In this document: piece after piece, positions 1 to 59,659 of the stretch | Layout of the letters: the number at the start of each line of letters is the position of its first letter | Numbering within the stretch: position 1 is the stretch's first letter | Assembly (NCBI GenBank): GCA_024654575.1 | Contig: JANLHG010000020.1 | Span: forward strand, 121,991 to 181,649 | Direction of reading: 5' to 3' | Length of the DNA stretch: 59,659 nucleotides | Source: Patescibacteria group bacterium | Lineage (GTDB): Bacteria > Patescibacteriota > Minisyncoccia > Phycocordibacterales > PALSA-1337 | Notes under the pieces: generated by a model | Databases searched by the model: none | What the model was told of the DNA's origin: nothing | Seen by the model: only the letters and a program-made list of their open reading frames with translations | Translations under genes and position numbers: made by a program

Positions 1-113
1 AGAAGAAACTTCAGGAACATTGATAATATCATTATAGGGAATATATAAAGAATAAAGAGCTACCGAAGTAGCCACGACTATAACCCCAATAGAGAAAAAG
101 ATGAAGAATCTAC

Positions 114-863
114 TCATTGCGTTTTGAAGTATACCTTATTGCCATACCTAAGGTCTACATAATTTATATTTTTCTTTTCTTTCATAATTATCATCAAATT
201 TTCTAAAATATCATCGTATGATTTTTTGTTATTAAAAATAATTTTTCCAGTAGTAGATGTAACCTCAAAATCACCATCTTCTTTAGCAAAAACAGCCGTA
301 GCTTGAATATCTAGTTTTTGAATTGATTTTATAAAAGAATCTAATTGTTCAAATTGATCATCTTGATAATATTTTTTTCCATAGTATTGAACAAAAACAT
401 TTCCAGAAAAAGCGGGAGCTTTTGAAAAAATTAACCCTTTTTTATCCATAAAATAACATTCTTCTGTACTTAATAATTCACCGGCACACCACAAAACATA
501 AGGTTTTCTTTCTGAAACACTAATCTCTAAAGTATTCAAATTTTTTAGATGAATATCAACATTATCTAATTTTATAAATGAACTTAATATAGAATTTTTT
601 AAAAAAGCATTTGGATAGAGTAATGAATTATCTTTTGGAAAAAGAAAAAAATAATTTCCAATTATTTGGTCTTTTACAAAATTAATAATATCTTTTGAAA
701 CTACTCCGTTATTTCCTACCACTTCAATATTTTGAATTCTCAATATCGGCGAACGTAATGAATACGAAAAACTACCGATAATTATTATTACAATAAAAAT
801 AACAAAAGATATTTTCGCGATTAACTTCACCCGCTTCTTTTTAGCAGATTTTGGAGATAGCAT
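114..863 (-). CDS. ftsQ: FtsQ/DivIB-like cell division protein (N-terminal TM + POTRA)
   Basis: Basic N-tail, single TM, IQNIEVVGN POTRA-like segment, C-terminal YVDLRYGNKVY motif. Confidence 0.75.
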   Translation of the reverse strand: MLSPKSAKKKRVKLIAKISFVIFIVIIIIGSFSYSLRSPILRIQNIEVVGNNGVVSKDIINFVKDQIIGNYFFLFPKDNSLLYPNAFLKNSILSSFIKLDNVDIHLKNLNTLEISVSERKPYVLWCAGELLSTEECYFMDKKGLIFSKAPAFSGNVFVQYYGKKYYQDDQFEQLDSFIKSIQKLDIQATAVFAKEDGDFEVTSTTGKIIFNNKKSYDDILENLMIIMKEKKNINYVDLRYGNKVYFKTQ

Positions 864-879
864 GAGGGTATTATAACAC

Positions 880-2145
880 TTATTTTATCACCTCCTTTCC
901 CATATATTTTTGCAAAACTTCTGGTACTTTTATAGAACCGTCAGCTTGTTGGTTATTTTCAATAATAGAAATTAAAATACGTGGCCCAGCGATAGCTGTA
1001 TTATTTAATGAATGAGCAAATTTCAATTTACCGTCATCATCTTTATATCTAATATTTAAACGTCGAGTTTGAAAATCATGAAAATATGATGATGAATGTG
1101 TCTCTCTGTATCTTTCCTCTGAAGGCACCCATGTTTCAATATCATATTTTTTAACTTGCCCAAGACCAAGATCTCCTCCGCAATTAATTACTACCCGATA
1201 CGGAAGTTTCAAAGCTTGTAAAATTTTTTCTGAGTTTTCAGTAATTTCTTCGTGCCATTTCACCGATTCTTGATGACTAGCTTCACACAAAACAACTTGC
1301 TCAAGTTTATAAAATTCATGAATACGAAATACACCTTTAGTATCTTTACCATGACTGCCCGCTTCTCGTCTAAAGCACGGAGAAAATGAAATAAATTTTA
1401 GAGGTAATTTTGTTTTATCTATAATCTCGTCCATATAATATCCCATAGTCGGAACTTCCGCTGTACCAGTTAAATAAAGGTCGTCTTGAGTTTTATAAAG
1501 GTCATCTTCGCTTTGAGGTAAATAACCTGTACCCATAAATGCTTCACGTCTAACTAAAGATGGCGTAAGCATCGGAATAAAATCTTTTTTTGCCGTAAAT
1601 TGATCCATGACGAATTGAAAAACAGCATTCATCAATAACACTCCATCATTTTTCAAAAAGTAACCTCTAAATCCAGCCACTTTTGCACCACGCACTGTAT
1701 CTACCATATCAAAAGCTTCCATAATTTCTACATGATTTTTAGGAGTAAAATCAAACATAGGTTTTTCTCCCCATTTTCTAACTTCTTTATTATCTTCATC
1801 ACTTTCACCTTCAGGTACAGACATATCTGGAATATTAGGAACTTTCAACATCAGATTTTGCCAGTCTTTCATAATTCCCTTCATTCTTTCTTCTACAATA
1901 GCAAGCTCTACTTTTAGTGTTTTTGTAGATTCAATAATTTTATTACGAGCTTCTTCATCTGTCTCTCGTTGAACTCTTTGACTATAAAGATTTTGTTCAG
2001 CTCGCTTTTGTTCAATAACAAGTAAAAGTCCTCTCCTTCTTTCATCAATTTCTACCAATTCATTAACATCAAACTTGATATGCTTTTTCTTAGCACCTTC
2101 TTGCACTATCTCTTTATTTTCTAGAATAAATTTAATATCCAACAT
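880..2145 (-). CDS. serS: Seryl-tRNA synthetase
   Basis: MLDIKFI start, GTAEVP, FRREAGSHGKDTKG..RIHEF, ETHSSS, LNNTAIA class II motifs. Confidence 0.98.
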   Translation of the reverse strand: MLDIKFILENKEIVQEGAKKKHIKFDVNELVEIDERRRGLLLVIEQKRAEQNLYSQRVQRETDEEARNKIIESTKTLKVELAIVEERMKGIMKDWQNLMLKVPNIPDMSVPEGESDEDNKEVRKWGEKPMFDFTPKNHVEIMEAFDMVDTVRGAKVAGFRGYFLKNDGVLLMNAVFQFVMDQFTAKKDFIPMLTPSLVRREAFMGTGYLPQSEDDLYKTQDDLYLTGTAEVPTMGYYMDEIIDKTKLPLKFISFSPCFRREAGSHGKDTKGVFRIHEFYKLEQVVLCEASHQESVKWHEEITENSEKILQALKLPYRVVINCGGDLGLGQVKKYDIETWVPSEERYRETHSSSYFHDFQTRRLNIRYKDDDGKLKFAHSLNNTAIAGPRILISIIENNQQADGSIKVPEVLQKYMGKEVIK

Positions 2146-2190
2146 AAATATATTTCATATAATAGTACCATAAATGCTATAGTATTAAAA

Positions 2191-3066
2191 ATGTTAAATA
2201 AATCCACAATCCGTGTGTTTGATAAAAAACAATGGCCTGAAGGTTTGTCGCATATTCCTCATCCACCCAAAAAGCTCTTTATAGAAGGAGCTGTACTTTC
2301 GCCTAACTTAAAATATCTTTGTGTTGTTGGTTCTAGAAAATACACCTCCTACGGAAAAGAAGTATGTGAAAAATTAATAGAGGGATTAAAAGGTTATCCT
2401 ATTGCAATAGTTTCTGGTTTAGCAGTCGGTATAGATTCTATAGCCCATTATTCTGCTTTAAAAGCCAAATTAAAAATTGTGGCTATACCCGGTTCTGGAC
2501 TTTCTAGAAATGTTATTTACCCTCAAACAAACAGAAAATTAGCGGATAAAATTATTGAAGCTGGGGGAACTTTAATTTCAGAATACGAGCCAGAGTTTAT
2601 GGCAATGTTGCATACTTTTCCAGAACGAAATCGTCTAATGGTTGCTATTTCTCAAGCAGTACTTATAATTGAAGCCGGTCAAAAATCGGGAACACTTATC
2701 ACCGCTCGATTAGCTACCGATTATAATAAGGACGTTTTTACAGTGCCAGGTTCAATTTATTCAAAAAATTCTGAAGGTCCTCATATGCTTTTAAGATTAG
2801 GGGCTACGCCAATTACTTCTTCTGGAGATATTCTTGAAGCATTAGGATTGGAAAGAGCAGAAGATGGTCAAAAAATGCTCGACCTAAAATACAATGAATG
2901 TTCTGTAGAAGAAAAAGAATTATTGAATTTATTATTAGAACCGATTGAAAAAGATGAATTGATCAGAATCAGTGGCAAACCAGCACATGAAATAAATTCG
3001 GCTTTATGTATGCTTGAGATAAAAGGCCTCATAAAAGAAAGCGGAGGTGAAGTCTATCGTGTATAA
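2191..3066 (+). CDS. dprA: DNA-processing protein DprA
   Basis: VVGSR, VSGLAVGIDSIAH, FPERNRL, SGTLITA motifs; upstream of topA. Confidence 0.97.
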   Translation: MLNKSTIRVFDKKQWPEGLSHIPHPPKKLFIEGAVLSPNLKYLCVVGSRKYTSYGKEVCEKLIEGLKGYPIAIVSGLAVGIDSIAHYSALKAKLKIVAIPGSGLSRNVIYPQTNRKLADKIIEAGGTLISEYEPEFMAMLHTFPERNRLMVAISQAVLIIEAGQKSGTLITARLATDYNKDVFTVPGSIYSKNSEGPHMLLRLGATPITSSGDILEALGLERAEDGQKMLDLKYNECSVEEKELLNLLLEPIEKDELIRISGKPAHEINSALCMLEIKGLIKESGGEVYRV

Positions 3067-3077
3067 TATTTAATAAA

Positions 3078-5258
3078 ATGAAATTACTTATAGTAGAATC
3101 ACCAGCAAAAGCAAAAACCATTTCCAAATACTTGGATAATCTTTACACAGTCAAAGCTTCTGTTGGACATATTCGTGATTTGCCAAAGAGCAATAAAAAA
3201 GCCATTGATATAGAAAATGGTTTTATTCCCCATTATGAAATATCTCCCGGCAAAGAAAAAGTAGTGTCAGAATTAAAGTCACTCTCAAAAAAAGCTGATG
3301 AAGTCCTTTTAGCGACTGACCCCGACAGAGAAGGTGAAGCTATTGCTTGGCACATAAAAGAAGCCATTGGATTAAAAAATCCTAAACGAGTTGTTTTTCA
3401 CGAAATTACTAAAGAAGCCGTACAAGAAGCTATCAATCATCCTAGAGATATTGACGATAATCTTCGTAAAGCTCAAGAAGCCAGAAGAGTGCTTGACCGT
3501 TTGGTCGGATATGACCTTTCAGGATTAATTTGGAAAAAAGTTCGCTACGGACTTTCTGCAGGTCGTGTTCAATCCCCCGCTTTACGTATTCTTATGGAAC
3601 GCGAAAGAGAAATTCGAGCTTTTAAATCAGAAAAATATTGGAATATCTCGGCAGACGTTTTGAGTGCTTCAAAAACACCTTTCACTCTAATATGTATTAT
3701 TGAACCGAGAGATAATAAAGAAGTTGAGAGAATTGTTAAAATAGGAAATGAAGGAAATTGGACTGTTATTGGTTTAGATGAATCAGAAGCCAAAAGAACT
3801 CCCCGCCCCCCATTTATCACTTCAACATTACAACAAAGTGCTAGTACTCGTCTTGGAATGAGTCCATCTAGAACCATGGGAGTTGCTCAAAAACTTTACG
3901 AAGAAGGATTTATTACCTATATGCGAACAGACAGTACCGCTTTATCTAGTTATGCTCAAAATCAAATTGGAGAAGTTGTTGGAAAAAAATTTGGTCAAGA
4001 ATTATATGTACCAAGAGTATTTTCTAAAAAAAGCAAAAATGCTCAAGAAGCTCACGAAGCCATTCGTCCAACTCATCTATCAGATGAAAATGTTGGTCAT
4101 ACTCCAGAACAAAAATCCCTTTATAAATTAATCTGGCAACGAACAGTGGCGTCACAAATGTCAGATGCAAGAATTTTACGAACAAAAATGACAGCGAATG
4201 TTATCATCCCTTCGAATACCTCAGGGCAAGCAATTCCTGATTTTACAATCAACGGTTCAAGAGTAATTAATCCCGGTTGGCTTTTAGCAGATCCAGATGC
4301 ACGAAGTGAAGATGTTGAATTACCAAAAGTAACCGTTGGAGAAAAATTAACACTAAAAGAAATAAAAACTGAAGAAAAAGAAACTCAACCGCCATTTAGA
4401 TATTCTGAAGCTGGACTTATTAAAGAATTAGAAAAAAGAGGTATCGGCAGACCCTCAACTTACGCTAGTATCATTAAAACATTGGAAGAAAGAGGTTATG
4501 TGGATAAAATAAATAAAGCTCTTAATCCGACTGACACTGGAGATGTGGTGTCTAGTTTTTTGGAACAAAATTTTGGCAATTATATTAGCGACACTTTCAC
4601 AGCAGAAATGGAAGATAAATTAGATACCATCTCACGAGGTGAAATTGATTATGAAAAAACCTTGAAAGATTTTTATAAGCCCTTTAGTAAAGATGTAAAA
4701 TCAAAAGAGAAAATGGAAAAAGTGACAAATCTAGGTGAAGCGGATAATTCTATTGTTTGTCCTAAATGTAGCTCATCAATGGTTATAAAATTATCTAAAA
4801 ATGGAAAATTTTTGAGTTGTTCAAAGTTTCCAGAATGTAATGGAGCAAGAACAATGGAAGGAAAAGAGCTTGAAGGTCCAAAAGAATTAGATGAAATTTG
4901 TCCTAAGTGCGGTAAATCAAAATTAGTTGAAAGAGAAGGCAGATTTGGTAAATTTATTTCCTGCGGAAGTTATCCGAAATGTAAATTTATAAAAAAAGAC
5001 GCAGAACTTGAAAGACAAAATTCAACAGGAGTGAAATGTCCTCTATGTAAAGACGGAATGATGACCGAGCGACGAGGAAGGTTTGGTTTATTTTATAGTT
5101 GTTCAAATTATCCAGATTGTAAAAATGCTATAAAAGCCAAACCGACAGGAAAACTGTGTCCTGTTTGCGGAGCCTTAATGATGGAAGGCACAAAAACCAT
5201 TCCCGAGAGATGCTCGGTCAAAACTTGCCCCAATCACAATCCCCACAAGTTAGTTTGA
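3078..5258 (+). CDS. topA: DNA topoisomerase I with C-terminal Zn ribbons
   Basis: IVESPAKAKTI, ATDPDREGEAI, SAGRVQS, ITYMRTD, GIGRPSTY; repeated CPxC ribbons. Confidence 0.98.
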   Translation: MKLLIVESPAKAKTISKYLDNLYTVKASVGHIRDLPKSNKKAIDIENGFIPHYEISPGKEKVVSELKSLSKKADEVLLATDPDREGEAIAWHIKEAIGLKNPKRVVFHEITKEAVQEAINHPRDIDDNLRKAQEARRVLDRLVGYDLSGLIWKKVRYGLSAGRVQSPALRILMEREREIRAFKSEKYWNISADVLSASKTPFTLICIIEPRDNKEVERIVKIGNEGNWTVIGLDESEAKRTPRPPFITSTLQQSASTRLGMSPSRTMGVAQKLYEEGFITYMRTDSTALSSYAQNQIGEVVGKKFGQELYVPRVFSKKSKNAQEAHEAIRPTHLSDENVGHTPEQKSLYKLIWQRTVASQMSDARILRTKMTANVIIPSNTSGQAIPDFTINGSRVINPGWLLADPDARSEDVELPKVTVGEKLTLKEIKTEEKETQPPFRYSEAGLIKELEKRGIGRPSTYASIIKTLEERGYVDKINKALNPTDTGDVVSSFLEQNFGNYISDTFTAEMEDKLDTISRGEIDYEKTLKDFYKPFSKDVKSKEKMEKVTNLGEADNSIVCPKCSSSMVIKLSKNGKFLSCSKFPECNGARTMEGKELEGPKELDEICPKCGKSKLVEREGRFGKFISCGSYPKCKFIKKDAELERQNSTGVKCPLCKDGMMTERRGRFGLFYSCSNYPDCKNAIKAKPTGKLCPVCGALMMEGTKTIPERCSVKTCPNHNPHKLV
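4208..4231 (+). repeat. 24-bp REP-like element inside topA (encodes PSNTSGQA)
   Basis: CCCTTCGAATACCTCAGGGCAAGC is 21/24 identical to the copy in rpsP (22552-22575). Confidence 0.8.
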
Positions 5259-5292
5259 CTTTATATATAAAGTTTGATATACTATACAATAG

Positions 5293-5475
5293 ATGAAGAG
5301 AATAGAGGTCTCGTTTGAGAGAGGGCAATCTTCTCAGCCGGTTGTTCTCGAACAAGCAGAACCAAAATCAAATTGGCAGAAAGACTGGGAACAAGCACAA
5401 GAAGAACGCGAAGAAAGATTCGCAAAACTTCTTGTCGCTAATAAGTCAGAAGAAAAAAAATATGAGAAGAAGTAA
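5293..5475 (+). CDS. Small hypothetical protein (60 aa)
   Basis: ORF preceded by TGATATACT -10-like box and followed by a hairpin terminator. Confidence 0.5.
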   Translation: MKRIEVSFERGQSSQPVVLEQAEPKSNWQKDWEQAQEEREERFAKLLVANKSEEKKYEKK

Positions 5476-5478
5476 CGC

Positions 5479-5513
5479 AAAAGCGCCACATCATCAGATG
5501 ACATGGCGCTTTT
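5479..5513. terminator. Bidirectional intrinsic terminator
   Basis: AAAAGCGCCA...TGGCGCTTTT 10-bp inverted repeat between convergent genes. Confidence 0.75.
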
Positions 5514-5530
5514 ACTTTGCTTAAATTGAA

Positions 5531-5728
5531 TTACGCTTTTGTTACATTCTTTGCGCTGGGGCCTTTTTCGCCATCAACTACATCAAAAGAAAGAGTATCT
5601 CCTTCCTTCAATTCATCAAATGTCACGCCATTCAAATCCTTAGAATGAAAGAAAAGGTCCTTTGCTTCGCCTTCGCGAGCAATGAATCCGAATCCTTTAT
5701 CTGTAAGTGTCTTGATTGTTCCTGTCAT
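5531..5728 (-). CDS. cspA: Cold-shock protein
   Basis: KGFGFI RNP1 and LFFH RNP2, GEKGPSAKNV. Confidence 0.95.
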   Translation of the reverse strand: MTGTIKTLTDKGFGFIAREGEAKDLFFHSKDLNGVTFDELKEGDTLSFDVVDGEKGPSAKNVTKA

Positions 5729-5833
5729 GTTTTTGCTTTTTATTTTATTTTTAAATTATATGGGAAACTCGACTGCATTTCTTGATAAGTTAATTGTAGC
5801 ACAGTATTAAAAAATTAGGTAGAATGAAGTCAT

Positions 5834-5905
5834 GGCCCTATCGTCTATCGGTTAGGACACATCCTTCTCAAGGATGGAAGCGGAGTTCGACTCTCCGTAG
5901 GGTCA
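5834..5905 (+). tRNA. tRNA-Glu(CTC), CCA not encoded
   Basis: Acceptor GGCCCTA/TAGGGTC, anticodon arm CATCC-TTCTCAA-GGATG, T-arm GGAGTTCGACTCTCC. Confidence 0.95.
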
Positions 5906-5908
5906 CAA

Positions 5909-6493
5909 ATGACTAAAAAAGATATAATCAAACTTGTTACAAAAGACTTATGGATGATGAGTATTCTTAAAAAAGCCGAATCATTGAATCTACCAGATTG
6001 GATGATTGGTGCTGGATTCTTAAGAAACAAAGTTTGGAATCATTTACATAATATTAATAAAAAAACTGTTGATACAAGGGATATTGATCTTATTTATTTT
6101 GACACAAATAATATTAGTGAAAAAAATGATAAAATTTTATCTCAAAAAATGAAAGGTTCGTCAGATTTAGAATGGGAAATTGTAAACCAAGCTTATACTC
6201 ATCTTTGGAAAAATAGAAAAAAGCCTTACAAAAATACCGAGGAAGCTATTTCTGAATGGGTTGAAACCGCCACTTGCGTGGCTATTACTTTGAAAAAAGG
6301 AAAACTAGAAATCATAGCTCCACACGGTATTGATGATTTAGTTAATTTAATTTTACGACCAAGCCCGTTTTTTATAAATAAGTTAGATGTTTTTAATAAA
6401 AGAATAGAAGATAAAAAATGGTTAGAAAAATGGCCAAAACTGAAAACTGTAATAAAAAACAGCGTTGCTTCAAAGAAGCAACGCTGTGTGTGA
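5909..6493 (+). CDS. Nucleotidyltransferase family protein (DUF925/NTP_transf_6-like)
   Basis: WMIGAGFLRNKVW, DIDLIYFD, WVETATCVA, APHGIDDL motifs. Confidence 0.85.
   Translation: MTKKDIIKLVTKDLWMMSILKKAESLNLPDWMIGAGFLRNKVWNHLHNINKKTVDTRDIDLIYFDTNNISEKNDKILSQKMKGSSDLEWEIVNQAYTHLWKNRKKPYKNTEEAISEWVETATCVAITLKKGKLEIIAPHGIDDLVNLILRPSPFFINKLDVFNKRIEDKKWLEKWPKLKTVIKNSVASKKQRCV
6459..6487. terminator. 13-bp perfect hairpin (probable terminator) overlapping the nucleotidyltransferase 3' end
   Basis: ACAGCGTTGCTTC-AAA-GAAGCAACGCTGT between convergent genes. Confidence 0.65.
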
Positions 6494-6518
6494 ATTTTAG
6501 AAACCGTGGGTACCACAT

Positions 6519-7808
6519 TTACCTCCTCGTCCATTCTTCCTCCTGTCTGACAAGCAAATCAGCTTTTTGTTCTGGATGAGCCATTATTTTTTCCACTGTT
6601 CTTTCCATTCGCATAGATTGAGAACCTTTTACTAAAATAAGGTCATCTTTTGAGATAATATTTACGAGATAATCACCAGCCGAACGTGAATCATCAAAAG
6701 AAAAAATATTTTTTGCATCCATTCCCGCTTTCATCGCTCCTTCTTTAATATATTGAGAACGAACACCAACAGTCAGAAGAATATCAGCGACAACAGCAAT
6801 TTCTTCCCCCGCTTTTTTGTGTTCTTCAATAGCAAACTTACCGAGCTCCATCATATCACCAACACAGATAATTTTTCTACCAGAAATATTAATTTCTTTA
6901 CAAACTTCAAGTGCTTGATGAAGGGCAATCGGAGAAGAATTATAAGTATCATCTATAATAATGGAATCATTTTTTCCTTCGACAAGAGTCATTCTGCCTT
7001 TTGGAGAAATATGTCCAGCAAAAGATTGACTGATATCTACCATATTTATATTTTGAGAAACACCAACAGCTACAGCTGATAAGATAGGATATAAATGTTG
7101 AAGACCGAGTGTACCGAAAATAGAAATGGGTACTGAATTACCTGAAATGTTTATTTTAAAATTCATTCCAATGGGTTTTTTATTTTCATATAGAATAATC
7201 GAATTAGAACCAATAATATCCGCACCATTATTAAAACCGAAAGTGATGACTCTACCTTTAAAACTTTTTTTGAAATTCATGACATCATCATCGTCGTAAT
7301 TCAAAACGAGAACCCCATCTTTTTTCAAAGATTTAACTAAATATTCTTTTTCCTTAATAAGATCTTCGCGAGATTTAAAAAACTCAATATGAACAGGTAC
7401 GGCACTAAAACGTGTGACTACAACAATATCAGATTTAATCCATTTTGCGATATTTTTAATATCATTTGGTCTATCTGCACCAATTTCTAATGCAAGCCAT
7501 TTAGGAAAATTATGACGAATAATCAAAAGCTCCAATCCATATAGAATGTTTTTAAACCAAAGAAGAATATTAGTCCAAGCATTTGGACAACCCAAAATCG
7601 TAAGTGGAACACCAATATCACTATTGAAACTTTTTTCACTTTTTCGGATAAAAAATGTTTTACTCAATAAAGTGTAAATAGCATCTTTAGTCGAAGTTTT
7701 ACCTACATTCCCAGTAACTGTAATAATTTTCGGTTTATACTTCCAAAGTATCGCTCTGGCTTCTAACTCAAGAATTTTTGTAATTATTTTTTTAAGTATA
7801 TGCTTCAT
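6519..7808 (-). CDS. murF: UDP-MurNAc-tripeptide:D-Ala-D-Ala ligase
   Basis: ITVTGNVGKTSTK, IIDDTYNSSP, GDMMELG, LVKGSQ. Confidence 0.93.
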   Translation of the reverse strand: MKHILKKIITKILELEARAILWKYKPKIITVTGNVGKTSTKDAIYTLLSKTFFIRKSEKSFNSDIGVPLTILGCPNAWTNILLWFKNILYGLELLIIRHNFPKWLALEIGADRPNDIKNIAKWIKSDIVVVTRFSAVPVHIEFFKSREDLIKEKEYLVKSLKKDGVLVLNYDDDDVMNFKKSFKGRVITFGFNNGADIIGSNSIILYENKKPIGMNFKINISGNSVPISIFGTLGLQHLYPILSAVAVGVSQNINMVDISQSFAGHISPKGRMTLVEGKNDSIIIDDTYNSSPIALHQALEVCKEINISGRKIICVGDMMELGKFAIEEHKKAGEEIAVVADILLTVGVRSQYIKEGAMKAGMDAKNIFSFDDSRSAGDYLVNIISKDDLILVKGSQSMRMERTVEKIMAHPEQKADLLVRQEEEWTRR

Positions 7809-7811
7809 GAT

Positions 7812-9518
7812 TTATCTATCAGGTGGTATTTCATAATAATTGATTAAAAACTTAGCAATGTCAATAAAAGGACTAACTAATGTTTCCGTAGCAAATCTAG
7901 CTCCCTTTGGATTTTTAGTGAAAAGAAAGACCAAAAAACGTGGATTATATGCCGGAAAATAGCCAAAAAACGAGTGCAAAATCCTATCATCATAATAACT
8001 ACCTCTGGGGTCAGGAATTTGTGCTGTTCCAGTTTTTGCTGCAATACTATAATGTTGTAATTTAAGTCTTCCGCCACCCAGCGAAGTATCTACTGCTTCA
8101 ATAAGCATTCTAGTAATTTCTTCAGAAGTTTCTTTTTTAATAACTGTTCTCTGTTCTTCTGGAGAAATATGTTTTGAATATCCTAAAGTATAGTTTATAT
8201 CTGTAACAATATGCGGACGAATAAGTTTTCCACCATTTGCAAGTGAAGCAACGGCACGAGCAGTATTAACTGGCGTCATAGCAATTCCCTGCCCGAACGA
8301 CGCCGTAGCATGTTCAATATCTCTAGGACTTTTAAGATTAGTAATGATACCTTTGGCTTCATTTGGTAAATCAACACCAGTAAGTTCACCAAGCCCAAAG
8401 TCAGTCATATAACGAGAAAAAACATCATTACCCATTTGACTTACAGCAAAAGCAGCTCCTGTGTTTAAAGATTCATTAAGCACCACCTGCATACTGACAA
8501 TTCCTCTGCCGATACCATCAAAATTTGATATTTTTTTACCATCAAGCTCTATAAAACCTCTATCATTATATGTCGTTTTAGCGGTGATAGCTCCAGAATC
8601 AATACCCGCTGAAATGGTTAAAGGTTTTATAATAGAACCCATTTCATAAACGTTTTCAATTAGGGGATTTATAAATATGGAAGAATTTTTTTCAGACTGA
8701 AATGAATTTGGGTCAAAAGTTGGATACGAGGACATTCCATTTATTTCTCCAGTCATTGGATTTAATACAATTATTCCTGTCACTTCTGAATTCCAATTAC
8801 TACCAATTTTTTCAATAGTTTTTTCAATATAATCCTGAATTACTGGGTCAAGAGATGTCACAATATTTCCCCTTGGTTCCCCTTTTAAAATAACTCTATC
8901 TAATCCAGCAAAAATTTCAGCAAAAAAATTAATATAAATATTTTCAGTATCACGCCCCAACACTGATTCATAAGACCTTTCCAATCCATATTGTCCAGTT
9001 AATTTATTTCCTCCATTATAACCAATAAAACCTACTTCGTGAGAAGCTGATGTTCCACTTGGATAAAATCTCCATTTATCTTTATAAATTTTAATACCTG
9101 GTATTTTTAAAGCATCAATAGCATTACCGACATCTATTTCAACGTGTTTAGCTAGTTCTTCATAGGGATCATTCTTTTTCTGAGATTTTGCTAAAAAAAT
9201 ATCTTTATCAAGTGAAATTAAAGGAGAAATTTTTAAGTAAGCGTCATTTACATCTTTAATATCTCTAGGCACCATAGCAAGAGTAAAACCTTCTTTAAGA
9301 GTCGCTACTACAGAATTAGAAGCGTCTTTATTTTTAAAATAAATAGTACCACGGTCAAATATTGACTGGTTAGGCGTAATATACTGATGATTTGCTTTTT
9401 CAATAAAAATTTCACTAGAAATAATTTGTATAAAATAAAGTTTAGCAATTAAAATAACAGCAAAAAGAAATATAAAAAATGTAATAATTCTAATTCGTAA
9501 AATGAGGGCTGGTTTCAT
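7812..9518 (-). CDS. ftsI: Class B penicillin-binding protein
   Basis: SxxK (SIIK), SxN (SLN), KTGT motifs; dcw position. Confidence 0.93.
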   Translation of the reverse strand: MKPALILRIRIITFFIFLFAVILIAKLYFIQIISSEIFIEKANHQYITPNQSIFDRGTIYFKNKDASNSVVATLKEGFTLAMVPRDIKDVNDAYLKISPLISLDKDIFLAKSQKKNDPYEELAKHVEIDVGNAIDALKIPGIKIYKDKWRFYPSGTSASHEVGFIGYNGGNKLTGQYGLERSYESVLGRDTENIYINFFAEIFAGLDRVILKGEPRGNIVTSLDPVIQDYIEKTIEKIGSNWNSEVTGIIVLNPMTGEINGMSSYPTFDPNSFQSEKNSSIFINPLIENVYEMGSIIKPLTISAGIDSGAITAKTTYNDRGFIELDGKKISNFDGIGRGIVSMQVVLNESLNTGAAFAVSQMGNDVFSRYMTDFGLGELTGVDLPNEAKGIITNLKSPRDIEHATASFGQGIAMTPVNTARAVASLANGGKLIRPHIVTDINYTLGYSKHISPEEQRTVIKKETSEEITRMLIEAVDTSLGGGRLKLQHYSIAAKTGTAQIPDPRGSYYDDRILHSFFGYFPAYNPRFLVFLFTKNPKGARFATETLVSPFIDIAKFLINYYEIPPDR

Positions 9519-9814
9519 TATTGAATATGATTTGGTTGATCAGCTTGTCCCAAACCTCCTCGTGTTATGAAAATAGTTGAATCTGCATTTTTGAAACCCT
9601 GAGCATAAGCCATATCAAGATTGATACTCCCTTTAGCATTCATATATTGTGTTTCAAGATCACTAATAGAAGAAAGAATATCATTTGCCTCTTTTTCAAC
9701 TTTTTCTCTTGTAATAACATTGACAATTGTCTGTCTAACTAAAAAGGCATAAAAAACAAAAGTAAATGTTAAAACTGGTAGTATTATTAAAATGAATTTT
9801 TTAGGTGTGTTCAT
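9518..9814 (-). CDS. ftsL: FtsL-like cell division protein
   Basis: TM plus coiled coil, located between rsmH and ftsI. Confidence 0.6.
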   Translation of the reverse strand: MNTPKKFILIILPVLTFTFVFYAFLVRQTIVNVITREKVEKEANDILSSISDLETQYMNAKGSINLDMAYAQGFKNADSTIFITRGGLGQADQPNHIQ

Positions 9815-10707
9815 AATGTTTTTTGAATAATTCTAAGTTTCGCACTTCTAGCTCTTGGATTTTCACTAATTTCAGAATAATTTGGTGTTATCGGTTTTTT
9901 TGTAACAAGTAATCCTTCGTTATTTTCCATTTTTTCTTTAAAAAATCTTTTGATTATCCTATCTTCAATACTATGGAAACTGATTACGGCTAAACGTCCT
10001 TCTAACTCTAATCTTTCAAAACCCTTTTTAATTCCCTCTTTAAGCGATTCTATTTCATCATTTACTGCAATTCTCAAAGCTTGAAAAGTCTTCGTCGCCG
10101 GGTGGGTTTTTCGACTATGGTACCAAAATGGTGTGGCTTCTTTTATAATATCGACAAGTTCAAAAGTTGTTTCAATCGGTTTGATTTTCCTTTTTTCAAC
10201 AATCTTTTTAGCAATTCGTCTTGCATATGTTTCCTCTCCATATCCATAAATTATATCTGCGATATTTTCTTCTTCCCAATTATTGACAATTTCTTTAGCT
10301 GTCAAATCATCTGGTTGCAATTCTTTTTTAAAAGTCATTAGAAGAGGTTCATTTTTTTGAAAAGTAAATCCTCTCCCTGATTCTTCAAGTTGATTGCTGG
10401 AAATTCCAAGATCAAAAATTATTTTATTAACTTTTGGAATGTGTAAATTCTCTAAAACACGATCAATATCTTTAAAACTAATATTATGAAAACTAGTATT
10501 AGTAGTAAGTACATCAAGTCGCATTCTAGCTCTGTAAAGAGCTTCCTGATCAAGGTCTAATCCGATAATTCGCATGCCACTTCCATAAATTTTTGCAATT
10601 GCTTCACTATGTCCACCCCCACCGAGTGTTCCATCGACAATTACATCTCTTGGATTTATTGCCAAGCCATTTATAACTTCATTTAAAAGAACTGTTTTGT
10701 GTATCAT
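9811..10707 (-). CDS. rsmH: 16S rRNA m4C1402 methyltransferase
   Basis: HKTVLL, DGTLGGGGHS, FQALRIAVNDE, ISFHSIEDR, NPRARSAKLR. Confidence 0.97.
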   Translation of the reverse strand: MIHKTVLLNEVINGLAINPRDVIVDGTLGGGGHSEAIAKIYGSGMRIIGLDLDQEALYRARMRLDVLTTNTSFHNISFKDIDRVLENLHIPKVNKIIFDLGISSNQLEESGRGFTFQKNEPLLMTFKKELQPDDLTAKEIVNNWEEENIADIIYGYGEETYARRIAKKIVEKRKIKPIETTFELVDIIKEATPFWYHSRKTHPATKTFQALRIAVNDEIESLKEGIKKGFERLELEGRLAVISFHSIEDRIIKRFFKEKMENNEGLLVTKKPITPNYSEISENPRARSAKLRIIQKTL

Positions 10708-10712
10708 ACGGT

Positions 10713-11147
10713 TTACAACATTCCTACCTGTCCGAGCTTTTCTGCCAAAGCGTCTGCTTGTTTTTCAACAACCGCTTTATGCTCGCTCCACGACTTCTCG
10801 TTCCAAATTTCTGCTCTACTATGAACTCCGATAATAACTACTTTATTATCCAAATGAGCCCAATCTTTCAAAAAATCTGGAACCAGAATTCGTCCTATTG
10901 AATCAAACTCTACTTCAGTCGCGCCACCGAACATAAAACGAGCAAATCTTCTATTGTCGGCTTGAAGTATTGATAATTCAGAAAGTTTACCAGAAACTTT
11001 TTCCCATTCTTTTGTAGTGAAAATAAATATGCAGTTATCCAAACCCGGTATCAACACAATTTTTTTACCCATCTCTTTTCTAAATTTCACAGGCAAAGAT
11101 AATCTATTTTTTTCATCTATGCTGTGTGTATATTCGCCGATTAACAT
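10713..11147 (-). CDS. mraZ: Transcriptional regulator MraZ
   Basis: GEYTHSIDEKNRL, DSIGRILVP, EIW motifs. Confidence 0.97.
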   Translation of the reverse strand: MLIGEYTHSIDEKNRLSLPVKFRKEMGKKIVLIPGLDNCIFIFTTKEWEKVSGKLSELSILQADNRRFARFMFGGATEVEFDSIGRILVPDFLKDWAHLDNKVVIIGVHSRAEIWNEKSWSEHKAVVEKQADALAEKLGQVGML

Positions 11148-11239
11148 TTTTATGTTTTTTTGTTATCCACACTTCCTAAATTAAAACCTTTGGTTTTAAT
11201 CGGACGAACCCCAATAAAGTTTTATTCTTGGGGTTTTAG

Positions 11240-11258
11240 TCCCACTTATTCCCACTTA
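11240..11258 (-). promoter_or_regulatory. MraZ operator repeats (TAAGTGGGA x2, 10-bp period)
   Basis: TCCCACTTA at 11240 and 11250, just downstream of a TTGCAT-17-TACACT promoter on the minus strand; MraZ is known to bind GTGG/TGGG direct repeats. Confidence 0.7.
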
Positions 11259-11344
11259 CATACAAGTGTATAGCACCCTTTCCAACAATGCAATAGTAAA
11301 AGTCCACATAATATGTGGACAAACTGTGGAAAACAAGGGGATTA

Positions 11345-11521
11345 TTAATTAGGTTTTTTATCCTTATAGAGAAGTTGTTTCAAGTTTTCTTCCCATTCTT
11401 CACTTTTTTCTCCAGAAATTGCTAACTTATTCGCAATATCTTGAATTAGACCGAGCCGGTTTCCCGGGACGATCACCATAACTCGCACTAGCGAGCCGAG
11501 CATGTCTTTTTTTGATGACAT
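11345..11521 (-). CDS. Small hypothetical protein (58 aa), not in ORF track
   Basis: MSSKKDMLGSLVRVMVIVPGNRLGLIQDIANKLAISGEKSEEWEENLKQLLYKDKKPN*, preceded by GAAAGG SD-like site. Confidence 0.6.
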   Translation of the reverse strand: MSSKKDMLGSLVRVMVIVPGNRLGLIQDIANKLAISGEKSEEWEENLKQLLYKDKKPN

Positions 11522-11621
11522 AGTCTACCTTTCTTTTGACTTATTTTGTCAATGTGTGGCTACTCCATTTCACCACACTCTTTTTTTAAGATATCACGAA
11601 TAATATTATTAGTCAAATAAA

Positions 11622-11669
11622 AACAACCCCCTTAGTAAAGGGGGTACCTGTAATCAGGCGGGGGTTGTT
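11622..11669 (-). terminator. Compound terminator after lysS
   Basis: AACAACCCCC/GGGGGTTGTT outer stem, internal CCCCCTT/AAGGGGG and CCTG/CAGG hairpins, T-tract on the minus strand. Confidence 0.65.
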
Positions 11670-13122
11670 ATTTCCTCGGTCTCAAAAGTGGAAAAAATTG
11701 AGTTTCGCGAAGAGGTTTATCTGCTAGAAAAGCAAAAAGGCGTTCACCAAAACCAAACCCGCAAGTTGGTGGCATAGCATACTCAAGCATTTCCACAAAT
11801 TCATAATCTGGCATCATTGCTTCTTCATCTCCAGCATCAATAAGTTTTTGTTGAACTTCAAATCTTTTAGCTTGATCAATAGGGTCATTTAATTCTGAAT
11901 ATCCTCTACCCATTTCACTTCCAGCAATAATTGGTTGAAACATTTGTACAATATTTTTTCCTTCAACAGATTTCGCTAGTGGACCAACCAATTTAGGGTG
12001 ATTAATAAGAAAAGCTGGACCAGAAATATTTTTTCTGCAATATTTCCATAATGTATCTGTCAATCGTTCTTTATTTTCACCATCATATTTAACTCTTAAA
12101 TCTTTAAGTTTAATTTTCATCTCTTTTTCTGTAGCCGTTAGTACATCAATATCAATCTGTTTTTTTATTTCTTCAACATAATCAATTTTTATCCATTCAT
12201 CATTTAAATCAAACGAATGACCTCTAGTGGTAAATTTTGACATTCCAAAAACTTCTTTAGCGATTTTTCGATATAATTCCTGAGTTAATTTCATACCATC
12301 TTCATAATCAGCATATGCCCAATAAAGTTCCATATTGGTAAACTCCTGTAAATGTTCTGGACTAGAACCTTCATTTCGATAAACTCTTCCTATCTCAAAA
12401 GTTTTTTGAAAACCAGCAGACATCAGTCTTTTTTGCCAAAACTCCCCCACAGAGATACGTAAATAGACATCCATATCATAATCATTGTGGTGCGTTTTAA
12501 ATGGTCGTGCTTCTGCTCCACCAGTAGTGACTTCTAAAGTTGGTGTTTCTACTTCAAGAAAACCTCTCTCAATCAAAAAATCTCTAGTGACTTTCCAAAA
12601 TTGTGCTTTTTTATAAAAAAGTTCTTTAAGTTCTAGGTTCATTAAGATATCAAGATAACGATGTCGATATCTTTCTTCAAAATCTTGCAACCCATGCCAT
12701 TTTTCTGGTAATGGTAATAAAGACTTACTAGCAATTATCCAGGACTTAACCAAAATACTTTGTTCTCCTCTTTGTGTAGTAAAAAATTTTCCAGTAACAG
12801 AAATAAAATCGCCTATATCTACTGCATCAACGAAAAGTTTAAATATTTTTTCATCAATTTCATCTTTCTTAAAAACAGCTTGAAACTTTTCTTTACCATC
12901 ATAGAGAACAATAAACAATATTGCTCCTTGACCTCGTATAGCCATCACCCTCCCAGCTAAAGAAACTTCTTTCTCCTTTTTTTCATATTCGGAAAAGTTT
13001 TTCTTTGCATCAAAAAGACAAAAATCGCGAGGAATCTTGCTTGGATATGGATTCATTTCGGCTTCTTTTAATAATTCAAGTTTTTTGAGCCGAATTTCTT
13101 TTAATTCTTCTAATGAAGACAT
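11668..13122 (-). CDS. lysS: Lysyl-tRNA synthetase (class II)
   Basis: RYRHRYLD, EVETPTL, ARPFKTHHN, YLRIS, RVYRNEG, GFGERL. Confidence 0.98.
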   Translation of the reverse strand: MSSLEELKEIRLKKLELLKEAEMNPYPSKIPRDFCLFDAKKNFSEYEKKEKEVSLAGRVMAIRGQGAILFIVLYDGKEKFQAVFKKDEIDEKIFKLFVDAVDIGDFISVTGKFFTTQRGEQSILVKSWIIASKSLLPLPEKWHGLQDFEERYRHRYLDILMNLELKELFYKKAQFWKVTRDFLIERGFLEVETPTLEVTTGGAEARPFKTHHNDYDMDVYLRISVGEFWQKRLMSAGFQKTFEIGRVYRNEGSSPEHLQEFTNMELYWAYADYEDGMKLTQELYRKIAKEVFGMSKFTTRGHSFDLNDEWIKIDYVEEIKKQIDIDVLTATEKEMKIKLKDLRVKYDGENKERLTDTLWKYCRKNISGPAFLINHPKLVGPLAKSVEGKNIVQMFQPIIAGSEMGRGYSELNDPIDQAKRFEVQQKLIDAGDEEAMMPDYEFVEMLEYAMPPTCGFGFGERLFAFLADKPLRETQFFPLLRPRK

Positions 13123-13125
13123 TTT

Positions 13126-13596
13126 TTATTTAACTTCAATAATTGAATAATGTACATCACCATTAGGTGTCCTAACTATCACAGATTCTTTTTTCTTTTT
13201 ACCTAAAAGTGCTAAACCTAAGGGAGCAAGGTTGGAAATTTTATTTAAGGACAAGTCAACTTCTTCAGAACCAACAATTTTATATTCTTTGTTATCTTTT
13301 TCTCCTTCTTTTTTGATTATAACAGTAGAACCAACACCAACCGTATCTTCATGTCTGTCAGAAAGTAAGACTGCCGTTTTCATCATCGTTTCCAGCCTCA
13401 TTATCCTATCCTCAACACTTGCCTGCATCTCTCTAGCTTCTTGATATTCAGCATTTTCTGATAAATCTCCTAAAGCTTTAGCATACTCAAGATTTTCAGC
13501 CACTTCTTTTCGTTTTGTGGTTTTTAAAAAATCAAGTTCATTTTTAAATTCTACTAATTTCTCTTTTGTAAGATACTGAGTTTCTTCTTGTGCCAT
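13126..13596 (-). CDS. greA: Transcription elongation factor GreA (start moved to MAQEE)
   Basis: GDLSENAEY, ISNLAPLGLAL. Confidence 0.95.
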   Translation of the reverse strand: MAQEETQYLTKEKLVEFKNELDFLKTTKRKEVAENLEYAKALGDLSENAEYQEAREMQASVEDRIMRLETMMKTAVLLSDRHEDTVGVGSTVIIKKEGEKDNKEYKIVGSEEVDLSLNKISNLAPLGLALLGKKKKESVIVRTPNGDVHYSIIEVK

Positions 13597-13639
13597 TTTG
13601 TTTAAAATTAATTGTCTTAATATCTTAACACTAAAAATA

Positions 13640-16600
13640 TCATTTTGCAATTGTCTTTTTTATCATTTCTGATTTTGGAGATCCTTCAAAACCTGTTCCA
13701 GCTGGAATAAGTCGTCCGATAATAACATTCTCCATCAGACCATCTAATTTATCAGAATTACCTCGAATAGCACTATTGATAAGAATCTTAGTTGTGTGCT
13801 GGAATGATGCGGCTGAAAGAAAACTTCTTCGAGATAATGAAACTTCAGTAATACCCATAACTACAGAATCAGCTTTTGCTTCTTCCAATCCTTGAGTTTT
13901 AGCTTCTTTATTTTCAATGTCAAATTCATAAGAATCAACAATATTTCCAATTGACATAGAAGTATTTCCAGCATCTTTAATTCTTTTACGAGAAAACATT
14001 TGTCTAACAATCACTTCAATGTGTTTTCTTGATACTGTTTCTCCTTGAAGTTCGTAGATTTTCGACACTTCAGCAATAACATAATTTCTCGCTTTATCTT
14101 TTCCTCCATATTTGAAGACTTCATCAATATCTGCTGACCCGTCAGTAATGATGTCCCCTTTCATAACTTTATCCCCAACCTTAACCAACGACATACGTTT
14201 ATAATGAACAGTATATTCAATTTCTTTTTTCTTAACTTTACTTCTATCTTCAAGTTCTGGTATGACTTTAATAATTTTTTCTTTACCTAAATCTTGAATA
14301 TCAGAAACAATTCCATCTACAATATTAACGACTGCAGGATTTTTTGGTCGACGTTTTTCAAACACTTCTTCAACACGAGGAAGTCCAGATGTAATATCTC
14401 CACCAACAGAAGCCGTTCCACCAGAGTGGAAAGTACGCATAGTAAGCTGGGTACCAGGTTCTCCGATAGCTTGTCCAGCGACAGTTCCGATTGCTTCTCC
14501 GATTTCTACTAATTTATTTCTACCTAAATCAATACCATAACATTTAGCACAAATACCTTTATCACTTTTACAAGATAAGGGAGACCGAACAGAAACTTCT
14601 TTAATTCCAGCATCTTCAACAGCTGTTGCATCGTCTTTAGTTAACAAGTGACCCTTTTTAAACATCACTTCTCCGTTTAAACTTAAAATATCAGACGCAA
14701 CAATTCTTCCCCTTATATTTTTTGAAAGAGGAATATCTATACCTGTATCTCCATCTTTTTTAATAATTATAAAATCTTTACTTCCACAATCTTCTTCGCT
14801 AACCATCACATCCTGAGCAACCACGAAAAGTTTTCTAGTCAAATATCCAGCTTTTGCAGTATTAAGTGCGGTGTCAGTAAGACCTTTTCGAGAACCGTGT
14901 GTAGTAGTGAAATACTCAATAGGAGTTAAACCTTCTTTAGAACAAGAAATAATAGGCATTTCAATAGTACTTCCAGCAGTATCTGTAATAAGACCTTTCA
15001 TTCCAACCATTTGAGTTATTTGAGACATAGAACCTCTAGCACCTGAAGTAATCATATCGAAAACAGAACCCATTTTATCAAGTGTGGCTGGAATAAGTTT
15101 TTCTACATCATTTTTAGTTTTATGCCAAATTTCCAAATTTTTTCTAATTCGCTCATCCACAGTCAAAAGTCCTTCATTAAACTGCTCTACCACTCTTTCT
15201 GATTGAATGTGTGACTTGGCTACAACTTCATCTTTACCTTGTGGAACTTTTATATCATCAATTCCCCAAGTAATCCCAGCATGAGTAACATACTTAAATC
15301 CAAAAGCTTTAATTCTATCAAGAATATCTGGAACATTTTCAATTCCATATTTATTAATAAGGTCATCAATAATAGCAGACATTTTTTTCTTATCAATCTC
15401 TTTATTGATAAAAGGATAATCATCTGGAAGCACGGAATTAAACAAAAGGCGACCAACACTTGTTTCAAATATTTTTCCTTCAAATTGAGCATATTTCGGT
15501 GTCTCTAAAGGAAGAACTTTTACCTTTGCTCTAAAACTAACCACACCAAAATCATAAGAAGTAATGGCATCGTTAATACAAGCAAAATATTTACCTTCAC
15601 CTTTTTCACCATCTACTGATTTAGTCATCCAATAACAACCTAAAACAATATCAAGGAGTTTTGAAACAACTGTAGGATCACCATTTCCCGGTTTTAATAT
15701 ATTTTTATTTGATGCCATAATCTCTCTTGCTTCTGCTTGTGCCTCTATACCAAGAGGTACGTGAACCGCCATTTGGTCACCGTCAAAATCTGCATTAAAA
15801 GCAGTACAAACTAAAGGATGTACTTGAATAGCATTTCCTTCTATCAGAATAGGTTTAAATGCCTGAATACCTAATCTATGCAAAGTTGGAGCTCGATTGA
15901 GAAGAACGTACCTATTTTTAATAACATCTTCCAAAATAGCCCAAACTTCTGGAATACCATCGTCAATAAGTCTACCCGCTCCACGAATATTGTATGCCAA
16001 TTCTTTTTTTAAAAGTCCAGAAATAACAAATGGTTTAAAAAGTTCCAAGGCCATATGTTTTGGAAGACCACATTGGTCAAGTCTTAATTCTGGTCCAACA
16101 ACAATTACAGAACGACCAGAGTAATCTACTCGTTTTCCAAGAAGATTTTGTCTAAAGAGTCCCCGTTTTCCTTTAAGATTATCAGAAAGAGATTTAAGAG
16201 TTCTTTTTTGTGCTTGATTAGCCCCAGAGAATAGATTATTTCCATGTCTAATAGAATTATCTATCAAAGAATCAACAGCTTCCTGTAAAATTCTTTTTTC
16301 ATTTCTAAGAATAACATCCGGTGCACTAATTTCTTTTAATTTAATAAGGCGGTTGTTTCTATTAATAACACGTCTATATAAATCGTTTATATCCGATGTA
16401 GCAAATCTTCCTCCATCAAGAGGTACCATCGGACGAAGAGCTGGTGGAATAACTGGAATACGAGTAAGAAACATCCATTCAGGTCTTATACCCGACAATA
16501 TCATACTACTCACCAACGACAATCTTTTATTTAGTTTTTCTTTATCAGTAGCACCAGAATTTTCTACTTCTTTTTGAAGAGATTCTTTTAGTTTTTGTAA

Positions 16601-17287
16601 ATCAGTATTTTTAAGAAGGTCGTAAATAGCTTCGGCACCTATACCAGCCTCAAATATCACTCCGTATTTCATTCCAAATTTATGATATTGAGCTTCATCA
16701 AGAACCATCCCTGGTTGAATGCTGTCAATCTCTTTTTTCGCATTCAAAAAAAGTTCTTTAAGAGCTAATTTTGTTTTTTCGTCATTTGCACCTTTTACTT
16801 TTGTTTTATATTCATTATCAAGTTCTTTTAAGAATCCATCTTTTGCTTCTTGGTGTATTACAGTAATTATATAGCCCGCAAAATAAATAACTTTTTCTAA
16901 ATCTCCAGTCGCCATACCCATCACTAAACCTATTCTTGAAGGCATACTTCGTAAAAACCAAATATGAGAAACAGGTGTTGATAATTCAATATGTCCCATT
17001 CTCTCTCGTCTTACTATTGACCTAGTAATTTCAACTCCACACTTTTCGCAAATAATTCCTTTATATCTAATACCTCTGTATTTTCCACAATAACACTCGT
17101 AATCTTTGTCTGGACCAAATATTTTTTCATCAAATAATCCATTTTTTTCAGAACGTTGAGTTCGGTAATTTATCGTTTCTGGTTTTGTCACTTCACCAAA
17201 AGACCATTCTTTTATTCGGTCAGGAGAAGCCAATTTTAGATTAACTACATCAAAATCGTTTATATTTGTTTTGGAATTATTTATCAT
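13640..17287 (-). CDS. rpoC: RNA polymerase beta' subunit
   Basis: Zn-finger CYCGKY/CEKC, NADFDGDQMAVH catalytic motif, GEPGTQLTMRTFH. Confidence 0.99.
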   Translation of the reverse strand: MINNSKTNINDFDVVNLKLASPDRIKEWSFGEVTKPETINYRTQRSEKNGLFDEKIFGPDKDYECYCGKYRGIRYKGIICEKCGVEITRSIVRRERMGHIELSTPVSHIWFLRSMPSRIGLVMGMATGDLEKVIYFAGYIITVIHQEAKDGFLKELDNEYKTKVKGANDEKTKLALKELFLNAKKEIDSIQPGMVLDEAQYHKFGMKYGVIFEAGIGAEAIYDLLKNTDLQKLKESLQKEVENSGATDKEKLNKRLSLVSSMILSGIRPEWMFLTRIPVIPPALRPMVPLDGGRFATSDINDLYRRVINRNNRLIKLKEISAPDVILRNEKRILQEAVDSLIDNSIRHGNNLFSGANQAQKRTLKSLSDNLKGKRGLFRQNLLGKRVDYSGRSVIVVGPELRLDQCGLPKHMALELFKPFVISGLLKKELAYNIRGAGRLIDDGIPEVWAILEDVIKNRYVLLNRAPTLHRLGIQAFKPILIEGNAIQVHPLVCTAFNADFDGDQMAVHVPLGIEAQAEAREIMASNKNILKPGNGDPTVVSKLLDIVLGCYWMTKSVDGEKGEGKYFACINDAITSYDFGVVSFRAKVKVLPLETPKYAQFEGKIFETSVGRLLFNSVLPDDYPFINKEIDKKKMSAIIDDLINKYGIENVPDILDRIKAFGFKYVTHAGITWGIDDIKVPQGKDEVVAKSHIQSERVVEQFNEGLLTVDERIRKNLEIWHKTKNDVEKLIPATLDKMGSVFDMITSGARGSMSQITQMVGMKGLITDTAGSTIEMPIISCSKEGLTPIEYFTTTHGSRKGLTDTALNTAKAGYLTRKLFVVAQDVMVSEEDCGSKDFIIIKKDGDTGIDIPLSKNIRGRIVASDILSLNGEVMFKKGHLLTKDDATAVEDAGIKEVSVRSPLSCKSDKGICAKCYGIDLGRNKLVEIGEAIGTVAGQAIGEPGTQLTMRTFHSGGTASVGGDITSGLPRVEEVFEKRRPKNPAVVNIVDGIVSDIQDLGKEKIIKVIPELEDRSKVKKKEIEYTVHYKRMSLVKVGDKVMKGDIITDGSADIDEVFKYGGKDKARNYVIAEVSKIYELQGETVSRKHIEVIVRQMFSRKRIKDAGNTSMSIGNIVDSYEFDIENKEAKTQGLEEAKADSVVMGITEVSLSRRSFLSAASFQHTTKILINSAIRGNSDKLDGLMENVIIGRLIPAGTGFEGSPKSEMIKKTIAK

Positions 17288-20200
17288 ATATTTTTTTTAA
17301 GTTCTACATCAAGAGCTAATCCTCTCAAACTATTTAAAAGCACATTAAACGAAGCAGGAGTACCCGGTTGATTTAGTGGTTCATCTTTCACAATTGAATC
17401 AAATGCGGCTGAACGACCGATAATATCGTCAGATTTAATAGTAAGCATTTCACGAAGTGTGTGAGCTGCACCATGTCCCAAAAGTGCCCAAACTTCCATT
17501 TCTCCAAATCTTTGTCCACCACCTTGTGCTTTTCCTCCAAGAGGTTGTTGAGTAATAAGAGAGTAAGGACCAATTGAACGCATGTGAATTTTATCCTCAA
17601 CCATATGGTGAAGCTTCATAATATACATATATCCAACAGCAATATTTTGATCAAAAGCCACACCAGTTCTTCCATCAAAAAGTTTCATTTTACCATCTTC
17701 ATTAAAACCAGCTTTAACAAGTTCTTCTTTTATTTCAGTATCTGTAGCTCCAGCAAATGGAGGTACAACAGCTTGATAATTAAGAGTGTTTGCAGCCAAA
17801 CCAAGATGCAATTCTAGAATTTGTCCCAAGTTCATACGACTAGGTACACCAAGCGGAGTTAATATGATATCTATCGGTGTCCCATCAGCCATATAAGGCA
17901 TATCTTCTACAGGAAGAATACGTGAGATAACTCCCTTGTTTCCGTGTCTTCCAGCTAATTTATCACCCACCGACACACTTCTTAATTGAGCTACTTCAAT
18001 ATATATTTTTTTAATAATTCCAGATTCTAATTTATCTCCTTTTTCTCTTGAAAAAACTTTAATACTGATAACTCGTCCTCTTTTACCATTTTCAATTCGC
18101 TTTGAAGTATCTTTAACATCTCTAGCTTTTTCACCAAAAATTGAACGCAAAAGTCGCTCTTCTGGAGTCAGTTGTGTTTCACCTTTTGGAGTAATTTTAC
18201 CAACTAAAATATCACCCGGTCTCACTTCTGCACCAATTCTAATGATTCCGTCTTCAGCTAGATTTTTAAGTTTTGATTCACCCACATTTGGAATATCACA
18301 AGTAGTTATTTCTGGACCAAGTTTTGTATCACGAACATTAACTACGAATTCTTCAATATGGAATGAGGCGAATTTATTTTCTTTCACAAGTCGTTCAGAA
18401 AGAATAATTGCGTCTTCATAGTTTGAACCAGACCAAGACATAAAACCTACTAAAATATTTTGTCCTAAAGCAATCTCACCCTTATCAGATGTTGATGTGT
18501 CAACAAGTACATCACCCTTTTTAACTTTATCTCCAAAATTAACCGCTGGACGTTGATGAAAAGCTGTAAAACCATTTGTCCTTTGAAAATGAATTAGATT
18601 ATAATCATAAACTTTACCTTTATTGTCTTTAAATGATACCCTTCTTGCATCTGAGTAAGTAATTATTCCATCGGCTGGTGCATTCACAATTCTTCCAGTA
18701 TCTACAACCGCTTTTTCACCAATACCAGTAGAGACTAAAGGTGCTTCCGGAACAATACAAGGAGTTGCTTGCTTTTGCATGTTAGAACCCATCAGAGCTC
18801 TGTTAGCATCATCATGATTTAAAAATGGAATTAATGATGTAGCCACTGAAAATGGTTGCATTGAGGAAACATCAATATATTCAACGTCATTCCTTTTAAC
18901 AAATTCTGGTTTTCCATTCAATCTAACTTCAACTTCATCTCCCACAATTTTTCCAGATTTATCATATTCAGTCGCACCATGAGCAATTTTATAATTTTCA
19001 TCTTCAAGAGCATTCATATAGACAATTTCCTTGGTTACCATACCATCTTTTACTTTTGCATAAGGAGTTTCAATCATTCCAAATTCGTTTATTCGAGCAT
19101 ATGTTGAAAGGTGAAGAATAAGACCAATGTTCGGACCTTCAGGAGTGTGAATTGGACAAAGACGACCGTAGTGAGAAGGGTGAACATCTCGAACTTCAAA
19201 ACCAGCACGTTCTCTAGTTAAACCTCCTGGACCTAAAGCAGAAAATAGTCTAAGATGTTCCAATTCAGTGAGAACATTTTCCTGTTGCATAAACTGTGAA
19301 AGTTGGTTTGTGGTAAAAAATTCTTTAATTCTAGCTTGAAGTGGTCTTGGCGAAACAAATTGCACTGGAAGTGTAACATCTGGGTCAACAGTAGACATTC
19401 TATCCTGAATATTTCTTTTCATTTGTGACATTCCCACTCTTATTTTTTGTTGAAAAAGTTCTCCAACTAAACGCACTCTTCTTGAACCAAGATGGTCAAT
19501 ATCATCTTCCATTGCGTCCAAAGTATTATTTAATTTCACAATATTACTGATAATGATGGCCACATCATCAACTGTAATCAGTTTTTTAGTCATATCGTTC
19601 TCCGTCATTCCCAAACCAAATCTTTTATTGAATCTCATTCTACCTACCTTTGAAATATCATATCTTTCCTCACTAAATATTCCTTTTATAAAATCTCGTG
19701 CGTTATCTGCAGTAGCTAAATCACCATCACGAAGACGCTTATGAATTTCCATATACGAATCACCCACATTCTTAGCATGGTCTTTAGTAAGTGTCATTTC
19801 TATTACTGATTTTGTGTCTTCATCACCTTTAAAAAGAGTTTTAATTTGTTCGTCTGTTTCTGCTCCTAAAACTCTCAAAAGTGATGTAATAGAAAACTTA
19901 CGCTTTCTATCTATTCGAACATATATCGTACCGTCAGCATCACTTTCAATCTCAATCCATACTCCACGAGCTGGAATAATCTTGGCACCAAAAAATTTCT
20001 TTCCTTTACTTTCATTTGCTGTAAAAAATACCCCGAATGAACGGGCTAATTGAGGAACGATTACTCTTTCAATACCATTAACAATAAATGTTCCATGGTT
20101 TGTCATCATTGGAAAATCAGCCAAGAAAATCTCCTGTTCTTTAGTAGAATCTATTGTTTTGTTTTTCAATTTTATTTTTGCCTTCAGTTGTACTTCATAA

Positions 20201-20439
20201 GAAAGTTTGTTTGTTTTTGCGTAATGTTCTTCGTATTTAGGTTGTGATAATTCAAAACCAGTGAAAGATAAATCAAATTTTTTATTGGAATAATCTCTAA
20301 TCGGTGAAAACTCTTTAAAAACTTCTTCTAAACCTTTTTCAATAAGCCATTTAAAAGATTCCGTTTGTGCTTCTACGAAATTAGGCATTTCTACCAAAGG
20401 CTCTCTATATTTCCCAAAATATTTTTTAATTTTTTTCAT
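17284..20439 (-). CDS. rpoB: RNA polymerase beta subunit
   Basis: HYGRLCPIHTPEGPNIGL, GDKLAGRHGNKGV, GQRFGEMEVWAL. Confidence 0.99.
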   Translation of the reverse strand: MKKIKKYFGKYREPLVEMPNFVEAQTESFKWLIEKGLEEVFKEFSPIRDYSNKKFDLSFTGFELSQPKYEEHYAKTNKLSYEVQLKAKIKLKNKTIDSTKEQEIFLADFPMMTNHGTFIVNGIERVIVPQLARSFGVFFTANESKGKKFFGAKIIPARGVWIEIESDADGTIYVRIDRKRKFSITSLLRVLGAETDEQIKTLFKGDEDTKSVIEMTLTKDHAKNVGDSYMEIHKRLRDGDLATADNARDFIKGIFSEERYDISKVGRMRFNKRFGLGMTENDMTKKLITVDDVAIIISNIVKLNNTLDAMEDDIDHLGSRRVRLVGELFQQKIRVGMSQMKRNIQDRMSTVDPDVTLPVQFVSPRPLQARIKEFFTTNQLSQFMQQENVLTELEHLRLFSALGPGGLTRERAGFEVRDVHPSHYGRLCPIHTPEGPNIGLILHLSTYARINEFGMIETPYAKVKDGMVTKEIVYMNALEDENYKIAHGATEYDKSGKIVGDEVEVRLNGKPEFVKRNDVEYIDVSSMQPFSVATSLIPFLNHDDANRALMGSNMQKQATPCIVPEAPLVSTGIGEKAVVDTGRIVNAPADGIITYSDARRVSFKDNKGKVYDYNLIHFQRTNGFTAFHQRPAVNFGDKVKKGDVLVDTSTSDKGEIALGQNILVGFMSWSGSNYEDAIILSERLVKENKFASFHIEEFVVNVRDTKLGPEITTCDIPNVGESKLKNLAEDGIIRIGAEVRPGDILVGKITPKGETQLTPEERLLRSIFGEKARDVKDTSKRIENGKRGRVISIKVFSREKGDKLESGIIKKIYIEVAQLRSVSVGDKLAGRHGNKGVISRILPVEDMPYMADGTPIDIILTPLGVPSRMNLGQILELHLGLAANTLNYQAVVPPFAGATDTEIKEELVKAGFNEDGKMKLFDGRTGVAFDQNIAVGYMYIMKLHHMVEDKIHMRSIGPYSLITQQPLGGKAQGGGQRFGEMEVWALLGHGAAHTLREMLTIKSDDIIGRSAAFDSIVKDEPLNQPGTPASFNVLLNSLRGLALDVELKKNI

Positions 20440-20575
20440 AATATATACAAATAAAAAAGGCCTTATTCTCTAAAGGTTACGTTATTTAATATTCAATTTA
20501 TATTTTTTTAAGCAATGAGGACCAATTAACCTTGTAATCCTTCGTGCTTTCACCCGTAACACAATCGCGCTGAAG

Positions 20576-20611
20576 TTATCCACAGTATACACCTACCTAT
20601 TTTCTTGTCAA
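20576..20611 (-). promoter_or_regulatory. sigma70-type rpoB promoter with adjacent DnaA-box-like site
   Basis: TTGACA-16-TATACT on the minus strand, immediately followed by TGTGGATAA (20576-20584). Confidence 0.6.
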
Positions 20612-20630
20612 ATTTTAAGGGGTTTAACCC

Positions 20631-21566
20631 CTAAATTAAAGAAACCTGGGATTTGATGACAGAGAATGGGATGAGGTCGTATGTGACTCCTTCTATATCT
20701 TTCACTGGAATAGTAATACGAATAGCTAAACCATGAGTGGTGTTATACGAAAAATCTTGGTCAAAAATAAAATTACCTAAAGAATAGAAGATTTTCTTAT
20801 TTTTATACTCTTCAACCGGTTCAACAACATGCGGGTGAGCTCCAATAACTAAATCCGCACCATTATCAATAAATTCATGAGCTTTATTTTGTTGGTCTTC
20901 AGTATAACTCACATTATATTCAACTCCCCAATGTGCAAAAACAATAAGAAAATCCGTAACAGAACGTAAACGAACAATTTCTGAGATGATTTTGTCGTAA
21001 TTTTTATAACTAAACTCGTGATAACCGACAAAACCGATTTTAATTCCATTAATATTCTTTATTATTGAAATTTCATCTGCATTTAATGGATCACCAAAAT
21101 AATCAATATCGTTTTCCAAAAGATACTTTTTTGTTTCCAACAATCCTCCATTTCCAAAATTAAGAGTGTGGTTATTCGCCAAACCAACTAATGTGATACC
21201 TTCATTTTTAATCAACGACGCTGTTGTTGTAGCGAATGTAAATTGTAATGGAGCATCTTTTTTACCTAGAGTTTTTGATGAATTTGAAGTAATTGGCCCT
21301 TCAAGGTTTGCCAAAATAATATCGCTATCTCTCAGTAATCCACGAATATTTATAAAAGGATAATCAGAACCATATTTATTCATATAATATCTCACTCCTC
21401 TATCAAACATCATATCTCCAAAAGCGAGAATAGTTACGAATTTTTCTTCAGGAGAAATTACTACTGAAGCAGTATTTGGATTTTCAATATGAATAACCGA
21501 AGGAGGCACTTTACTTAGTGCAAAAACAGCCAGTACGAGAACTAGAAATGTAATGATTTTTTCCAC
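20631..21566 (-). CDS. CapA family (PGA_cap, metallophosphatase-like) exported protein
   Basis: GDMMFDRG, ANLEGPI, LANNH, HWGVEY, GAHPHVV, YSLGNFIFDQ. Confidence 0.92.
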   Translation of the reverse strand: MEKIITFLVLVLAVFALSKVPPSVIHIENPNTASVVISPEEKFVTILAFGDMMFDRGVRYYMNKYGSDYPFINIRGLLRDSDIILANLEGPITSNSSKTLGKKDAPLQFTFATTTASLIKNEGITLVGLANNHTLNFGNGGLLETKKYLLENDIDYFGDPLNADEISIIKNINGIKIGFVGYHEFSYKNYDKIISEIVRLRSVTDFLIVFAHWGVEYNVSYTEDQQNKAHEFIDNGADLVIGAHPHVVEPVEEYKNKKIFYSLGNFIFDQDFSYNTTHGLAIRITIPVKDIEGVTYDLIPFSVIKSQVSLI

Positions 21567-22180
21567 TCTTCAATTTTAGCACGGTTACCAGAAAGCAAAA
21601 TTTTTGGTACTTTATATTTTTTATCTTTATAGACAAAAACTTCCGGACGAGTATAAACATCTTTTGAGGCAGTTCTAGATTCTTCAAGAGAATTAAAATT
21701 ACCCAAAACTCCTTCAACTTGCCGAGACATAACATCAACCATAATCATTGCTGGTAATTCCCCACCAGTCAAAACAAAAGGACCGACTGAAACCTCTTCC
21801 ATTTTGAAAACTTTTTTTACCCTAGCATCTATACCTTCATACCGTCCACAGATGATTATTATATGCTCATATTTTTTTGTAATTTTCTTTGCGTAACTGT
21901 TATCAAATTGTTTACCTGACGGACTTAACCAAATTAGTTTGTAAGATTTTGGTGGTAGTTTATTAATAGCTTTTTCTATAGCTTTGATGACAGGTAAGGC
22001 TTCAATCACCATTCCCGGTCCTCCACTATATGGTTTATCATCAACACGCCCATCTGAATAATCACGTGGGTTATAAAATTTCACCTTAATTTTTCTATCT
22101 TCAATAGCTCGTTTCAAAATAGATTCCCCTAGATAGGAATCAAAACTATTTGGAAATAGGGTTATAAGATGAAAAGTCAT
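21542..22180 (-). CDS. trmD: tRNA (m1G37) methyltransferase
   Basis: DDKPYSGGPGMV, CGRYEGID, VLTGGELPA. Confidence 0.97.
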   Translation of the reverse strand: MTFHLITLFPNSFDSYLGESILKRAIEDRKIKVKFYNPRDYSDGRVDDKPYSGGPGMVIEALPVIKAIEKAINKLPPKSYKLIWLSPSGKQFDNSYAKKITKKYEHIIIICGRYEGIDARVKKVFKMEEVSVGPFVLTGGELPAMIMVDVMSRQVEGVLGNFNSLEESRTASKDVYTRPEVFVYKDKKYKVPKILLSGNRAKIEEWKKSLHF

Positions 22181-22488
22181 TAAATCTTCAAATCCGCCAT
22201 GGCTTCGTCAACTGTTTTTATGGTTCTTTCTGGTTTTATTCCACCCTCTGGTTCGTTGATTTTTAAATTAACACGAGAATTGTTTTTCATTCCAACAACA
22301 CGAAGAAGAGTTCTGATGGCTTTTGCAGTATTACCAGAACGTCCAATTACTTTCCCCATATCAGCAGAATTAACATCAAGAGTCATTAACACACCCATTT
22401 CATCAACAGTTCTATTAATTTTTACACTATCAGGATTATCAACAAGCGCCTTTACCACATATTCCAAAAATTGCGTATCTTTTTCCAT
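22180..22488 (-). CDS. khpA: KH-domain RNA-binding protein
   Basis: DMGKVIGRSGNTAKAIR; located between rpsP and trmD. Confidence 0.92.
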   Translation of the reverse strand: MEKDTQFLEYVVKALVDNPDSVKINRTVDEMGVLMTLDVNSADMGKVIGRSGNTAKAIRTLLRVVGMKNNSRVNLKINEPEGGIKPERTIKTVDEAMADLKI

Positions 22489-22523
22489 ATTATTGTAATT
22501 ACCTTTCTATTAATTCTTTAATT

Positions 22524-22886
22524 TTACACCTTTGGTGCTTCTGGAGCAACAGCTTGCCCTGAGCTTGTCGAAGGGGTTGCTTCTACTTTTGCTTCTTCTT
22601 TTATAATTGGTCTTTTCATCGGTAAGACATTTCGCTTTTTACCAGTCAGAATTTTGTGATTAATTAAAAGATTATGAACTGTGTCAGAAGGTTGAGCTCC
22701 TTTTGAAATCCAATATTTAACTTTTTCTTCATTCAAATTATCAATGGTTTTTTTATCTTGTGGATTATATGAACCAAGTATCTCAAGAGACCTTCCACTC
22801 TTTGGACTATTTTTAGAATCAGTAAGTACAAGGCGAAATGCTGTCGCATGTTTCCTTCCTACTCTCTGTAATCGTATTTTTAACAT
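22524..22886 (-). CDS. rpsP: 30S ribosomal protein S16 (start at MLKIRL)
   Basis: MLKIRLQRVGRK, LGSYNP, GAQPSDTV. Confidence 0.97.
   Translation of the reverse strand: MLKIRLQRVGRKHATAFRLVLTDSKNSPKSGRSLEILGSYNPQDKKTIDNLNEEKVKYWISKGAQPSDTVHNLLINHKILTGKKRNVLPMKRPIIKEEAKVEATPSTSSGQAVAPEAPKV
22552..22575 (-). repeat. 24-bp REP-like element in rpsP tail (encodes PSTSSGQA)
   Basis: CCCTTCGACAAGCTCAGGGCAAGC; paralog of 4208-4231. Confidence 0.8.
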
Positions 22887-22923
22887 AGTTCGTATAGTAG
22901 CAAAAGGATAGATAAAGGTCAAT

Positions 22924-23907
22924 TTATATTACTGAATTGACTGCGGGTTTACCTTCTAAAACATCAATAATATTTTGAGCGGAAAGACGAGCCATATCAA
23001 GACGGGCTTCATCAGTCGCGGAAGCAATATGGGGAGTAAGAACAACATTAGGAAGTTCGGCAAGACCTTTTGCTAAAGTTGGTTCAAATTCGTAGACATC
23101 AAGTCCTGCACCAGCGATAATTTTATTTTGTAAAGCAGAAACAAGAGCATTCTCATCTAATACTGGCCCACGAGAAGTATTTACTAAATAAGCAGTTTTT
23201 TTCATCAAATTAAAACGAGTTTCATTCATAAGATGATGAGTGTCTTCAGTAAGTGGAACATGAATTGAAACCACATCAGCAATTTTTAGGACTTCTTCAA
23301 CTGTAGAATAAAAAGTTGCTCCAAAGCCTGCCTGCGCAGGCAGGTCTTTTTCTATTTTTTCATTTCGGACGATATCATAGTAAATAACATTCATCATAAA
23401 ACCATTTTTTGCTCGATGAGCTACATCCGCTCCGATACGACCAGTACCAATAATTCCTAAGGTTTTTCCAGCCAATTTTGTTCCATGTAAAAGCATCGGG
23501 TCCCAACCTTGATACTCTCCATTTCTCATATATTTATCCCCTTCTACAATTCTACAAGTCAGAGCGAGAATAAGTCCCCAAGTATGTTCAGCTACACGAT
23601 CAGCTCCTCCGCCGTGGGTATTAGTAAGCATCACATTCCGTTTTTTGGCATCTTCAGTATTAAAATTATTAAAACCGATAGCATAATTTGCAAAAATTTT
23701 TGCAGTGGGGCAAGCGTCCATAACTTCTCCATCAATCTGGTCAGTTAAAAGAGTCAGAACACCGTCATAAGGTTTTTTTCTTAATGCTTCTATTAATTCT
23801 TCTTTTGTAAGAGGTCTATCTTCAGAATTAATATCAACTTCAAAACCTTTATCTGTTAACATTTTTATTCCAACATCAGGAATTTGGCGAGTTATGTATA
23901 TTTTCAT
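22924..23907 (-). CDS. D-glycerate/2-hydroxyacid dehydrogenase
   Basis: GIIGTGRIG, VNTSRGPV, LDVYEFEP, TPHIASAT. Confidence 0.93.
   Translation of the reverse strand: MKIYITRQIPDVGIKMLTDKGFEVDINSEDRPLTKEELIEALRKKPYDGVLTLLTDQIDGEVMDACPTAKIFANYAIGFNNFNTEDAKKRNVMLTNTHGGGADRVAEHTWGLILALTCRIVEGDKYMRNGEYQGWDPMLLHGTKLAGKTLGIIGTGRIGADVAHRAKNGFMMNVIYYDIVRNEKIEKDLPAQAGFGATFYSTVEEVLKIADVVSIHVPLTEDTHHLMNETRFNLMKKTAYLVNTSRGPVLDENALVSALQNKIIAGAGLDVYEFEPTLAKGLAELPNVVLTPHIASATDEARLDMARLSAQNIIDVLEGKPAVNSVI
23327..23344. repeat. 18-bp perfect palindrome inserted in-frame (LPAQAG)
   Basis: CCTGCCTGCGCAGGCAGG equals its own reverse complement; removing it leaves EKDFGA in frame. Confidence 0.85.
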
Positions 23908-24770
23908 ATTATTTTATTAAATAATTTTAATCTCTCGGTGACGACTTTTTCAACCGCCAGAACGGCGTCTTTTAAGTATCTATAAGGCGCAACTTCATCG
24001 GGATTTTGCTGAAGTGAGAGTTTGAGCGCGTCGCGGTACGCGACGCGCAATTCTGTACTAATGTGAATTATGGAAACCCCAGCATCAATAGCTTTTACAA
24101 AATCTTCGTCTGGTGTTCCAGATCCGCCATGAAGAACTAAAGGTACTCCGCACGCATCTCTAATTTCTTTAATTCTTTCAATATTTAGATGTGGATCCTT
24201 AGTATTCCGCAACATTCCATGAATATTACCAACAGCGGGAGCAAATAAATCAACACCTGTTTCTTTTACAAATTGTTCCGCTTGTTCTGAAGTAGTTAAA
24301 CCTTTTTCAAGGTCAACTCCAGATGGAATTTCATCTAAAACTTTTGAAGATTGCCCAATATACCCCAATTCACCTTCAACTATAATTTCAGGATTAATTT
24401 TCCGTGCATATTCAACACATTCTTTGGTATTTTTTACATTTTCTTCACAAGAAAGTTTTGCACCATCATAAATGATAGAATCAAATCCGACATCAATAGT
24501 TTCTTTCACTTTATCTACTGAATAGGTGTGGTCAGCATTTAAAAAAATAGGATAATCAAATTCTTCACGAATACTTTTTATAAGTGCCGTACATTGTTTA
24601 ATACCGATAAATTCCCTCTCACCTTCCGAAACGCCAATAATAACGGGTAAATTTAAATTTTTAGCAGAACGAAAAATCCCCCACAACATTTCAATATTTG
24701 AAATATTAAAATGCCCAATTGCTACTTTATTATTTTCCGCATCTTTTATACATTCGCGTAAAGATTTCAT
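23904..24770 (-). CDS. fba: Fructose-bisphosphate aldolase class II (start at MKSLRE)
   Basis: NADH, VEGELG, AVGNIHG, LVLHGGSG. Confidence 0.93.
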   Translation of the reverse strand: MKSLRECIKDAENNKVAIGHFNISNIEMLWGIFRSAKNLNLPVIIGVSEGEREFIGIKQCTALIKSIREEFDYPIFLNADHTYSVDKVKETIDVGFDSIIYDGAKLSCEENVKNTKECVEYARKINPEIIVEGELGYIGQSSKVLDEIPSGVDLEKGLTTSEQAEQFVKETGVDLFAPAVGNIHGMLRNTKDPHLNIERIKEIRDACGVPLVLHGGSGTPDEDFVKAIDAGVSIIHISTELRVAYRDALKLSLQQNPDEVAPYRYLKDAVLAVEKVVTERLKLFNKII

Positions 24771-24913
24771 AATTAGATTATAACACATACGCAAGAATGT
24801 ATGTTTGGAAGAGCCTTGCACAGGCTGACGAGCCGAGCAGAGCAAATTTTCATCAGAAAATTATGCGAGCTCTAACAAATATACATTCTGTAGTAAAATG
24901 ATATAATATATTT

Positions 24914-25912
24914 ATGAATTCAAAACTTGACTTCCTCGCCATCGGCGACATTACAACAGATGCTTTTATAAAACTTCAAGAAGCAAGCGTCCATTGTGAT
25001 ATAAATAAAGAAAACTGCGAAATATGTATGCGTTTTGCTGATAAAATTCCTTATGAATCAGTTACGATTGTGCGGGCTGTTGGTAATGCTTCAAATGCTT
25101 CCGTTTCCGCTTCACGATTAGGGCTTAAAAGTGGATTAATTACGAACATAGGTAATGACCAAAACGGAAAAGAATGTTTAGATGTTTTAAAAACCGAAAA
25201 TGTTAACACAGATTTTGTTACTATTCATAAAGACATACCAACCAATTACCATTTTGTCCTTCTATACGAAGCCGAACGCACAATACTTATCAAACATGAA
25301 CCTTATGAATATAAATTACCATCAATAGAAACCCCACCAAACTGGATATATCTTTCTTCATTTAGAGGAAACGATAATTACTTGAACGAAATTGTAAATT
25401 ATCTTGAAAAAAATTCTGGAGTTAAGTTATCTTTTCAACCGGGTAAATTTGAAATTAATCTTGGCTATGAAAAACTGCAAAAAATATATGCACGAACAGA
25501 ATTGTTTTTTTGTAATAAAGAAGAAGCTCAAAAAATTCTTAATACTAAAGAAAATGATTTTAAAAAATTACTTGAAAGCGTTCACAATCTTGGCCCCAAA
25601 ATAATCTGCATAACCGATGGACCAAATGGCGTCTATGCGTTTGATGGAAATAAAAACGAATATTGGTTTCACCCTATTTATCCTGACCCCAAACCTCCAA
25701 TCAGTCGTACTGGTGCTGGTGATGCTTTTGCTTCAACTTTTACCACTGCTATTATTTTAGAAAAATCTTTTTCAGAAGCTCTTCGTTGGGCGCTCGTTAA
25801 TTCTGCTTATGTCGTTCAACAAATCGGAGCTCAAAAAGGCCTCCTTACTCGCGAGCAATTAGAAAAATATTTAGTTACTTTCTCAGTATCACCCTCTTTA
25901 CTGCCATTTTGA
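24914..25912 (+). CDS. PfkB-family carbohydrate kinase
   Basis: GNASNASVSASRLG, RTGAGDAF. Confidence 0.92.
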   Translation: MNSKLDFLAIGDITTDAFIKLQEASVHCDINKENCEICMRFADKIPYESVTIVRAVGNASNASVSASRLGLKSGLITNIGNDQNGKECLDVLKTENVNTDFVTIHKDIPTNYHFVLLYEAERTILIKHEPYEYKLPSIETPPNWIYLSSFRGNDNYLNEIVNYLEKNSGVKLSFQPGKFEINLGYEKLQKIYARTELFFCNKEEAQKILNTKENDFKKLLESVHNLGPKIICITDGPNGVYAFDGNKNEYWFHPIYPDPKPPISRTGAGDAFASTFTTAIILEKSFSEALRWALVNSAYVVQQIGAQKGLLTREQLEKYLVTFSVSPSLLPF

Positions 25913-26858
25913 TATGTGATTCACCCATACCATAATACTCTAAAAGTTCGTCGGGAGTACCTGATTGACCAAATAAATCTTTAACGCCGATAAATTCTTG
26001 AGGTACAGGATAATGTTGGGCTAAGTATTCAGAAATAGCACTTCCCATTCCACCAGCAATTTGATGTTCTTCTACGGTTACAATGGCTTTTGTTTCTTGG
26101 GCTAGTGAAAGAATTGCTTGTTCATCAAGTGGTTTAATTGTTGCTAAATTTAAAACTTTTATTTTTATTCCCTGTTCTTTGTAAAATTGTGCAACCTTTA
26201 AAGCTCTATAAACTAACGCTCCAGTGGCAATAATCCCGACATCATTTTTATTTTTTCCTTCTGCTCCATCAAAAAATACTTGAGCTTTTCCGATTTCAAA
26301 TGATGTGGCATTCGTAGTAATGATCGGAGTTTTTTCTCTAGCTAAACGAATATAAGTCGGCGAATCTGTTTTAGCTGAAGCGATAGTTGCTTTTCTAGCT
26401 TCAATTGCATCACAAGGAGAGATGACAACCATTCTAGGAATAACTCTAGTAATCGCAATGTCTTCAATAGCCTGATGAGTTCCCCCATCTGGTCCAACAG
26501 AAACACCTGCATGTGAGCCAGCAATTTTTACGGGACGGTTATTATAACAAATTGTCGTTCTTATCTGTTCCCAATTTCTACCAGGAGAAAACATCGCATA
26601 AGAAGTAATGAAAGGAATTTTACCCATTGCTGCCATCCCCGAAGCAACTGAAGCTAAATTTTGTTCGGCTACTCCCATTTCCACAAAACGATGAGAATAT
26701 TTTTTAGCAAATAAAGACATCATCGTTGAATCAGTGAGGTCAGCACAAAGTCCGACTACTCTAATATCATTATCCCCAGCAATTACTAAACCTTCACCAA
26801 AACCTTTACGGATTGGTACTTGCTCTACATCATTATTAAAAATATTTGGATTAATCAT
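25875..26858 (-). CDS. tkt: Transketolase C-terminal subunit
   Basis: GVAEQN, GPDGGTHQAIED, TVEEH. Confidence 0.93.
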   Translation of the reverse strand: MINPNIFNNDVEQVPIRKGFGEGLVIAGDNDIRVVGLCADLTDSTMMSLFAKKYSHRFVEMGVAEQNLASVASGMAAMGKIPFITSYAMFSPGRNWEQIRTTICYNNRPVKIAGSHAGVSVGPDGGTHQAIEDIAITRVIPRMVVISPCDAIEARKATIASAKTDSPTYIRLAREKTPIITTNATSFEIGKAQVFFDGAEGKNKNDVGIIATGALVYRALKVAQFYKEQGIKIKVLNLATIKPLDEQAILSLAQETKAIVTVEEHQIAGGMGSAISEYLAQHYPVPQEFIGVKDLFGQSGTPDELLEYYGMGESHIKMAVKRVILRK

Positions 26859-27694
26859 TTTAATTGTTCTTCTATTTTATTAAGGGCATTGCGAGCAGTG
26901 GTGATTTCTTCAGGAGTAGACGGTGGTTTACCATGCCATTCAAACTTTCCTTCAAACTCTGGAATACCTTTTGAAGCAATAGTATTTGCGATAATGACAC
27001 TTGGTTTATCTAAAACACTTTTTGCTTGATTTACAGCTGTGATAATTTGTTCAAAATCATGACCATCTATTTCAATAACATCAAAATTAAACGACTCCCA
27101 TTTTAATTTAAGAGGTTCAAGAGGCATAACATCTTCCGTAAATCCATCAATTTGAATTTTATTTCTATCAACAATAACAATTAAATTACCTAATTTATTT
27201 TTTCCAGCAAGCATCATTGCTTCCCAATTTTGTCCTGCATCAAGTTCCCCATCACCAGTTAAACAATAAAAAAATTTTAACCTATCTGCAATAGCCATTC
27301 CGACTGCTTGTGATAAACCAGAACCTAGAGGACCCGAACTTGTTTCCAATGCTGGTAAAAAATCACGATGAGGATGTCCTTGTAATCTTGATTTAAATTT
27401 ACGTAAAGTAAGAGTTTCTTCAACAGGAAAATATCCAGCATGTGCCATAGTTGCATAAAGTACCGGACAAATATGTCCATTTGAAAGTATTAAACGGTCA
27501 CGTTCTGCCCAATCCGGTCTTTTGGGGTCATACTTAAGTAAATGAAAGTAAAGGGCGGTAAAAATATCCGTCATATCTAGTGGACCTGCGGTGTGTCCAG
27601 ACTTAGCTTCAATGAGCATTTCAATAATCGTCTTTCTGATATCATTAGCTTTCTTTTTAAACTCATGAATTTTTTCAGGAGAAATTGGAGACAT
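26855..27694 (-). CDS. tkt: Transketolase N-terminal subunit (start at MSPIS)
   Basis: SGHTAG, LSNGHICP, LQGHP, GDGELDAG..N TPP-binding motif. Confidence 0.93.
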   Translation of the reverse strand: MSPISPEKIHEFKKKANDIRKTIIEMLIEAKSGHTAGPLDMTDIFTALYFHLLKYDPKRPDWAERDRLILSNGHICPVLYATMAHAGYFPVEETLTLRKFKSRLQGHPHRDFLPALETSSGPLGSGLSQAVGMAIADRLKFFYCLTGDGELDAGQNWEAMMLAGKNKLGNLIVIVDRNKIQIDGFTEDVMPLEPLKLKWESFNFDVIEIDGHDFEQIITAVNQAKSVLDKPSVIIANTIASKGIPEFEGKFEWHGKPPSTPEEITTARNALNKIEEQLK

Positions 27695-27701
27695 GAGATA
27701 A

Positions 27702-28340
27702 TTATAACACATCTAATTTCCTAAAAAATGCAGAACCTTCAACAAATCTAGTTGCACCAGCTTCAGTTAGTTGTGGAATATTCTCTTCACTAACTCCCCC
27801 ATCCACACTCACAATTTTATCAGGATATGTTTTCTTTATTTCTTTTATTTTTTCAATAACTCTTTCGTCAAAAGGTTCGCCTTGAAAACCAATTCTAGCG
27901 ATACCCATACACTGAATAAAATCTGCATCTTTTGCAAAGGATGCGAGTAATTCGTTTGGTGTCGTGATATTTATCGCTACACCAATTTCAACTTTACCTT
28001 TAAGAATCTCTAAAATTTTTGACCAATCCGTAATTGTTTCTACATGAATAATAATTCTAGAAGCGCCAGCATTCATAAAATCTTCAACAATTTTTTCTGG
28101 ATTTTCAGTCATTAAATCAAATTCGTAATTTAATTCTTCCCAATACGGAAGTCCTTTAGTTTCTGTTTTAATCGCTTCAAAATAAGGATCAGGAGATTTT
28201 TTATAAGGCCAACTTGAATGTTTGGTAAATTTTCCATCCATAATATCCACCTGCACAAAATCTACTAAATCTTTTACGAGAAAAGTTTTCTCTTCAAGTT
28301 CTTTAAATGTTACAGGCATTATTGCCGGAATAATTTCCAT
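27702..28340 (-). CDS. rpe: Ribulose-phosphate 3-epimerase
   Basis: QVDIMDG, IIIHVE, GFQGEPF, SVDGGV. Confidence 0.9.
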   Translation of the reverse strand: MEIIPAIMPVTFKELEEKTFLVKDLVDFVQVDIMDGKFTKHSSWPYKKSPDPYFEAIKTETKGLPYWEELNYEFDLMTENPEKIVEDFMNAGASRIIIHVETITDWSKILEILKGKVEIGVAINITTPNELLASFAKDADFIQCMGIARIGFQGEPFDERVIEKIKEIKKTYPDKIVSVDGGVSEENIPQLTEAGATRFVEGSAFFRKLDVL

Positions 28341-28341
28341 A

Positions 28342-28797
28342 TTATTTATCTATTTTTTCTATTCTACGAATATGTCTTTCTTCTTTACTAAAAGGAGTGT
28401 TGAGCCAAAATAAAACGGCACCTTTCGCTTCTTCAACAGACATAAATCTCGCACCAAGAGAAAGAATATTTGCATCATTATCATGACGAGAAGATTTTAA
28501 AATATCTTTTATTCCTCCATAATATACCGCTGTACGAATTCCTTTTACACGATTTGCTACCATAGCTTCTCCTTGTCCTGAGCCACCAATAATAATTCCA
28601 CGGCAATGCTCAAGGTCGCCCGCCACTTGGCGGGCGACTGGATAAATAAAATCTGGATAATCATCTAATTCATTTTTTTGTTCAGCTCCTTTATCAATAA
28701 TCACATAACCAATTTCAGTCAAATACTTTTTAAGTTCTTCTTTTAATTCAAACCCCGCATGATCCGCTCCAATAATAATAGTTTTTATATTCTCCAT
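28342..28797 (-). CDS. rpiB: Ribose-5-phosphate isomerase B
   Basis: GADHAGF, DYPD, GGSGQGE, HNDANIL, RRIEKI. Confidence 0.93.
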   Translation of the reverse strand: MENIKTIIIGADHAGFELKEELKKYLTEIGYVIIDKGAEQKNELDDYPDFIYPVARQVAGDLEHCRGIIIGGSGQGEAMVANRVKGIRTAVYYGGIKDILKSSRHDNDANILSLGARFMSVEEAKGAVLFWLNTPFSKEERHIRRIEKIDK

Positions 28798-28799
28798 AA

Positions 28800-30818
28800 T
28801 TAAATATCAATTGTTGCCTTTTTGGCATTTGATTGAATAAAGGCTTTTCTCGCAGGTACATCTGTTCCCATCAACATATCAAAAACTTTATCGGCTTCCT
28901 GTGCGTCATCAATATTAACTTGCTTAAGAACTCGTCTTTCTGGGTCCATAGTAGTTTCCCAGAGTTCTTCAGAATTCATTTCTCCCAAACCTTTATATCT
29001 TTGAATATGAATTTTCGGCGACTTAACATCTTCAAGGATTTCTGTTTCAAGTAAATCATTAATTTCTTCTATAACTGGAACATCTTTCCCAAGTGCTTTA
29101 TTTTTTTCTTCATCTGTATAGTAATAAGAAACTTCTTTTCCTTTTTTCACTTTATAAAGTGGCGGTTGAGCAATATAAATAAATCCTCCATCAATCAGTG
29201 GTTTAAAATAACGATAAAGCAAAGTCAAAAGTAAAGTTCTAATGTGTGCTCCGTCAACATCGGCATCGGTGGCAATAATAACTTTATGATAACGAAGTTT
29301 TGTGATATCAAACGTATCACCGATCGCAGTACCAAGTGCTATCACTAGATTTTTAATTTGTTCAGAACCAAGCATTCTATCAAGACGAGCTCTTTCAATA
29401 TTCAAAATCTTTCCTCGTAAAGGTAAAATAGCCTGAGTTCGTCTATCTCTACCAGTCTTTGCTGTACCACCAGCAGAATCCCCCTCTACAATAAATATTT
29501 CTGATTCTGAAGCATCTTTTGTTTGACAATCTGCAAGTTTTCCAGGCAGGGTCATTCCTTCCAATGCTCCTTTTCGTAAAATAGAATCTTTCGCTGCTTT
29601 TGCGGCTTTTCGAGCTTTTAAAGCAAGTACAACCTTATTAATAATAGCTCTTGCGTCATCCGGATTTTCTTCAAGAAAAGCTCCAAAGGCATCACCAAAA
29701 ACCTCTTCAATTATTCCTCGTGCTTCTACCGTTCCAAGTTTAGCTTTAGTCTGTCCTTCAAATTGAATATCTCTAATTTTGACAGAAATAACCGCAGTTA
29801 AACCTTCTAAAACATCTTCTCCAGTAAAATTATCTTCACTATCTTTTATAAGGTTATTTTTTCGTCCATAAGCATTAAGAGTCCTAGTAAGTGCAGTTTT
29901 AAAACCTGTAAGATGTGTTCCTCCTTCACTGGTATAAATATTATTAGCAAAAGGCAAAATCCTAGATGATATATCGTCAATATATTGAAGAGCTATTTCT
30001 GCCGATTCATATTCATTAGTTTTTTTCTCAACATAAAAAATATTTTTGTGAATTGGTTTTTGAAGTTGATTTTGAAATTTTACCAAAGACATAAGTCCTC
30101 CTTCAAAATAAAATGATTGAGATGGTACTTCTAATTCTAATTCTCGTAAATAAAAAACATCTGCTAAATCAATTTTTTCCTTTACTTCTCGTGCATCTAT
30201 AACATTAATACGCAAACCTTTTACAAGATATGCTTGTTGGCGAAGATGACCAAAAATTCTTTCAAAATCAAAAGTAACTTCTTTAAAAATTTCAATATCT
30301 GGTTCAAAAGTAACAATCGTACCACTTAATTTAGTATTACCGATTTTCTTGACATTAGCTTTCTTTTTACCTTGAGAATATTGTTGAATATAAATACCAC
30401 CATCTTTATGTACTACCACTTCACAAAAAATAGAAAGAGCGTTCACTACTGACGCTCCCACTCCATGCAGACCTCCAGAAACTTTATATCCCTCTCCTCC
30501 AAATTTACCACCAGCATGAAGAACTGTCATAATCGTTTCCAGTGCAGATACTTTTGTTTGTTTATGAATATCAATTGGAATACCTCTTCCATTATCAACT
30601 ACTCGTACACGATTACCCGGCAAAAGAACAACTTCAATATCATCAGCAAAACCACCCATTGCTTCATCGCGTGAGTTATCAAAAATCTCTGTGATTAAAT
30701 GATGTAATCCATCTGGACCTGTAGTACCAATATACATTCCTGGACGCTTTCTTACCGGATCAAGTCCTTCTAATACAGTAATATGTTCCGCACCATATGC
30801 ACCTTTTTTATTAGCCAT
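28800..30818 (-). CDS. gyrB: DNA gyrase subunit B
   Basis: VRKRPGMYIG, GGLHGVG, VEGDSAGG, PLRGK, RYKGLGEMN. Confidence 0.97.
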   Translation of the reverse strand: MANKKGAYGAEHITVLEGLDPVRKRPGMYIGTTGPDGLHHLITEIFDNSRDEAMGGFADDIEVVLLPGNRVRVVDNGRGIPIDIHKQTKVSALETIMTVLHAGGKFGGEGYKVSGGLHGVGASVVNALSIFCEVVVHKDGGIYIQQYSQGKKKANVKKIGNTKLSGTIVTFEPDIEIFKEVTFDFERIFGHLRQQAYLVKGLRINVIDAREVKEKIDLADVFYLRELELEVPSQSFYFEGGLMSLVKFQNQLQKPIHKNIFYVEKKTNEYESAEIALQYIDDISSRILPFANNIYTSEGGTHLTGFKTALTRTLNAYGRKNNLIKDSEDNFTGEDVLEGLTAVISVKIRDIQFEGQTKAKLGTVEARGIIEEVFGDAFGAFLEENPDDARAIINKVVLALKARKAAKAAKDSILRKGALEGMTLPGKLADCQTKDASESEIFIVEGDSAGGTAKTGRDRRTQAILPLRGKILNIERARLDRMLGSEQIKNLVIALGTAIGDTFDITKLRYHKVIIATDADVDGAHIRTLLLTLLYRYFKPLIDGGFIYIAQPPLYKVKKGKEVSYYYTDEEKNKALGKDVPVIEEINDLLETEILEDVKSPKIHIQRYKGLGEMNSEELWETTMDPERRVLKQVNIDDAQEADKVFDMLMGTDVPARKAFIQSNAKKATIDI

Positions 30819-30867
30819 ATAAGTATAAGTATAGCAAAATATTCTATATTAAGCTAGAATATATACC

Positions 30868-32001
30868 ATGCTTATTGTGACCAAACAAGAAGAAAAAAAG
30901 ATAAGGGAAAAATTAGAGAAAAGGCAGGATATAGAAGCTATACGAATAAAGAAATACTTAGCAATGCCTGATTTATCTAGGACTAAAGACAATCCGATAA
31001 ATGAGCTTATAGAAAAAATTACTGTATTACCTATATTTAATAAATTCGATCAAATAAATATACCAGAAATAGTTCCGGCAAAGGAAAGTTTCGACCTATT
31101 CGATTTCCCAGCCAATCATCCAGCTAGAAGTAAAAGTGATACATACTATCTAGATAAAGAAAATATTTTACGTACCCATACTACAGTTATGTGGTATTAC
31201 TATTTCAATTTACCAGAAATAAAGAAAAGATTGAAGAATAATGAAGAAATAGGAGTTATATCATATGGTAAAGTCTACAGAAAAGATGAAATTGATAGGA
31301 ATCATATGAATGTATTCCATCAAATAGACGGACTTTATTTATGTCAAAATAAAGACAAGGTTATTAAACAAAATGATTTACAAGATGTACTAATAGAAAT
31401 AGCTCAAGCCGTTTTCGGTAAAAATATAAAGTACAAATTCAATCCAGATACTTTTCCATATACATACAATAGTTTAGAAATGGAAGTAGATAAGGGAGGT
31501 AAATGGATAGAAATTCTAGGAGCAGGTATAGTACAACCAACTGTATTAGAGAAATTAGGTGTAGATTCAAAAAAATACAATGGCTGGGCCTTCGGCTTCG
31601 GTCTAGAACGCTTGGCTATAATAAATATGGAGCTTCCTGACATAAGACTATTGTGGTCAGATGATACTAGAGTGAAAAAGCAATTGAAACTCGATCATAA
31701 ATTCGTTGAGGTTAGCAAATACCCTCCTATAGTGCGTGATATATCATTTATAGTAAAAAATAGTTTTATTCCTAATGATTATTTCGATCTTGTGAGAGAG
31801 ACAGTGCCGGAAATAGTAGAACAAGTCGAGCTTATCGATAAATATGAGAATGAGAAAAAATTCGGAAAAGATAAGATAAGTTACGCTTATAGAATTACTT
31901 ATCGTTCACTAGACCATACACTTACTAGTGAAGAAATAGATACTATGCACAAAAAAATAGAAGCCATAACAACCGAAACATTCAAGGCTGTTATTCGCTA
32001 A
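30868..32001 (+). CDS. pheS: Phenylalanyl-tRNA synthetase catalytic domain fused to FDX-ACB anticodon-binding domain (monomeric type)
   Basis: HPARSKSDTYY, LRTHTT, FHQIDG, FPYT, GWAFGFGLERL; C-terminal YPPIVRDISF...YRSLDHTLT. Confidence 0.92.
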   Translation: MLIVTKQEEKKIREKLEKRQDIEAIRIKKYLAMPDLSRTKDNPINELIEKITVLPIFNKFDQINIPEIVPAKESFDLFDFPANHPARSKSDTYYLDKENILRTHTTVMWYYYFNLPEIKKRLKNNEEIGVISYGKVYRKDEIDRNHMNVFHQIDGLYLCQNKDKVIKQNDLQDVLIEIAQAVFGKNIKYKFNPDTFPYTYNSLEMEVDKGGKWIEILGAGIVQPTVLEKLGVDSKKYNGWAFGFGLERLAIINMELPDIRLLWSDDTRVKKQLKLDHKFVEVSKYPPIVRDISFIVKNSFIPNDYFDLVRETVPEIVEQVELIDKYENEKKFGKDKISYAYRITYRSLDHTLTSEEIDTMHKKIEAITTETFKAVIR

Positions 32002-32206
32002 CAAAGACAAATCTTGATACTTTTTTACCATTTATTTCAACTTTTTCTGTAAACATAGAAACTGGTCGTACCCAAAATTTACTCTTTTTATTTTCATACA
32101 ATGCTTCATATACAACCAAATCTTCAAGAGTTTCTGAATGCTTTGCTATAAAATGTGTCCGATATAAATTCTTTGTTTTTGAATGTTTATATACGCCAAT
32201 TTTCAT
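31991..32206 (-). CDS. DUF1653-family protein
   Basis: YKHSK..Y, HSETLEDLVVYEALY, WVRPVSMF. Confidence 0.85.
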   Translation of the reverse strand: MKIGVYKHSKTKNLYRTHFIAKHSETLEDLVVYEALYENKKSKFWVRPVSMFTEKVEINGKKVSRFVFVSE

Positions 32207-32219
32207 AAATTTTTACCGG

Positions 32220-32292
32220 AGCCGCCTCTCGGACTCGAACCGAGGACCTTCGCTTTACAAAAGCGTTGCTCTACCAACTGAGCTAAGGCGGC
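32220..32292 (-). tRNA. tRNA-Thr(TGT), CCA not encoded
   Basis: GCCGCCT acceptor, AGCTCAGTTGGTAGAGC D-arm, CGCT-TTTGTAA-AGCG, GGTTCGAGTCC. Confidence 0.95.
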
Positions 32293-32296
32293 TTGT

Positions 32297-32533
32297 TTAT
32301 ATTCTTTTTTTTAAGTAACTTCTACCAAATCCTGTTTTTAAAGATTTTTCTCTTTCAATTGCTTTTTTCTTATCACGACATGCTTCATAATACATTAATT
32401 TAAAAGGACGTCTATTCTTTGTTATCTTAACTAATCCACTATTATGTTCCTCTATACGCTTTTTAAGGTTAGAAGAAAATCCTATATAAAGTTTATCATC
32501 TTTCTCACTTTTTAAAACATAAGTATAAAACAT
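32297..32533 (-). CDS. Stand-alone GIY-YIG endonuclease (78 aa)
   Basis: YTYVL..LYIGFSSNL..R..EHN, RRPF, A..REK.LK. Confidence 0.93.
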   Translation of the reverse strand: MFYTYVLKSEKDDKLYIGFSSNLKKRIEEHNSGLVKITKNRRPFKLMYYEACRDKKKAIEREKSLKTGFGRSYLKKRI

Positions 32534-32551
32534 AACTTTCTACATATAGAC

Positions 32552-32607
32552 ACCAACTCCTGCCCGCAATGCTTCGCATAGCGATGCAGGCGGGGAGCTA
32601 AGGCGGC
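32552..32607 (-). repeat. Duplicate of tRNA-Thr nt 1-20 interrupted by a 36-bp palindromic element (32559-32594)
   Basis: GCCGCCTTAGCTC[CCCGCCTGCATCGCTATGCGAAGCATTGCGGGCAGG]AGTTGGT; the flanks match the tRNA 5' end exactly. Confidence 0.9.
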
Positions 32608-32626
32608 AATATTTAATGTAACAATT

Positions 32627-33034
32627 TTACAATGTGTTATTACTTCTCTTACTTTCCTCCACAATGTGTTTGAGGAAAAAAGAGACCGACCCTTTCCTCT
32701 TTATCACACCTTTGCCGAGAACCATATTAATAGGACTAGATGGTTTATTTTCCAAGTGTTTTTTAATTACTTGTTTTAATTTCATATAAAGTTTATGACA
32801 AGCGAGCAACACATGATAAATTATAAACCTTCCAAGAAGTATTGCGTTGCGTTTATTAACAAAAGAAAAAGTAATCTTAATTTTAGCAATTTGATTATGA
32901 ATTACATGGTTAGTATTGTCGCTTATTTTACTGAGAATAGATTTTTTACCAGTCTTAGCTTCAATAAGTTTCGTAACAAACATTATAATAATGCCAGCAA
33001 GTGATATTATGAGAAATATTGTTGCAGTGTTCAT
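32627..33034 (-). CDS. Hypothetical membrane-anchored protein
   Basis: N-terminal hydrophobic helix, Lys-rich. Confidence 0.7.
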   Translation of the reverse strand: MNTATIFLIISLAGIIIMFVTKLIEAKTGKKSILSKISDNTNHVIHNQIAKIKITFSFVNKRNAILLGRFIIYHVLLACHKLYMKLKQVIKKHLENKPSSPINMVLGKGVIKRKGSVSFFLKHIVEESKRSNNTL

Positions 33035-33039
33035 AATTA

Positions 33040-33498
33040 TTATTCTTTAACATCGTAACGTGAATAATTTGATAATTCTATTTTTTCTCCAAATTTTTGA
33101 GAAGCTGAATCAATCAGATTTTTTATAGTCATTTCTGGATTTTTAATAAATGATTGTCCCAAAAGAACATCAATTGATTCTGATTTCATAGCCGTAATAT
33201 GCATAGCGATATCATGTGCAAGTTTTATAAATTCTTCATTACCAGATACGAAATCTGTCTCCGAACGCAATACCAAAATAGTACCTGAAGTACCATTATT
33301 ATGGATATAAGAAGAAACCGTACCTGCTTTTAATTCCCTATCCATTTTTTTATTTGCAAACTCAACACTCTTTTCTTGCAAAAAAACAATAGCTTTTTCT
33401 GTATCACCGCCAGTTTCTTCAAGGGCTTTTCTGCATTGCATAATAGATACGCCGGTTTTGTCACGTAATATTTTTATTTGTTCTGCAGTTATATTCAT
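33040..33498 (-). CDS. tsf: Elongation factor Ts (short form)
   Basis: LRDKTGVSIMQCRKAL, SETDFV; downstream of rpsB. Confidence 0.95.
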   Translation of the reverse strand: MNITAEQIKILRDKTGVSIMQCRKALEETGGDTEKAIVFLQEKSVEFANKKMDRELKAGTVSSYIHNNGTSGTILVLRSETDFVSGNEEFIKLAHDIAMHITAMKSESIDVLLGQSFIKNPEMTIKNLIDSASQKFGEKIELSNYSRYDVKE

Positions 33499-33510
33499 TT
33501 TTATTATTTA

Positions 33511-34197
33511 TTACTTATAAGAGTTTACAATTTCTTGAACAAAAAACTTTATACTAGAAACAGAAGAATCATTTCCAGGAATCGGATAATCAACGATATT
33601 AATATTACAATCTGAACCAGCCAAGGCAATAACAGGCACACCCATATCAAAAGCTTCTTTAACCGCAATTTTTTCTCTTTTTGGGTCAATAACAAACAAG
33701 GCTGATGGTTTTGCTTTCATAGGTATAAGTCCAGAGAAAAATCTATCCAAATTAACAATTTCTCTATCAATCAATAGTCTTTCTTTTTTAGTATACTTTA
33801 TTAATTCACCCTTCTCCTTTTGAAAAGTAAGAGTCTCTAATTTTTCAATTCTTTTCTTAATCTCGCCGAAATTAGTAAGCGTTCCACCAATCCATCGTCC
33901 AGCTACATAAGGCATTCCCAGTCCTTGAGCAGCTAGTTTTATTGTCTCTTGTGATTCATTTTTTCCACCAACAAAGAGAATCTGCTTACTTTCAGAAGCT
34001 AATTGTTTAACAAATTCCTTAGCCTTATCAAGAAGTATTTTAGTCTTCTCAAGGTCAAAAATTTCTACCTTGTTTTTTACTCCAAAAATATAAGGTTTTG
34101 TAGCAGGATGTCGACGCGACTTTGCAAATCCGAAATGAGTTCCGGCTTTAAACATACTCTCAATAACACTATCGTCAGCTTTTTCTTTAATTTCCAT
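33511..34197 (-). CDS. rpsB: 30S ribosomal protein S2 (start at MEIKE)
   Basis: AGTHFG, RWIGGTLTNF, IPGND. Confidence 0.97.
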   Translation of the reverse strand: MEIKEKADDSVIESMFKAGTHFGFAKSRRHPATKPYIFGVKNKVEIFDLEKTKILLDKAKEFVKQLASESKQILFVGGKNESQETIKLAAQGLGMPYVAGRWIGGTLTNFGEIKKRIEKLETLTFQKEKGELIKYTKKERLLIDREIVNLDRFFSGLIPMKAKPSALFVIDPKREKIAVKEAFDMGVPVIALAGSDCNINIVDYPIPGNDSSVSSIKFFVQEIVNSYK

Positions 34198-34235
34198 ATA
34201 TCGAAATATTATCAAATTGTGTCTATCTTTGCAAC

Positions 34236-35612
34236 CTAAACGCCCTTACTACCTTTTTTGTATATTTTAAGAGGGGTATTGCTCATTATTTTGATAAGAG
34301 GGGTAATAAACTTCCAAGCATATTTAACTTCATCAGTACTGGCGAACAATGTTTGGTCACCAGAAATAGCATCTAAAATAACTCTTTCATAAGCATCAGG
34401 AATAGGATTGGCTATACCCCAATCAGAATATTTAAAACTTAGTGTTTTTGGTTCAATATTTACTCCAAAACCAGGTGTCTTAACCCAAAATCTAATTTGA
34501 ATAATTTCGTTTGGCTGAATTCTAAAAGTCAAAACATTTGTGGATTTTGGATTAATTTTATTTTTAAAGTAAATATTTATCTCTGATTTATTTTTATAAA
34601 GGGCTTTACCTGTTTCAAGAGAAAAAGGAACTCCTTTCCAGCGACTATTATTAATATAAGTAATCAATCTAAAATATGTTTCTGTTTTGCTTTCAGCTTT
34701 TACTCCAGATTCTGACAAATAACCTTCATATTGTCCCCGTGTTAAAAATTTTGAGAGATTTCTATCCTTAACTGGCATTAAATGTTTGAAAACATCGGCT
34801 CTACCCGCACGAATCATTTTAGGATTTAAATTTTTTGGATGTTCCATAGCTACGAGTGCTAACATTTGTAACAAATGATTTTGACCAACATCTTTAATGG
34901 CTCCAATATCATCATAAAAACCACCCCGACCTTCCATTCCGATACTTTCAAGAAGTTTTATTTCCACACCTTCAATAAAATTATTATTCCAAAGTGGTTC
35001 AAAAAGAGAATTAGCAAAACGAAAGGCTAAAATATTTTGCATTGCCTCTTTAGCTAAATAATGGTCAATTCTAAAAATCTGATTTTCATTAAATAATTTT
35101 CCTAAAAGAGCATCTAATTTTTGAGCAGTAGCAAGGTCATTACCGAAAGGTTTTTCTACAAGCACTCGTGTCCAACCTTCATCGCCACCACAAGGAATAG
35201 TCATTCCTGAAGACGCTAAATTGGCTAGTATTTTTTCATAAAAAACTGGAGCGACAGACAAGTGAAAAAGTTTGTTTGAACATTGTTTCCAATATTCATC
35301 AATTTTTTTAAGGGTTAGAAATAAACGCTCATATGAATCTACATCATCAAAATAACCTTGTTCATAAACAATGTGGTCAAGAAAATGTTTTATTTCTTCA
35401 CCTTTATATTGACCAGATTTAACATTCATCTCATCACGAATAAGTTGTCTAAATTCTTCACGAGTAAATGAACGACGCGAAAATCCAACGATAAAAAATT
35501 TTTTAGGTAAAACTTTTTTTACATACAAACTCAAAAGTGCAGGTAAAAGTTTCCTTTGTGCAAGATCACCAGTAATTCCAAAAATAACAAAAATGGTAGG
35601 CACTGTATTCAT
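34236..35612 (-). CDS. zwf: Glucose-6-phosphate 1-dehydrogenase
   Basis: GITGDLA, EKPFG, RIDHYLAKE, DVGQNHL. Confidence 0.97.
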   Translation of the reverse strand: MNTVPTIFVIFGITGDLAQRKLLPALLSLYVKKVLPKKFFIVGFSRRSFTREEFRQLIRDEMNVKSGQYKGEEIKHFLDHIVYEQGYFDDVDSYERLFLTLKKIDEYWKQCSNKLFHLSVAPVFYEKILANLASSGMTIPCGGDEGWTRVLVEKPFGNDLATAQKLDALLGKLFNENQIFRIDHYLAKEAMQNILAFRFANSLFEPLWNNNFIEGVEIKLLESIGMEGRGGFYDDIGAIKDVGQNHLLQMLALVAMEHPKNLNPKMIRAGRADVFKHLMPVKDRNLSKFLTRGQYEGYLSESGVKAESKTETYFRLITYINNSRWKGVPFSLETGKALYKNKSEINIYFKNKINPKSTNVLTFRIQPNEIIQIRFWVKTPGFGVNIEPKTLSFKYSDWGIANPIPDAYERVILDAISGDQTLFASTDEVKYAWKFITPLIKIMSNTPLKIYKKGSKGV

Positions 35613-35648
35613 GCAATATATTATTGCATATCAGCAGACTTATTCATA

Positions 35649-35786
35649 TTATTTCTTAAACAATTCTTCAAAAAGCGAGACGACAACATGGATAACAAAC
35701 GCCACCACTAAAATAGCAAGTATAAAAAGCCCTGCTTTTACAAGAAAGACAACTATGGTCACAAATCCTTCGGTGATATTAAGCAT
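35649..35786 (-). CDS. 45-aa hydrophobic small protein, not in ORF track
   Basis: MLNITEGFVTIVVFLVKAGLFILAILVVAFVIHVVVSLFEELFKK*, with TGCTATAAT upstream. Confidence 0.55.
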   Translation of the reverse strand: MLNITEGFVTIVVFLVKAGLFILAILVVAFVIHVVVSLFEELFKK

Positions 35787-35831
35787 AGTAGGTTGAGGTA
35801 ATTATAGCATTTTTTAGGGATTTTAAATTAT

Positions 35832-36581
35832 TTACTCTATAAAAGTTAGAGCAATCATAGCAAATACTCCCAAAGCCACCGCCGTTAGTTGAAATACAGA
35901 ATGTCTGATTTCTTTTGTTTTGTGAAGTTCAGGAATGAGATCAGCAACCGCAATATAGATAAATCCACCGGCGGTAATGGGGATAAAATACATAGATGAT
36001 GCTTCTGCAACTTCTCCTAAAATAAAGAAAATGACAGCTCCCAAAATAGCTGCGAATGCCGATAAAAAATTTAATAACAGTGCTCGTTTTTTTGTATAAC
36101 CAGAATGAAGAAGTACTGCGAAGTCCCCAATTTCTTGCGGTATCTCGTGCAAAATTACAGCTAGAGTCGTAGCAATGCCGACGGGTACACTTATCATAAA
36201 ACTTGCTCCAATAATTATGCCATCTAAAAAATTATGGACACCGTCTGATAAAAGTACCAGCTTGCCTACTGGATGAATTCCAACTTCTTCTTTATCTTCG
36301 CCATGATGATGCCAATGTAGAAACTTTTCTAAAACAAAAAAGAAAATTATCCCAACAATTACTAAAATACTTGTTAGTGTTACGTTTGTAGAATCTTCTA
36401 ATGCTTCTGGAATAAGATGTATAAAGGCATCGCCTAATAATGCCCCTACTGCGAGACTCATAAATATAAAAATATATTTTCGTAGCACATCTTCTCTTAA
36501 AGAAAGCGCAAAAACTCCTACCAATGAAATAAGACTTACCACTGCCACACTTACAAATGTATAAATATATATTGTTGTCAT
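35832..36581 (-). CDS. ZIP-family metal (Zn) transporter
   Basis: HHHG loop, HNFLDG, HEIPQE.GDF. Confidence 0.95.
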   Translation of the reverse strand: MTTIYIYTFVSVAVVSLISLVGVFALSLREDVLRKYIFIFMSLAVGALLGDAFIHLIPEALEDSTNVTLTSILVIVGIIFFFVLEKFLHWHHHGEDKEEVGIHPVGKLVLLSDGVHNFLDGIIIGASFMISVPVGIATTLAVILHEIPQEIGDFAVLLHSGYTKKRALLLNFLSAFAAILGAVIFFILGEVAEASSMYFIPITAGGFIYIAVADLIPELHKTKEIRHSVFQLTAVALGVFAMIALTFIE

Positions 36582-36589
36582 AATGTTTT

Positions 36590-37000
36590 TTACGCACACA
36601 TTCTACAAAGCCCAAAAAGCTCTAAAGAATGTTCCCTTACATTTTTAAACTTAGACGATTTAACGACAATCCCTCCTAAGATTTTTTCTAATTCTGAATT
36701 CTCAAAGTCTTCAATTTCATTACATTTTGTGCAAACAATATGATGATGGTGATCATCGGCTAATTCAAAATATGCTGAGTTTTTTCGTAAATTTATTCGT
36801 TTCAATATTCCACAACTTTCTAACGAAAGCAGAGTCCTGTATATGGTCGCTTCATTAGTTTTCCTTAATGCCTTTATTTTTGAAATATTTTTATAAACAA
36901 TTTCTGCGTTAATGGGGAATTTACTTTTGGAAAAAATATCTAATATAGCCAGCCTCGCTGGTGTAGCTTTATAACCCCTTTCATTTAACATTTCTTTCAT
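36590..37000 (-). CDS. Fur-family regulator (probably Zur)
   Basis: ATIYRTL, HHHHIVCTKC, GLCRMC; adjacent to the ZIP gene. Confidence 0.9.
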   Translation of the reverse strand: MKEMLNERGYKATPARLAILDIFSKSKFPINAEIVYKNISKIKALRKTNEATIYRTLLSLESCGILKRINLRKNSAYFELADDHHHHIVCTKCNEIEDFENSELEKILGGIVVKSSKFKNVREHSLELFGLCRMCA

Positions 37001-37020
37001 ATTTTCTATATTATATTAAA

Positions 37021-37035
37021 TGCAAGTTGTTTGCA
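37021..37035. promoter_or_regulatory. Putative Fur/Zur autoregulatory palindrome
   Basis: TGCAA-N5-TTGCA overlapping a TTGCAA-17-TAATAT promoter. Confidence 0.4.
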
Positions 37036-37091
37036 AGTAGAATATGTGGAAAACTATTTCGCATGGAAAGAGTTTTGAAAAAAATGATAGC

Positions 37092-37308
37092 GCGATTTTA
37101 GCTCCCGCAAAATCGCTCCGTTTTCTTAATTCCGACAATGTTTCGTTTGGTGGTGTTTGTTTGAAAAAGTCAGAACCCATTTTGCAGAGAACCCTGAAAA
37201 CTAAAATGGACTCGGCAGGGCGAAACAATTTGTCTGGGGTTTCGGATTCGCCCTGCCTCGGCTGATTTCCCGCCCGCAGGAGGGGTCTAGGGAGGAATGC
37301 GGGCGGGA
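37092..37308. other. GC-rich multi-hairpin att-like region
   Basis: Inverted repeats 37092-37099/37109-37116 (8 bp), 37214-37224/37247-37257 (11 bp), 37268-37278/37298-37308 (11 bp). Confidence 0.6.
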
Positions 37309-37352
37309 TTCGGACTGGGGGTTTTCGGAAATTCGGCGGCATCCATACAGAA

Positions 37353-38069
37353 TCAATTCTTAAGGTATTGTACTAGAAAATTTATGCTTCTGTCTATAAT
37401 TTCTTTCGATTGTTCGTATGTCCATTTGCTATGAGAATATCCCTCAAAATTTTCTACCTTATGATTTTGTTGCGCATTTTTGGAAATTGCATTTCGGTTT
37501 TGCTCATCAACATATTCATCAGCCGTACATTGGACAATGTACATCGGAGTTTTAATTAATGAAAGTTTATCTGCAACTTTTGCGTCATGAGCTTCCTGCC
37601 AAAAACGCGCTTGTACAATTTGTCCGCTTTCTTCAATTATTCCATTTTCAGGAGCAATAAATTTATCTACGTTTGGATCGGGAGACCAAGCAATTATTGC
37701 GGACAAATTTGGTAATTCGGAGCCGACAGCAATGACAGCCGCTCCGCCCATACTTTGACCAAAGAGGGCGACTTTATAACCTTGCTTAAGATAATTTTCA
37801 GAAATTGCTTTTGTGGTTTCCATCCAATCAAGGAAACTTGAGTCAAAAAAGTCGCCCTCGGAATTCCCACTTCCATATTGGTCAAAGCGCAAAGAAGATA
37901 TACCTTGCTTGGCTAACTGGCGAGCGACTGTCACAAAAAAACGATTTGGTCCGACACTTGTGCCACGATAACCATGACAGAAAATGACAATACTTTTACT
38001 ATCTGCGTCGTGAAAAGCAGTTACTACACGATGTCCGTTGAAATTTTGATCTTGTGTAAATTCTTTCAT
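37353..38069 (-). CDS. Alpha/beta hydrolase
   Basis: FCHGY oxyanion loop, GQSMGG nucleophile elbow, D and H downstream. Confidence 0.92.
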   Translation of the reverse strand: MKEFTQDQNFNGHRVVTAFHDADSKSIVIFCHGYRGTSVGPNRFFVTVARQLAKQGISSLRFDQYGSGNSEGDFFDSSFLDWMETTKAISENYLKQGYKVALFGQSMGGAAVIAVGSELPNLSAIIAWSPDPNVDKFIAPENGIIEESGQIVQARFWQEAHDAKVADKLSLIKTPMYIVQCTADEYVDEQNRNAISKNAQQNHKVENFEGYSHSKWTYEQSKEIIDRSINFLVQYLKN

Positions 38070-38347
38070 ATTATTTTTTCTTTCGGTTCAAATTGAATAA
38101 TCTGAAAACCGTATTTTTCAACTTCCTCCAGCGACCAAAAAGTTTGGCCTTTGGTTTTGAGAATGTAGGTGGCTACAACTTCAACTTTTCTTCCGGTATA
38201 TTCTTTCTTGTCCTTGTCCCATTCTTCCAAAACCAAAGTATCGCCCTCGTTCACTTCAAAATCAGCAAGGCGTAATTCTAGTTTTTTCTTGCCAGAAATT
38301 ATTTTCTCAAAATATTCTCGCCAAACTTTTTTGTTAATTGTTGTCAT
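38066..38347 (-). CDS. ASCH/DUF3850 (PUA-like) domain protein
   Basis: YFEKIISGKKKLELR..DFEVNEGDTLVLEEW...YTGR. Confidence 0.85.
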   Translation of the reverse strand: MTTINKKVWREYFEKIISGKKKLELRLADFEVNEGDTLVLEEWDKDKKEYTGRKVEVVATYILKTKGQTFWSLEEVEKYGFQIIQFEPKEKII

Positions 38348-38377
38348 AATTATTTTGATTGTTTGGTGGTCAGGAAT

Positions 38378-38403
38378 ATTTTTCTTGCCGTCGCAAGAAA
38401 AAT
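38378..38403. terminator. 11-bp hairpin downstream of tRNA-Ala
   Basis: ATTTTTCTTGC-CGTC-GCAAGAAAAAT. Confidence 0.4.
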
Positions 38404-38504
38404 TTCACGACCCTGGCTCACCATCACATCTGCTGATGCGATATGGCTCCGCCTTCCACAAAATCGAAAAAATTTGCCTCAAGGCATATTTGTTTCGTAT
38501 TTTG

Positions 38505-38577
38505 TGGACCCAAGCGGACTCGAACCGCTTGCCTCCTCATTGCAAATGAGGCGCTCTACCAGATGAGCTATGGGCCC
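38505..38577 (-). tRNA. tRNA-Ala(TGC), CCA not encoded
   Basis: GGGCCCA/TGGGTCC with G3:U70, CCTCA-TTTGCAA-TGAGG, GGTTCGAGTCC. Confidence 0.96.
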
Positions 38578-38672
38578 GTGTTATTCCAATTTTTAATTCT
38601 ATATCATTTTTTTATAATTGCAATCAAATAAAACCTTGCTTTAATAAAATAATTTTCCTATAATTTGATTTA

Positions 38673-39965
38673 ATGGGCAATAAAAAATTCCTTTTTGTAT
38701 CTAAAGATAGTTTAAGTGGCGATTTAGCGATAAAGTTATTAAGTGAGGGACATAGTGTCAAATTTTATTTTGAAGATAAATACAGTAAAGATGTTTACAA
38801 TGGTTTTGTAGAAAAAGTTGATAATTGGAAAAAATATATAAGTTGGGCAGATATGATAATTTTTGATGATGAAAACTTTGGAGGGTATGCAGATAAGTTA
38901 AGAAAAAACGGAAAACTAGTGGTCGGAGGAAGTAAATACACAGATAAATTAGAAATTGATAGAAAATTTGGACAAGCAGAATTAAAGAAGAATGGAATTG
39001 ATATAGTGCCAATTTGGAAATTTAATAATTGCAATATTGCGATTGATTTTATTAAGAAAAATCCCGGTAGATATGTATACAAACCAAGCGGAAACGGTCA
39101 ATCTGGAGACAAAAGACTTACTCTTATTTCCCAAAATGAAGATGGGTCTGACCTTTTAGAATTCCTGTTTCAAAACAAACGATTTTTAGAAAAGAAAAAT
39201 CACGGGTTTGTATTACAAAGGTTTATAGATGGAATTGAAATTGCTGTTGGTGCATTTTTTAATGGAACAGATTTTATATACCCAATAAATGTAAACTTTG
39301 AACATAAACATTTATTTCAAAAAGGTTTAGGTCCAATGACTGGAGAAATGGGAACACTTATGTTTTGGTCAAACACAAATAAAATCTTTCACTCAACATT
39401 AGCAAAAATGAAGTCGTCTTTAGAGAAATCTGGATATGTTGGATACATTGACTTGAATTGTATTGTAAATGAAGATGGTATTTTTCCTTTGGAATTCACT
39501 TCGAGATTCGGATATCCGACAATTCAAATTCAGTTGGCTGGGATTTTAGATCAAGCGGGAGATTGGCTATTTAAAATTGCTAAAGGAATTAAATTTAATT
39601 TATCTACAAAAAAAGGATTTCAAATTGGCGTGGTGGTAGCAACCCCACCACTTTTATCAGAAGGTGATGACATAAAAGTGGTAAAAACATTTAGGGACAT
39701 TGCTATTAATTTTAAAGATGGAACAAATTTTAAAAATATTCATATCGGCGATATTAAAAAAGATAAAAATAATGTCTGGCGAATAGCCGGAGCAAGCGGT
39801 TGGTGTTTAGTTGTTACTGGGACAGGACAAACAGTATCAAGAGCCAGAGAAAAAGCTTACAAAGAGATTAAAAATATAAGTGTTTCAAATATGTTTTATC
39901 GAGGTGATATTGGGTCAAGGTGGTCAAGAGAAAGTAAAAAATTAAGATCTTGGGATTATATTTAA
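38673..39965 (+). CDS. PurD-like ATP-grasp amide ligase (divergent)
   Basis: KLEIDRKFG, YKPSG, MTGEMG, LEFTSRFGYP; lacks the canonical GSGGREHAL start. Confidence 0.75.
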   Translation: MGNKKFLFVSKDSLSGDLAIKLLSEGHSVKFYFEDKYSKDVYNGFVEKVDNWKKYISWADMIIFDDENFGGYADKLRKNGKLVVGGSKYTDKLEIDRKFGQAELKKNGIDIVPIWKFNNCNIAIDFIKKNPGRYVYKPSGNGQSGDKRLTLISQNEDGSDLLEFLFQNKRFLEKKNHGFVLQRFIDGIEIAVGAFFNGTDFIYPINVNFEHKHLFQKGLGPMTGEMGTLMFWSNTNKIFHSTLAKMKSSLEKSGYVGYIDLNCIVNEDGIFPLEFTSRFGYPTIQIQLAGILDQAGDWLFKIAKGIKFNLSTKKGFQIGVVVATPPLLSEGDDIKVVKTFRDIAINFKDGTNFKNIHIGDIKKDKNNVWRIAGASGWCLVVTGTGQTVSRAREKAYKEIKNISVSNMFYRGDIGSRWSRESKKLRSWDYI

Positions 39966-39975
39966 TAAAATTATT

Positions 39976-41400
39976 ATGAAAAAAATAGATAAAATAATTA
40001 TCACATTACTTATTTTTTCATTTTTAATTAGAATTGCTTTTATTCTTTATTCGCCATTAAGAGGTTGGGACGAGACAGTTTATCTAAACTTAGGACATGA
40101 ATTAAGTGCCAATCCGTTGGTTTACTCTCTTTTAAATAGCGCTTGGAATGATTTTATACCTTCTACGGATGTTGTTTATGGCTGGCCGAATATAGGATTC
40201 AGAGCTCCATTATTACCTTATATTATTTCAATTTTTTATGCATTAAAATTAAGTTTTTTAATTAAGCTGATTGTTCCATTTTTCTCGACATTAAGTGTGT
40301 TTTTAATTTATATTTTGGGTAAGAGATTATTTAGCAAAGAAGTGGGGTTATACTCCGCAATTTTGTTTGCTTTGATACCGATACATGTACTCTATAGCGG
40401 AAAAGTTTTAACTGATGCTTTTGTCGTATTTTTCATATTATTAACCTTTATCAGTTTTTGGCGAGGATATGAAGAAGAAAATAAAATACACAAAATTTTA
40501 TTTGGATTATTTTTAGCTTTATCATTACTAGCTCGCTATACGACATTATGGATAACTCCCGTTTTTCTTTTATATTTTCTCATTAGAGATAGGTCACTAA
40601 AATTTTTAAAAGATAAATATTTATGGTATGCGATAGGAGTTTTCTTTTTAACTTTAACGCCTTGGTTTATATACAGCTTTGTATATTACAACAATCCGAT
40701 AGGAGTATTTATTCATGGTTTTAAATCAGCTGGTTATTGGGGTGGAGTACAATCATGGAGTTTCTTCATTGAAAACTCTTGGTATATTTTCTCAATAACG
40801 GGAATATTATTTGTATTTTCTTTATTATACATTTTATTCAAAAAAGAATTTATTAAAAGAGAAATTTACTTACTTTTAATTTGGGTTACATTATTTTCAG
40901 TGATAGCTATGGCTATGCCACACAAAGAAGATAGATTTATACTCCCGGCTATCCCTGTAATCTGTTTAATTTCTGGATTTTTTATATCCAACATAAAAAA
41001 ATATAGAAATATTATTTTTGGACTAGTATGTATAGTTTTAATAGTTTCGTTACTTAACTTGTTCAAAATGGAATATAAATATTCTCAAGCAGGGGAAAAT
41101 TTGTGTTTCTCTGAAGGAAATAAGTTTTTGACTAGTGATTTTATAGAAAAAAATGCACTAGTCGTCACAAATCAACTACCGATAGTGCATTATTATACTC
41201 AAAAAGAAGTTACTCTTTATCCAGAACCATGGAATACAAAAATATTTAACAACGACAGAGCAATTTATATTTTCTTTGCTAATTATGATATGACAGACAA
41301 TAAAATCAAAAAAGATTTAGATGATAATTTCAAAAAAGTTTTTGAATGTTCTAACGGTTGGGGCTCTTCCGCGATTTATATTTTACCTCCTCAACGCTAA
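39976..41400 (+). CDS. GT-C polytopic glycosyltransferase (ArnT/PMT/GT39-like)
   Basis: WDETVY acidic loop, RAPLLPY, about 11 hydrophobic segments, KEDRFILP. Confidence 0.85.
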   Translation: MKKIDKIIITLLIFSFLIRIAFILYSPLRGWDETVYLNLGHELSANPLVYSLLNSAWNDFIPSTDVVYGWPNIGFRAPLLPYIISIFYALKLSFLIKLIVPFFSTLSVFLIYILGKRLFSKEVGLYSAILFALIPIHVLYSGKVLTDAFVVFFILLTFISFWRGYEEENKIHKILFGLFLALSLLARYTTLWITPVFLLYFLIRDRSLKFLKDKYLWYAIGVFFLTLTPWFIYSFVYYNNPIGVFIHGFKSAGYWGGVQSWSFFIENSWYIFSITGILFVFSLLYILFKKEFIKREIYLLLIWVTLFSVIAMAMPHKEDRFILPAIPVICLISGFFISNIKKYRNIIFGLVCIVLIVSLLNLFKMEYKYSQAGENLCFSEGNKFLTSDFIEKNALVVTNQLPIVHYYTQKEVTLYPEPWNTKIFNNDRAIYIFFANYDMTDNKIKKDLDDNFKKVFECSNGWGSSAIYILPPQR

Positions 41401-42276
41401 TTTAATAATATGATCCAAAAAATCAGAAAGTGAACAACCTATTGCAGTCAGAGATTTTGGCAAAAGTGATTCTTCTGTCAATTCCGGTAGGGTGTTAACT
41501 TCAAGCATATAAACACCTCGTCGTGGATGAACAATAAAATCAGAACGGGAATAATGTCTAAGATTTAATATTTTATGAGCTAGTACAGACATCTCTTGAA
41601 TTATTTTTTTCTCCTCTTGAGAAAAATTACCGGGACAAATATGTGAATTATCGGAACAAATTTCAACAGGTATAAGGGGGTATATTTCATGTCCTCTAAA
41701 ATCATCAATCACTCCACAAGTTGCTTCCTTACCTTGAATATATTCCTCAATTAAAACCTTATCGCCATATTGATAAGCTTTTCGTAGACCATTCTCAAGC
41801 TCTTCTAAATTACGAACAATGCTCACTCCCACAGACGAGCCAGATGAGATGGGTTTAATGACTGCAGGCAAAGGAAATGATTTAAAAATTTTAACAGCTT
41901 GTTCTTCGATTGAGCCCGGTATATCAGCAAGCTCATGATAAGGCGATTTAATGCCGTGTGTTTTGAAAATCTTTTTTGAGGAAATTTTATTCATTCCTAA
42001 TGCAGAACCTAACGAATCCGAACCAGTATATGGTATTCCAAATGTTTCCAAAATATTCTGTACTGTTCCATATTCTTCGTATTGACCGTGCAAAGCAACA
42101 ACCACAGCATCAACATGTTTTAAAATATCTATAGGAAGTACAGGTGTACCATTATGATGCCACACTCCTTTTTTATCAATGAGAATATCTACTGCGTGAT
42201 AATTTTGTGAAAGATTTTGTAAGATAGATTGACCAGATGGCCCACCTCTTAAAACTGCAATTCTAATTTTACCCAT
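41383..42276 (-). CDS. ddl: D-Ala-D-Ala ligase homolog, degenerate (start at MGKIR)
   Basis: GIPYTGS, MNK, VIKP..GSSVG, EEYI.GKE, RSDF, EVNTLP; substrate loops missing. Confidence 0.8.
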   Translation of the reverse strand: MGKIRIAVLRGGPSGQSILQNLSQNYHAVDILIDKKGVWHHNGTPVLPIDILKHVDAVVVALHGQYEEYGTVQNILETFGIPYTGSDSLGSALGMNKISSKKIFKTHGIKSPYHELADIPGSIEEQAVKIFKSFPLPAVIKPISSGSSVGVSIVRNLEELENGLRKAYQYGDKVLIEEYIQGKEATCGVIDDFRGHEIYPLIPVEICSDNSHICPGNFSQEEKKIIQEMSVLAHKILNLRHYSRSDFIVHPRRGVYMLEVNTLPELTEESLLPKSLTAIGCSLSDFLDHIIKLALRR

Positions 42277-42297
42277 TAAATAATTATAACACAAAAA

Positions 42298-43263
42298 TTA
42301 TCGTAAAATTTTCACTAGAGAATCTTTAAATTCCTTCACTGACTCGTCATCAAGTATAGAAACCGTATAAATTTCTTTGTTTAGTTTTTTTAATTTCTTA
42401 ACAACATCTTTTAATACTTTTGGAGAAACAAGGTCTGTTTTTGTTAAAAGTATAATTTCTTTTTTTTCTGGCAAAGTTTCGCCATAATCAACAAGTTCTT
42501 TTCTAATAGTCTTATATGCACTAACAACATCATCATTTTCTAAAGAAATACAATGAATAAGCATCTTTGTCCTTTTTATGTGACGTAAAAAAGCATGTCC
42601 AAGACCTTTACCTTCTGAAGCTCCTTCTATCAGTCCCGGAATATCAGCGATAATAAAACCATAGAACTCTCCTAGATTCGGTTCAAGAGTTGTGAATTTA
42701 TAATCCCCAACTTTTGCTTTAGCGTGAGATAAAGCATTCAATACGCTAGATTTACCTGCGTTTGGGAAACCAATAAGTCCAGCGTCAGCAACTAATTCAA
42801 GTTCAACAAAAAAATCGGCCTCTTCTCCCGGTAAACCAGGAGTGGCTCTATCTGGACGAATGTTCGTAGAACTTTTAAACTCTTCATTTCCCGTTCCTCC
42901 ACGACCACCTTTTAATATTTTTATTAATTGTCCATCTTCAAGTAAATTTATCTTTTTTTCAGTTTTTTTATTAGTAACAACAGAACCAATCGGAAGTTCA
43001 ATAATTAAATCTTCCCCATCCTTACCATCTCTACTATTTTTTTCACCGTCAAATCCTTTTTTTGCTGTAAATTCTTTAACATTACGATAACGAGTCAGAA
43101 TATTTAAATCACGCAAGGCCTTTACATAAACATCGCCACCTTTTCCACCATCACCACCAGAAGGTCCAGCAAAATCTCTACCTTTTTCATGAAGCCAACG
43201 AACAACGCCGTTTCCACCGTCGCCCGCTTTGATATGAAGTTGTATTTCGTCAATAAATGCCAT
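42298..43263 (-). CDS. obgE: GTPase Obg
   Basis: Gly-rich Obg fold, GFPNAGKS, FTTLEPNLG, DIPGLIEGA, TKTD. Confidence 0.97.
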   Translation of the reverse strand: MAFIDEIQLHIKAGDGGNGVVRWLHEKGRDFAGPSGGDGGKGGDVYVKALRDLNILTRYRNVKEFTAKKGFDGEKNSRDGKDGEDLIIELPIGSVVTNKKTEKKINLLEDGQLIKILKGGRGGTGNEEFKSSTNIRPDRATPGLPGEEADFFVELELVADAGLIGFPNAGKSSVLNALSHAKAKVGDYKFTTLEPNLGEFYGFIIADIPGLIEGASEGKGLGHAFLRHIKRTKMLIHCISLENDDVVSAYKTIRKELVDYGETLPEKKEIILLTKTDLVSPKVLKDVVKKLKKLNKEIYTVSILDDESVKEFKDSLVKILR

Positions 43264-43272
43264 TGTTTTATA

Positions 43273-44142
43273 CTACGCATTTAGAGCTAACTCCGCAAGC
43301 TTTAATGCACCCTCTTTTGATTTAGCAACCACCAAAAATCTTTTATTATGACAAAAAATTGCATCAGCTACTCCTGTTATTTTCGCCAATTCTTCATCTC
43401 TTTTGCCTGCCCATTCAGATGGAAATGATTTTCTAGCTTCAAATTTTTGCGGATCTTTTCTAATTATCTTAAGATTCCAGAGAGAATCTTTTAGATAAAG
43501 CATATATAGAACTTCGGGATATTTTTGCATAATTTCATTTACAGTAAACTCGTTATATGAGTTATCAAAGATAACTACTCTTTTATCGGAAGCATTTCTA
43601 TAAGCTTCTTCAATAAGCTTTTGATTTTCTATATCTTTTTTTAGTGAATTAATTTCACGAGCCAATACGCCTTTTGCAAAAATCACTGCTTCCGCAAATA
43701 ATTCATTGTCAAAAGCAGAAATCGCATTGCCAATAGTGTACGGACAAATATTTTTAGATGTTGAAGTTATAATTTCAATTCCATTATCATGAGCATCCAG
43801 CGGTTGCACAAGTTTCTTATCTACAGCATCAGCGACATCTTGAGAATCACATAGTTGCACACCGACTTTTTTCCAAACTAAACCAAAAGAGGCATAAGGA
43901 ATTCCGTTTTCTCTTTCTCCAGCACCCCCTTCTTGATGATGGTCAAATTTATTTTGAGCCGAATTATTTTCTCCACCAACATCAAGAACATAATCTCCTT
44001 TTTCCCAAATTTTTTGGTCGCGACTACGCAAAACTTCTGTTTTTAAACCTTCTTTAGCACACAACAATTCCAAAGTCGCTACCCCAAAAACATCATCTGA
44101 ATGAAAACTACCACTATGAGTTACAATAATTACCTTTTTCAT
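43273..44142 (-). CDS. MYG1-family exonuclease
   Basis: THSGSFHSDD, DVGG, FDHHQ, FCHNKRF. Confidence 0.93.
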   Translation of the reverse strand: MKKVIIVTHSGSFHSDDVFGVATLELLCAKEGLKTEVLRSRDQKIWEKGDYVLDVGGENNSAQNKFDHHQEGGAGERENGIPYASFGLVWKKVGVQLCDSQDVADAVDKKLVQPLDAHDNGIEIITSTSKNICPYTIGNAISAFDNELFAEAVIFAKGVLAREINSLKKDIENQKLIEEAYRNASDKRVVIFDNSYNEFTVNEIMQKYPEVLYMLYLKDSLWNLKIIRKDPQKFEARKSFPSEWAGKRDEELAKITGVADAIFCHNKRFLVVAKSKEGALKLAELALNA

Positions 44143-44143
44143 A

Positions 44144-46579
44144 TTATGAATTTAGACCATGACACTTTTTAAACTTTTTACCGGAACCACAAGGGCAGGG
44201 GTCATTGCGACCAACATTCTCATTTTCAAATTCTTTTTGCTCTATATGAACTTCTTTAAACTCTACATTTTGAGGAGACGTCACTTGCCCACCAATGTTA
44301 GGTAAAGAACCAATAACCTGACGATTTATTGCCTCATGCATTTCTTTAAACAATCGTAAACCTTCTCTTTTATACTCCACAAGAGGGTCACGCTGACCGT
44401 AAGCGCGTAGATTCACACTTGACCGAGTGTATTCCATAATTTCCAAATGTTCCACCCAATACATATCTATAGTTTGAAGTAAAAGTTGTTTTAAAAATTC
44501 ATAAAATTGTGATTCGCCAAGTTGAGTTTTCTTTTCTTCTATGATTTTATTTAATTCTGCATTATCACCAATTATTTCTCTAAGTTTTAAATCAACATCC
44601 TCTTGATTTCCAAGCAATACTTTTCGCCTTCTTTCATAAACAGTTTTTCGTTGATGGTTAAGAACATCATCATATTCAAGAATATGTTTTCTAGAATCAA
44701 AATTAAATCCTTCAATTTTTGTTTGTGCTGTTTCAAGTGAACGAGTAATAAGAGAATTTTGAATTGGTTCATCTTCTGGAATACCAAATCTTCCCATCAT
44801 TTTTTTAATGGTATCAGACGCAAAAATTCTCATAAGTGAATCCTCAAGTGAAACAAAAAACTGCGTTTCTCCGGGATCACCCTGTCTTCCAGATCGTCCA
44901 CGAAGTTGATTATCAATTCTTCTTGCTTCATGTCTTTCCGTTCCTAAAACAAATAATCCGCCTGCATTTTTAACTTTTTCTCTATCTTCATCTGAAGCTG
45001 GATTTCCTCCTAATTTTATATCAACTCCTCGTCCCGCCATGTTTGTAGCAATAGTTACAGCACCAGGTCGTCCAGCTTGTGCGATTATTTCTCCTTCACG
45101 TTCATGATTTTTGGCGTTAAGTAATTCATGAGGTACACCTTCTGTTTTTAAATACGCCGAAAGTACCTCATTCTTCTCAATTGAAACAGTTCCTACCAAC
45201 ACTGGTTGATTTTTATCATGAAGCTCTTTAATTTTTTTAGACACCGCTTTAAGTTTTCCAGCTTCTGTTTGAAAAATTAAATCATGGTCATCTTTTCTTT
45301 TGATAGATTGATTAGTTGGAATAGCTGTAGTATCCAGACCATATACCTTATAAAATTCTTCACTTGAAGTCACTGCTGTACCAGTCATTCCCGCTAATTT
45401 TTTGTAAAGTCGAAAATAATTTTGAAAAGTAATGGAAGCAAACGTTCTTGTTTCTTTTTGCACCAAAACTCCCTCTCTAGCTTCTATAGCTTGATGTAAA
45501 CCATCAGACCATCGTCGGCCAGGCTGAAGACGCCCTGTAAACTCATCAACTATGATAATTTGATTATCACGAACTACATACTCTTTATCTTTACTAAAAA
45601 GAGCTTTAGCACGAATAGCTGTTTCAAGATGATGAACATATTTGATACCTTTTTCCGTATAAATATTTTCAACACCTAAAATTTTTTCCGCTTTATTAAT
45701 ACCAGAATCTTTTAAAGTAATAGCTTTGAGTTTTTCATCAACCTCATAATCTTCATCTTTTTTTAGTTGCTCAGAAATTTTAGCAAATGTTTGATAAAGA
45801 TTTTCCGAATCAGCTGTAGGTGCAGAAATAATAAGTGGAGTTCTGGCTTCATCAATTAAAATAGAATCTATTTCATCTACTATTGCAAAATGATAATCTC
45901 TTTGTCTCAATGTTTGAGGTGAATATTCTAGATTATCTCGAAGATAATCAAAACCATATTCATTATTAGTACCATAAGTTATATCTGCTAAATATGCTTC
46001 TCGTCTAGTACATGGTCGAAGAAACTCATGAACAACTTTAAAAGAACCTAACTGATCTCTTTCTTTATCTTTATCAGTATGTTTTGGATCATAAATAAAA
46101 GAAGCTTCATGATTAAGTATACCTACAGACAATCCTAAAAAAGAATAAATTTGTCCCATCCAAACCGCATCACGACGAGATAGATAATCATTTACAGTAA
46201 TAATATGAACTCCTTTTCCAGATAATGCGTTAAGATATGCAGGTAAAACCGCTACCTGAGTTTTTCCTTCACCAGTACGCATTTCGGCAATATTTCCTTT
46301 ATGTAAAATAATGCCACCTATAAGTTGAACATCAAAATGACGTTGACCCAAAGTGCGTTGTGTTACTTCTCGTGCCACTGCAAAGACTTCTGGTAAAACT
46401 TCTTCTAGAGATGCCCCATTAGTTATTTTTTCCTTAAACTCTATAGTTTTATTTTTTAATTGCTCATCAGAGAGTTTTGAAATATGCGTTTCAAAATTGT
46501 TGATTTTTTCAACAACTGGATAGTACTTTTTAAGCTTCTTTTCATTACCGTCTCCAAATATTTTACTCAAAAATGACAT
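44144..46579 (-). CDS. secA: Preprotein translocase SecA
   Basis: MRTGEGKT, DEIDSILIDEART, NMAGRGVDI, GRSGRQGDPG, SEC-C motif. Confidence 0.99.
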   Translation of the reverse strand: MSFLSKIFGDGNEKKLKKYYPVVEKINNFETHISKLSDEQLKNKTIEFKEKITNGASLEEVLPEVFAVAREVTQRTLGQRHFDVQLIGGIILHKGNIAEMRTGEGKTQVAVLPAYLNALSGKGVHIITVNDYLSRRDAVWMGQIYSFLGLSVGILNHEASFIYDPKHTDKDKERDQLGSFKVVHEFLRPCTRREAYLADITYGTNNEYGFDYLRDNLEYSPQTLRQRDYHFAIVDEIDSILIDEARTPLIISAPTADSENLYQTFAKISEQLKKDEDYEVDEKLKAITLKDSGINKAEKILGVENIYTEKGIKYVHHLETAIRAKALFSKDKEYVVRDNQIIIVDEFTGRLQPGRRWSDGLHQAIEAREGVLVQKETRTFASITFQNYFRLYKKLAGMTGTAVTSSEEFYKVYGLDTTAIPTNQSIKRKDDHDLIFQTEAGKLKAVSKKIKELHDKNQPVLVGTVSIEKNEVLSAYLKTEGVPHELLNAKNHEREGEIIAQAGRPGAVTIATNMAGRGVDIKLGGNPASDEDREKVKNAGGLFVLGTERHEARRIDNQLRGRSGRQGDPGETQFFVSLEDSLMRIFASDTIKKMMGRFGIPEDEPIQNSLITRSLETAQTKIEGFNFDSRKHILEYDDVLNHQRKTVYERRRKVLLGNQEDVDLKLREIIGDNAELNKIIEEKKTQLGESQFYEFLKQLLLQTIDMYWVEHLEIMEYTRSSVNLRAYGQRDPLVEYKREGLRLFKEMHEAINRQVIGSLPNIGGQVTSPQNVEFKEVHIEQKEFENENVGRNDPCPCGSGKKFKKCHGLNS

Positions 46580-46596
46580 ATGAGTACTATATCATT

Positions 46597-47592
46597 TTAA
46601 TCCAAAAACTGCACTTCTAGCTCGATGTCAATTCCTATTTTTTCTTTGACACAATTAGCGATTTTTTCGGCATATTCTTTAACTTCTTTAGCTGTCGCAT
46701 GACCCCAATTTACAAGCACGAGCGGTTGTTTTTCATAAGTACCAATATCTCCTTTTCTAACACCTTTAAGATTACAAATATTATCAAGAACCCACGCTAG
46801 AGGAATCTTCACGTTATTTTCATCTACATAATAATTTGGTAATAAAGGGTATTTTTCAAGTAATTTTTCATATTGTAGTTTATTAATAATAGGATTTTTA
46901 AAAAATGAGCCAGCTGTACCGTATTTTGACAAATCAGGAAATTTTTTTCCACGTATTTCCAAAACAGCTTTTCTTACTTTTTCAAGAGTCGGAGCGACAT
47001 TCTTTTCAAAAAAATAGTTTCTTAAATCTTTATATTCTATATTTAATTCACCTTTCTTTTTTAATTTAAAAGTGACATAAGTGATTATGTATTTCTTACC
47101 TTCTGGTTTTTTGAAAATACTATCGCGATATTTAAAACAGCAATCTTTATTTGAAAGCGTTTCAAATGTTAAACACTCAGTGTTCAATACATCAACGCTT
47201 TCAATAACATCTTTCACTTCTACTCCATAAGCTCCAATGTTTTGTACAGGCGATGCTCCAATAGTACCCGGAATGCCCGATAAATTTTCAACACCATACA
47301 ATTCGTCTTCTACACATTGACCAACAAACTCATCCCAATTTTCTCCTGCACCAATTTTTAATCCATCTACCCCCTTAATATCATTTTTTATAACCAAACC
47401 TTTGTAACCGTTATCATTAATTAAAATATTTGTACCCCCACCAATTACAAACCATGGAATTTTTTTATTTTTTGCAAAAAGAATGGCCTCTTTAATATCA
47501 TCAATTGTTTTTACCAAAGCAAAATAGGAAGCTTTGCCCCCTATTTTAAAAGATGTCATATCACCAAGTAAAACTTCAGTTTTTATTTCCAT
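46597..47592 (-). CDS. murB: UDP-N-acetylenolpyruvoylglucosamine reductase
   Basis: GGGTN, GIPGTIGASPVQNIGAYG, AGSFFKNP, LEVQ. Confidence 0.96.
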   Translation of the reverse strand: MEIKTEVLLGDMTSFKIGGKASYFALVKTIDDIKEAILFAKNKKIPWFVIGGGTNILINDNGYKGLVIKNDIKGVDGLKIGAGENWDEFVGQCVEDELYGVENLSGIPGTIGASPVQNIGAYGVEVKDVIESVDVLNTECLTFETLSNKDCCFKYRDSIFKKPEGKKYIITYVTFKLKKKGELNIEYKDLRNYFFEKNVAPTLEKVRKAVLEIRGKKFPDLSKYGTAGSFFKNPIINKLQYEKLLEKYPLLPNYYVDENNVKIPLAWVLDNICNLKGVRKGDIGTYEKQPLVLVNWGHATAKEVKEYAEKIANCVKEKIGIDIELEVQFLD

Positions 47593-47606
47593 AAATTACA
47601 CTCTAT

Positions 47607-47667
47607 GATGATCGACGGGTGTTGGCTCCAAAACAAAAGTAGTATGTGAGTACAGCCGTCGATCATC
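47607..47667 (-). ncRNA. Candidate structured 5' leader of murB
   Basis: 12-bp perfect stem GATGATCGACGG/CCGTCGATCATC with 37-nt interior, downstream of TGTTATAAT. Confidence 0.35.
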
Positions 47668-47706
47668 GCAAAGTATAAACTGATTATATTATAACATATA
47701 CGCAAA

Positions 47707-47724
47707 GTCCCGCCGAGGCGGGAC
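47707..47724. repeat. 18-bp GC palindrome (REP-like)
   Basis: GTCCCGCC-GA-GGCGGGAC in an AT-rich intergenic region. Confidence 0.75.
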
Positions 47725-47793
47725 CTAACGTCTTTTGTTTTTGAATACTAACAACATTAATACTCACACAATATGTATGCTAGCAAAAATAAA

Positions 47794-49860
47794 TTATTTT
47801 GTCAACAAATTTATCAACTCCTGACCTTTGGCTTTATAAGATGGATCTAAACGAATGACTATATTTATTTCCTCTAATGCTTTATTACGGTCGCCTAATC
47901 CAGCATAAACATTAGCAAGTGAAATATGAGCATTGACATTATTCGGATCTTTTTTCAAGATATCGGTAAAAACTAAACCTGAAACATTAAGAAAATATTC
48001 TCTAGCGGATGGATATTCGGGAGCCAGTTCATAAGCTGTTTTAAATGATTCAAAAGCATTTTTTAAATCACCAAGTTGATAATAATTTTCACCAAGCTCA
48101 AAAAGTATAGTTTGTTTCAAAGGAGAAAGATTATGGGCTTTTTCTATATAAGGCAAAGATTCTTTATAAAAACCAAAACTTTTCAAAAAGGTTCCATAAA
48201 ATAGCAATTTTCTGACATCATTACCATAATCACTAATACTTTTTTCAAATTGTGTCTTAGCTATATTAAAGAAACTTTGTTTAACTTCATTGGAGACCGC
48301 ATCACTTCCAATAACGCTCAATGTAACAGAAGAGAATTGTTCTAACGCTTCGGGTGTGGCCATTGTGTTATAAGAGAAAATTTTATTGTAATCATTAAGA
48401 ATATCATCTGCTTTTCCAGCTTGTTTATCTCTTAATCCTTGCAAAATTAATCGATTAGCAGAAATAGGACGCCAATCAATAAAATAAATTAAAATTACAG
48501 TCAAAATTATAACCAAAGGCAATATAAATTGAGATGTGGTAGAAACAGAAAATTCTTTCATTTTTTCAAAAAACACATTTGGTTTTGAAGAATTAGTGTG
48601 AAAATATGCTAACAGAGAGAAAAACAGAATATAACTTATGGTGTTATCAAAAACAAAGAAATTGTGGAAAAAATAACCTACCAAAAGTCCTGTGAATAAA
48701 CTCTTTTCAATTAAATCAAATTTTTGATACCGCCAAATGTGCCAAAAAGCTAAAAAGAAAAGAGAAAGATATCCTAATAAACCAAGAATACCAGCAGAAA
48801 TAAGCCAATCAAAAAATACATTATGTGCTCTATCAAACCATTGTTCCTGTGACCACATTTTTGGAACATAATATTTATTGAAAACAAAGTTAAAACTTTC
48901 TTGACCCCAACCGATAAGTATAGTTTTTGGACTCTCCTTGAATCCGCTCCATGCCATTCCCCAAATCATCATTCTAGGAGCAGCATCACTTTTTGAAATA
49001 GAAGAAAAACGCAATAGAACTGGGTTGTTTATAATATACGGTTTATGACGCAATGCCCAAAAACCACCAACTACAACAATGATTAAGAAAAGAAATGTAA
49101 TAGCAAAATAACGAAGTTTTTTATTTGCTAACTTAAAATGAAAAATATCAAGAAATATAAAAATAGCTAAAGTTATGGCAATTCCCCCGATAAGTCCTAA
49201 AATCGCCCCCCTGGTGACAGTGTAATAAATAACAACTAGCTCACAAACCATAAGAACTCCATAAGTAGCGACAGCCCAATTATTCTTACGATATCGCCAA
49301 GCCATAATAAGCGTCAAGAAAATACTAATCAACATATAACCCGCCAAATAAGCGGAATTACCGAAAGTCGCATCTAAACGATCACCTCCTTGATTAATAA
49401 CAATCTTTCCTGCAAGTTGAAAAAAACTATAAAAACATATAATACCACTAACCGCTAAACTAGTATTGAAAAAATAATTCCAGATTTTTTCTGTAGTAAA
49501 GACGGTACTCATGACAAAGAAATAAGCTAAAAGATGAATTAAAGTAATCCAACCTTCCATTCTTTCATAATTAGACCAAAAACTTTTATATGGATTTGCG
49601 CTGAAAATATCAGCAATACCTACAATAACCACAAAAACAGTGACAGCTATAGCAATCCAACTTGATTTCGGACGGTATCTTTTATCCACCAAAGCTAAAG
49701 TCAACCACAATGCAAAGACAACCTCTACAATAATTCTAAAAGTAAAATTTTTACCAGTAATAAAAGGAAAAAACATCGAACTAGAAACAATAAGAGGAAC
49801 AAAAGGAATCAGAAAAAGTCCAGTAATAATTGAATATCGTAAAAATGTCTTTAAATTCAT
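47794..49860 (-). CDS. O-antigen ligase/O-oligosaccharyltransferase-like membrane protein with C-terminal TPR
   Basis: Many TMs, TFGNSAYLAG, TRGA, GWGQE, DRAHN (Wzy_C-like), TPR tail. Confidence 0.88.
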   Translation of the reverse strand: MNLKTFLRYSIITGLFLIPFVPLIVSSSMFFPFITGKNFTFRIIVEVVFALWLTLALVDKRYRPKSSWIAIAVTVFVVIVGIADIFSANPYKSFWSNYERMEGWITLIHLLAYFFVMSTVFTTEKIWNYFFNTSLAVSGIICFYSFFQLAGKIVINQGGDRLDATFGNSAYLAGYMLISIFLTLIMAWRYRKNNWAVATYGVLMVCELVVIYYTVTRGAILGLIGGIAITLAIFIFLDIFHFKLANKKLRYFAITFLFLIIVVVGGFWALRHKPYIINNPVLLRFSSISKSDAAPRMMIWGMAWSGFKESPKTILIGWGQESFNFVFNKYYVPKMWSQEQWFDRAHNVFFDWLISAGILGLLGYLSLFFLAFWHIWRYQKFDLIEKSLFTGLLVGYFFHNFFVFDNTISYILFFSLLAYFHTNSSKPNVFFEKMKEFSVSTTSQFILPLVIILTVILIYFIDWRPISANRLILQGLRDKQAGKADDILNDYNKIFSYNTMATPEALEQFSSVTLSVIGSDAVSNEVKQSFFNIAKTQFEKSISDYGNDVRKLLFYGTFLKSFGFYKESLPYIEKAHNLSPLKQTILFELGENYYQLGDLKNAFESFKTAYELAPEYPSAREYFLNVSGLVFTDILKKDPNNVNAHISLANVYAGLGDRNKALEEINIVIRLDPSYKAKGQELINLLTK

Positions 49861-49880
49861 ATTTTTAATAATAACATAAT

Positions 49881-51383
49881 TTATACAACCACTCCAATTT
49901 TTTTAGCAAGAAGGTCTGCAAACTCAACAAGTGCCAATCTTTTTTTAACTTCATCTCTTTCATTTTCCCAAACATATAAAATATCTACATCAGCAGAATC
50001 TTCAAAAATAGCCGAGACGTAAGCCAATAATTCATTGTCATCAGGTTTAAATTTCGCTAGTTTTGATTTTATAATATGAGGAAGTTCTTCAATGGTTTTA
50101 CAATGAGTTATTAAAGACATACGATTATAAAAAGCATGACCGAATGTTATCACTGGTTTATTTAAAAGTACTCCTTCAAAACCGATTGAACCAGTGATGG
50201 AAGTAACAAGTTTAGCGTTTTTAATTAATTCAAACCCTGTGACGGAAGGATTTATCAGACGAACGTTAGGAATTTTTTTAATATCTTTATAGTAAGATGA
50301 TGGACGATAGATGGCCATATGAGGATGGTCTTTAACATAAAGTTTATAGCCAACTGGTAAAGAACGGGCTATTTGTTTTATTAACCATACTTGGTCTGCA
50401 ACAAAAGGAGCAAGGAGTAAAAGCGAAACTTCAGGTTCTAAATGAAGTCCAAAAAAAGCATACGGTTCATTTACTATAGGATAATCATATATTCCACGAG
50501 CATTAAAAAGATTTCTCATCTTTCTTTTGATATGGTCTTTTATATAATTCCACGGATTTATTGAAGTATAATCATTTCTATCATTTGAAAACCAATGTCT
50601 CATAAATAATTTAAACAACCAACTCAATGAATTAAAATAATTCCAAGGCATTAAAAACTTAAACTGATGACCCAAAGAAAGTTTTTTCTCTATTCCTGTG
50701 TGCATTTGAGAATAAGTTCTTGGTTTATTTCTGAAGGATCCAACATATTTTTTAGCAACAGAGTAATATTTATTTTTAGTTACTCCTTGTTCCAGATTTT
50801 TTTTATATATTTCATCAACACCTGTTATAAAATCATAATCTTCAGAAACAGTTATTTTATTTTCAATACTAGGAAGAATCATGACTAAAGTTTTAATTCC
50901 TCTTTTTTTAGCAATATGATACAGAAGATAACTTCCTACCCCACCCGGTTGAGTAGTAAAAAGATAATCAGGTTTTTCTTTATCGAGAAATTCAATAATA
51001 GCTTTAGCATTTACTTGAAGAATTTTAAGCATATCTTCGTGAGAATATCTTGAAGTATTATGAGGATATTCACGAACAATCTGATCACTCATTATAATTC
51101 TATCGACAGCAAGATATGGCCAAAAATTTGGAATTCCATAATCTTTTTCTAAACGAGTTAGAAAATCTAAATCTAAAATTTCATTTTTATATCTATTATG
51201 AATATCTTCATCTAAAATAAGCGAGGTGTAATTTACCTCTTTTTGTGTCCGAAGGAAATCATAAGTTGAACGCAAAAAAACATAACCGCAAAATTGCGTT
51301 AGTCCATACTTTTTCTTAAGATGAACAATAATATCGTGAGCAATATAAGCAAAACGACGTTGTAAGACAAAACATCCTTTCAT
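49881..51383 (-). CDS. Capsule polysaccharide biosynthesis (KpsS-like) protein
   Basis: FGLHLEPE, VKDHP, ITGSIGFEG..LNKPVITFG. Confidence 0.75.
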   Translation of the reverse strand: MKGCFVLQRRFAYIAHDIIVHLKKKYGLTQFCGYVFLRSTYDFLRTQKEVNYTSLILDEDIHNRYKNEILDLDFLTRLEKDYGIPNFWPYLAVDRIIMSDQIVREYPHNTSRYSHEDMLKILQVNAKAIIEFLDKEKPDYLFTTQPGGVGSYLLYHIAKKRGIKTLVMILPSIENKITVSEDYDFITGVDEIYKKNLEQGVTKNKYYSVAKKYVGSFRNKPRTYSQMHTGIEKKLSLGHQFKFLMPWNYFNSLSWLFKLFMRHWFSNDRNDYTSINPWNYIKDHIKRKMRNLFNARGIYDYPIVNEPYAFFGLHLEPEVSLLLLAPFVADQVWLIKQIARSLPVGYKLYVKDHPHMAIYRPSSYYKDIKKIPNVRLINPSVTGFELIKNAKLVTSITGSIGFEGVLLNKPVITFGHAFYNRMSLITHCKTIEELPHIIKSKLAKFKPDDNELLAYVSAIFEDSADVDILYVWENERDEVKKRLALVEFADLLAKKIGVVV

Positions 51384-51449
51384 ACGCCAGATTATACATT
51401 ATATTGCAATTTATTGTAATTGTAGTATGGTATTTTTAGAAAGGATTTT

Positions 51450-52424
51450 ATGAACATTGTCAAAATTCGAAACAAGTCAGTTGGCCCAGGCCAACCGACC
51501 TACATTGTTGCCGAAATCGGCATCAACCACAACGGCTATCTCAGAATAGCAAAGGACCTCATTGATGTCGCCGTCAAAGCTGGTGCCGACGCAGTGAAGT
51601 TCCAAACAAGGAATGTGGATGTGGTATTCACAGAGGAGGAGCTTACAAGGCTCCGTCCCGTACCCAAAAACATTCTTGAAAACGCTATAACTCGTGGAGT
51701 ATTGCCAGATGAAGCCATTGAACGACTTCAATCGTCAGACTTCCGACAAAGCACAAACGGAGACCTCAAGCGACTGCTTGAGTTCTCTGATGAAGAGTAC
51801 GCAGAAATTAGCAGGTACTGCGAATGGAAAGGGATTGATTGGTTCACCTCCTGTTGGGACGCCGATTCGATTGACCGAATGGAGAAATTCAATCCTCCTT
51901 GTCACAAGATCGCTTCGGCCTGCAATGAAGATGATGAACTTATGCTTCGGGCACGTGCCACCGAAAAACCAATCATCCTCTCAACGGGAATGACGGATTT
52001 AGAAGGTGTCAAAACCGCCATTGAAATCATCGGAAAAGAGAATCTCGTCATTCTCCATTGTACGAGCGTCTATCCAAAAGGCGCCGAGTCAAATCTGGAC
52101 ATCTTGAAGCTCATTAACCTTCGAGGTATGGACACTCTTTCCGAAGAGTTCGGCGTTCCTGTTGGTTTTTCTAGTCACGACTCTGGAATTCAGCCAACCT
52201 ACGCATCGGTCGTTCGAGGCGCGGTGATGGTTGAAAAACACATCACGCTTGAGCGCGGAATGTGGGGTTCGGACCAGGGGTCTTCGGTTGAGTCTAGTAG
52301 TTTCATTCATCTCTGTGGAATGATACGACAAATTCCTTCGGTGTTAGGTGATGGAGAAATTGTCGTTTATCCAGCAGAAGAAGAAGTGTCGAATAAACTT
52401 CGGCGAGTGCGCCGAAAAAAATAG
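51450..52424 (+). CDS. neuB: NeuB-family nonulosonate synthase, no C-terminal SAF/AFP domain
   Basis: AEIGINHNG, DAVKFQ, LSTGM, LHCTSVYP, GFSSH, EKHITL. Confidence 0.92.
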   Translation: MNIVKIRNKSVGPGQPTYIVAEIGINHNGYLRIAKDLIDVAVKAGADAVKFQTRNVDVVFTEEELTRLRPVPKNILENAITRGVLPDEAIERLQSSDFRQSTNGDLKRLLEFSDEEYAEISRYCEWKGIDWFTSCWDADSIDRMEKFNPPCHKIASACNEDDELMLRARATEKPIILSTGMTDLEGVKTAIEIIGKENLVILHCTSVYPKGAESNLDILKLINLRGMDTLSEEFGVPVGFSSHDSGIQPTYASVVRGAVMVEKHITLERGMWGSDQGSSVESSSFIHLCGMIRQIPSVLGDGEIVVYPAEEEVSNKLRRVRRKK

Positions 52425-52447
52425 ACGGTTTTATTTTAAACAAACGC

Positions 52448-52479
52448 AACTAGTGGAGCTTCCCTCCACTAGTTTTTTT
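52448..52479 (+). terminator. Intrinsic terminator after neuB
   Basis: AACTAGTGGAG-CTTCC-CTCCACTAGTT followed by a T-run. Confidence 0.8.
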
Positions 52480-52499
52480 ATGCTACACTATGTCCAATT

Positions 52500-53240
52500 A
52501 TGAATTTTACCCAAAAAGTAGTTGCCATTATCCCAGCCCGAGGTGGTTCAAAAGGTGTACCTAAAAAAAATATTCGTAAAGTAGGAGGCTTTCCTCTTAT
52601 CGCTTACGCTATCGCTGTAGCAAAACTTTCAAAATATATTGATAGAATTATTGTAAGTACCGATAATGAAGAAATAGCTAAAGTGGCAAAAAAATATGGT
52701 GCTGAAGTGCCTTTTCTACGCCCTGCCGAATTTGCAAAAGATTCTTCTACTGACAGAGAGTTTATACTACACACTCTAAATTGGCTTAACGAAAATGAGG
52801 GTGAAGTACCAGAATATTTAGTACAAATTCGTCCAACAACTCCACTTCGCGAACCAGCTCTAATAGACAAAGCTATTGAAAAAATAAAGAAAAATAAAAA
52901 CGCTACTTCACTTCGCTCTGGTTATGAAATGAGAGAATCACCATATAAGTTATTTGGAATTGAGAACGATTTTTTTACAGGATTATTTCCAAATGACCCA
53001 CGACCTGAATATTACAATCTACCTCGCCAGAATTTTTCGTCTGTTTATCAGCCAGATGGTTATGTAGATGTCATTGTTTCAAAACACGCCTTGAATTCTC
53101 CAAGTTTACACGGACCAAAAATTTTATCTTTTATAACACCAAATGTTGGAGAAATTGATAACAAAGAAGATTTCAAATTTCTAGAATTTAATTTAGAAAA
53201 ACGAAAGTGGGCTATTCACGAATACCTAAAGCGTCTTTAA
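52500..53240 (+). CDS. neuA: CMP-nonulosonate synthetase (acylneuraminate cytidylyltransferase)
   Basis: IPARGGSKGVPKKN, VSTD, RPTTPLR, IDNKEDF. Confidence 0.93.
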   Translation: MNFTQKVVAIIPARGGSKGVPKKNIRKVGGFPLIAYAIAVAKLSKYIDRIIVSTDNEEIAKVAKKYGAEVPFLRPAEFAKDSSTDREFILHTLNWLNENEGEVPEYLVQIRPTTPLREPALIDKAIEKIKKNKNATSLRSGYEMRESPYKLFGIENDFFTGLFPNDPRPEYYNLPRQNFSSVYQPDGYVDVIVSKHALNSPSLHGPKILSFITPNVGEIDNKEDFKFLEFNLEKRKWAIHEYLKRL

Positions 53241-54471
53241 TAACTTTAAAAGCTTCAAGAAGAGCTTCAGTAGAAATTGTTAAAGGAGGTGCTATTTTAA
53301 TTGAATTTTTATTAGTACAGACAGGAAGAACTCCATTATAAATACACTCCTTGACCACTCTCAATGCATCTTCAGTTTTATCAAAAATAATAGCCCCCAT
53401 CATTCCTCTCACATTAATTTTCTTAACTAACGAAGAAGATAAAAGTGAACTCATTTCTTTCTCAAAAACTTTCATAGTTTTTTCTCTTAATTTAATTTGC
53501 TGTGAACTAGAAAGAAACTCAAGATTTGCCAATCCAGCTGCACAAGCTAAAGCGTTACCAGAATGTGTACCGTGTAAGTCAGCTTTTTCATCAATATTCA
53601 CAATATCTTTTCTACTAAGAACAGCAGAAATAGGTAGAGAAGAAGAAATACCTTTTCCTAAACCTATAATATCTGGCCTAATTTCTTTTCCATAAGTCAT
53701 ATATCCATAAATTGGACCGAGTCGATAAAAACCTGCTTGCATTTCATCAAAAGATACTAAAGCTCCAGATTTTTTAGCAAATTGATATAAATCTTTAATA
53801 TATTTTTGTGGATAAAACCACTCTCCCCAACCTTGAAATGTTTCTACAATAAAACCAGCAATTTCTTCAGCTGGAGGTAGTTTTGTAGGATCAAAAACAT
53901 CTTCCTCATTATAAGGAAAATCCAGAAAAATAACTGAATTATCACCAACACCAGACCACTTTGCTTTATCAATACTTCCAGAGACTAGATCATTACTTAA
54001 ACCACGACCATGATAATTACCTTTAAAAGTAATAATATATTTTTTATTATATTTTTGACCATAAAGTTTTATAAGTTTATACACAATATCCATAGCTTCT
54101 GAACCAGAATTAAGAAGAATTGCACTATTGTAATAAGAAGGAGATATTGAAAGAAGTTTAGAAATAAATTTATGTTTTATTTTAGTCGGATAATTATAAG
54201 CAAAAAGCATATCTGAATCGAGCTGATCTTTAATTGCTTTTTTAATTTTAGGATTAGAATGACCTGCATTAGTAACAAAAATACCAGAAGTCATATCTAT
54301 CCATTTATTTCCTTTATCATCCCAAACTGAAAAATCAACAGCTTTATTCCACGTAATCGGTATAGTATTAATTACGGACTTAGGTTCCATTTTTGATATA
54401 GTATTAAATAAAGAATTATTCTTTAATGAAAAACCATCTTTTATTTCTCGATATTTAGTTTTTATTTTCAT
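53212..54471 (-). CDS. Class III PLP aminotransferase (start at MKIKTK)
   Basis: NSGSEA, YHGR, DEMQAGF, GKG, GTHSGN. Confidence 0.9.
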   Translation of the reverse strand: MKIKTKYREIKDGFSLKNNSLFNTISKMEPKSVINTIPITWNKAVDFSVWDDKGNKWIDMTSGIFVTNAGHSNPKIKKAIKDQLDSDMLFAYNYPTKIKHKFISKLLSISPSYYNSAILLNSGSEAMDIVYKLIKLYGQKYNKKYIITFKGNYHGRGLSNDLVSGSIDKAKWSGVGDNSVIFLDFPYNEEDVFDPTKLPPAEEIAGFIVETFQGWGEWFYPQKYIKDLYQFAKKSGALVSFDEMQAGFYRLGPIYGYMTYGKEIRPDIIGLGKGISSSLPISAVLSRKDIVNIDEKADLHGTHSGNALACAAGLANLEFLSSSQQIKLREKTMKVFEKEMSSLLSSSLVKKINVRGMMGAIIFDKTEDALRVVKECIYNGVLPVCTNKNSIKIAPPLTISTEALLEAFKVIKDALGIRE

Positions 54472-54493
54472 AAAGCTATGATAGCATATCATT

Positions 54494-55429
54494 ATGAATT
54501 ATTCGACTCTCGGAAAAACAGGACTAAAAATCTCTAAAATTGGATTAGGAACAGCGGAAATTGGTTTTGAATATGGAATTGCCGACAGACCATTACCAAA
54601 TGAAAATGAATCTATAGACTTATTAAAAAAAGCTGTAGAACTCGGTATTAATTTTTTTGATACAGCAAATTACTATGGATTATCTGAGGAAAGAATAGGA
54701 AAATCTGGTATTCTTAAAAATCCTGATATTATTGTTGAAACAAAATGTGCACAATTTCTTGAAAAAGGAGAATATTTTCCAATAGCTGAACTAGAACAAA
54801 AAATTAGAACTCAAGTACAAGATAGTTTATCAAAATTACAGATTAATTCTTTACCAATACTAATGATTCATGGACCAAATAAAGAACAAATTGAAAAAGG
54901 AGAATTAATCGAAATTTTGCAAAAATTTAAAAAAGAGGGACTGATTCGTTTTATAGGTGTTTCAACTCGAGGTGAAGATGCACCACTATCGGCAATCACT
55001 TCAAATTTTTTTGACATTATTCAAGTTGCCTACAGTATTTTAGACCAAAGAATGGCGACAAGAGTCTTTGTTGAAGCGAACAAAAATAATATCGGAGTAG
55101 TAAATCGTTCAGTATTATTAAAAGGGTCTTTAACCCCACTACGAGAAAAACTTCCAAAAGGGCTTGAATTATTAAAATCAAATGCTGATAAAGCTAATAA
55201 AATTGCCATTTCTTTAGGAATTGATTTACCAACATTAGCGATCAGGTTCGCTATCGATAATCCATTAATTTCAACATCACTCATCGGTACGAATAAAAAA
55301 GAAAATCTAGAAAAAGCAGTCAAAACAATTGAAATGGGTCCATTACCTACAGAAATTATAAATGAACTCAAAAAATTGGCGATTAATGATCCAAAACAAG
55401 TAGACCCAGCTCAATGGCCAAAATTATAA
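54494..55429 (+). CDS. Aldo/keto reductase
   Basis: GLGT, DTANYYG.SE, TK, H catalytic tetrad. Confidence 0.92.
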   Translation: MNYSTLGKTGLKISKIGLGTAEIGFEYGIADRPLPNENESIDLLKKAVELGINFFDTANYYGLSEERIGKSGILKNPDIIVETKCAQFLEKGEYFPIAELEQKIRTQVQDSLSKLQINSLPILMIHGPNKEQIEKGELIEILQKFKKEGLIRFIGVSTRGEDAPLSAITSNFFDIIQVAYSILDQRMATRVFVEANKNNIGVVNRSVLLKGSLTPLREKLPKGLELLKSNADKANKIAISLGIDLPTLAIRFAIDNPLISTSLIGTNKKENLEKAVKTIEMGPLPTEIINELKKLAINDPKQVDPAQWPKL

Positions 55430-55433
55430 ATAT

Positions 55434-56252
55434 ATGAATTTTGCTTACGAAACATACAAAAACGTAGAATCATCTAAAAACTTTTCAAACAAAAAAGAAA
55501 TGCAGGAGTATCGCTCTCTATTAATGGATAGAGTTTATAAAAAAGAAATTCCTTTTTTCAAAAAAAAATTTCCCAAAGGACTTGGCGAGATATTAGAAAT
55601 TGGTTCTGGAAATAGTAGAATATTATACGCTTTAGAAAAAGAAAATCTTATCACTACTGGAACTGGTTTAGAAATATCACCATCTCGTTCAGAATTTGCA
55701 AATATCTGGAAAAAAGATTTAAAATCAAAAAATGTAAAAAATATTTGTGGAGATTTTCTCTCAATAAACATAAAAGAAAAATTTGATACCATTCTTTGTC
55801 TTACCAGTATATTTCCCTTTTTTGATATGTTACAAAAAAATGGCTTTAACACATTTCTAAAAAAAGTTAATCAACTACTTAATCCTAATGGAATTTTAAT
55901 ACTAGAGTCAGTCACTTTTAAACAAGAAATAACTTCAGCAATAACATTCGGAGGTAAAGTAAATCTTTGGGCAGAATTTAAAAAAAGCGATCCATTTCAA
56001 TTTAATCTTGTTGAATATGCTTGGGATAAAAAGAAAAGAGAACTGACAGCAACAACATACAACACTATGCGTCAAAAACTCTATATAGACGGCCCAACAA
56101 TAAAAAAATGGCATATGGAAGAGAGAAAATCTATTGAACAAAAACTCATAAAAAATGGTTTTAAAATAGAAGCTGTTTATGGAGGATACAGTTCAAATCC
56201 ATATAAAGACAATTCTTTAGAATATATTTTTGTTGCAAAAAAAATAAAATAG
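55434..56252 (+). CDS. Class I SAM-dependent methyltransferase
   Basis: ILEIGSGNS, GLEIS, FDTILCL, LNPNGILIL. Confidence 0.85.
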   Translation: MNFAYETYKNVESSKNFSNKKEMQEYRSLLMDRVYKKEIPFFKKKFPKGLGEILEIGSGNSRILYALEKENLITTGTGLEISPSRSEFANIWKKDLKSKNVKNICGDFLSINIKEKFDTILCLTSIFPFFDMLQKNGFNTFLKKVNQLLNPNGILILESVTFKQEITSAITFGGKVNLWAEFKKSDPFQFNLVEYAWDKKKRELTATTYNTMRQKLYIDGPTIKKWHMEERKSIEQKLIKNGFKIEAVYGGYSSNPYKDNSLEYIFVAKKIK

Positions 56253-56267
56253 TAGTAATTTGTATCT

Positions 56268-57212
56268 ATGAAATGCACTATATGCGATAAAAATGTAACG
56301 ACAATAATAACCAAAGAATTACGAAAAGGAGAAAAAAGAAATGTCTATCTTTGTGAAAATTGTGAACTTGGTATACTAGACTCAAATTTGAGTGCAGAAG
56401 AATTAAAAAAATTTTATTCTGAAGAGTATAGAAAAATAGGTACCCCGAATATTTCTCATAATTCAAATCCTCAAGAACTTTTTGACACATATTCTAAATT
56501 TCAAGAAGAGAGAATAAAAATTCTTTCACCTTATTTAAATAAAAAAACTAAATTGCTTGAAGTAGGATGTTCTGCTGGAATGTTTCTTTACAATGTCAAA
56601 AATCAAGTTAAAGAAATAGTAGGAATTGATTTTGATAAAAAATCTGCAGAATATACTTCCAAAAAATGTGGGTGTAAAGTTTACACTACAGATATAAAAG
56701 AAACACCTCTTCCTAAAAAATACTTTAATGTAATTGTAGCTTTTCAAACTTTAGAACACGTTAAAAATCCCCACGATTTTATAAATAATTTGAAAGAATA
56801 TCTTGCCCCAGGTGGAATGATCGTTATGGAAGTACCTAATCTTTATGATGCTCTAGTATATTTATATGATCTTCCAAAACACAAACGTTTTTACTATCAT
56901 TCATCACATCTTTGGTACTTTACCGAAAAAAGTTTGAAGTTAATTATAGATAAAAGTGGATTCAAAGGAAAAGTCTATCACACTCAAGATTATAATGTTT
57001 TAAATCATTTTCATTGGGTAGATACTGACACACCCGATAGTGATTGCAATAAAGGTTTAAACAAACCAATATTACCCCTAAGAAAAGAGAGGTCAGAGAA
57101 AATGAAAAAAGCTATCTCAAATTTTATTATTTCGGTTGATAAAGATTATAAAAAAATGCTTGCTCATTTGAAAATAACTTCTAATATAATTTATATTGGA
57201 AAACTAAAATAA
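56268..57212 (+). CDS. Class I SAM methyltransferase with N-terminal Zn-binding CxxC pairs
   Basis: CTIC..CENC, LLEVGCSAG, LEHV, EVPN. Confidence 0.9.
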   Translation: MKCTICDKNVTTIITKELRKGEKRNVYLCENCELGILDSNLSAEELKKFYSEEYRKIGTPNISHNSNPQELFDTYSKFQEERIKILSPYLNKKTKLLEVGCSAGMFLYNVKNQVKEIVGIDFDKKSAEYTSKKCGCKVYTTDIKETPLPKKYFNVIVAFQTLEHVKNPHDFINNLKEYLAPGGMIVMEVPNLYDALVYLYDLPKHKRFYYHSSHLWYFTEKSLKLIIDKSGFKGKVYHTQDYNVLNHFHWVDTDTPDSDCNKGLNKPILPLRKERSEKMKKAISNFIISVDKDYKKMLAHLKITSNIIYIGKLK

Positions 57213-57213
57213 T

Positions 57214-58050
57214 ATGAACAAAATCGGTATTATGCAAGGCAGATTGACCCCTTCTCAAGGTCGTGGAATACAGTTTTTTCCCTTCGGCCACGGTGAATGG
57301 CAAGAAGAATTTGTAAAAGCTCAAAAATTAGGACTTTATGATATTGATTTTAATTTTGATTTAGAACGATATGAAGAAAATCCTCTTTGGACCAAAAAAG
57401 GTAGAGAGGAAATAAAAAATATTATAAAAAAAACCGGTGTTAAGGTGGATCATATTACTGCTGATTTTTTTATGCGTAGCCCTTTTTTTAGAGTTGATAA
57501 AAAAACACAAAAAGAAAATGAGAATATTTTTATAAAACTTGTAAAATATACAAATGAAATAGGTGTTAAAAATATAGAAATACCTATTTTAGATAATTCT
57601 TCAATCAGAACAGATGATGAACGAAAAATATTTATTGAATCAATGTCTCGTTCACTATCAAAAATACCGAAAAATATGACTATCAGTCTTGAAGCAGACC
57701 TTTCTCCAGCTGAATTATTAAAACTCATCAAAGAAATAGGAAGCTCTGTTTTTAAAATTGTCTATGATATTGGAAACAGAGTAGGATTAGGTTATAGCCC
57801 AGAAGATGAAATCTTGCTATTATATAAATATATAACTCACATACACATTAAAGATAAACCTTTTCAAGGTTCAACCATTCAGATAGGAACTGGTTCAGCT
57901 AAGTTTGACGAGATATTTTCTTCTTTAGCTTCAATTAATTTTAAAGGAAATTTTATTTTACAAGCAGCACGAGGTAAAGATGGTGAAGAAGAAAAGAATG
58001 TTTCTCGAGATATAAAATTTATAAAAAACCTTATACAAAAATATTTATAA
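57214..58050 (+). CDS. Sugar-phosphate isomerase/epimerase (xylose-isomerase-like TIM barrel)
   Basis: GIMQGRL, LE, YDIGN, HIKD, GTG. Confidence 0.85.
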   Translation: MNKIGIMQGRLTPSQGRGIQFFPFGHGEWQEEFVKAQKLGLYDIDFNFDLERYEENPLWTKKGREEIKNIIKKTGVKVDHITADFFMRSPFFRVDKKTQKENENIFIKLVKYTNEIGVKNIEIPILDNSSIRTDDERKIFIESMSRSLSKIPKNMTISLEADLSPAELLKLIKEIGSSVFKIVYDIGNRVGLGYSPEDEILLLYKYITHIHIKDKPFQGSTIQIGTGSAKFDEIFSSLASINFKGNFILQAARGKDGEEEKNVSRDIKFIKNLIQKYL

Positions 58051-58054
58051 AAAT

Positions 58055-58858
58055 ATGAAAAAAACATTAGAAAAATTCCAACTTAATGGTGCAATAGCTA
58101 TTATCACAGGAGGTGCTGGTCTTTTAGGACAAAGTCATGCAGAAGCTATTCTTGATGGAGGTGGTAAAGTGGTGCTTTTAGATATAAACAAAGAAATGCT
58201 TGATAAAAAAGTCACTTTACTTAAAGAAACTTACGGAGAAAATATTTGGGGATTTGTTTGTGATATAACCAAAGAAATTGAAATTGAAAAAATAGTAGAA
58301 AAAATTGAAAAAGAAATAAGCCATATCGGAATTCTTATTAATAACGCTGCAAACAATCCAAAAATAGAAAATGGCAAAGCTAGTTTTTCTCACCTTGAAA
58401 ATTTTCCAATAGATATGTGGGAAAAAGATATTGCTGTTGGCCTCACTGGTGCATATCTTATGAGTAAAATAGTAGGGCCAAGAATGGCAAAAAATGGTAA
58501 GGGAGTAATTTTGAATATTGCTTCTGATTTGGGAATCATTGCTCCAGACCAAAGATTATACGGAGATGCAGTAAAGCCCGTCACTTATTCCGTAGTTAAA
58601 CACGGACTGATAGGTCTTTCAAAATATTTAGCAACTTACTGGTCAGATAAAGGAGTTCGTTCAAATGCTGTGGCTTTCGGTGGTGTTTATAATAACCAAC
58701 CAGATGAATTTGTTTCCAAACTTTCTAAACTCATTCCTATGGGTAGAATGGCTACAATAGATGAATATAAGAGCATTGTGCTGTTTATGTGTTCCGATGC
58801 ATCATCATATATGACCGGCTCCACAGTAATTATAGATGGAGGAAGAACCTGCTGGTAA
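58055..58858 (+). CDS. SDR oxidoreductase (PtmA-like)
   Basis: TGGAGLLG, NNAA, SDLG, YSVVK (YxxxK), GGV, DGG. Confidence 0.92.
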   Translation: MKKTLEKFQLNGAIAIITGGAGLLGQSHAEAILDGGGKVVLLDINKEMLDKKVTLLKETYGENIWGFVCDITKEIEIEKIVEKIEKEISHIGILINNAANNPKIENGKASFSHLENFPIDMWEKDIAVGLTGAYLMSKIVGPRMAKNGKGVILNIASDLGIIAPDQRLYGDAVKPVTYSVVKHGLIGLSKYLATYWSDKGVRSNAVAFGGVYNNQPDEFVSKLSKLIPMGRMATIDEYKSIVLFMCSDASSYMTGSTVIIDGGRTCW

Positions 58859-58865
58859 TAATTTA

Positions 58866-58899
58866 ATAAAAAGAGCCCCCGCAAAAAATGCGGAGGCTC
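58866..58899 (-). terminator. Terminator of the GC-rich edge gene
   Basis: GAGCCTCCGCA-TTTTT-TGCGGGGGCTC then TTTTT on the minus strand. Confidence 0.75.
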
Positions 58900-58940
58900 A
58901 AGAAGTCAAGAGAGACAAGCCCTCAAGAGTTCAAGAATCA

Positions 58941-59657
58941 CTACTTCCTGGCAGCCGACAAGCCGATGCTGTCATGGCGGTAGTCGTCGCTCCAGCCGCC
59001 GATGAAGAGACCCTTGGCATCGAAGCCGCCGACGTGGACGCGGTGACCGTCCGAGCCGAGATCGACACAGCGAGCGTAGACCTTCTCGAGCAAACGTTCC
59101 TCAGTGGCGAGAAAGAGGCCGACCATGGTGTAAACCATTATCCGAGCAGTCGGCGTTTCCTCGTCTTTCGAGAGGAGTTCCTGCTGTTCGTTCCACGTCT
59201 TCGAGGTCGAGTTGGCGATAGGTTCCTTACGGACCAACTGCCAGCCGACTTCGCCCTTGTCCTTGGCAAACGCCTGCTTGTCATACCAGTCCTGTGAGTA
59301 AAACAGGGTCTGGTCGGACTGCTTCTTGACGATGCCACGGATGTCGAGGATCGACAGCGGGAACACGGCGACGAGAATGTGAGTGTCCTTGCAGGACTTC
59401 AGCACTTCCTCGCTGAACGGAACCTCGGACAAGTAGGCGAGCTGTTGCTTCGAATGGTTAACCCCGAAGTGTCTGATCGCTTCCTCGATACCAAAGTAGT
59501 TCGTGCCCATGATCTCGCGAGCGAGTTTCTGCGACGTCGACGGATCGTATCCGCCATTAGCCATGAATCGTGCGATGTTCGCCACGAACAGAGGGTCGGT
59601 GTTGATCCGAGTTGCAACTTCGTCGGCGTTCTCACCGACTGCAACCCAGAGACGTTG
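58941..59657 (-). CDS. 5'-truncated GC-rich gene; probable C-type-lectin-fold DGR target protein
   Basis: Frame stays open to the window edge (QRLWVAVGEN...); C-terminus HRVHVGGFDAKGLFIGGWSDDYRHDSIGLSAARK built mainly from NNC codons. Confidence 0.7.
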   Translation of the reverse strand, partial: QRLWVAVGENADEVATRINTDPLFVANIARFMANGGYDPSTSQKLAREIMGTNYFGIEEAIRHFGVNHSKQQLAYLSEVPFSEEVLKSCKDTHILVAVFPLSILDIRGIVKKQSDQTLFYSQDWYDKQAFAKDKGEVGWQLVRKEPIANSTSKTWNEQQELLSKDEETPTARIMVYTMVGLFLATEERLLEKVYARCVDLGSDGHRVHVGGFDAKGLFIGGWSDDYRHDSIGLSAARK

Positions 59658-59659
59658 GC

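Follow-up and report, generated by a model that had tools for sequence, protein, structure and literature searches.

A stretch of 59,659 nt from a Patescibacteria group bacterium (the window, from whose first letter all positions are counted) carries the same short GC-rich sequence within two unrelated housekeeping genes, topA and rpsP, which raises the question of how one piece of DNA came to be read as protein in both. An earlier note on this DNA had suggested that an active repeat family adds peptides to proteins in this lineage, in the manner of the Rickettsia palindromic elements (RPEs).

Two copies in topA and rpsP

The two 24-nt copies (Table 1) were recovered with the sequences, coordinates and 21/24 identity that the note had given. 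Both follow the pattern CCCTTCGA-NNNN-CTCAGGGCAAGC and are perfect at its 20 constrained positions, and their mismatches (positions 9, 10 and 12) are indeed confined to the proposed loop. Both lie on the coding strand of the host gene and are read in the same frame, yielding the PS(N/T)(T/S)SGQA peptides as described. A scan of the window for the free-loop pattern with up to three mismatches returned these two sites only (100 shuffles gave 0 matches), and neither further copies with up to five mismatches and loops of 2–6 nt (0 to 0.4 in shuffles) nor decayed or degenerate copies were found in the 59.7 kb, giving a density of two copies per window. The GC content of the repeat is 58%, against 33% for the genome, and among 22 window pairs with at least 21/24 identity only that of copies A and B exceeds 42% GC. 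Their match thus far exceeds chance expectation in such a genome. At the flanks of both copies, GC content is at background level within a few bases and an extended foreign tract is absent.

Table 1. Coordinates of genes, repeat copies and related features in the window
Feature	Position	Strand	Description
topA, type IA DNA topoisomerase I, 726 aa	3078-5258	+	Pfam Toprim, Topoisom_bac, three Zn_ribbon_Top1
topA segment differing from orthologs	4203-4232	+	codons 376-385; IIPSNTSGQA replaces 4 residues, TSKN
Repeat copy A	4208-4231	+	in frame in topA; CCCTTCGAATACCTCAGGGCAAGC = CCCTTCGA-ATAC-CTCAGGGCAAGC; encodes P378-A385 (PSNTSGQA)
Copy A outer stem, 5' arm CCCT	4208-4211	+	pairs with AGGG at 4223-4226; in minimum-energy fold
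Copy A outer stem, 3' arm AGGG	4223-4226	+	in minimum-energy fold; two outer pairs covary across the family
rpsP, ribosomal protein S16, 120 aa from ATG at 22886	22524-22886	-	Pfam ribosomal protein S16
Repeat copy B	22552-22575	-	in frame in rpsP; CCCTTCGACAAGCTCAGGGCAAGC = CCCTTCGA-CAAG-CTCAGGGCAAGC; S16 residues 105-112 (PSTSSGQA)
Different GC-rich insert	23327-23344		perfect 18-nt palindrome CCTGCCTGCGCAGGCAGG in 2-hydroxyacid dehydrogenase gene adjoining rpsP

The product of topA matches E. coli TopA in the PDB (E = 3e-142). Neither an ortholog of 89–90% identity (L001) nor any of 119 further TopA homologs contains copy A. The clean 8-residue gap that had been predicted was not obtained: compared with this ortholog the net gain is 18 nt or 6 residues, about 12 nt having been swapped for 30 nt. 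Removal of the 24-mer would leave a loop two residues shorter than in every ortholog, and the event was therefore not a simple insertion. In an AlphaFold model, residues 377–388 form a coil (pLDDT 74–78) between strands 364–376 and 389–398, which places the peptide at the predicted tip of a beta-hairpin. In other lineages, different GC palindromes occupy the same TopA loop.

Copy B is located in the variable C-terminal extension of S16, outside the Pfam domain (residues 8–67). It is not present in the closest S16 homologs (P0125 and P0121; identities of the two nearest core relatives, 89% and 86%), while P0122, from a more distant S16 lineage, carries the element at a different place in the tail. 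Orthologous S16 copies keep the arms and differ in the loop (CAAG vs CAGA). The tail is too variable for exact gap placement, and a clean 8-residue gap could not be assigned in S16 either. The broader claim of additional peptides relative to close orthologs held for both copies, which these orthologs lack; the expected surface position likewise agrees with the modeled coil of TopA and the tail of S16.

Comparison of 15 genes with close relatives identified window-specific insertions of at least 4 residues only in topA, rpsP and the dehydrogenase gene. The insert in the latter, the GC palindrome CCTGCCTGCGCAGGCAGG, adds exactly 6 residues (LPAQAG), leaves a clean 6-residue gap against an 84% identical ortholog in L004 and recurs, in differing contexts, in 25 stretches of viral contigs. 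The FBA gene contains a strong GC hairpin of 10 bp (24026–24048), which was considered as a further insert and rejected because it encodes residues conserved in the ortholog. An Rfam scan of the window yielded three tRNAs only, and permissive Rfam scans of the GC-rich regions 11100–11700 and 36950–37400 gave nothing credible.

Distribution and pairing of the hairpin family

Exact matches to CCCTTCGA-N2-8-CTCAGGGCAAGC were found at more than 120 genome loci from more than ten phyla among the matches listed, compared with an estimated chance expectation of roughly 8–20 in 596 Gb. The matches listed include Acidobacteriota, Chloroflexota, cultured Cyanobacteria, Planctomycetota, Proteobacteria, Bacteroidota and Verrucomicrobiota as well as about 25 CPR genomes, and the exact pattern also occurs in 45 viral contig stretches. 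Loops are strongly non-random among the matches listed (CAAG 31, CAGG 14, CTTCG 14), the commonest being that of copy B. In one viral gene, orthologous copies retain the arms and differ in the loop (CAGG vs GCGG). Since the copies were gathered by exact arm match, the apparent conservation of the arms is partly built in. Copies can point either way relative to genes and use every open frame, and in other genomes (L007, L041, L056, L089) the element is arranged between genes in mosaic arrays, both tandem and inverted, some of which resemble terminators. These matches show that a short hairpin repeat family exists and is widespread. Consequently, the part of the earlier proposal that saw a repeat family rather than a coincidence stands, given the exact copies in other genomes and viral contigs, but the family extends beyond this lineage. 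The word “active” rests on the single lineage-specific gain in topA, at two copies per 60 kb and with no transposase in the window.

Predicted folding energies of the element lie between -0.9 and -4.7 kcal/mol, and z is near 0 for DNA as well as RNA, no better than for shuffled sequence. Strong covariation was nevertheless detected at the CC..GG pairs flanking the core CTTCGACAAGCTCAG when these two pairs were scored in 130 distinct viral sequences selected by the inner 15-mer alone. The flanking pairs were Watson-Crick in 82% and 73% of these sequences, with many double changes at the first pair (CG 65, GC 24, AU 10, UA 5) and at the second (CG 49, UA 27, GC 13). The covariation score of 0.265 compares with 0.123 in shuffles (0 of 500 reached 0.265) and with at most 0.114 for slid partners, and the positions flanking the stem are not conserved. 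Judged by this covariation, the stem appears to be real despite its weak energy, and a dismissal on energy alone would have been wrong; of the CCCT/AGGG stem as originally drawn, pairing in the wider family is supported, whereas a stability above that of shuffled sequence is not.

Other CPR genomes provide further instances. In GroES of a Yanofskybacteria genome, an exact 8-residue gap spans PSTGSGQA, and as this change is exactly the 24-mer, it argues for a discrete unit. The element lies in loops of YchF, FolD and PolA in other CPR genomes and in other frames in RecG, PolX, the CCA-adding enzyme and a pilin leader; all of these except the pilin leader join GroES, topA and rpsP as unrelated housekeeping genes with an in-frame element. 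A discrete 24-nt unit has thus been inserted in other CPR genes.

Origin of the inserted copies

It is proposed that both sites are, on balance, probably solo copies of a tolerated selfish, GC-rich stem-loop repeat of 24–25 nt that were kept at permissive in-frame sites. In the proposed module, a conserved inner core (CTTCGA-loop-CTCAG) would be enclosed by an outer stem (here CC..GG) that maintains its pairing but not its sequence, followed by a variable tail (CAAGC). In this model, insertion would have occurred at the DNA level, topA and rpsP each receiving a discrete unit without target-site duplication. Inspection by eye revealed no direct repeats around the filled sites of topA, GroES and rpsP (the last both in the window and in L002), and the flanks of seven filled sites contain no common target sequence. 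As about 95% of the genome is coding, surviving copies would be those that kept the frame, contained no stop codon and lay in structurally tolerant places, such as the tip of the TopA beta-hairpin and the presumably disordered C-terminal tail of S16. The encoded P-S-(T/N)-(S/T)-S-G-Q-A is small, hydrophilic and flexible and could be absorbed by a surface loop. The longer proteins would then be a by-product of tolerated selfish DNA; we infer that the element is selfish, and its host probably gains nothing from it. Movement might proceed through a single-stranded hairpin as intermediate, with a candidate enzyme (e.g., of the HUH/RAYT type) acting on it in trans, or, alternatively, through templated repair.

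No transposase, reverse transcriptase or RAYT-like gene was found among the 56 window ORFs by Pfam. The lack of a mobile-enzyme gene in the window, the filled sites with neither target-site duplication nor a shared target, the ordinary hairpin energy and the non-simple event in topA count against a selfish repeat, as does the presence of one conserved core in phyla that are very far apart, a pattern that REP-like selfish repeats do not usually show. A second suggestion is tentative, and the case for it is possible though doubtful: the core CTTCGA-loop-CTCAG in its covarying stem might represent an undescribed hairpin module of many bacteria and phages with a dedicated trans-acting mover or reader. 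The recurrence of a 15-nt core in distant phyla and phage contigs, with pairing kept in the stem, points to such unrecognised mobilising or reading machinery.

A conserved 15-nt core with a covarying stem is also the signature of a recognised structure, and the hairpin could be a functional nucleic-acid signal under selection, e.g., a site at which a broadly conserved protein or RNA binds or carries out processing, for which role the coding copies would be maintained. That both window copies are perfect at the 20 constrained positions and that decayed copies are absent could equally mean selection on the sequence, and the core hardly differs between many phyla and phage contigs. Furthermore, the reverse complement is part of the RNase P RNA P9 region in three CPR genomes and abuts tRNA gene 5' ends in two others, and the orthologous S16 and viral copies keep their arms while changing the loop. 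Against such a signal stand the occurrence of copies in either orientation, in every open frame and in unrelated host genes, and the close relatives that do well without them; the density of two per 60 kb is low and the conservation of the arms stems in part from exact-match sampling. We regard this explanation as unlikely.

Still less probable is that the copies are patches of foreign DNA recombined after DNA uptake instead of products of element movement within the genome. CPR bacteria have competence genes, topA is immediately preceded by dprA, the element is carried by phage contigs and by many phyla, the replacement in topA is not a clean insertion, and the ATAC loop of its copy has 0 matches among about 180 other copies examined. 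The flanks nevertheless contain no extended foreign tract, and the GroES change of exactly 24 nt favors a discrete unit.

Selection on the peptide PS(T/N)(S/T)SGQA, which might serve as a linker or modification site, with independent origin in the two proteins, would be in keeping with the shared frame, which is also the commonest among gene-internal copies in other CPR genomes. This reading is very improbable and largely refuted by the nucleotide sequence: the copies are identical at synonymous positions with codons that are rare here (TCG, 7.9% of Ser codons; GGG, 6.9% of Gly codons; GC3 of window genes, 20%), and the five that are shared have a joint probability of about 5e-4. The rare codons common to both copies thus argue for an origin at the DNA level. 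Other genes read the same DNA as FDKLRAS or LRQAQGK or, on the opposite strand, as ALSLSKG, and the element is also found in RNA genes and between genes. Chance resemblance or a metagenome-assembly artefact is scarcely credible: the source is a metagenome assembly, and contigs of a related strain from one groundwater run (about 4x depth) end at 4197 and restart at 4270, breaking around the topA site (4198–4269) and leaving presence or absence of copy A unreadable, but shuffles gave 0 matches, two assemblies made independently from different samples (L002, ENA; L003, JGI) have the element in frame in rpsP, cultured cyanobacterial genomes contain the element and both host reading frames are intact.

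Proteins and RNAs of CPR/Patescibacteria are noted for unexplained insertions. The tolerated selfish repeat favored here suggests GC-rich hairpin modules as one concrete, traceable source of them, with examples in TopA, S16, GroES, PolA, YchF, FolD and RNase P RNA. If true, a module with a dedicated partner would constitute a general route for protein and RNA insertions in minimal CPR genomes, reaching essential proteins, RNase P RNA P9 and tRNA leaders. In practical terms, the element marks recent indels and may be useful for strain typing, and annotators may recognize peptides like PSTSSGQA, FDKLRAS and LRQAQGK as repeat-derived.

Comparison with known repeat systems

A literature search for the nucleotide core or the encoded peptides returned no relevant paper, and at the level of the concept only work on RPEs, MITEs and REPs was retrieved. 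REPs are extragenic, highly abundant and species-specific, with a conserved GTAG foot that is recognised by the cognate RAYT. They share with the present repeat a short, GC-rich, imperfect palindrome, the lack of target-site duplication and, in other genomes, an arrangement in mosaic arrays between genes as in BIMEs. REPs belong to a similar size class (20–40 nt) and form GC-rich imperfect stem-loops (PMC3184786). In contrast to REPs and BIMEs, both copies described here are intragenic, only two occur in the window, the stem flanks are unconserved, no RAYT is encoded in the window and the core is common to many phyla.

Bacterial MITEs (ERIC, BOX, Coxiella QMITE and Anabaena MITEs) are non-autonomous and can make in-frame fusions with ORFs (PMC10969869), two properties that the present repeat would share. 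MITEs, however, are 50–500 bp long and have terminal inverted repeats and target-site duplications, none of which were found for the 24-nt element. DNA uptake sequences differ as well, since uptake motifs occur about once per kb in competent species, as opposed to two copies and no degenerate ones in the window.

Mobile GC clusters of yeast mitochondria (e.g., in var1) are GC-rich palindromic modules of a very AT-rich genome, and the gene for a small-subunit ribosomal protein can carry them in frame. They are strain-optional, measure about 30–50 bp and spread by gene conversion in crosses. They belong to another genetic system, their sequences are unrelated to the present repeat, and spread by gene conversion is documented for yeast only.

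RPEs are palindromic and located in frame in unrelated housekeeping genes at fold-compatible sites, with no associated transposase (PMC10969869, citing Ogata et al. 2000). The analogy drawn in the earlier note is apt as a way of working: in both cases an in-frame palindromic repeat in a reduced, AT-rich genome adds peptides at apparently fold-compatible sites, with no associated transposase. Yet RPEs, at about 100–150 bp, fold into long and stable hairpins and are restricted to Rickettsia, where a genome contains dozens of them (44 in R. conorii), whereas the present repeat comprises 24–25 nt with a 4-bp outer stem of weak predicted stability, occurs in many phyla and phage contigs, resides here in a Parcubacteria/Paceibacterota-type CPR bacterium and has no sequence relationship to RPEs. 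By analogy, the best reading is that the repeat resembles RPEs in its mode but is much shorter and not lineage-specific.

Two related 24-mers in topA and rpsP

Both 24-mers that an earlier note had reported in topA and rpsP are exact (copies A and B in the table). They share 21 of 24 nucleotides, the mismatches at positions 9, 10 and 12 lying within the proposed loop of the hairpin, and both are carried on the coding strand and read in one shared frame. Pfam likewise bears out both host genes: topA encodes a full-length type IA topoisomerase I, with Toprim, Topoisom_bac and three zinc-ribbon domains, and rpsP encodes ribosomal protein S16, whose true start is the ATG at 22886. A free-loop pattern with up to 3 mismatches retrieved these two window sites only (0 in 100 shuffles), and no further copies with loops of 2-6 nt were found in the window at up to 5 mismatches (shuffles 0 to 0.4). 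In the window, 22 pairs of 24-mers agree at 21 or more positions; the topA/rpsP pair has 58% GC, whereas the others are AT-rich (at most 42% GC). The genome has a GC content of 33%, and the window's genes have a GC3 of 20%. Codons common to both copies are rare here (TCG, 7.9% of Ser codons; GGG, 6.9% of Gly codons), so that the identity is one of DNA sequence, not of codon habit. The resemblance of the two copies exceeds chance.

Copies of the element and other features (window positions unless a handle for a retrieved DNA stretch is given)
Feature	Position	Strand	Host or context
Element copy A, peptide PSNTSGQA	4208-4231	+	topA
Element copy B, peptide PSTSSGQA	22552-22575	-	rpsP
Perfect 18-nt GC palindrome CCTGCCTGCGCAGGCAGG, encoding LPAQAG	23327-23344	-	2-hydroxyacid dehydrogenase gene, 22924-23907
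ORF, 214 aa, no convincing family match	58941-59585	-	GC-rich window end
Exact element			YchF, Daviesbacteria
Exact element			GroES, Yanofskybacteria
Exact element			FolD and PolX, Saccharibacteria
Exact element			PolA, Paceibacterota
Exact element			RecG, CPR
Exact element		opposite	CCA-adding enzyme gene, Jorgensenbacteria
Exact element			pilin leader, CPR
Reverse complement	L073 3331-3354; L114 1638-1662; L090 ~4231-4254		P9 region of RNase P RNA (Rfam RF00010)
Reverse complement	L072 5433-5456; L023 5478-5502		abutting tRNA gene 5' end, 2-3 nt overlap

TopA homologs bear the names Taylorbacteria, Parcubacteria, Paceibacterota or Patescibacteria. The window has a coding fraction of ~95% and carries housekeeping genes, including SerRS, DprA, TopA, an mraZ-rsmH-PBP-Mur cluster, GreA, RpoB/C, TrmD, KhpA, S16, pentose-phosphate enzymes, GyrB, PheS, EF-Ts, S2 and SecA; its genes include neither transposases nor reverse transcriptases nor RAYTs. 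In SecA (44144-46579), the DEAD-like domain extends over residues 5-409, for a profile of 290 positions, which implies an insertion of ~115 residues, a further case of expanded CPR proteins. GC rises from ~30% to 53-56% across the final ~800 bases (58800-59659); this stretch may be of foreign origin or mark an assembly join. A 520-nt ORF-free gap (11148-11667) separates mraZ from a class II Lys/Asp/Asn-type tRNA synthetase gene. Within it lie GC-rich stretches and an 8-bp hairpin (11626-11645); Rfam gave no credible match for the gap, which may correspond to an RNA or leader not yet described. A 108-codon ORF lacking a family match (37016-37342) includes a very GC-rich stretch of ~100 nt (37232-37340), for which Rfam likewise gave no match.

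Insertion sites in proteins

Among 45 aligned TopA proteins, IIPSNTSGQA is present between TANV and IPDF in the window sequence only, and its place is taken by TSKN in the closest relative, P0002 (89-90% identical). Compared with the retrieved DNA L001, which carries a topA ortholog of 89-90% identity, 30 nt replace 12, a net gain of 18 nt, and the peptide PSNTSGQA was absent from 119 other retrieved TopA homologs. The site is a known-variable loop, because the alignment to E. coli TopA has an 11-residue gap there. An AlphaFold model, in which confidence dips at this point, predicts a coil at residues 377-388, flanked by strands 364-376 and 389-398, in agreement with the loop position expected earlier. 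Two homologs from other Patescibacteria lineages carry GC-rich hairpins unlike the element in the same loop, at the beta-hairpin tip equivalent to 4203-4232: P0023 (L286) has the palindrome CCTTGCGCAAGG twice in tandem and P0042 (L287) a CCCGCC..GGCGGG hairpin, CCCGCCACTGAC...GTCAGGCGGG. The tip looks like an insertion hotspot. In X1, a groundwater metagenome run with a low-depth related strain, contigs stop at 4197 and restart at 4270, bracketing the topA element (4198-4269); low coverage, or a difference between strains at this site, could account for this.

In S16, the element lies within the C-terminal extension past the S16 domain. Neither of the relatives closest in core sequence, P0125 (89%) and P0121 (86%), has it, and the tail of P0122 (84%) carries CCCTTCGA-CAGA-CTCAGGGCAAGC after KKDAA, not KVEAT, a copy recovered in independent assemblies of two samples. 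Excision of the exact 24-mer from rpsP leaves ...EAT|VAPEAPKV, which agrees with the tails of P0124 and P0125. On these alignments, two independent gains, or one gain and several losses, would both fit.

When 15 genes were set against orthologs from L001 and L004, window-specific insertions of at least 4 residues occurred only in topA, rpsP and the dehydrogenase gene, where LPAQAG is exactly the six residues that the L004 ortholog (84% identical) lacks. Its palindrome was also found in 25 viral contig stretches, where the context varies and longer stems often enclose it. Modules of this GC-rich hairpin kind are thus the chief source of larger gene insertions in this lineage. Between the dehydrogenase gene and rpsP, L004 (6658-10041) also holds a 1127-residue gene of unknown family that the window (22887-22923) lacks.

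A widespread hairpin family

The pattern CCCTTCGA-N2-8-CTCAGGGCAAGC, scanned against one genome per species (596 Gb), matched at least 120 loci, against a chance estimate of roughly 8-20. The matches listed include Acidobacteriota, Chloroflexota, Planctomycetota, Proteobacteria, Bacteroidota, Verrucomicrobiota, Nitrospirota, Actinobacteria, Cyanobacteria (among them cultured Nodularia, Anabaena and Baaleninema) and about 25 CPR genomes, and their loop sequences depart strongly from randomness (CAAG 31, CAGG 14, CTTCG 14, GG 9, CTCCG 8). Flanking sequences are unrelated to one another; variant copies keep CCCTTCGA...CTCAGGG with a variable CAAGC tail, and one Pseudomonadota genome holds the unit in intergenic tandem and inverted arrays. 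IMG/VR viral contigs yielded 45 exact stretches (chance expectation <1). On the viral contigs L130, L142, L150, L157 and L167, homologs of one gene (...HTDSIAVEG[PS.GSGQA]RLI...) share the position of the element; the arms are identical, and the loops differ (CAGG or GCGG).

Predicted folding energies are weak (DNA -0.9 to -1.7, RNA -2.7 to -4.7 kcal/mol) and not better than shuffles (z near 0). Of 130 distinct viral sequences selected by the inner 15-mer CTTCGACAAGCTCAG alone, with flanks free, 82% have a Watson-Crick first flanking pair (CG 65, GC 24, AU 10, UA 5) and 73% a Watson-Crick second pair (CG 49, UA 27, GC 13). The covariation score of 0.265 was reached by 0/500 shuffles (0.123), and slid partners gave at most 0.114. 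The covariation of these pairs supports the CCCT/AGGG stem proposed earlier as real at family level; it surrounds a core of conserved sequence, and the tandem G.A mismatches would form on the reverse-complement strand.

In other CPR genes, comparison with solved structures gives a gap of exactly eight residues (PSTGSGQA) for GroES and loop insertions at the element of 6, 5 and 11 residues for YchF, FolD and PolA. All five open frames are occupied by in-gene CPR copies, most commonly the hydrophilic PST..SGQA frame. The RNase P RNA copies, in one Nealsonbacteria and two Saccharibacteria genomes, make up the P9 region, end in the conserved AAGGGUGAAA and have loops that vary by genome (CAAG, CTTCG, TAAA). 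At the L072 and L023 sites, because the reverse complement abuts and overlaps the 5' end of the tRNA gene, it would fall in the pre-tRNA leader.

Origin and relation to known repeats

Literature searches found no paper describing the element. The best-supported reading, which we consider probable, is a selfish stem-loop repeat surviving only at permissive in-frame sites. That the element is a functional hairpin seems unlikely, though the core kept across phyla, the perfect state of both window copies and its incorporation into RNase P RNA speak for it. For the selfish repeat, neither target-site duplication nor a common target sequence was seen at filled sites; the hairpin form, together with the lack of duplications, suggests that movement would proceed via a single-stranded intermediate handled in trans, or by templated repair. 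The earlier description of the family as active in this lineage has one gain behind it, in topA, since the split from the 89-90% identical relative. By their membership tests, the element falls outside Rickettsia palindromic elements (RPEs), REPs and MITEs alike. The analogy drawn with RPEs holds for the mode of working.

Follow-up and report, generated by a model that had tools for sequence, protein, structure and literature searches.

A GIY-YIG nuclease gene and a DNA hairpin at the 5' end of tRNA-Thr: a probable selfish cassette at tRNA and tmRNA genes of Patescibacteria

At one locus of the 59,659-nt stretch of DNA analysed here (the window) there is probably a fixed copy of a compact selfish cassette found widely among Patescibacteria, and for this cassette a homing-like life cycle is proposed. 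Its constant parts are a 78-aa GIY-YIG nuclease consisting of the catalytic domain only and a GC-rich hairpin (HP) of 36-50 nt, and both are located immediately 5' of tRNA or tmRNA genes. The arrangement has the look of a selfish element, so far undescribed, that spreads horizontally at tRNA/tmRNA genes of the CPR/Patescibacteria; no description of a nuclease-hairpin-tRNA arrangement was found in the literature searched.

All window coordinates refer to the minus strand. An initial annotation had read, in this order, tRNA-Thr positions 1-13, the HP, positions 14-20, an 18-nt linker, the nuclease ORF, 4 nt and the complete tRNA-Thr, and the same order was obtained here (Table 1). The 20-nt duplication of tRNA-Thr that it claimed is exact: after the 36-mer is taken out, the 13-mer and the 7-mer join in the tRNA register and give positions 1-20. 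It was also right in placing the repeat at the tRNA 5' end in a locus with no integrase, whereas its size of about 280 bp has to be replaced by a net insertion of 315 bp (32293-32607). The sole ORF of this insertion is the GIY-YIG gene, with neither an integrase nor a transposase, and the neighbouring genes are of the housekeeping type (DUF1653, pheS, a small membrane ORF, tsf and rpsB). The 18-nt linker is probably a degenerated tRNA remnant together with a ribosome-binding region. Rfam searches of 31500-33500 at E ≤ 1 returned the tRNA and two matches at chance level only, with no ribozyme or intron model and no family over the HP, and exact-sequence look-ups of the window DUF1653 and EF-Ts proteins gave no recorded match.

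Table 1. Features of the nuclease-hairpin-tRNA locus in the window
Feature	Coordinates	Strand	Evidence
TGTTACATT, extended -10-like motif	32615..32623	-	direct sequence reading
5' remnant part A, GCCGCCTTAGCTC, tRNA-Thr positions 1-13	32595..32607	-	13/13 identical to 32280-32292
HP CCCGCCTGCATCGCTATGCGAAGCATTGCGGGCAGG, 36 nt, GC-rich imperfect hairpin	32559..32594	-	between tRNA positions 13 and 14
5' remnant part B, AGTTGGT, tRNA-Thr positions 14-20	32552..32558	-	7/7 identical to 32273-32279
18-nt A/T-rich linker gtctatatgtagaaagtt before ATG	32534..32551	-	direct sequence reading
78-aa GIY-YIG nuclease ORF, ATG start	32297..32533	-	Pfam GIY-YIG PF01541, E=4e-18
4-nt gap acaa, ORF stop codon to tRNA position 1	32293..32296	-	direct sequence reading
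Complete tRNA-Thr(UGU), functional copy	32218..32292	-	ARAGORN (tgt); Rfam 68.9 bits at 32292..32220

Only two copies of the 13-mer occur in the window, even with one mismatch allowed; the chance expectation for such a repeat is 0.02, and two copies were seen in 0/100 shuffles. A chance repeat or an assembly artefact would have to account for a 13-mer and a 7-mer that both lie in the tRNA register, and it is refuted by recurrence of the architecture in assemblies from different studies, which leaves it a negligible probability. The assembly artefact that the initial annotation had considered is excluded for practical purposes, because dozens of independent assemblies carry the same architecture.

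The motif TGTTACATT is placed in the 19-nt gap between the stop codon of the upstream ORF and the tRNA fragment, 8-16 nt upstream of the latter. It does resemble an extended -10 sequence, as the initial annotation had noted, but no promoter was reported at this position by a sigma-70 consensus scan. Scanning of 32100-32800 gave one promoter site, located inside the ORF and fewer than in shuffles, and no terminator, an outcome that speaks neither for the -10-like motif nor against it. The tRNA of an empty relative (L087) begins 5 nt past the stop codon of the upstream ORF; the tRNA may therefore share a transcript with the genes upstream, and insertion behind a tRNA promoter is not established. 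The nuclease gene would be read through from whatever transcribes the tRNA, since the intervals of 25 nt (HP to ATG) and 4 nt (stop codon to tRNA) leave no room for a promoter or terminator, and the tRNA would be freed from the joint transcript by ordinary 5' processing.

The protein matches GIY-YIG (PF01541) over residues 1-70 of 78 with 65.9 bits against a cut-off of 22.6. Residues Y5, Y16, G18, R26, H30 and E50, which correspond to the Tyr of GIY, the Tyr-x-Gly of YIG, an Arg, a His and the metal-binding Glu, are invariant among 43 family members, and from knowledge of I-TevI and UvrC we take them to have catalytic roles. The AlphaFold model (pLDDT 94.4) has the element order E-E-H-E-H-H, that is, a three-stranded sheet flanked by helices, and its fold matches are BH0048, Slx1 (TM about 0.7), the I-TevI catalytic domain and the UvrC N-terminal domain, with BH0048 and Slx1 ranked above I-TevI by Foldseek. 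Profile searches gave the UPF0213 structures 1zg2 (E=9.8e-9) and 1ywl (1e-6) and SLX1 7wme (3e-3), and no Tev or UvrC match at E ≤ 0.01. The protein belongs to the Slx1/UPF0213 (YhbQ-like) branch and consists of the catalytic domain with no auxiliary domain. The lack of a DNA-binding or targeting domain counts against a homing cassette; to our knowledge, every characterised GIY-YIG homing enzyme carries a DNA-binding domain. PHROGs and NCBIfam gave no match above cut-off for the window protein; in Pfam no family besides GIY-YIG was matched, and no HUH (Y1) transposase was linked to the HP. The nuclease gene is under purifying selection, with dN/dS of 0.06-0.21 and no internal stops.

A published description of the Slx1/UPF0213 family presents it as the GIY-YIG fold in its minimal form, free of auxiliary domains (PMC1564403). 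Its stand-alone UPF0213 members YhbQ, YazA and BH0048 have the same minimal domain as the window protein and are the best match among solved structures, but their identity to it is only about 30-40%. In the searchable papers, no report was found that connects stand-alone Slx1/UPF0213 proteins with mobility, with hairpin modules or with the 5' ends of tRNAs.

To assess recurrence, the protein family was used to collect 80 loci from public genomes. A same-strand tRNA starts within 30 nt past the stop codon of the nuclease gene in 57/80 loci and 31-250 nt past it in another 10; a tmRNA lies downstream in 6 (Rfam 100-140 bits), and 2 loci are truncated at a contig end but still show the tRNA start. 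The targets comprise 11 amino-acid classes and 19 anticodon types. The gap between stop codon and tRNA is 2-12 nt in most related loci, and the linkers, 3-30 nt in length, have no conserved sequence. The initial annotation had suggested a survey for further small GIY-YIG genes with duplicated tRNA fragments, and such loci were found at many different tRNAs. Counterparts of part A of the window 5' remnant are present in L161, L163, L001, L002, L012 and L180, and the counterpart of part B extends to positions 26-30 in L161 and L163. A scan of IMG/VR viral contigs with the family alignment gave no relative, and tblastn of phage and plasmid records gave distant relatives only (34-42% identity), with no vector identified.

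Filled and empty alleles, the comparison proposed by the initial annotation, both exist in relatives with the same synteny. The loci compared share the conserved order rpsB-tsf-(small ORF)-tRNA-Thr; they are filled in the window, L001, L002, L012, L047, L065, L161, L163, L180, L184 and L186, empty in L082-L084, L086-L089, L171, L173 and L177-L179, and reduced to a scar in L085. Within one clade with EF-Ts 78-86% identical and the same flanking genes, L163 and L180 are filled and L171, L173 and L177 are empty; in a second clade the filled loci are L002 and L065 and the empty ones L086 and L088, and L085 carries the scar. In L085, the 17 nt that separate the scar from the tRNA may or may not stem from the end of the ORF, judged from the alignment with L002, L086 and L088. 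Filled/empty polymorphism within one population was not seen, all of the contigs with P0013 (8/8) being filled, and this is a point against the cassette reading.

The clearest pair is L163 and L171. The former equals the latter plus insertions, with homologous flanks on either side; its resident tRNA-Thr is split in the anticodon loop, between about positions 30 and 35, by linker, GIY-YIG gene, leader and a complete tRNA-Thr of a different allele, and the 3' remnant is identical to L171 at 42/42 positions. In this pair the cassette supplies a whole tRNA-Thr and leaves 5' and 3' remnants. By comparison with this split resident gene, the 20-nt "duplication" of the window is best read as a surviving 5' remnant, and not as part of a rebuilt tRNA as in the initial annotation. 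Within 200 nt downstream of the window tRNA there is no tRNA 3' repeat or remnant, and the fragment has the same allele as its own tRNA, so at this locus a simple 5' duplication and a split resident gene cannot be told apart. No 3' remnant was present within 200 nt downstream of the tRNA in L002, L012 and L047 either. A 3' remnant from the anticodon onward was retained in only 2 of about 60 loci (L161 and L163), which counts against the cassette reading. The 3' direct repeats of L006, L018, L031, L041, L070 and L077 were considered as split-gene remnants and rejected: they comprise only the last 12-23 nt and flank unrelated inserts of 100-165 nt, and they are treated as a separate phenomenon.

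Local replication slippage or tandem duplication around the hairpin, with the nuclease gene as a passive passenger that has no role in spread, would explain a 5' fragment identical to the neighbouring tRNA (37/49 loci), the local 35-nt trailer that is also duplicated in L161, and the tandem repeats of the whole unit in L016 and L029. This explanation is very unlikely, in view of the same ORF and HP at at least 19 tRNA types and tmRNA in many lineages, the functional tRNA of L163 with an allele different from that of the split resident gene, and the conservation of the nuclease under purifying selection. Remnant alleles that differ from the adjacent functional tRNA and are functional elsewhere were found in L009, L031, L050 and L163.

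Synonymous divergence was compared between the nuclease gene and host genes. The pS of the GIY-YIG gene was 0.37-0.49 for the pairs window-L163, window-L180, window-L002 and L163-L180, estimated from about 55 synonymous sites with a standard error of about 0.07, and rpsB and tsf of the same genome pairs gave 0.65-0.87. The divergence of the GIY-YIG gene is flat across host distances. Its synonymous divergence, far below that of host genes, implies horizontal transfer. The clustering of the GIY-YIG sequences also follows tRNA type in part, and at the Thr locus they loosely track host distance; therefore much of the inheritance is vertical.

A vertically inherited, domesticated host gene for tRNA/RNA metabolism or repair at highly transcribed tRNA loci, in which fragment and HP would be regulatory or processing signals and presence/absence would reflect repeated loss, is quite unlikely. 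The strong purifying selection, the very large size of the family (3,726 clusters at 50% identity, E ≤ 1e-10), the partial clustering by tRNA type and the fusion of some prokaryotic Slx1-like domains to a TrmH-type tRNA methyltransferase, which was read as a hint at RNA metabolism (PMC1564403), would be in keeping with such a gene. It fits poorly with the low synonymous divergence and its incongruence with host distance, the clean empty sites in close relatives, the foreign tRNA alleles in remnants, the many unrelated tRNAs and tmRNA that serve as targets, and the tandem copies, deletion derivatives and scars among L016, L029, L062 and L085. The selfish element of the initial annotation is thus largely supported, by recurrence, empty and filled alleles, lack of an integrase and synonymous divergence; its rebuilt tRNA and its view of the nuclease as the only cargo are not.

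In the homing-like life cycle proposed for the cassette, the nuclease would break an unoccupied tRNA gene, and the break would be repaired by copying of the occupied allele, with conserved tRNA sequence on both sides as homology, in a homing-like gene conversion. Because insertion would destroy the resident tRNA, the cassette would bring an intact one, placed right behind the nuclease gene. Of the resident gene, a 5' remnant would stay upstream, the "duplication" of the window, and sometimes also a 3' remnant downstream. The functional tRNA beside the gene holds the same sequence as the presumed target and would have to escape cleavage, which counts against the cassette reading. The HP would probably either destroy the nuclease target in the remnant or be the structured DNA that the domain-only nuclease recognises.

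The HP has the layout CCCGCCTGCA-TCGC-TAT-GCGA-AGCAT-TGCGGGCAGG, and no second copy of the 36-mer exists in the window when up to 3 mismatches are allowed. As a DNA hairpin, the strand read here has a predicted folding energy of -11.2 kcal/mol (z -2.3), and its complement one of -12.5 kcal/mol (z -3.7). In the family, 17 double-sided compensatory cells fall in the inner stem, with a covariation score reached by 0/500 shuffles. A simple symmetric palindrome fold (i pairs with 37-i) was rejected, 11/21 and 16/26 covarying in two slipped registers. The HP adjoins the GIY-YIG gene in nearly all of the 80 related loci; the 78-aa nuclease, which the initial annotation had taken for the only cargo, therefore has the HP as its conserved partner in almost every copy and is not the sole cargo. 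When the HP is taken out, the flanks form contiguous tRNA 5' sequence in about 50 loci. In these, its insertion is clean and duplicates no target bases, and MITE-type target-site duplications or terminal repeats are absent. The point of insertion varies from after tRNA position 4 to after position 22. At the Thr locus, the HP lies between positions 13 and 14 in the window, L161 and L163 and, in reverse orientation, between positions 8 and 9 in L184 and L186, and L180 has two copies. According to the proposal, the HP would insert as a separate module, with tRNA 5' sequence (positions about 0-22) and the loops of other hairpins as landing sites; only those insertions would survive that fall in the remnant, which is dispensable, or in the leader immediately ahead of position 1.

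It is also conceivable, but unlikely, that mobility resides primarily in the HP, with the GIY-YIG protein as its structure-specific, transposase-like nuclease that cuts stem-loops (the tRNA D-arm cruciform and hairpin loops), the HP being copied into the break; the whole would be a new kind of hairpin-targeting DNA transposon and not a homing cassette, with the nuclease gene travelling beside one HP copy. In addition to the clean, variable insertion in either orientation, such a transposon would be consistent with HPs nested within other HPs (L006, L030, L039, L045 and L063) or located in the loops of unrelated hairpins (L019 and L071), with HP positions that vary among close GIY-YIG relatives at one locus, with compensatory changes for both mirror-image folds, and with Slx1-type structure-specific nucleases as the nearest structural relatives. 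Against it, solo HP copies away from the GIY-YIG gene are rare among the loci examined, the window contains only one other similar palindrome (37269-37307), the HP shows neither target-site duplication nor terminal repeats, and the replacement tRNA and split resident gene of L163 are left unexplained.

Short imperfect palindromes with conserved mismatches that are tied to one enzyme gene occur in REP/RAYT, IS200/IS605, integron attC, mitochondrial GC clusters and double-hairpin elements. These elements resemble the HP in being inserted in either orientation and nested and in being GC-rich in an AT-rich genome. They differ in having HUH or tyrosine enzymes instead of a GIY-YIG enzyme and in forming dispersed arrays, whereas usually one HP accompanies each gene copy.

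Several other known systems share features with the cassette. Integrase islands and prophages also use tRNA/tmRNA genes as conserved landing sites, keep the target gene functional by supplying the displaced part, and have their boundary marked by a partial direct tRNA repeat. In contrast to them, the 315-bp insertion has no tyrosine or serine recombinase, the window remnant is the 5' part of the tRNA and not its 3' end, and L163 supplies a complete tRNA and not a 3' segment. Group I introns that carry an endonuclease and interrupt the anticodon loops of bacterial tRNAs are comparable to L163, where tRNA-Thr is interrupted in the anticodon loop and the tRNA "exon" pieces flanking the insertion could act as homology arms; unlike in these introns, no ribozyme was found at the window locus (Rfam, E ≤ 1), and the interrupted tRNA is replaced by a second intact one and not restored by splicing.

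Free-standing GIY-YIG genes of T-even phages, such as T4 SegB, are similarly intergenic in a tRNA gene region and not in an intron. The recognition site of SegB includes a conserved tRNA motif, the T-psi-C stem-loop, and SegB is inherited preferentially together with flanking tRNA genes, with loss of recipient markers (PMC2330249). In L163 a tRNA gene likewise travels with the nuclease gene. The cassette shares with free-standing homing genes the intergenic position, the presence/absence polymorphism and, judged from few sites, a gene history that differs from that of the host. However, SegB is a member of the HE-Tev branch and includes a region for DNA binding, while the window protein is a 78-aa catalytic domain nearest to UPF0213/Slx1; moreover, the element of the window type is bacterial-chromosomal and was not found in the phage and viral collections searched, and it has the HP module, tRNA remnants, and many tRNA types and tmRNA as targets. 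[quoted passage not shown] By this description the ORFs occur in the same bacterial group, and the insertions tend to lie at stem-loops of a structured-RNA gene, but that study concerns rRNA genes only, with no tRNA, hairpin module or duplicated fragments.

As a tentative generalisation, the Slx1-like nuclease and its cognate hairpin might constitute an unrecognised class of mobile DNA. It would recognise structure, not sequence, in stem-loops of tRNA, tmRNA and perhaps rRNA genes, and would invade essential structured-RNA genes while carrying a spare copy of the broken gene ("bring-your-own-tRNA"), together with a separately transposing hairpin. If confirmed, the cassette would be among the smallest autonomous elements known, with about 300 bp, one 78-aa protein and one hairpin, and would exploit tRNA/tmRNA genes as universal conserved landing sites in a recombinase-free manner, L163 being the clearest case of an element that replaces the tRNA gene it disrupts. 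It would also give a concrete role to the very large number of "GIY-YIG nuclease family protein" annotations, in a prokaryotic Slx1/UPF0213 branch so far without one, help to explain horizontal replacement of tRNA alleles in ultra-small bacteria, and might account for the many copies on short contigs. In addition, a nuclease reduced to its minimum and paired with a defined DNA hairpin could be a useful tool for studies of structure-specific DNA cleavage.

The ORF upstream of the locus encodes 135 aa in the window, and BLAST gave no similarity between it and the 131-aa ORF of the L163 clade. By direct reading, the C-terminal motif GS(V/I)SFFLK of the 135-aa ORF is also present in the ORFs that precede the empty sites L082 and L087.

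The locus comprises a complete tRNA-Thr gene preceded by a GIY-YIG ORF on the same strand, with a gap of 4 nt between the stop codon and the tRNA start. On the 5' side of the ATG lie, in downstream order, GCCGCCTTAGCTC, a palindromic 36-mer, AGTTGGT and an A/T-rich linker of 18 nt. When the 36-mer is excised, the two short pieces that flank it correspond exactly to tRNA-Thr positions 1-20. The 13-mer is present twice in the window, in this remnant and in the tRNA only (0.02 copies expected by chance). The 36-mer, termed HP here, occurs once, is conspicuous because the window has a G+C content of only 33%, and is predicted to form a DNA hairpin on both strands (-11.2 and -12.5 kcal/mol). Every detail of this arrangement described in the initial annotation was borne out by ARAGORN, Rfam, Pfam, repeat search and folding. 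The extended -10-like TGTTACATT was likewise found, and its promoter role gained no independent support. The sole sigma-70-like match of the scanned region (TAGACG-16-TATTAT, 32387-32414, minus strand) lies within the nuclease ORF, and a tRNA promoter internal to this ORF is possible.

Features of the tRNA-Thr locus and of a nearby intergenic stretch (window coordinates)
Feature	Position	Strand	Basis or remark
tRNA-Thr(UGU)	32292..32218	minus	ARAGORN; Rfam 68.9 bits
GIY-YIG ORF, 78 codons	32533..32297	minus	Pfam GIY-YIG, E=4e-18, residues 1-70
HP 36-mer, GC-rich imperfect palindrome	32594..32559	minus	sequence reading
TGTTACATT motif	32623..32615	minus	motif present
Fur-like ORF	36590-37000	minus	one flank of the 37016-37350 stretch
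hydrolase-like ORF	37353-38069	minus	other flank of the 37016-37350 stretch

The encoded 78-aa protein is best described as a minimal stand-alone Slx1/UPF0213-type GIY-YIG domain, because the family profile matched UPF0213 BH0048 (1zg2, E about 1e-8), UPF0213 EF2693 (1ywl) and SLX1 among solved structures, and the best PDB fold matches of the confident AlphaFold model (pLDDT 94.4) were BH0048 and several Slx1 structures (TM about 0.7), with the I-TevI catalytic domain lower down. Auxiliary domains are absent from this type of domain according to a 2006 description (PMC1564403). The window protein has no DNA-binding domain, which sets it apart from characterised GIY-YIG homing enzymes. The expected catalytic residues do not vary among 43 relatives, the gene is under purifying selection (dN/dS 0.06-0.21, 12 pairs), and none of the copies examined for dN/dS was disrupted.

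At E<=1e-5, 364 homologous proteins were retrieved; the best 120 listed are 67-86% identical, mostly 78 aa long and spread over many Patescibacteria lineages, and an exhaustive profile search at E<=1e-10 gave 3,726 clusters (50% identity). Numerous close homologues are found on contigs of just 0.5-2 kb, which would be consistent with metagenome assemblies breaking at a repeated or polymorphic element. Linkage to tRNA genes was surveyed with ARAGORN in 80 loci from species-representative genomes (loci from public genomes and metagenomes carry L numbers below). A same-strand tRNA begins within 30 nt of the stop codon in 57 of the 80, mostly after 2-12 nt, and at 31-250 nt in 10; a tmRNA gene comes next in six, the contig ends with the tRNA start still visible in two, three are upstream halves of tandem pairs, and only L017 and L040 lack a tRNA. 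The linked tRNAs represent 19 anticodon types, most commonly Gln, Ile(UAU) and Lys. The anticodon UAU is rare in bacteria generally; tRNA-Ile(UAU) is the host in 12 of the 80 loci (L003-L005, L007-L009, L011, L019, L023, L024, L031, L054). In the tmRNA loci (L025, L046, L053, L068, L069, L078), the nuclease gene lies between the end of an smpB-like gene and the tmRNA gene, HP adjoins the tmRNA, overlapping its first GGG, and the nuclease sequences group together in the tree of this family (GIY). In L040 (700-1120), on a contig assigned by binning to a Methanosarcinaceae archaeon, two direct HP copies flank the nuclease gene with no tRNA nearby, reflecting either mis-binning or transfer beyond Patescibacteria.

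Other small GIY-YIG loci were checked for duplicated tRNA 5' fragments, which were found upstream of the ATG in most of them: the 120 nt before the ATG hold tRNA 5' sequence broken by a GC-rich HP, and HP is nearly always found in the remnant. Three forms of HP were recognized, namely the window type (CCCGCCTGCA...TGCGGGCAGG), its reverse complement, and a perfect-arm variant (CCCGCCCGCA...TGCGGGCGGG). In about 50 loci, computational excision of HP joined the flanks as continuous tRNA with no base duplicated or lost. The fragment ends at tRNA position 14 to 32 or later, and HP is inserted after position 4, 6, 8-13, 17-20 or 22; even among close GIY relatives at the Thr locus, it lies at 13|14 (window, L161, L163) or in the opposite orientation at 8|9 (L184, L186). 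HP was also found within another HP (L006, L030, L039, L045, L063), as two copies in the remnant of L180, and now and then inside the loops of hairpins unrelated to it (L019, L071). Because position and orientation vary and copies are nested, doubled or in other loops, HP behaves as an independently inserting module that prefers tRNA 5' sequence. Its inner stem shows 17 double-sided compensatory cells, with 95% of cells paired and a covariation score reached in 0 of 500 shuffles. Covariation is also seen between positions 16 and 26 (A-T, G-C, T-A); this pair belongs to the fold's mirror-image register, which fits a quasi-palindrome that works in both orientations or on both strands.

A second architecture has the ORF first and then HP abutting tRNA position 1 (L026, L035, L051, L052, L058) or tmRNA, with no duplicated fragment. 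Whole units occur in tandem in L016 and L029, and fragment-HP-fragment units without the ORF in L060, L061, L027 and L041; L062 is a deletion derivative retaining only the last ORF bases. In L059 (2430-2830), the upstream remnant GCCGGAGTAGCTCAGCGGTA, HP and GAGCAACGCCT derives from a tRNA other than the complete downstream tRNA-Thr(CGU), which suggests that the cassette shifted between different Thr isoacceptor genes.

The Thr copies share the conserved neighbourhood rpsB-tsf-small ORF-[element]-tRNA-Thr, where both filled and empty alleles were found in relatives. Loci of similar divergence were recovered from metagenomes by a scan with RpsB. L082-L084 and L086-L089 carry tRNA-Thr at the equivalent place with no ORF, HP or fragment, and L002 and L065 are filled. 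In a single clade, RpsB identity to L002 is 78% for L086 (empty), 72% for L065 (filled) and 68% for L088 (empty). The window's 135-aa upstream ORF shares a C-terminal GS(V/I)SFFLK motif with the upstream ORFs of L082 and L087; these two sites are the window's own arrangement in empty form. In empty L087 the tRNA starts 5 nt past the upstream ORF stop, so a dedicated tRNA promoter is not assured. L085, of the same clade as filled L002 and with 86% RpsB identity to it, is a scar in which the fragment GCCGCCTTAGCTgttTTGGTAGg lies 17 nt ahead of the tRNA with neither ORF nor HP. Its tRNA-Thr 5' fragment (5890-5928) has three altered bases exactly at the HP site of its relatives (GCCGCCTTAGCT gtt TTGGTAG). 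The tRNA-Thr downstream of this scar is intact; its allele differs from the one in L002, the closest relative of L085, and almost matches that of the window.

The structure of an insertion was resolved at L163, the locus of protein P0013, whose EF-Ts was used as a marker to fetch relatives at genus level (78-86% EF-Ts identity). The filled loci are L163 and L180 and the empty ones L171, L173 and L177-L179, with flanking genes identical in kind on both sides. In alignment, L163 and L171 have homologous flanks, and L163 is L171 with two insertions added: HP at tRNA 13|14, and a block between about positions 30 and 35, in the anticodon loop. This block consists of a 10-nt linker, a 237-nt ORF, a 6-nt leader (aatatt, the same as that before the resident gene), a complete tRNA-Thr of an allele other than the resident's (GCCGAAA...TTTCGGC), and 4 nt. 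The resident tRNA resumes past it from G35 to the end, identical to L171 at 42 of 42 positions. This alignment indicates that the cassette split the resident tRNA and supplied its own replacement. In L161, with a nuclease sharing 86% identity with that of the window, a 5' remnant (1-27), the ORF and the complete tRNA come first, then a trailer of 35 nt, a degenerate 3' remnant (36-74) and a second copy of the trailer. A 3' remnant is absent in the window, L002, L012 and L047; either it was deleted, or conversion used the complete tRNA as right-hand homology.

For window versus L163, L180 and L002, and for L163 versus L180, the synonymous divergence (pS) of GIY is 0.37-0.49 (standard error about 0.07), and rpsB/tsf pS for the same genome pairs is 0.65-0.87, which is saturated. 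GIY divergence is about equal for distant hosts (window-L163, tsf pN 0.36) and close hosts (L163-L180, tsf pN 0.13), a pattern expected of between-lineage transfer into the same site. The 5' fragment is identical to the neighbouring tRNA in 37 of 49 loci; in L009, L031, L050 and L163 it equals an allele functional in another genome, which points to between-lineage recombination. Since sequences in the GIY tree partly group according to their tRNA (Leu, Ile(UAU), tmRNA, Lys/Asn/Pro), its lineages are fairly target-faithful and often vertically inherited.

The feature is real and recurrent, and is apparently mobile and previously undescribed. A homing-type selfish cassette is the best-supported reading, and the selfish element proposed in the initial annotation was correct in outline and required corrections. 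The nuclease would presumably target tRNA genes, and its gene would be expressed through read-through, because space is lacking on both sides (25 nt from HP to ATG, 4 nt from stop to tRNA). HP may wreck the nuclease target in the remnant, may shorten a direct repeat otherwise permitting precise deletion, or may be a structured substrate for the Slx1-like enzyme. The last option leads to the main rival, that the element may be a structure-guided hairpin transposon. As a homing-type cassette, it comes closest in function to SegB of T4, a GIY-YIG homing enzyme that is free-standing within a tRNA cluster, has a conserved tRNA motif in its site and carries neighbouring tRNA genes along (PMC2330249). 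The element differs from SegB in protein branch, size, host and target range, and adds the hairpin module and remnants. Integrase islands use this landing site too, with an integrase and a 3' repeat that are absent here; tRNA group I introns also sit in the anticodon loop, with a ribozyme that is likewise absent. GIY-YIG ORFs reported within non-intron insertions of CPR rRNA genes (PMC11270868) may be related. No description of a tRNA-linked GIY-YIG and hairpin cassette was found in full-text literature, whose coverage is incomplete, so an earlier one is possible. The element is grouped here with the free-standing homing endonucleases, as a variant of its own; the chance that it stands further apart is lower but substantial.

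Other structured or inserted sequences were also observed. The GC-rich intergenic stretch at 37016-37350 (about 330 nt) contains long perfect hairpins, one of which (37269-37307, CCCGCCCGCA..TGCGGGCGGG) has arms identical to the perfect-arm HP variant. With no Rfam match at E<=1 and an RNA fold z-score of -2.8, this stretch may be a structured RNA missed by annotation or an element in decay. Non-coding inserts of 100-165 nt lie directly 3' of the complete tRNA in L006 (2829-3012), L018 (2828-2994) and L031 (2818-2965), and likewise in L041, L070 and L077, with 12-23 nt of the tRNA 3' end directly repeated at their borders, CCA included where encoded. They resemble either a second type of very small insertion at tRNA 3' ends, unrelated to the cassette, or what is left of integrated elements; those of L006 (Leu-CAG) and L018 (Leu-UAA) have a common conserved core, gggaaggggcCgggaaac...tttcccg...aaaccgtgggttttcagaag.

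What the first reader, a model, noticed from the sequence alone, without database searches (positions are those of the whole stretch)
32559..32594. 36-bp palindromic element inserted without target duplication into the dead tRNA fragment next to the nuclease
Seen: CCTGCCCGC-AATGCTTCGCATAGCGAT-GCAGGCGGG. Because the target is a known tRNA sequence, the insertion point is defined to about 1 bp and there is no target-site duplication. Its arms resemble the 18-mer CCTGCCTGC/GCAGGCAGG at 23327 and the CCCGCC/GGCGGG core at 47709. It is 36 nt and stop-free (PARNASHSDAGG / PACIAMRSIAGR). Inference: the adjacent GIY-YIG protein could be the mobiliser or recogniser of these palindromes, by analogy to RAYT transposases and REPs.
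Basis: partly seen in the sequence, partly recalled or inferred. Interest (0 to 1): 0.65.

Follow-up and report, generated by a model that had tools for sequence, protein, structure and literature searches.

The report
Mobile palindrome beside tRNA-targeting GIY-YIG gene
The 36-bp palindrome is one copy of a very abundant mobile mini-element of CPR/Patescibacteria that also sits in frame inside housekeeping genes, and it recurs next to small GIY-YIG nuclease genes that lodge at tRNA genes, which makes that nuclease a testable candidate for its driver.

Summary
The 36-mer at 32559-32594 lies exactly between nt 13 and 14 of a 20-nt leftover 5' piece of tRNA-Thr, with no target duplication and no loss. 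Downstream lie a 78-aa GIY-YIG gene and the intact tRNA-Thr.

It is not a lone oddity. The layout [tRNA 5' piece + palindrome + GIY-YIG gene + intact tRNA] recurs in 40 related loci at tRNAs of 12 amino-acid identities. These share the same ends, occur in both orientations, and can be nested or tandem.

Only 6 of the 127 copies lie next to a GIY-YIG gene. About half lie inside housekeeping genes. There, 91% have lengths divisible by three, and 75% share one phase that reads PARNA(S/T)HS(D/V)AGG.

In the other direction the link is strong. GC-rich palindromes are 19-fold enriched beside these GIY-YIG genes, including one locus with no tRNA.

The protein is a minimal Slx1/UPF0213-type nuclease under purifying selection. 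Orthologous loci show that the gene travels with its own tRNA and splits the resident one.

The RAYT/REP analogy is partly supported. Mobilisation by the nuclease is plausible but unproven, and nuclease clade does not co-vary with palindrome type. The hairpins at 23327 and 47709 are ordinary terminators.

The parts
32559..32594 (.). PAL: 36-bp GC-rich imperfect palindrome, a copy of a dispersed mobile family. On the strand of the GIY-YIG ORF and tRNA it reads CCCGCCTGC...GCGGGCAGG ('form A').
   Evidence: Ends are confirmed by metagenome contigs that break at 32559 and 32594. The sequence is identical to the second most common variant, 25 of 127 copies.
32595..32607 (-). Remnant of tRNA-Thr, nt 1-13 (GCCGCCTTAGCTC), upstream of the palindrome on the minus strand.
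   Evidence: 13/13 identical to the intact tRNA-Thr 5' end.
32552..32558 (-). Remnant of tRNA-Thr, nt 14-20 (AGTTGGT), continuing directly after the palindrome.
   Evidence: 7/7 identical to the intact tRNA.
32297..32533 (-). 78-aa stand-alone GIY-YIG nuclease gene (Slx1/UPF0213-type). Its ATG lies 18 nt after the remnant and its stop lies 4 nt before the tRNA.
   Evidence: Pfam PF01541 at E = 4e-18. PDB 1ZG2 (UPF0213 protein) at E = 2.4e-5. 79/80 homologous ORFs are intact and dN/dS is 0.1-0.5.
32218..32292 (-). Intact tRNA-Thr(tgt), the functional copy that follows the nuclease gene.
   Evidence: ARAGORN. Rfam tRNA at 68.9 bits.

Best explanation
SHOWN. The 36-mer is a copy of a large family of 36/39-bp GC-rich hairpin elements ('PAL') that are mobile DNA in CPR/Patescibacteria. 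Copies have fixed ends and insert cleanly without target duplication. They occur in either orientation, nested in one another, in tandem, in dead tRNA pieces, and in frame in housekeeping genes. In the window the copy sits in the leftover 5' piece of a tRNA-Thr gene. That piece was displaced when a cassette carrying a minimal Slx1/UPF0213-type GIY-YIG nuclease gene settled at the tRNA. In orthologous loci the cassette brings its own tRNA-Thr and splits the resident one, much as phage T4 SegB spreads itself together with tRNA genes. The nuclease gene has no room for its own promoter and is most likely read from the tRNA promoter.

INFERRED. The nuclease, which is too small to carry a DNA-binding domain and is related to structure-specific Slx1, nicks or cuts structured DNA. 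It would act preferentially near its own gene, for example at tRNA D/T-arm hairpins and PAL loops. Resident PAL copies would then be copied into such breaks. On this reading the nuclease gene is the trans-acting driver of an otherwise non-autonomous palindrome family. The copy beside it would be a cis by-product that also breaks up the tRNA repeat or target in the remnant. Solo copies persist in genes mainly when they fall in the phase that encodes the benign peptide PARNA(S/T)HS(D/V)AGG.
For: Recurrent layout. 42 ORF units in 40 loci have [tRNA nt 1..i][PAL][tRNA i+1..i+j][ORF][intact tRNA] at tRNAs of 12 amino-acid identities, with i = 6-22 and no TSD. Arm orientation relative to the ORF is 13 'A' versus 11 'B'. 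No locus has an uninterrupted 5' remnant.

Enrichment. There are 1.38 PAL-like hairpins per kb within -150/+130 bp of the ORFs versus 0.072 per kb elsewhere in the same loci. L201 has the ORF after glyS, no tRNA, and a PAL 12 nt downstream.

Mobility of PAL. Contigs break at the element ends, and nested and tandem forms occur. There is no TSD and no target motif. The inner stem is kept by compensatory changes, with four Watson-Crick pair types at each of two positions.

Coding copies. 116 of 127 lengths are divisible by 3. 50 of 67 copies in long ORFs share one strand and phase. Hosts include Aminotran_5, dTDP-glucose dehydratase and CTP synthase domains. The peptide is an insertion relative to the window's own GyrB.

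Cassette with tRNA. In L209, which is orthologous (tsf - small ORF - GIY-YIG - tRNA-Thr), the window-type tRNA is split into nt 1-26 (with PAL at 13|14) and nt ~44-76 around the ORF plus a different tRNA-Thr. L217 has PAL at 9|10 in the opposite orientation and another PAL in the T-loop of the 3' remnant. L085 is a dead tRNA-Thr with PALs in both its D- and T-loops.

Nuclease. It is of UPF0213 type. Prokaryotic stand-alone GIY-YIG proteins are grouped with Slx1 in PMC1564403. The ORFs are intact and under purifying selection.

Precedent. T4 SegB is a GIY-YIG enzyme in a tRNA cluster. It recognises the tRNA T-psi-C motif and spreads its own gene together with neighbouring tRNA genes (PMC2330249).
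Against: Only 6 of 127 PAL copies lie within 150 bp of a GIY-YIG ORF. ORF similarity does not track PAL arm type, so there is no sign of specific co-evolution. GIY-YIG enzymes are hydrolytic nucleases with no known strand-transfer activity, so another activity must copy or ligate the element. Solo insertion sites show only a weak structural bias: 69% unpaired versus 53% in controls, and no excess in hairpin loops. No genome-wide co-occurrence test could be run, and no RNA or biochemical data exist.
Confidence: 0.5

Rival explanations
1. Two independent selfish elements. PAL is spread by some other enzyme or by host break repair. The GIY-YIG gene is only a tRNA-directed homing cassette. PAL is seen beside it because remnants are neutral ground. 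A PAL also stabilises the cassette by interrupting the 15-30-bp direct repeat (or the nuclease target) formed by remnant and tRNA, so only PAL-bearing cassettes survive (survivorship).
For: 95% of copies are solo. There is no covariation between ORF clade and PAL type; PAL type seems to follow the host lineage. No uninterrupted remnant is ever seen, as expected if such remnants are lost together with the ORF. At one orthologous locus PAL was inserted at least twice independently, at 13|14 in form A and at 9|10 in form B. Dead tRNAs without any ORF nearby also carry PALs (L085, L086, L112).
Against: ORF-PAL adjacency also holds where there is no tRNA repeat to interrupt (L201) and where PAL lies between ORF and tRNA (L017, L051, L058, L066). 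Only about 8% of PAL copies are near tRNA-like DNA, so a general preference for tRNA does not explain roughly 80% occupancy beside the ORFs.
Confidence: 0.3
2. PAL beside the gene works at the RNA level for the cassette. A stable hairpin in the 5' or 3' untranslated region would protect or process the GIY-YIG mRNA, which is read from the tRNA promoter and released by RNase P. Copies near the gene would be retained by selection on the cassette.
For: The ATG lies 0-36 nt after the remnant in most loci, so the ORF is probably co-transcribed with the tRNA. PAL lies within about 50 nt of either ORF end. A sister clade has ORFs bracketed by covarying 13-17-bp inverted repeats. Hairpin pairing is conserved by compensatory changes.
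Against: Both orientations occur about equally (13 vs 11), although the element is asymmetric (AATGC bulge, CCTG tail). The same element is overwhelmingly found far from any such gene, including inside coding sequence. It matches no Rfam family. No terminator-like T-run follows it.
Confidence: 0.12
3. An ordinary chance palindrome or an intrinsic terminator of the upstream 135-aa ORF, with no mobility.
For: It lies 32 nt after the stop of the ORF at 32627-33034. Other GC-rich hairpins in the window are terminators.
Against: No T-run follows it and the terminator scan finds no hit. The identical 36-mer occurs in at least 25 unrelated contexts, and the family in at least 127. It splits a recognisable tRNA sequence exactly.
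Confidence: 0.02

Closest known systems
Rickettsia palindromic elements (RPE; Ogata et al. 2000, from my own knowledge)
   Same: Both are short palindromic selfish DNA in a reduced, AT-rich bacterial genome. Both are found intergenically and in frame inside conserved protein genes, where they are translated as an extra peptide in one preferred phase.
   Different: PAL is 36/39 bp, whereas RPEs are about 100-150 bp. The sequences are unrelated and the phylum differs (CPR). PAL is GC-rich in an AT-rich genome, is found in dead tRNA pieces, and has a strong local association with a nuclease gene.
REP/REPIN elements and RAYT (HUH Y1) transposases
   Same: A numerous short imperfect palindrome family sits alongside a small single-domain nuclease gene that is itself flanked by copies of the palindrome. 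The proposed relation is non-autonomous element plus trans-acting enzyme.
   Different: The enzyme here is GIY-YIG, not HUH/Y1. PAL is often intragenic, whereas REPs are extragenic. The gene has one adjacent copy on either side rather than inverted pairs. No co-variation of enzyme clade and repeat type was found. The nuclease gene is multi-copy and tied to tRNA genes.
Phage T4 SegB and other free-standing GIY-YIG homing endonucleases (PMC2330249)
   Same: A GIY-YIG gene is lodged among or next to tRNA genes, and it spreads its own gene together with adjacent tRNA DNA. SegB recognises a conserved tRNA motif (T-psi-C arm). In CPR loci the cassette carries its own tRNA and leaves pieces of the resident one (L209).
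   Different: The CPR protein has 78 aa and is a catalytic domain only. It is closest to UPF0213/Slx1-like proteins and has no DNA-binding extension. It is chromosomal in bacteria, not in a phage. Its cleavage specificity is unknown. SegB has no associated palindrome family.
Prokaryotic Slx1-like / UPF0213 stand-alone GIY-YIG proteins (PDB 1ZG2, 1YWL; PMC1564403)
   Same: Sequence-level relatives and the same minimal architecture. Eukaryotic Slx1 is a structure-specific nuclease for branched or hairpin DNA (own knowledge), which fits a hairpin substrate.
   Different: No function or mobile context has been assigned to UPF0213 proteins. The tRNA-adjacent, palindrome-associated arrangement has not been described, to my knowledge or in the searchable literature.
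GC clusters and double-hairpin elements of fungal mitochondria, and the mobile endonuclease insertion in Allomyces atp6 (own knowledge)
   Same: GC-rich palindromes invade an AT-rich genome, including coding sequence. Endonuclease-gene insertions bring a replacement gene segment and leave the displaced original piece as a pseudogene.
   Different: Those cases are organellar, and the sequences and enzymes are unrelated. GC clusters are usually described with short target duplications, whereas PAL shows none.
IS200/IS605-derived palindrome-associated elements (PATEs)
   Same: Insertion without TSD and hairpin-forming ends.
   Different: No Y1 transposase is present. No conserved target tetranucleotide was found. 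PAL is a single 36-bp hairpin rather than two different end hairpins.

Membership tests
GIY-YIG nuclease superfamily, stand-alone Slx1/UPF0213 branch | GIY-YIG catalytic domain detectable by profile | tested here: met
   PF01541 at E = 4e-18, covering residues 1-70.
GIY-YIG nuclease superfamily, stand-alone Slx1/UPF0213 branch | Conserved catalytic-core residues (Tyr of motif 1, Y-x-G of motif 2, Arg, Glu) retained across homologues | tested here: met
   FYTYVL, Y16/G18, R26, H30 and YYEAC (E50) are >=90% conserved among 80 ORFs.
GIY-YIG nuclease superfamily, stand-alone Slx1/UPF0213 branch | Closest solved relatives are UPF0213 proteins, and there are no auxiliary domains | tested here: met
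   1ZG2 at E = 2.4e-5 and 1YWL at E = 0.0029. The protein has 78 aa in total.
GIY-YIG nuclease superfamily, stand-alone Slx1/UPF0213 branch | Nuclease activity and substrate (structure-specific?) | not testable with these tools
   Needs biochemistry.
Free-standing homing endonuclease (SegB-like) | Endonuclease gene lies between genes and moves with flanking DNA; occupied loci show replaced or duplicated target segments | tested here: met
   L209 and L217 have the resident tRNA-Thr split around the ORF plus a second tRNA-Thr. The ORF occurs at tRNAs of 12 amino-acid identities. ORFs are 70-86% identical across many CPR lineages.
Free-standing homing endonuclease (SegB-like) | Site-specific cleavage of the unoccupied allele | not testable with these tools
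   No clean empty allele was recovered. The joints are ambiguous.
Free-standing homing endonuclease (SegB-like) | Separate DNA-binding domain that gives long-site specificity | tested here: not met
   Only the 78-aa catalytic domain is present.
REP/RAYT system | Associated enzyme is an HUH Y1 (IS200-like) transposase | tested here: not met
   The only adjacent enzyme is GIY-YIG.
REP/RAYT system | Repeats are extragenic | tested here: not met
   67 of 127 copies lie inside long ORFs.
REP/RAYT system | Enzyme gene is flanked by the repeat, and repeat type co-varies with enzyme clade | tested here: inconclusive
   Adjacency is met. Co-variation was not seen.
RPE-like in-frame palindromic elements | Palindromic repeat inserted in frame in conserved protein genes and read through in a preferred phase | tested here: met
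RPE-like in-frame palindromic elements | Sequence homology to Rickettsia RPE families | not tested
   Length (36 vs >100 bp) and host phylum differ. No RPE sequences were at hand.
MITE (non-autonomous DDE-type transposon) | Target-site duplication flanking terminal inverted repeats | tested here: not met
   No TSD in 42 tRNA-remnant insertions. In 122 other contexts, 79 show 0 nt, and the rest are mostly 1-2 nt, about what chance gives (my estimate).
IS200/IS605-type single-strand elements | Insertion 3' of a conserved 4-5-nt target | tested here: not met
   There is no flank motif beyond a mild excess of A at -1.
Described RNA family (Rfam) | Match to a covariance model | tested here: not met
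   No hit on the element at gathering threshold or at E <= 1.

The most novel reading that the evidence does not exclude
A minimal Slx1-like GIY-YIG nuclease, parked at tRNA genes and spread horizontally together with a tRNA, drives a previously undescribed class of TSD-less hairpin elements. These elements colonise CPR genomes and are written in frame into essential proteins. This would be a nuclease-plus-hairpin transposition system that uses none of the known transposase chemistries (DDE, HUH, Ser/Tyr).
Probability: 0.3. Interest if true: 0.9.

Novelty: new variant of a known kind. Interest (0 to 1): 0.75.

Why it matters
If the reading is right, CPR/Patescibacteria carry a phylum-wide family of tiny palindromic parasites. 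These insert a 12-13-residue peptide into core enzymes such as GyrB, ClpB, IF-2, aminoacyl-tRNA synthetases and CTP synthase. That affects annotation, protein alignments, phylogenies and structural models of these organisms, and it adds a second clear case, after Rickettsia, of selfish DNA translated inside essential genes.

The tight local link to a 78-aa nuclease gives the widespread UPF0213/Slx1-like stand-alone GIY-YIG proteins, which have no known function, a concrete and testable role. It also points to a possible mobilisation mechanism without a classical transposase.

The tRNA-replacing cassette is a bacterial counterpart of the phage SegB strategy. It may help explain tRNA gene turnover and horizontal transfer in CPR genomes.

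Tried and rejected
1. Exact-protein look-up of the window ORF found nothing on record.
2. Relatives of the palindrome elsewhere in the window: none at <=3 mismatches. A general GC-hairpin finder returned only two unrelated hairpins at 37214-37308. The hairpins at 23327 and 47709 are terminator-like.
3. RNA-family explanation: no Rfam match.
4. Intron-like removal of the element: rejected, because 91% of lengths are multiples of 3 and 75% of coding copies share one phase. That is what read-through predicts, not splicing.
5. TSD or target motif: none.
6. A preference of solo insertions for predicted DNA hairpin loops: not supported (27.5% vs 25.4%). There is only a modest excess of unpaired sites.
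7. Co-variation of ORF clade and palindrome type: none.
8. RNA evidence: no RNA run could be listed.
9. Empty allele of the window locus: the joints (32292 joined to about 33185-33437) come from distant relatives at 80% likeness, and I did not trust them.
10. RNAalifold on mixed 36/39-mers mis-registered the inner stem, so I counted pairs anchored on the ATA loop instead.
11. Literature: searches for the sequence and peptide strings, GIY-YIG + tRNA + CPR, RPE + CPR and UPF0213/YhbQ found nothing that describes this system.
12. I considered classical site-specific integration, staggered-cut TSD and SDSA homing models for the tRNA 5' duplication. None fits all loci. L209 shows that at least some events are insertions of an ORF+tRNA cassette into the resident tRNA.

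Full report
**1. The observation**

The 36-mer is at 32559-32594 and is unique in the window. Read on the minus strand, the locus is as follows:
- GCCGCCTTAGCTC (32607->32595);
- the 36-mer;
- AGTTGGT (32558->32552);
- 18 nt of spacer;
- a 78-aa ORF (32533->32297);
- 4 nt;
- the intact tRNA-Thr(tgt) (32292->32218).

The two short flanks equal nt 1-13 and 14-20 of that tRNA. The ORF is a GIY-YIG domain protein (Pfam E = 4e-18).

As single-stranded DNA the element folds at -12.5 kcal/mol (z = -3.65). The fold is a 12-bp interrupted stem with an ATA loop and a 4-nt tail.

They do not belong to the family.

**2. The layout recurs**

The ORF has hundreds of close homologues, 55-86% identical, in many CPR lineages. 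I fetched 80 loci from species-representative genomes. Homologues at >=62% identity almost always end 2-22 nt before a tRNA gene on the same strand.

A split alignment of the upstream DNA against the downstream tRNA shows 42 ORF units in 40 loci with this structure: [tRNA nt 1..i][GC-rich palindrome of 36-72 nt][tRNA nt i+1..i+j], a short spacer, the ORF, then the intact tRNA. The details are:
- tRNAs of 12 amino-acid identities are involved.
- i ranges from 6 to 22, and 9 is the commonest value.
- There is never a target duplication.
- For the window's arm type, orientation relative to the ORF is 13 versus 11.
- Palindromes nested inside palindromes occur (L005, L027, L033, L039, L217).
- No locus has a remnant without a palindrome.

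**3. The palindrome is an independent, very abundant mobile element**

Only 6 of these lie within 150 bp of a GIY-YIG ORF.

In four groundwater runs, 31-87 contigs per run match the element and diverge at 32559 and at 32594 (one run at 32596). The same runs show other palindromes inserted at its centre, and tandem copies. The window copy is identical to the second most common variant, which accounts for 25 of 127 copies.

The flanks show no duplication and no target motif. Around the conserved ATA loop, two variable stem positions keep Watson-Crick pairing with four pair types each (32/40 and 30/40 of unique variants). Selection therefore appears to act on the hairpin itself. No Rfam family matches the element.

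**4. It is written into proteins**

Lengths are 36 (84 copies) or 39 (32 copies) in 116 of 127 copies. 67 copies lie in long open frames. Of those, 50 share one strand and phase and read PARNA(S/T)HS(D/V)AGG, or PARNAFSIADAGG for 39-mers.

By inspection of the translated frames, the hosts are core genes: ClpB, GyrB, IF-2, LysRS, AlaRS, CTP synthase, cysteine desulfurase and dTDP-glucose dehydratase. Pfam domains run straight across the insert in the three hosts I scanned: cysteine desulfurase, dTDP-glucose dehydratase and CTP synthase. Against the window's own GyrB, the peptide appears as an extra segment.

This behaviour resembles that of the Rickettsia palindromic elements. Splicing-type removal is unlikely, given the length and phase bias.

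**5. The link to the nuclease gene**

Viewed from the gene side the link is strong. There are 1.38 GC-rich hairpins per kb within -150/+130 bp of the ORFs, versus 0.072 per kb in the rest of the same loci. 51 of 61 ORFs at >=62% identity have one.

The link does not depend on tRNA remnants. In L201 the ORF follows glyS, there is no tRNA, and a palindrome lies 12 nt after the stop. In several Lys-tRNA loci the palindrome lies between the ORF and the tRNA.

At the locus orthologous to the window (tsf - small ORF - GIY-YIG - tRNA-Thr), the palindrome is at 13|14 in one orientation in the window and in L209. In L217 it is at 9|10 in the other orientation, so it was acquired at least twice.

Two results count against a specific partnership. 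ORF similarity does not follow palindrome arm type, and 95% of copies are solo.

**6. The nuclease cassette**

The protein is a stand-alone catalytic domain. It is closest to the UPF0213 structures 1ZG2 and 1YWL. PMC1564403 groups these prokaryotic proteins with Slx1 as the minimal form of the fold. 79 of 80 ORFs are intact, core residues are conserved, and dN/dS is 0.1-0.5 with synonymous sites near saturation.

L209 is the key locus. A window-type tRNA-Thr is split into nt 1-26 (with the palindrome at 13|14) and nt ~44-76. Between the two pieces lie the ORF and a complete tRNA-Thr with a different acceptor stem. The cassette therefore carries its own tRNA and disrupts the resident one. Other loci keep 3' remnants downstream (L005, L021, L029). 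L217 has a palindrome in the T-loop of its 3' remnant. L085 is a dead tRNA-Thr with palindromes in both its D- and T-loops.

The precedent is T4 SegB. It is a GIY-YIG enzyme in a tRNA cluster that recognises the tRNA T-psi-C motif and spreads its own gene with the neighbouring tRNA genes (PMC2330249).

**7. Mechanism**

What is shown:
- a mobile, TSD-less hairpin family;
- a mobile GIY-YIG+tRNA cassette;
- a strong one-sided spatial association between the two.

What is inferred: the small, Slx1-like nuclease makes nicks or breaks in structured DNA, preferentially near its own gene, and resident palindromes are copied into those breaks. On this view the nuclease drives the family, and the copy beside it is a by-product that also breaks up the remnant-tRNA repeat. 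I put this at about 0.5.

The main rival, at 0.3, is that the two elements are independent and that only palindrome-interrupted cassettes survive. A role as an RNA hairpin for the cassette's mRNA is less likely (0.12), because both orientations of an asymmetric element are used about equally. A chance palindrome or terminator is excluded.

My test for a preference of solo insertions for hairpin loops was negative, apart from a modest excess of unpaired sites.

**8. Novelty and limits**

I found no paper that describes the element, its peptide, or the tRNA-linked GIY-YIG layout. The searchable library is open-access only.

The limits are these:
- The metagenome sample is selected by my pattern and capped.
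- Coding status rests on stop-free spans, plus Pfam checks on three hosts.
- Lineage labels come from record titles.
- No RNA, proteome or biochemical evidence is available.
- The genome-level co-occurrence test that would decide the driver question could not be run.

Noticed in passing
window 37100-37345: A GC-rich (about 41% vs 32%) intergenic stretch lies between a Fur-like regulator gene and a hydrolase gene. It holds two perfect GC-rich hairpins (37214-37257 and 37268-37308, the latter with CCCGCCCGC/GCGGGCGGG arms). There is no Rfam match at E <= 1. It could be an undescribed structured RNA or a diverged palindromic element.
   Followed up: partly
window 58900-59659: Composition jumps to roughly 58-60% GC. 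A 214-aa ORF on the minus strand (58941-59585) sits in this segment. It is either foreign (horizontally acquired) DNA or a chimeric contig end.
   Followed up: no
L057, L063-L065, L069-L071, L074, L077-L080 (around 1470-1760 in each): A sister clade of the GIY-YIG ORF (55-60% identical, not next to tRNAs) is bracketed by 13-17-bp inverted repeats. The repeats differ between loci but stay complementary (for example ATCCCGTTAGAGAT...ATCTCTAACGGGAT and ACCCTGTGTAATAA...TTATTACACAGGGT). The ORF thus sits in the loop of a large palindrome.
   Followed up: partly
L085:60-330 (reverse strand): A dead tRNA-Thr(tgt) copy carries two different palindromic elements, one in the D-loop and one in the T-loop, and has a degenerate 5' acceptor strand.
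   Followed up: partly
L112:10620-10680, L164:4760-4840, also L029 and L046: A second small hairpin type has a conserved loop (G[TA]AGCTTTAGCGAA) but arms that copy the local sequence, for example the complement of the tRNA-Ser 5' end. It is found next to tRNA remnants. This looks like fold-back (snap-back) repair synthesis.
   Followed up: no
L020:1000-1740: Two tandem GIY-YIG ORFs are only 73% identical in DNA, yet each is preceded by an identical 63-nt tRNA-Pro remnant plus palindrome. This suggests gene conversion or repeated regeneration of the remnant module.
   Followed up: partly
L109 (histidine kinase ORF, residues ~458-470 and ~575-590): One protein carries an intact palindrome-encoded peptide (PARNASGIADAGG) and a second, decayed one (GPARSASPSDAGG). 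Old copies therefore persist and drift inside genes.
   Followed up: no
L048:1735-1830: Downstream of the GIY-YIG ORF is a tRNA-like 5' half followed by a long insert in the anticodon region. It may be an intron-containing tRNA. ARAGORN calls no tRNA there.
   Followed up: no
window 23326-23345, 28594-28648, 47709-47734: GC-rich hairpins, the first and last of which are followed by T-runs; all three are probably ordinary intrinsic terminators. The window also holds a single GIY-YIG gene, and neither of the other two tRNA genes (Glu at 5834, Ala at 38504) has one.
   Followed up: yes

Follow-up and report, generated by a model that had tools for sequence, protein, structure and literature searches.

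A lone target gene of a diversity-generating retroelement at the end of a Patescibacteria contig, with a variable repeat very probably written by retrohoming

Close to the end of a 59,659-nt stretch of Patescibacteria DNA (contig JANLHG010000020.1, positions 121,991 to 181,649; hereafter the window, meaning the whole stretch that was analysed), AT-rich sequence gives way to a GC-rich gene whose last codons are dominated by NNC. An earlier note on this DNA had interpreted the gene as the probable target of a diversity-generating retroelement (DGR), i.e., as a gene with a variable repeat (VR) rewritten from a template repeat (TR), and had seen neither a TR nor a reverse transcriptase (RT) nearby. 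DGRs are, to our knowledge, the only prokaryotic system of targeted protein hypervariation; their prototype is that of Bordetella phage BPP-1 (mtd-avd-TR-brt). CPR bacteria are enriched in DGRs, and almost all of their targets are without known function. The locus raises two questions, namely whether the gene is a DGR target and, if so, from where its VR was written. To the first our answer is yes: with very little doubt, the gene is a DGR target and retrohoming produced its VR.

The target gene is encoded on the minus strand, which corrects the earlier note. Its frame, assigned as a partial CDS of a DGR variable (target) protein from the ORF, its homologues and the DGR cassettes of relatives, occupies 58941..59659, with a TAG stop codon at 58941-58943, and is still open at 59659 after 238 codons. 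Full-length relatives measure ~255 aa; hence ~17 N-terminal codons lie outside the window and the 3′ 94% of the gene lies inside it. In the database, this protein is recorded as precisely these 238 aa, on a contig of 181,649 bp, which makes it probable that the source contig breaks off within the gene. The compositional shift that had been described by eye is real: in successive 100-nt segments the G+C fraction rises from 0.20-0.42 before ~58900 to 0.53-0.67 beyond. The GC3 of the gene is 0.76 (0.74 outside the VR), as against 0.15-0.22 in five neighbouring genes. The NNC-rich tail is equally evident, in that C is the third base of 67% of the final 45 codons and A of none, compared with 39% and 11%, respectively, in the remainder of the gene. 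The encoded peptide terminates in ...GHRVHVGGFDAKGLFIGGWSDDYRHDSIGLSAARK, that is, in GLSAARK. We also considered, and rejected, a plus-strand ORF at 58836-59297 (153 aa) as an antisense gene. Similarly long antisense ORFs are present in relatives, but their openness is not equally kept; A-ending codons are rare in the target gene, and antisense stop codons are therefore rare too, so that this frame is a by-product of high GC3.

On the other side of the composition boundary, a host SDR gene on the opposite strand converges on the terminator of the target gene, with its stop codon 14 nt away. The genes beside the target encode enzymes of sugar-modification type. They are compatible with the surface-glycan cluster that the earlier note had placed next to the target; a functional link between the two was not found. 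Within this sugar cluster, one gene at 51450-52424 has a G+C content of 0.45-0.48, clearly above that of its surroundings, and by eye resembles a NeuB-type nonulosonic-acid synthase; it is followed by genes that, again by eye, are cytidylyltransferase-like and aminotransferase-like.

Sequence searches with the target protein returned 874 homologues of ~255 aa, the best with 84% identity, and a search seeded from a more distant subfamily (275-290 aa) added 273 more. In total the family exceeds 1,100 members, and nearly all of them come from Patescibacteria/CPR; the named close relatives belong to Candidatus Paceibacterota, a CPR lineage, in keeping with the enrichment of DGRs in CPR to which the earlier note had referred. 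Among GTDB genomes, taken one per species, 79 loci were found in 79 assemblies, nearly all of them Patescibacteria, together with three from Methanothrix/Methanotrichaceae. These archaeal relatives share ~49-56% identity with the target (L073 9914-10600; L052; L080); one of them, itself of host-like G+C, lies on a 2.2-Mb contig, adjoins aIF2-alpha and PAC2 genes and has no RT nearby. They suggest transfer between CPR bacteria and archaea. Comparison of the target with Pfam, NCBIfam, PDB (by sequence and profile), PHROGs and PADLOC yielded no meaningful match, none of the 46 family members scanned matched a Pfam family, and no source supplied an informative name. No relative of the target was found in IMG/VR, and inspection of the alignment by eye revealed no N-terminal hydrophobic stretch in the full-length relatives.

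The variability of this family is sharply localised. In an alignment of 46 homologues, the 11 positions of highest entropy (2.7-3.2 bits) all fall within residues 205-230, namely at residues 205, 208, 211, 215, 218, 220, 221, 223, 226, 228 and 230, amid a near-invariant scaffold. The resulting C-terminal pattern is G-x-RV-x-VG-x-FDA-x-GL-x-V-xx-W-x-D-xx-R-x-D-xx-GLSAARK. In the TRs of two relatives, L007 and L090, ten of these columns are AAY (Asn) codons and one (215) is AAG (Lys).

These TRs were recovered by scanning each locus with the last 110 nt of the gene as query, mismatches at adenines of the candidate copy being counted apart from all others. About 26 loci contain such a copy on the same strand, 340-500 nt downstream of the target (~1.4 kb in three loci, where an insert is present). 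VR and TR differ there at 6-22 sites per 110 nt in total, with only 0-3 mismatches outside adenines. Where the genes vary, the TR copies read AAC or AAT; that of L007 translates as LDSDGNRVNVGNFDAKGLNVNNWNDDNRNDNIGVSAAR. Tblastn searches located an RT and an avd gene in these relatives, in the order target, TR, avd (minus strand), RT (plus strand). The Avd protein contains the Pfam bAvd domain, and the RT, of 349 aa, contains the DGR motif IGNLTSQ together with YTDD. Of the 60 GTDB loci that were informative, i.e., that retain at least 2.5 kb of sequence downstream of the target, 24 have cassette parts after the target and 36 are lone. A search in the opposite direction, starting from RTs and looking for cassettes without an adjoining target, found the target in place in all four cassettes examined.

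Pairs of near-identical elements differ almost only in the VR, which indicates that this DGR system is active. Two loci from different samples with an identical RT protein (L090 and L091) differ at 12 positions in 4,050 nt, and all 12 are within 70 nt of VR, each VR departing from the common TR at adenines only; in a second pair (L093 and L094), 19 of 25 mismatches are inside the VR. Adenine-specific VR/TR mismatches combined with VR-limited strain differences are the standard signature of mutagenic retrohoming (mechanism: PMC5758913). Other cassettes are in decay (L005, L013, L021 and L036). The TR of L013 has lost adenines. In L005 (10001-12218), the end of the gene is a hybrid, VR-like in one half and TR-like in the other (…NNWNDDNRNDN…); its stop codon is gone and avd follows immediately, and the RT is frameshifted and split into three frames. 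Either a decaying cassette has here undergone a VR-TR deletion, or the assembly has collapsed at this locus. The Rfam LOOT RNA (RF03000, 69-80 bits) adjoins four of the 11 cassette-bearing loci scanned, all on the minus strand (L007 9979-10106; L009 9497-9618; L011 9496-9628; L014 9340-9471). At three of these loci it precedes the target by ~330-360 nt, and at the fourth it comes just past the RT; none was found in the window.

In the window gene, gapless alignment to the TRs of relatives places the VR at 58947..59062 of the minus strand, a segment of 116 nt that encodes LGSDGHRVHVGGFDAKGLFIGGWSDDYRHDSIGLSAAR, constitutes the last 38 codons of the gene and spans hypervariable residues 205-230. 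The TRs used in this comparison are heterologous, i.e., they come from other genomes. Relative to the L007 TR, the window VR is mismatched at 15 of 30 adenine sites and at 4 of 86 other sites (Fisher p=1e-7); relative to that of L090, at 16 of 32 and 3 of 84 (p=2e-8). With L011 included, the figures are 15-16 of 30-32 adenines and 3-8 of 84-86 other sites, with p between 1e-5 and 2e-8. None of the 11 Asn codons in the template is preserved (they have become H, H, G, F, G, G, S, Y, H, S etc.), and every one is still NNY. The peptide that had been predicted for the template from the window sequence, NRVNVGNFDAKGLNINNWNDDNRNDNIGLSAARK, agrees in 31 of 34 residues with the translated L007 TR, NRVNVGNFDAKGLNVNNWNDDNRNDNIGVSAARQ.

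The elements next to the VR are also in place. Its 3′ end is an invariant G+C-rich segment of 21 nt, ATCGGCTTGTCGGCTGCCAGG (58947..58967, minus strand), at which the VR/TR alignments of relatives stop. Past this segment VR and TR diverge, the VR continuing as AAG TAG TGATTC and the TRs as CAGTCATA; the TR-specific tail is GCCAGGCAGTCATA, as opposed to GCCAGGAAGTAG after the VR. By its likeness to described DGRs, this segment may act as the initiation-of-mutagenic-homing (IMH) site (PMC5758913). It is followed by a 3′ UTR with four CTTGA motifs and one CTTGT motif (58898..58937, minus strand), which is conserved at the nucleotide level in nine loci, lone and cassette-linked. A small hairpin inside this UTR, GAGGG-CTTGT-CTCTC (58910-58924, minus strand), is the putative counterpart of the hairpin that described DGRs carry 3′ of the VR. 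The gene ends in an intrinsic terminator, GAGCCTCCGC-ATTTTTT-GCGGGGGCTC plus a T run (58865..58899, minus strand), recovered both by a terminator scan and by a consensus fold in which 13 pairs are retained across nine loci. The block of homology with relatives stops at this T run, beyond which the flanks of lone loci diverge. At the level of sequence, the IMH-like end and the downstream inverted repeats are conserved (58947-58967, 58910-58924 and 58873-58899), and the window copy has lost neither its ORF and scaffold residues nor its IMH-like end, 3′ hairpin or terminator.

The rest of the cassette is missing from the window. A sliding scan of both strands of the 59.6 kb that tolerated changes at A returned only the VR itself, and tblastn with the RT and Avd of a relative returned nothing, as the earlier note had stated for RT and TR. 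With no TR, avd or RT, and with the SDR gene converging on the terminator, the window copy is a lone target. Exact-pattern scans of metagenome contigs, for the SDR/terminator junction and for the VR itself, produced no matches, and an exact look-up of the protein fragment gave no record. Nor did a strain nearly identical to that of the window come to light.

Lone copies elsewhere in the family indicate that the VR can be rewritten from a distance. Their neighbours are housekeeping genes that vary from locus to locus, e.g., SMC and RNase R in L001, and ThrRS and DnaE in L006. L001 and L086 are syntenic lone loci; no cassette lies within 10 kb of either, and identity across the five flanking genes is 97.1-99.9%. 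Within 96 nt of VR, they differ at 22 positions, against a background of 5-13 per 500 nt, and ~19 of the 22 fall on sites that are A in the TR of a relative. Divergence returns to background right outside the VR, which retrohoming without a cis cassette explains better than recombination. The concentration of their differences at A-sites of the VR shows that rewriting in trans has reached lone copies. Four contigs, drawn from an NCBI assembly and three sequencing runs, were fetched for the lone protein P0046 (7 contigs carrying it were read), and its sequence, including the VR, is the same in all four, which suggests stasis. The single family locus found in each of the 79 GTDB assemblies implies that none of the lone-copy genomes shows a typical cassette at another place. 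The best 120 RT relatives, which share at least 60% identity with the L007 RT, include none on a contig of 181,649 bp, the length recorded for that of the window protein, and none on the contigs of L001 (562,216 bp) or L086 (137,668 bp). The more divergent lone copies have degenerate C-termini. One locus (L025 10001-11730) contains two tandem lone targets with a common 3′ end and 3′ UTR and differing VRs, and no RT or avd within 10 kb. The idea that lone copies are retrocopies of an mRNA was rejected; some of them, e.g., L006, contain the conserved promoter upstream of the leader.

Complete cassettes have a different setting. A large serine recombinase gene is found near 15 cassette loci and 3 lone loci, a terminase large subunit gene (terL) near 7 and none, and an N6/N4 methyltransferase gene near 9 and 1, respectively. 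In L090, terS and terL lie upstream of the cassette (terL matching phrog_38, E=3e-80) and a large serine recombinase lies downstream. Because these genes accompany the cassettes, we conclude that the cassettes usually ride on prophage-like elements; those with complete cassettes are L090 (2063-4604 and 18278-19597), L005, L007, L009, L011, L014, L019, L029, L088 and L093. The recombinase, terminase and methyltransferase genes of such elements are all absent from the window. A donor that is mobile and variably present, or that was lost in binning, may reconcile rewriting in trans with lone-copy genomes that are free of cassettes.

Two readings would remove the gene from the DGR targets altogether, and both are highly improbable. 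One is that it is a horizontally acquired GC-rich gene whose NNC tail is mere codon bias. The whole gene is indeed GC-rich, also outside the VR, and the family bears signs of horizontal spread; but hypervariability falls exactly on the codons that have adenines in the TR, relatives carry the cognate TR, avd and RT, and variation between strains is restricted to the VR, so that the VR/TR comparisons refute this reading. The other is an assembly chimera, in which a foreign GC-rich fragment was joined to the end of an AT-rich contig. The jump in composition does lie ~720 nt from the window end, on a contig that probably ends within the gene. Against such an artefact, the junction consists of the family's own conserved 3′ UTR and terminator, and the same GC-rich gene sits amid AT-rich housekeeping genes in independent assemblies from several samples, e.g., L001-L004 and L086; we give the chimera hardly any credence. 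The view of the gene as a DGR target is supported by the cassettes of relatives, with their adenine-specific VR/TR mismatches, and by near-identical elements that differ only in the VR.

The source of the VR is a more evenly balanced matter. The earlier note had left three options, namely a remote target, an RT upstream and an orphan. An upstream RT is the least likely of them, since every relative has its cassette on the downstream side of the target; the other two are both retained. With a modest degree of confidence, we favour a lone DGR target for which a cassette outside this locus supplied the VR in trans, either from another part of the genome or from a prophage-like mobile element of the population. 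The alternative, to which we assign a substantial if less than even probability, is an orphaned target, i.e., one that was diversified in the past, whose matching TR and RT were lost or never received, and whose VR is now frozen and subject to ordinary evolution. The absence of cassette parts from the window fits an orphan, as do the lack of a close RT on the contigs of the window, L001 and L086 among the best 120 RT relatives, the single family locus per GTDB genome, the constancy of P0046 in four contigs, the decay of cassettes in relatives and the degenerate C-termini of more divergent lone copies. Yet the VR-limited A-site differences between L001 and L086 require retrohoming without a cis cassette. 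Moreover, the window VR keeps every AAY-derived codon as NNY, with 3-4 non-A differences from heterologous TRs, and its recipient elements are intact. Finally, the RT comparison covers the best 120 matches, with contigs recorded per cluster, and metagenome-assembled genomes often come without their mobile elements. Whether the donor still serves the window copy is, in our estimate, an even call.

Under the favoured reading, diversification in trans would proceed as in the relatives. A TR encoding ...GNRVNVGNFDAKGLNVNNWNDDNRNDNIG(V/L)SAAR, as seen in relatives, would be transcribed for the window copy too, its donor cassette being located either at another site of the genome or on a prophage-like element that moves within the population. 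The DGR RT (IGNLTSQ, YTDD) and Avd would copy this TR and misincorporate opposite adenines, a step for which the relatives again provide the model. The cDNA would then replace the VR, anchored at its G+C-rich IMH-like end. As an outcome, rewriting would affect the 11 AAY codons for Asn, along with a small number of further codons that contain A, and the scaffold residues would be spared.

The composition and synonymous-site conservation of the target set it apart from its own cassette. In all 18 cassettes compared, the GC3 of the target exceeds that of its RT (0.38-0.88 vs 0.26-0.73); in L011, for example, it is 0.69, as against 0.26-0.29 for RT and avd. Between L001 and L006, identity at 4-fold sites is 0.79 in the target and 0.19-0.28 in housekeeping genes, which are saturated; among L007, L009 and L011, it is 0.69-0.86 in the target and 0.17-0.46 in RT and avd. 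When synonymous codons were shuffled within each sequence, codon identity dropped from 0.77 to 0.51, and the conservation of the target is therefore site-specific. Amino-acid identities of RT and target are only weakly correlated (r=0.21). The conserved block extends from the promoter through a 170-nt leader with a covarying hairpin, the gene and the 3′ UTR to the TR. Upstream of the target (L007 ~6985-7176; L006, L009-L013) is a conserved sigma-70-like promoter, TTGACA...TATACT, and then the leader of ~170 nt, with a long hairpin, GAGACGAGCTTT...AAAGCTCGTCTC, that shows compensatory changes in L012. For the window gene, this stretch would fall past the window end. No Rfam family matches the leader, which may be a cis-regulatory RNA. 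Possible causes of the GC richness and synonymous conservation are horizontal exchange of a module, constraint at the nucleotide level and GC-biased conversion. Depletion of A through mutagenesis by the RT was rejected as a cause of the GC richness, since 4-fold sites are poor in T as well as in A (C.43, G.29, T.17, A.11).

A broader proposal combines these features. Lone chromosomal copies would be host-resident recipients, rewritten in trans by cassettes of CPR elements that resemble temperate phages, so that a mobile element would diversify a gene of the cell that harbours it. The GC-rich target module would pass horizontally between genomes, or be kept unchanged in its nucleotide sequence, independently of RT and avd. 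The module here comprises promoter, structured leader, gene and 3′ UTR, with or without the TR. We regard this proposal as speculative and rather unlikely to hold in full.

The earlier note had also suggested a C-type-lectin (CLec) fold, and we predicted the structure of the protein. A first AlphaFold model, from a shallow alignment of 46 close sequences, was poor (pLDDT 55). A second, from 92 diverse sequences of both subfamilies, reached a pLDDT of 93.1 and a pTM of 0.87. The latter consists of a helical N-terminal part (~residues 1-90), followed by an alpha/beta region of ~145 residues whose last strands bear the VR. Foldseek comparison of the whole model with PDB and BFVD gave no match at E<=0.001. 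The top PDB matches are nearly all FGE-sulfatase or CLec-like proteins (EgtB, through its C-domain, FGE, pFGE, PvdO, CarF, SenA, OvsA and PorK), with TM-scores of 0.14-0.27; over all matches E is at least 0.05 and TM-scores are 0.14-0.29, none of them significant. The DGR protein TvpA (2y3c) is also among the matches, again not significantly (E=2, TM 0.14). Among the viral matches in BFVD, that of highest match probability is a phage 'sulfatase-modifying factor enzyme-like' protein; the Pfam FGE-sulfatase family does not match the target even at E=10. Although none of the top matches is significant, their nature suggests that the VR-bearing domain may adopt a C-type-lectin fold. The model would fit the suggestion of Roux et al. 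that uncharacterised target domains of CPR are new CLec variants (PMC8144416).

Comparison with known systems places the gene more precisely. As in BPP-1, the VR of the family is C-terminal and rich in AAY-derived codons, its end is G+C-rich and IMH-like, and it is followed by an inverted repeat (PMC5758913); the relatives have an Avd, an RT with [ILV]GxxxSQ, adenine-specific VR/TR differences and phage-associated cassettes. Unlike in BPP-1, the window copy is without a cassette, and the relatives have the order target-TR-avd(inverted)-RT rather than target-avd-TR-RT; the target, of ~255 aa, shows no detectable tail-fibre features, and neither its sequence nor its fold significantly matches a solved DGR protein. 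Adjacency of target and RT is not obligatory in DGRs (PMC5758913), and the Treponema DGR has up to seven non-adjacent targets according to Wu et al. (PMC5758913). The window copy resembles Treponema denticola TvpA and other remote-target DGRs in that the target is away from the RT and, on the favoured reading, would be served in trans; it departs from the Treponema case in that no donor was located for it. Wu et al. describe targets more than 100 kb from the RT for a different DGR lineage only and report none from the CPR set (PMC5758913).

The family also resembles the DGRs of CPR bacteria ('clade 2' of Roux 2021, PMC8144416; 'CPR set' of Wu 2018, PMC5758913), with which it shares the host group and the C-terminal VR. 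CPR targets are reported to be without a recognisable domain or transmembrane segment (PMC8144416; PMC5758913). By these published descriptions, the family resembles the CPR set of Wu 2018 (unclassified VR classes) in this respect as well. The window gene thus adds to a known group, that of the CPR DGR variable proteins, whose targets lack recognisable domains. Earlier pipelines required a VR beside an RT (PMC8144416), and lone copies like that of the window were therefore not catalogued.

The lone copy is the commonest form in which this family of more than 1,100 members occurs in genomes, and it is the form that RT-first surveys miss (PMC8144416). If prophage-borne cassettes serve lone copies in trans, then the reach of DGRs in CPR genomes is underestimated, and a route of gene diversification from phage to host becomes testable. 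If, instead, the lone copies are orphans, they would constitute a dated record of the domestication of DGR targets.
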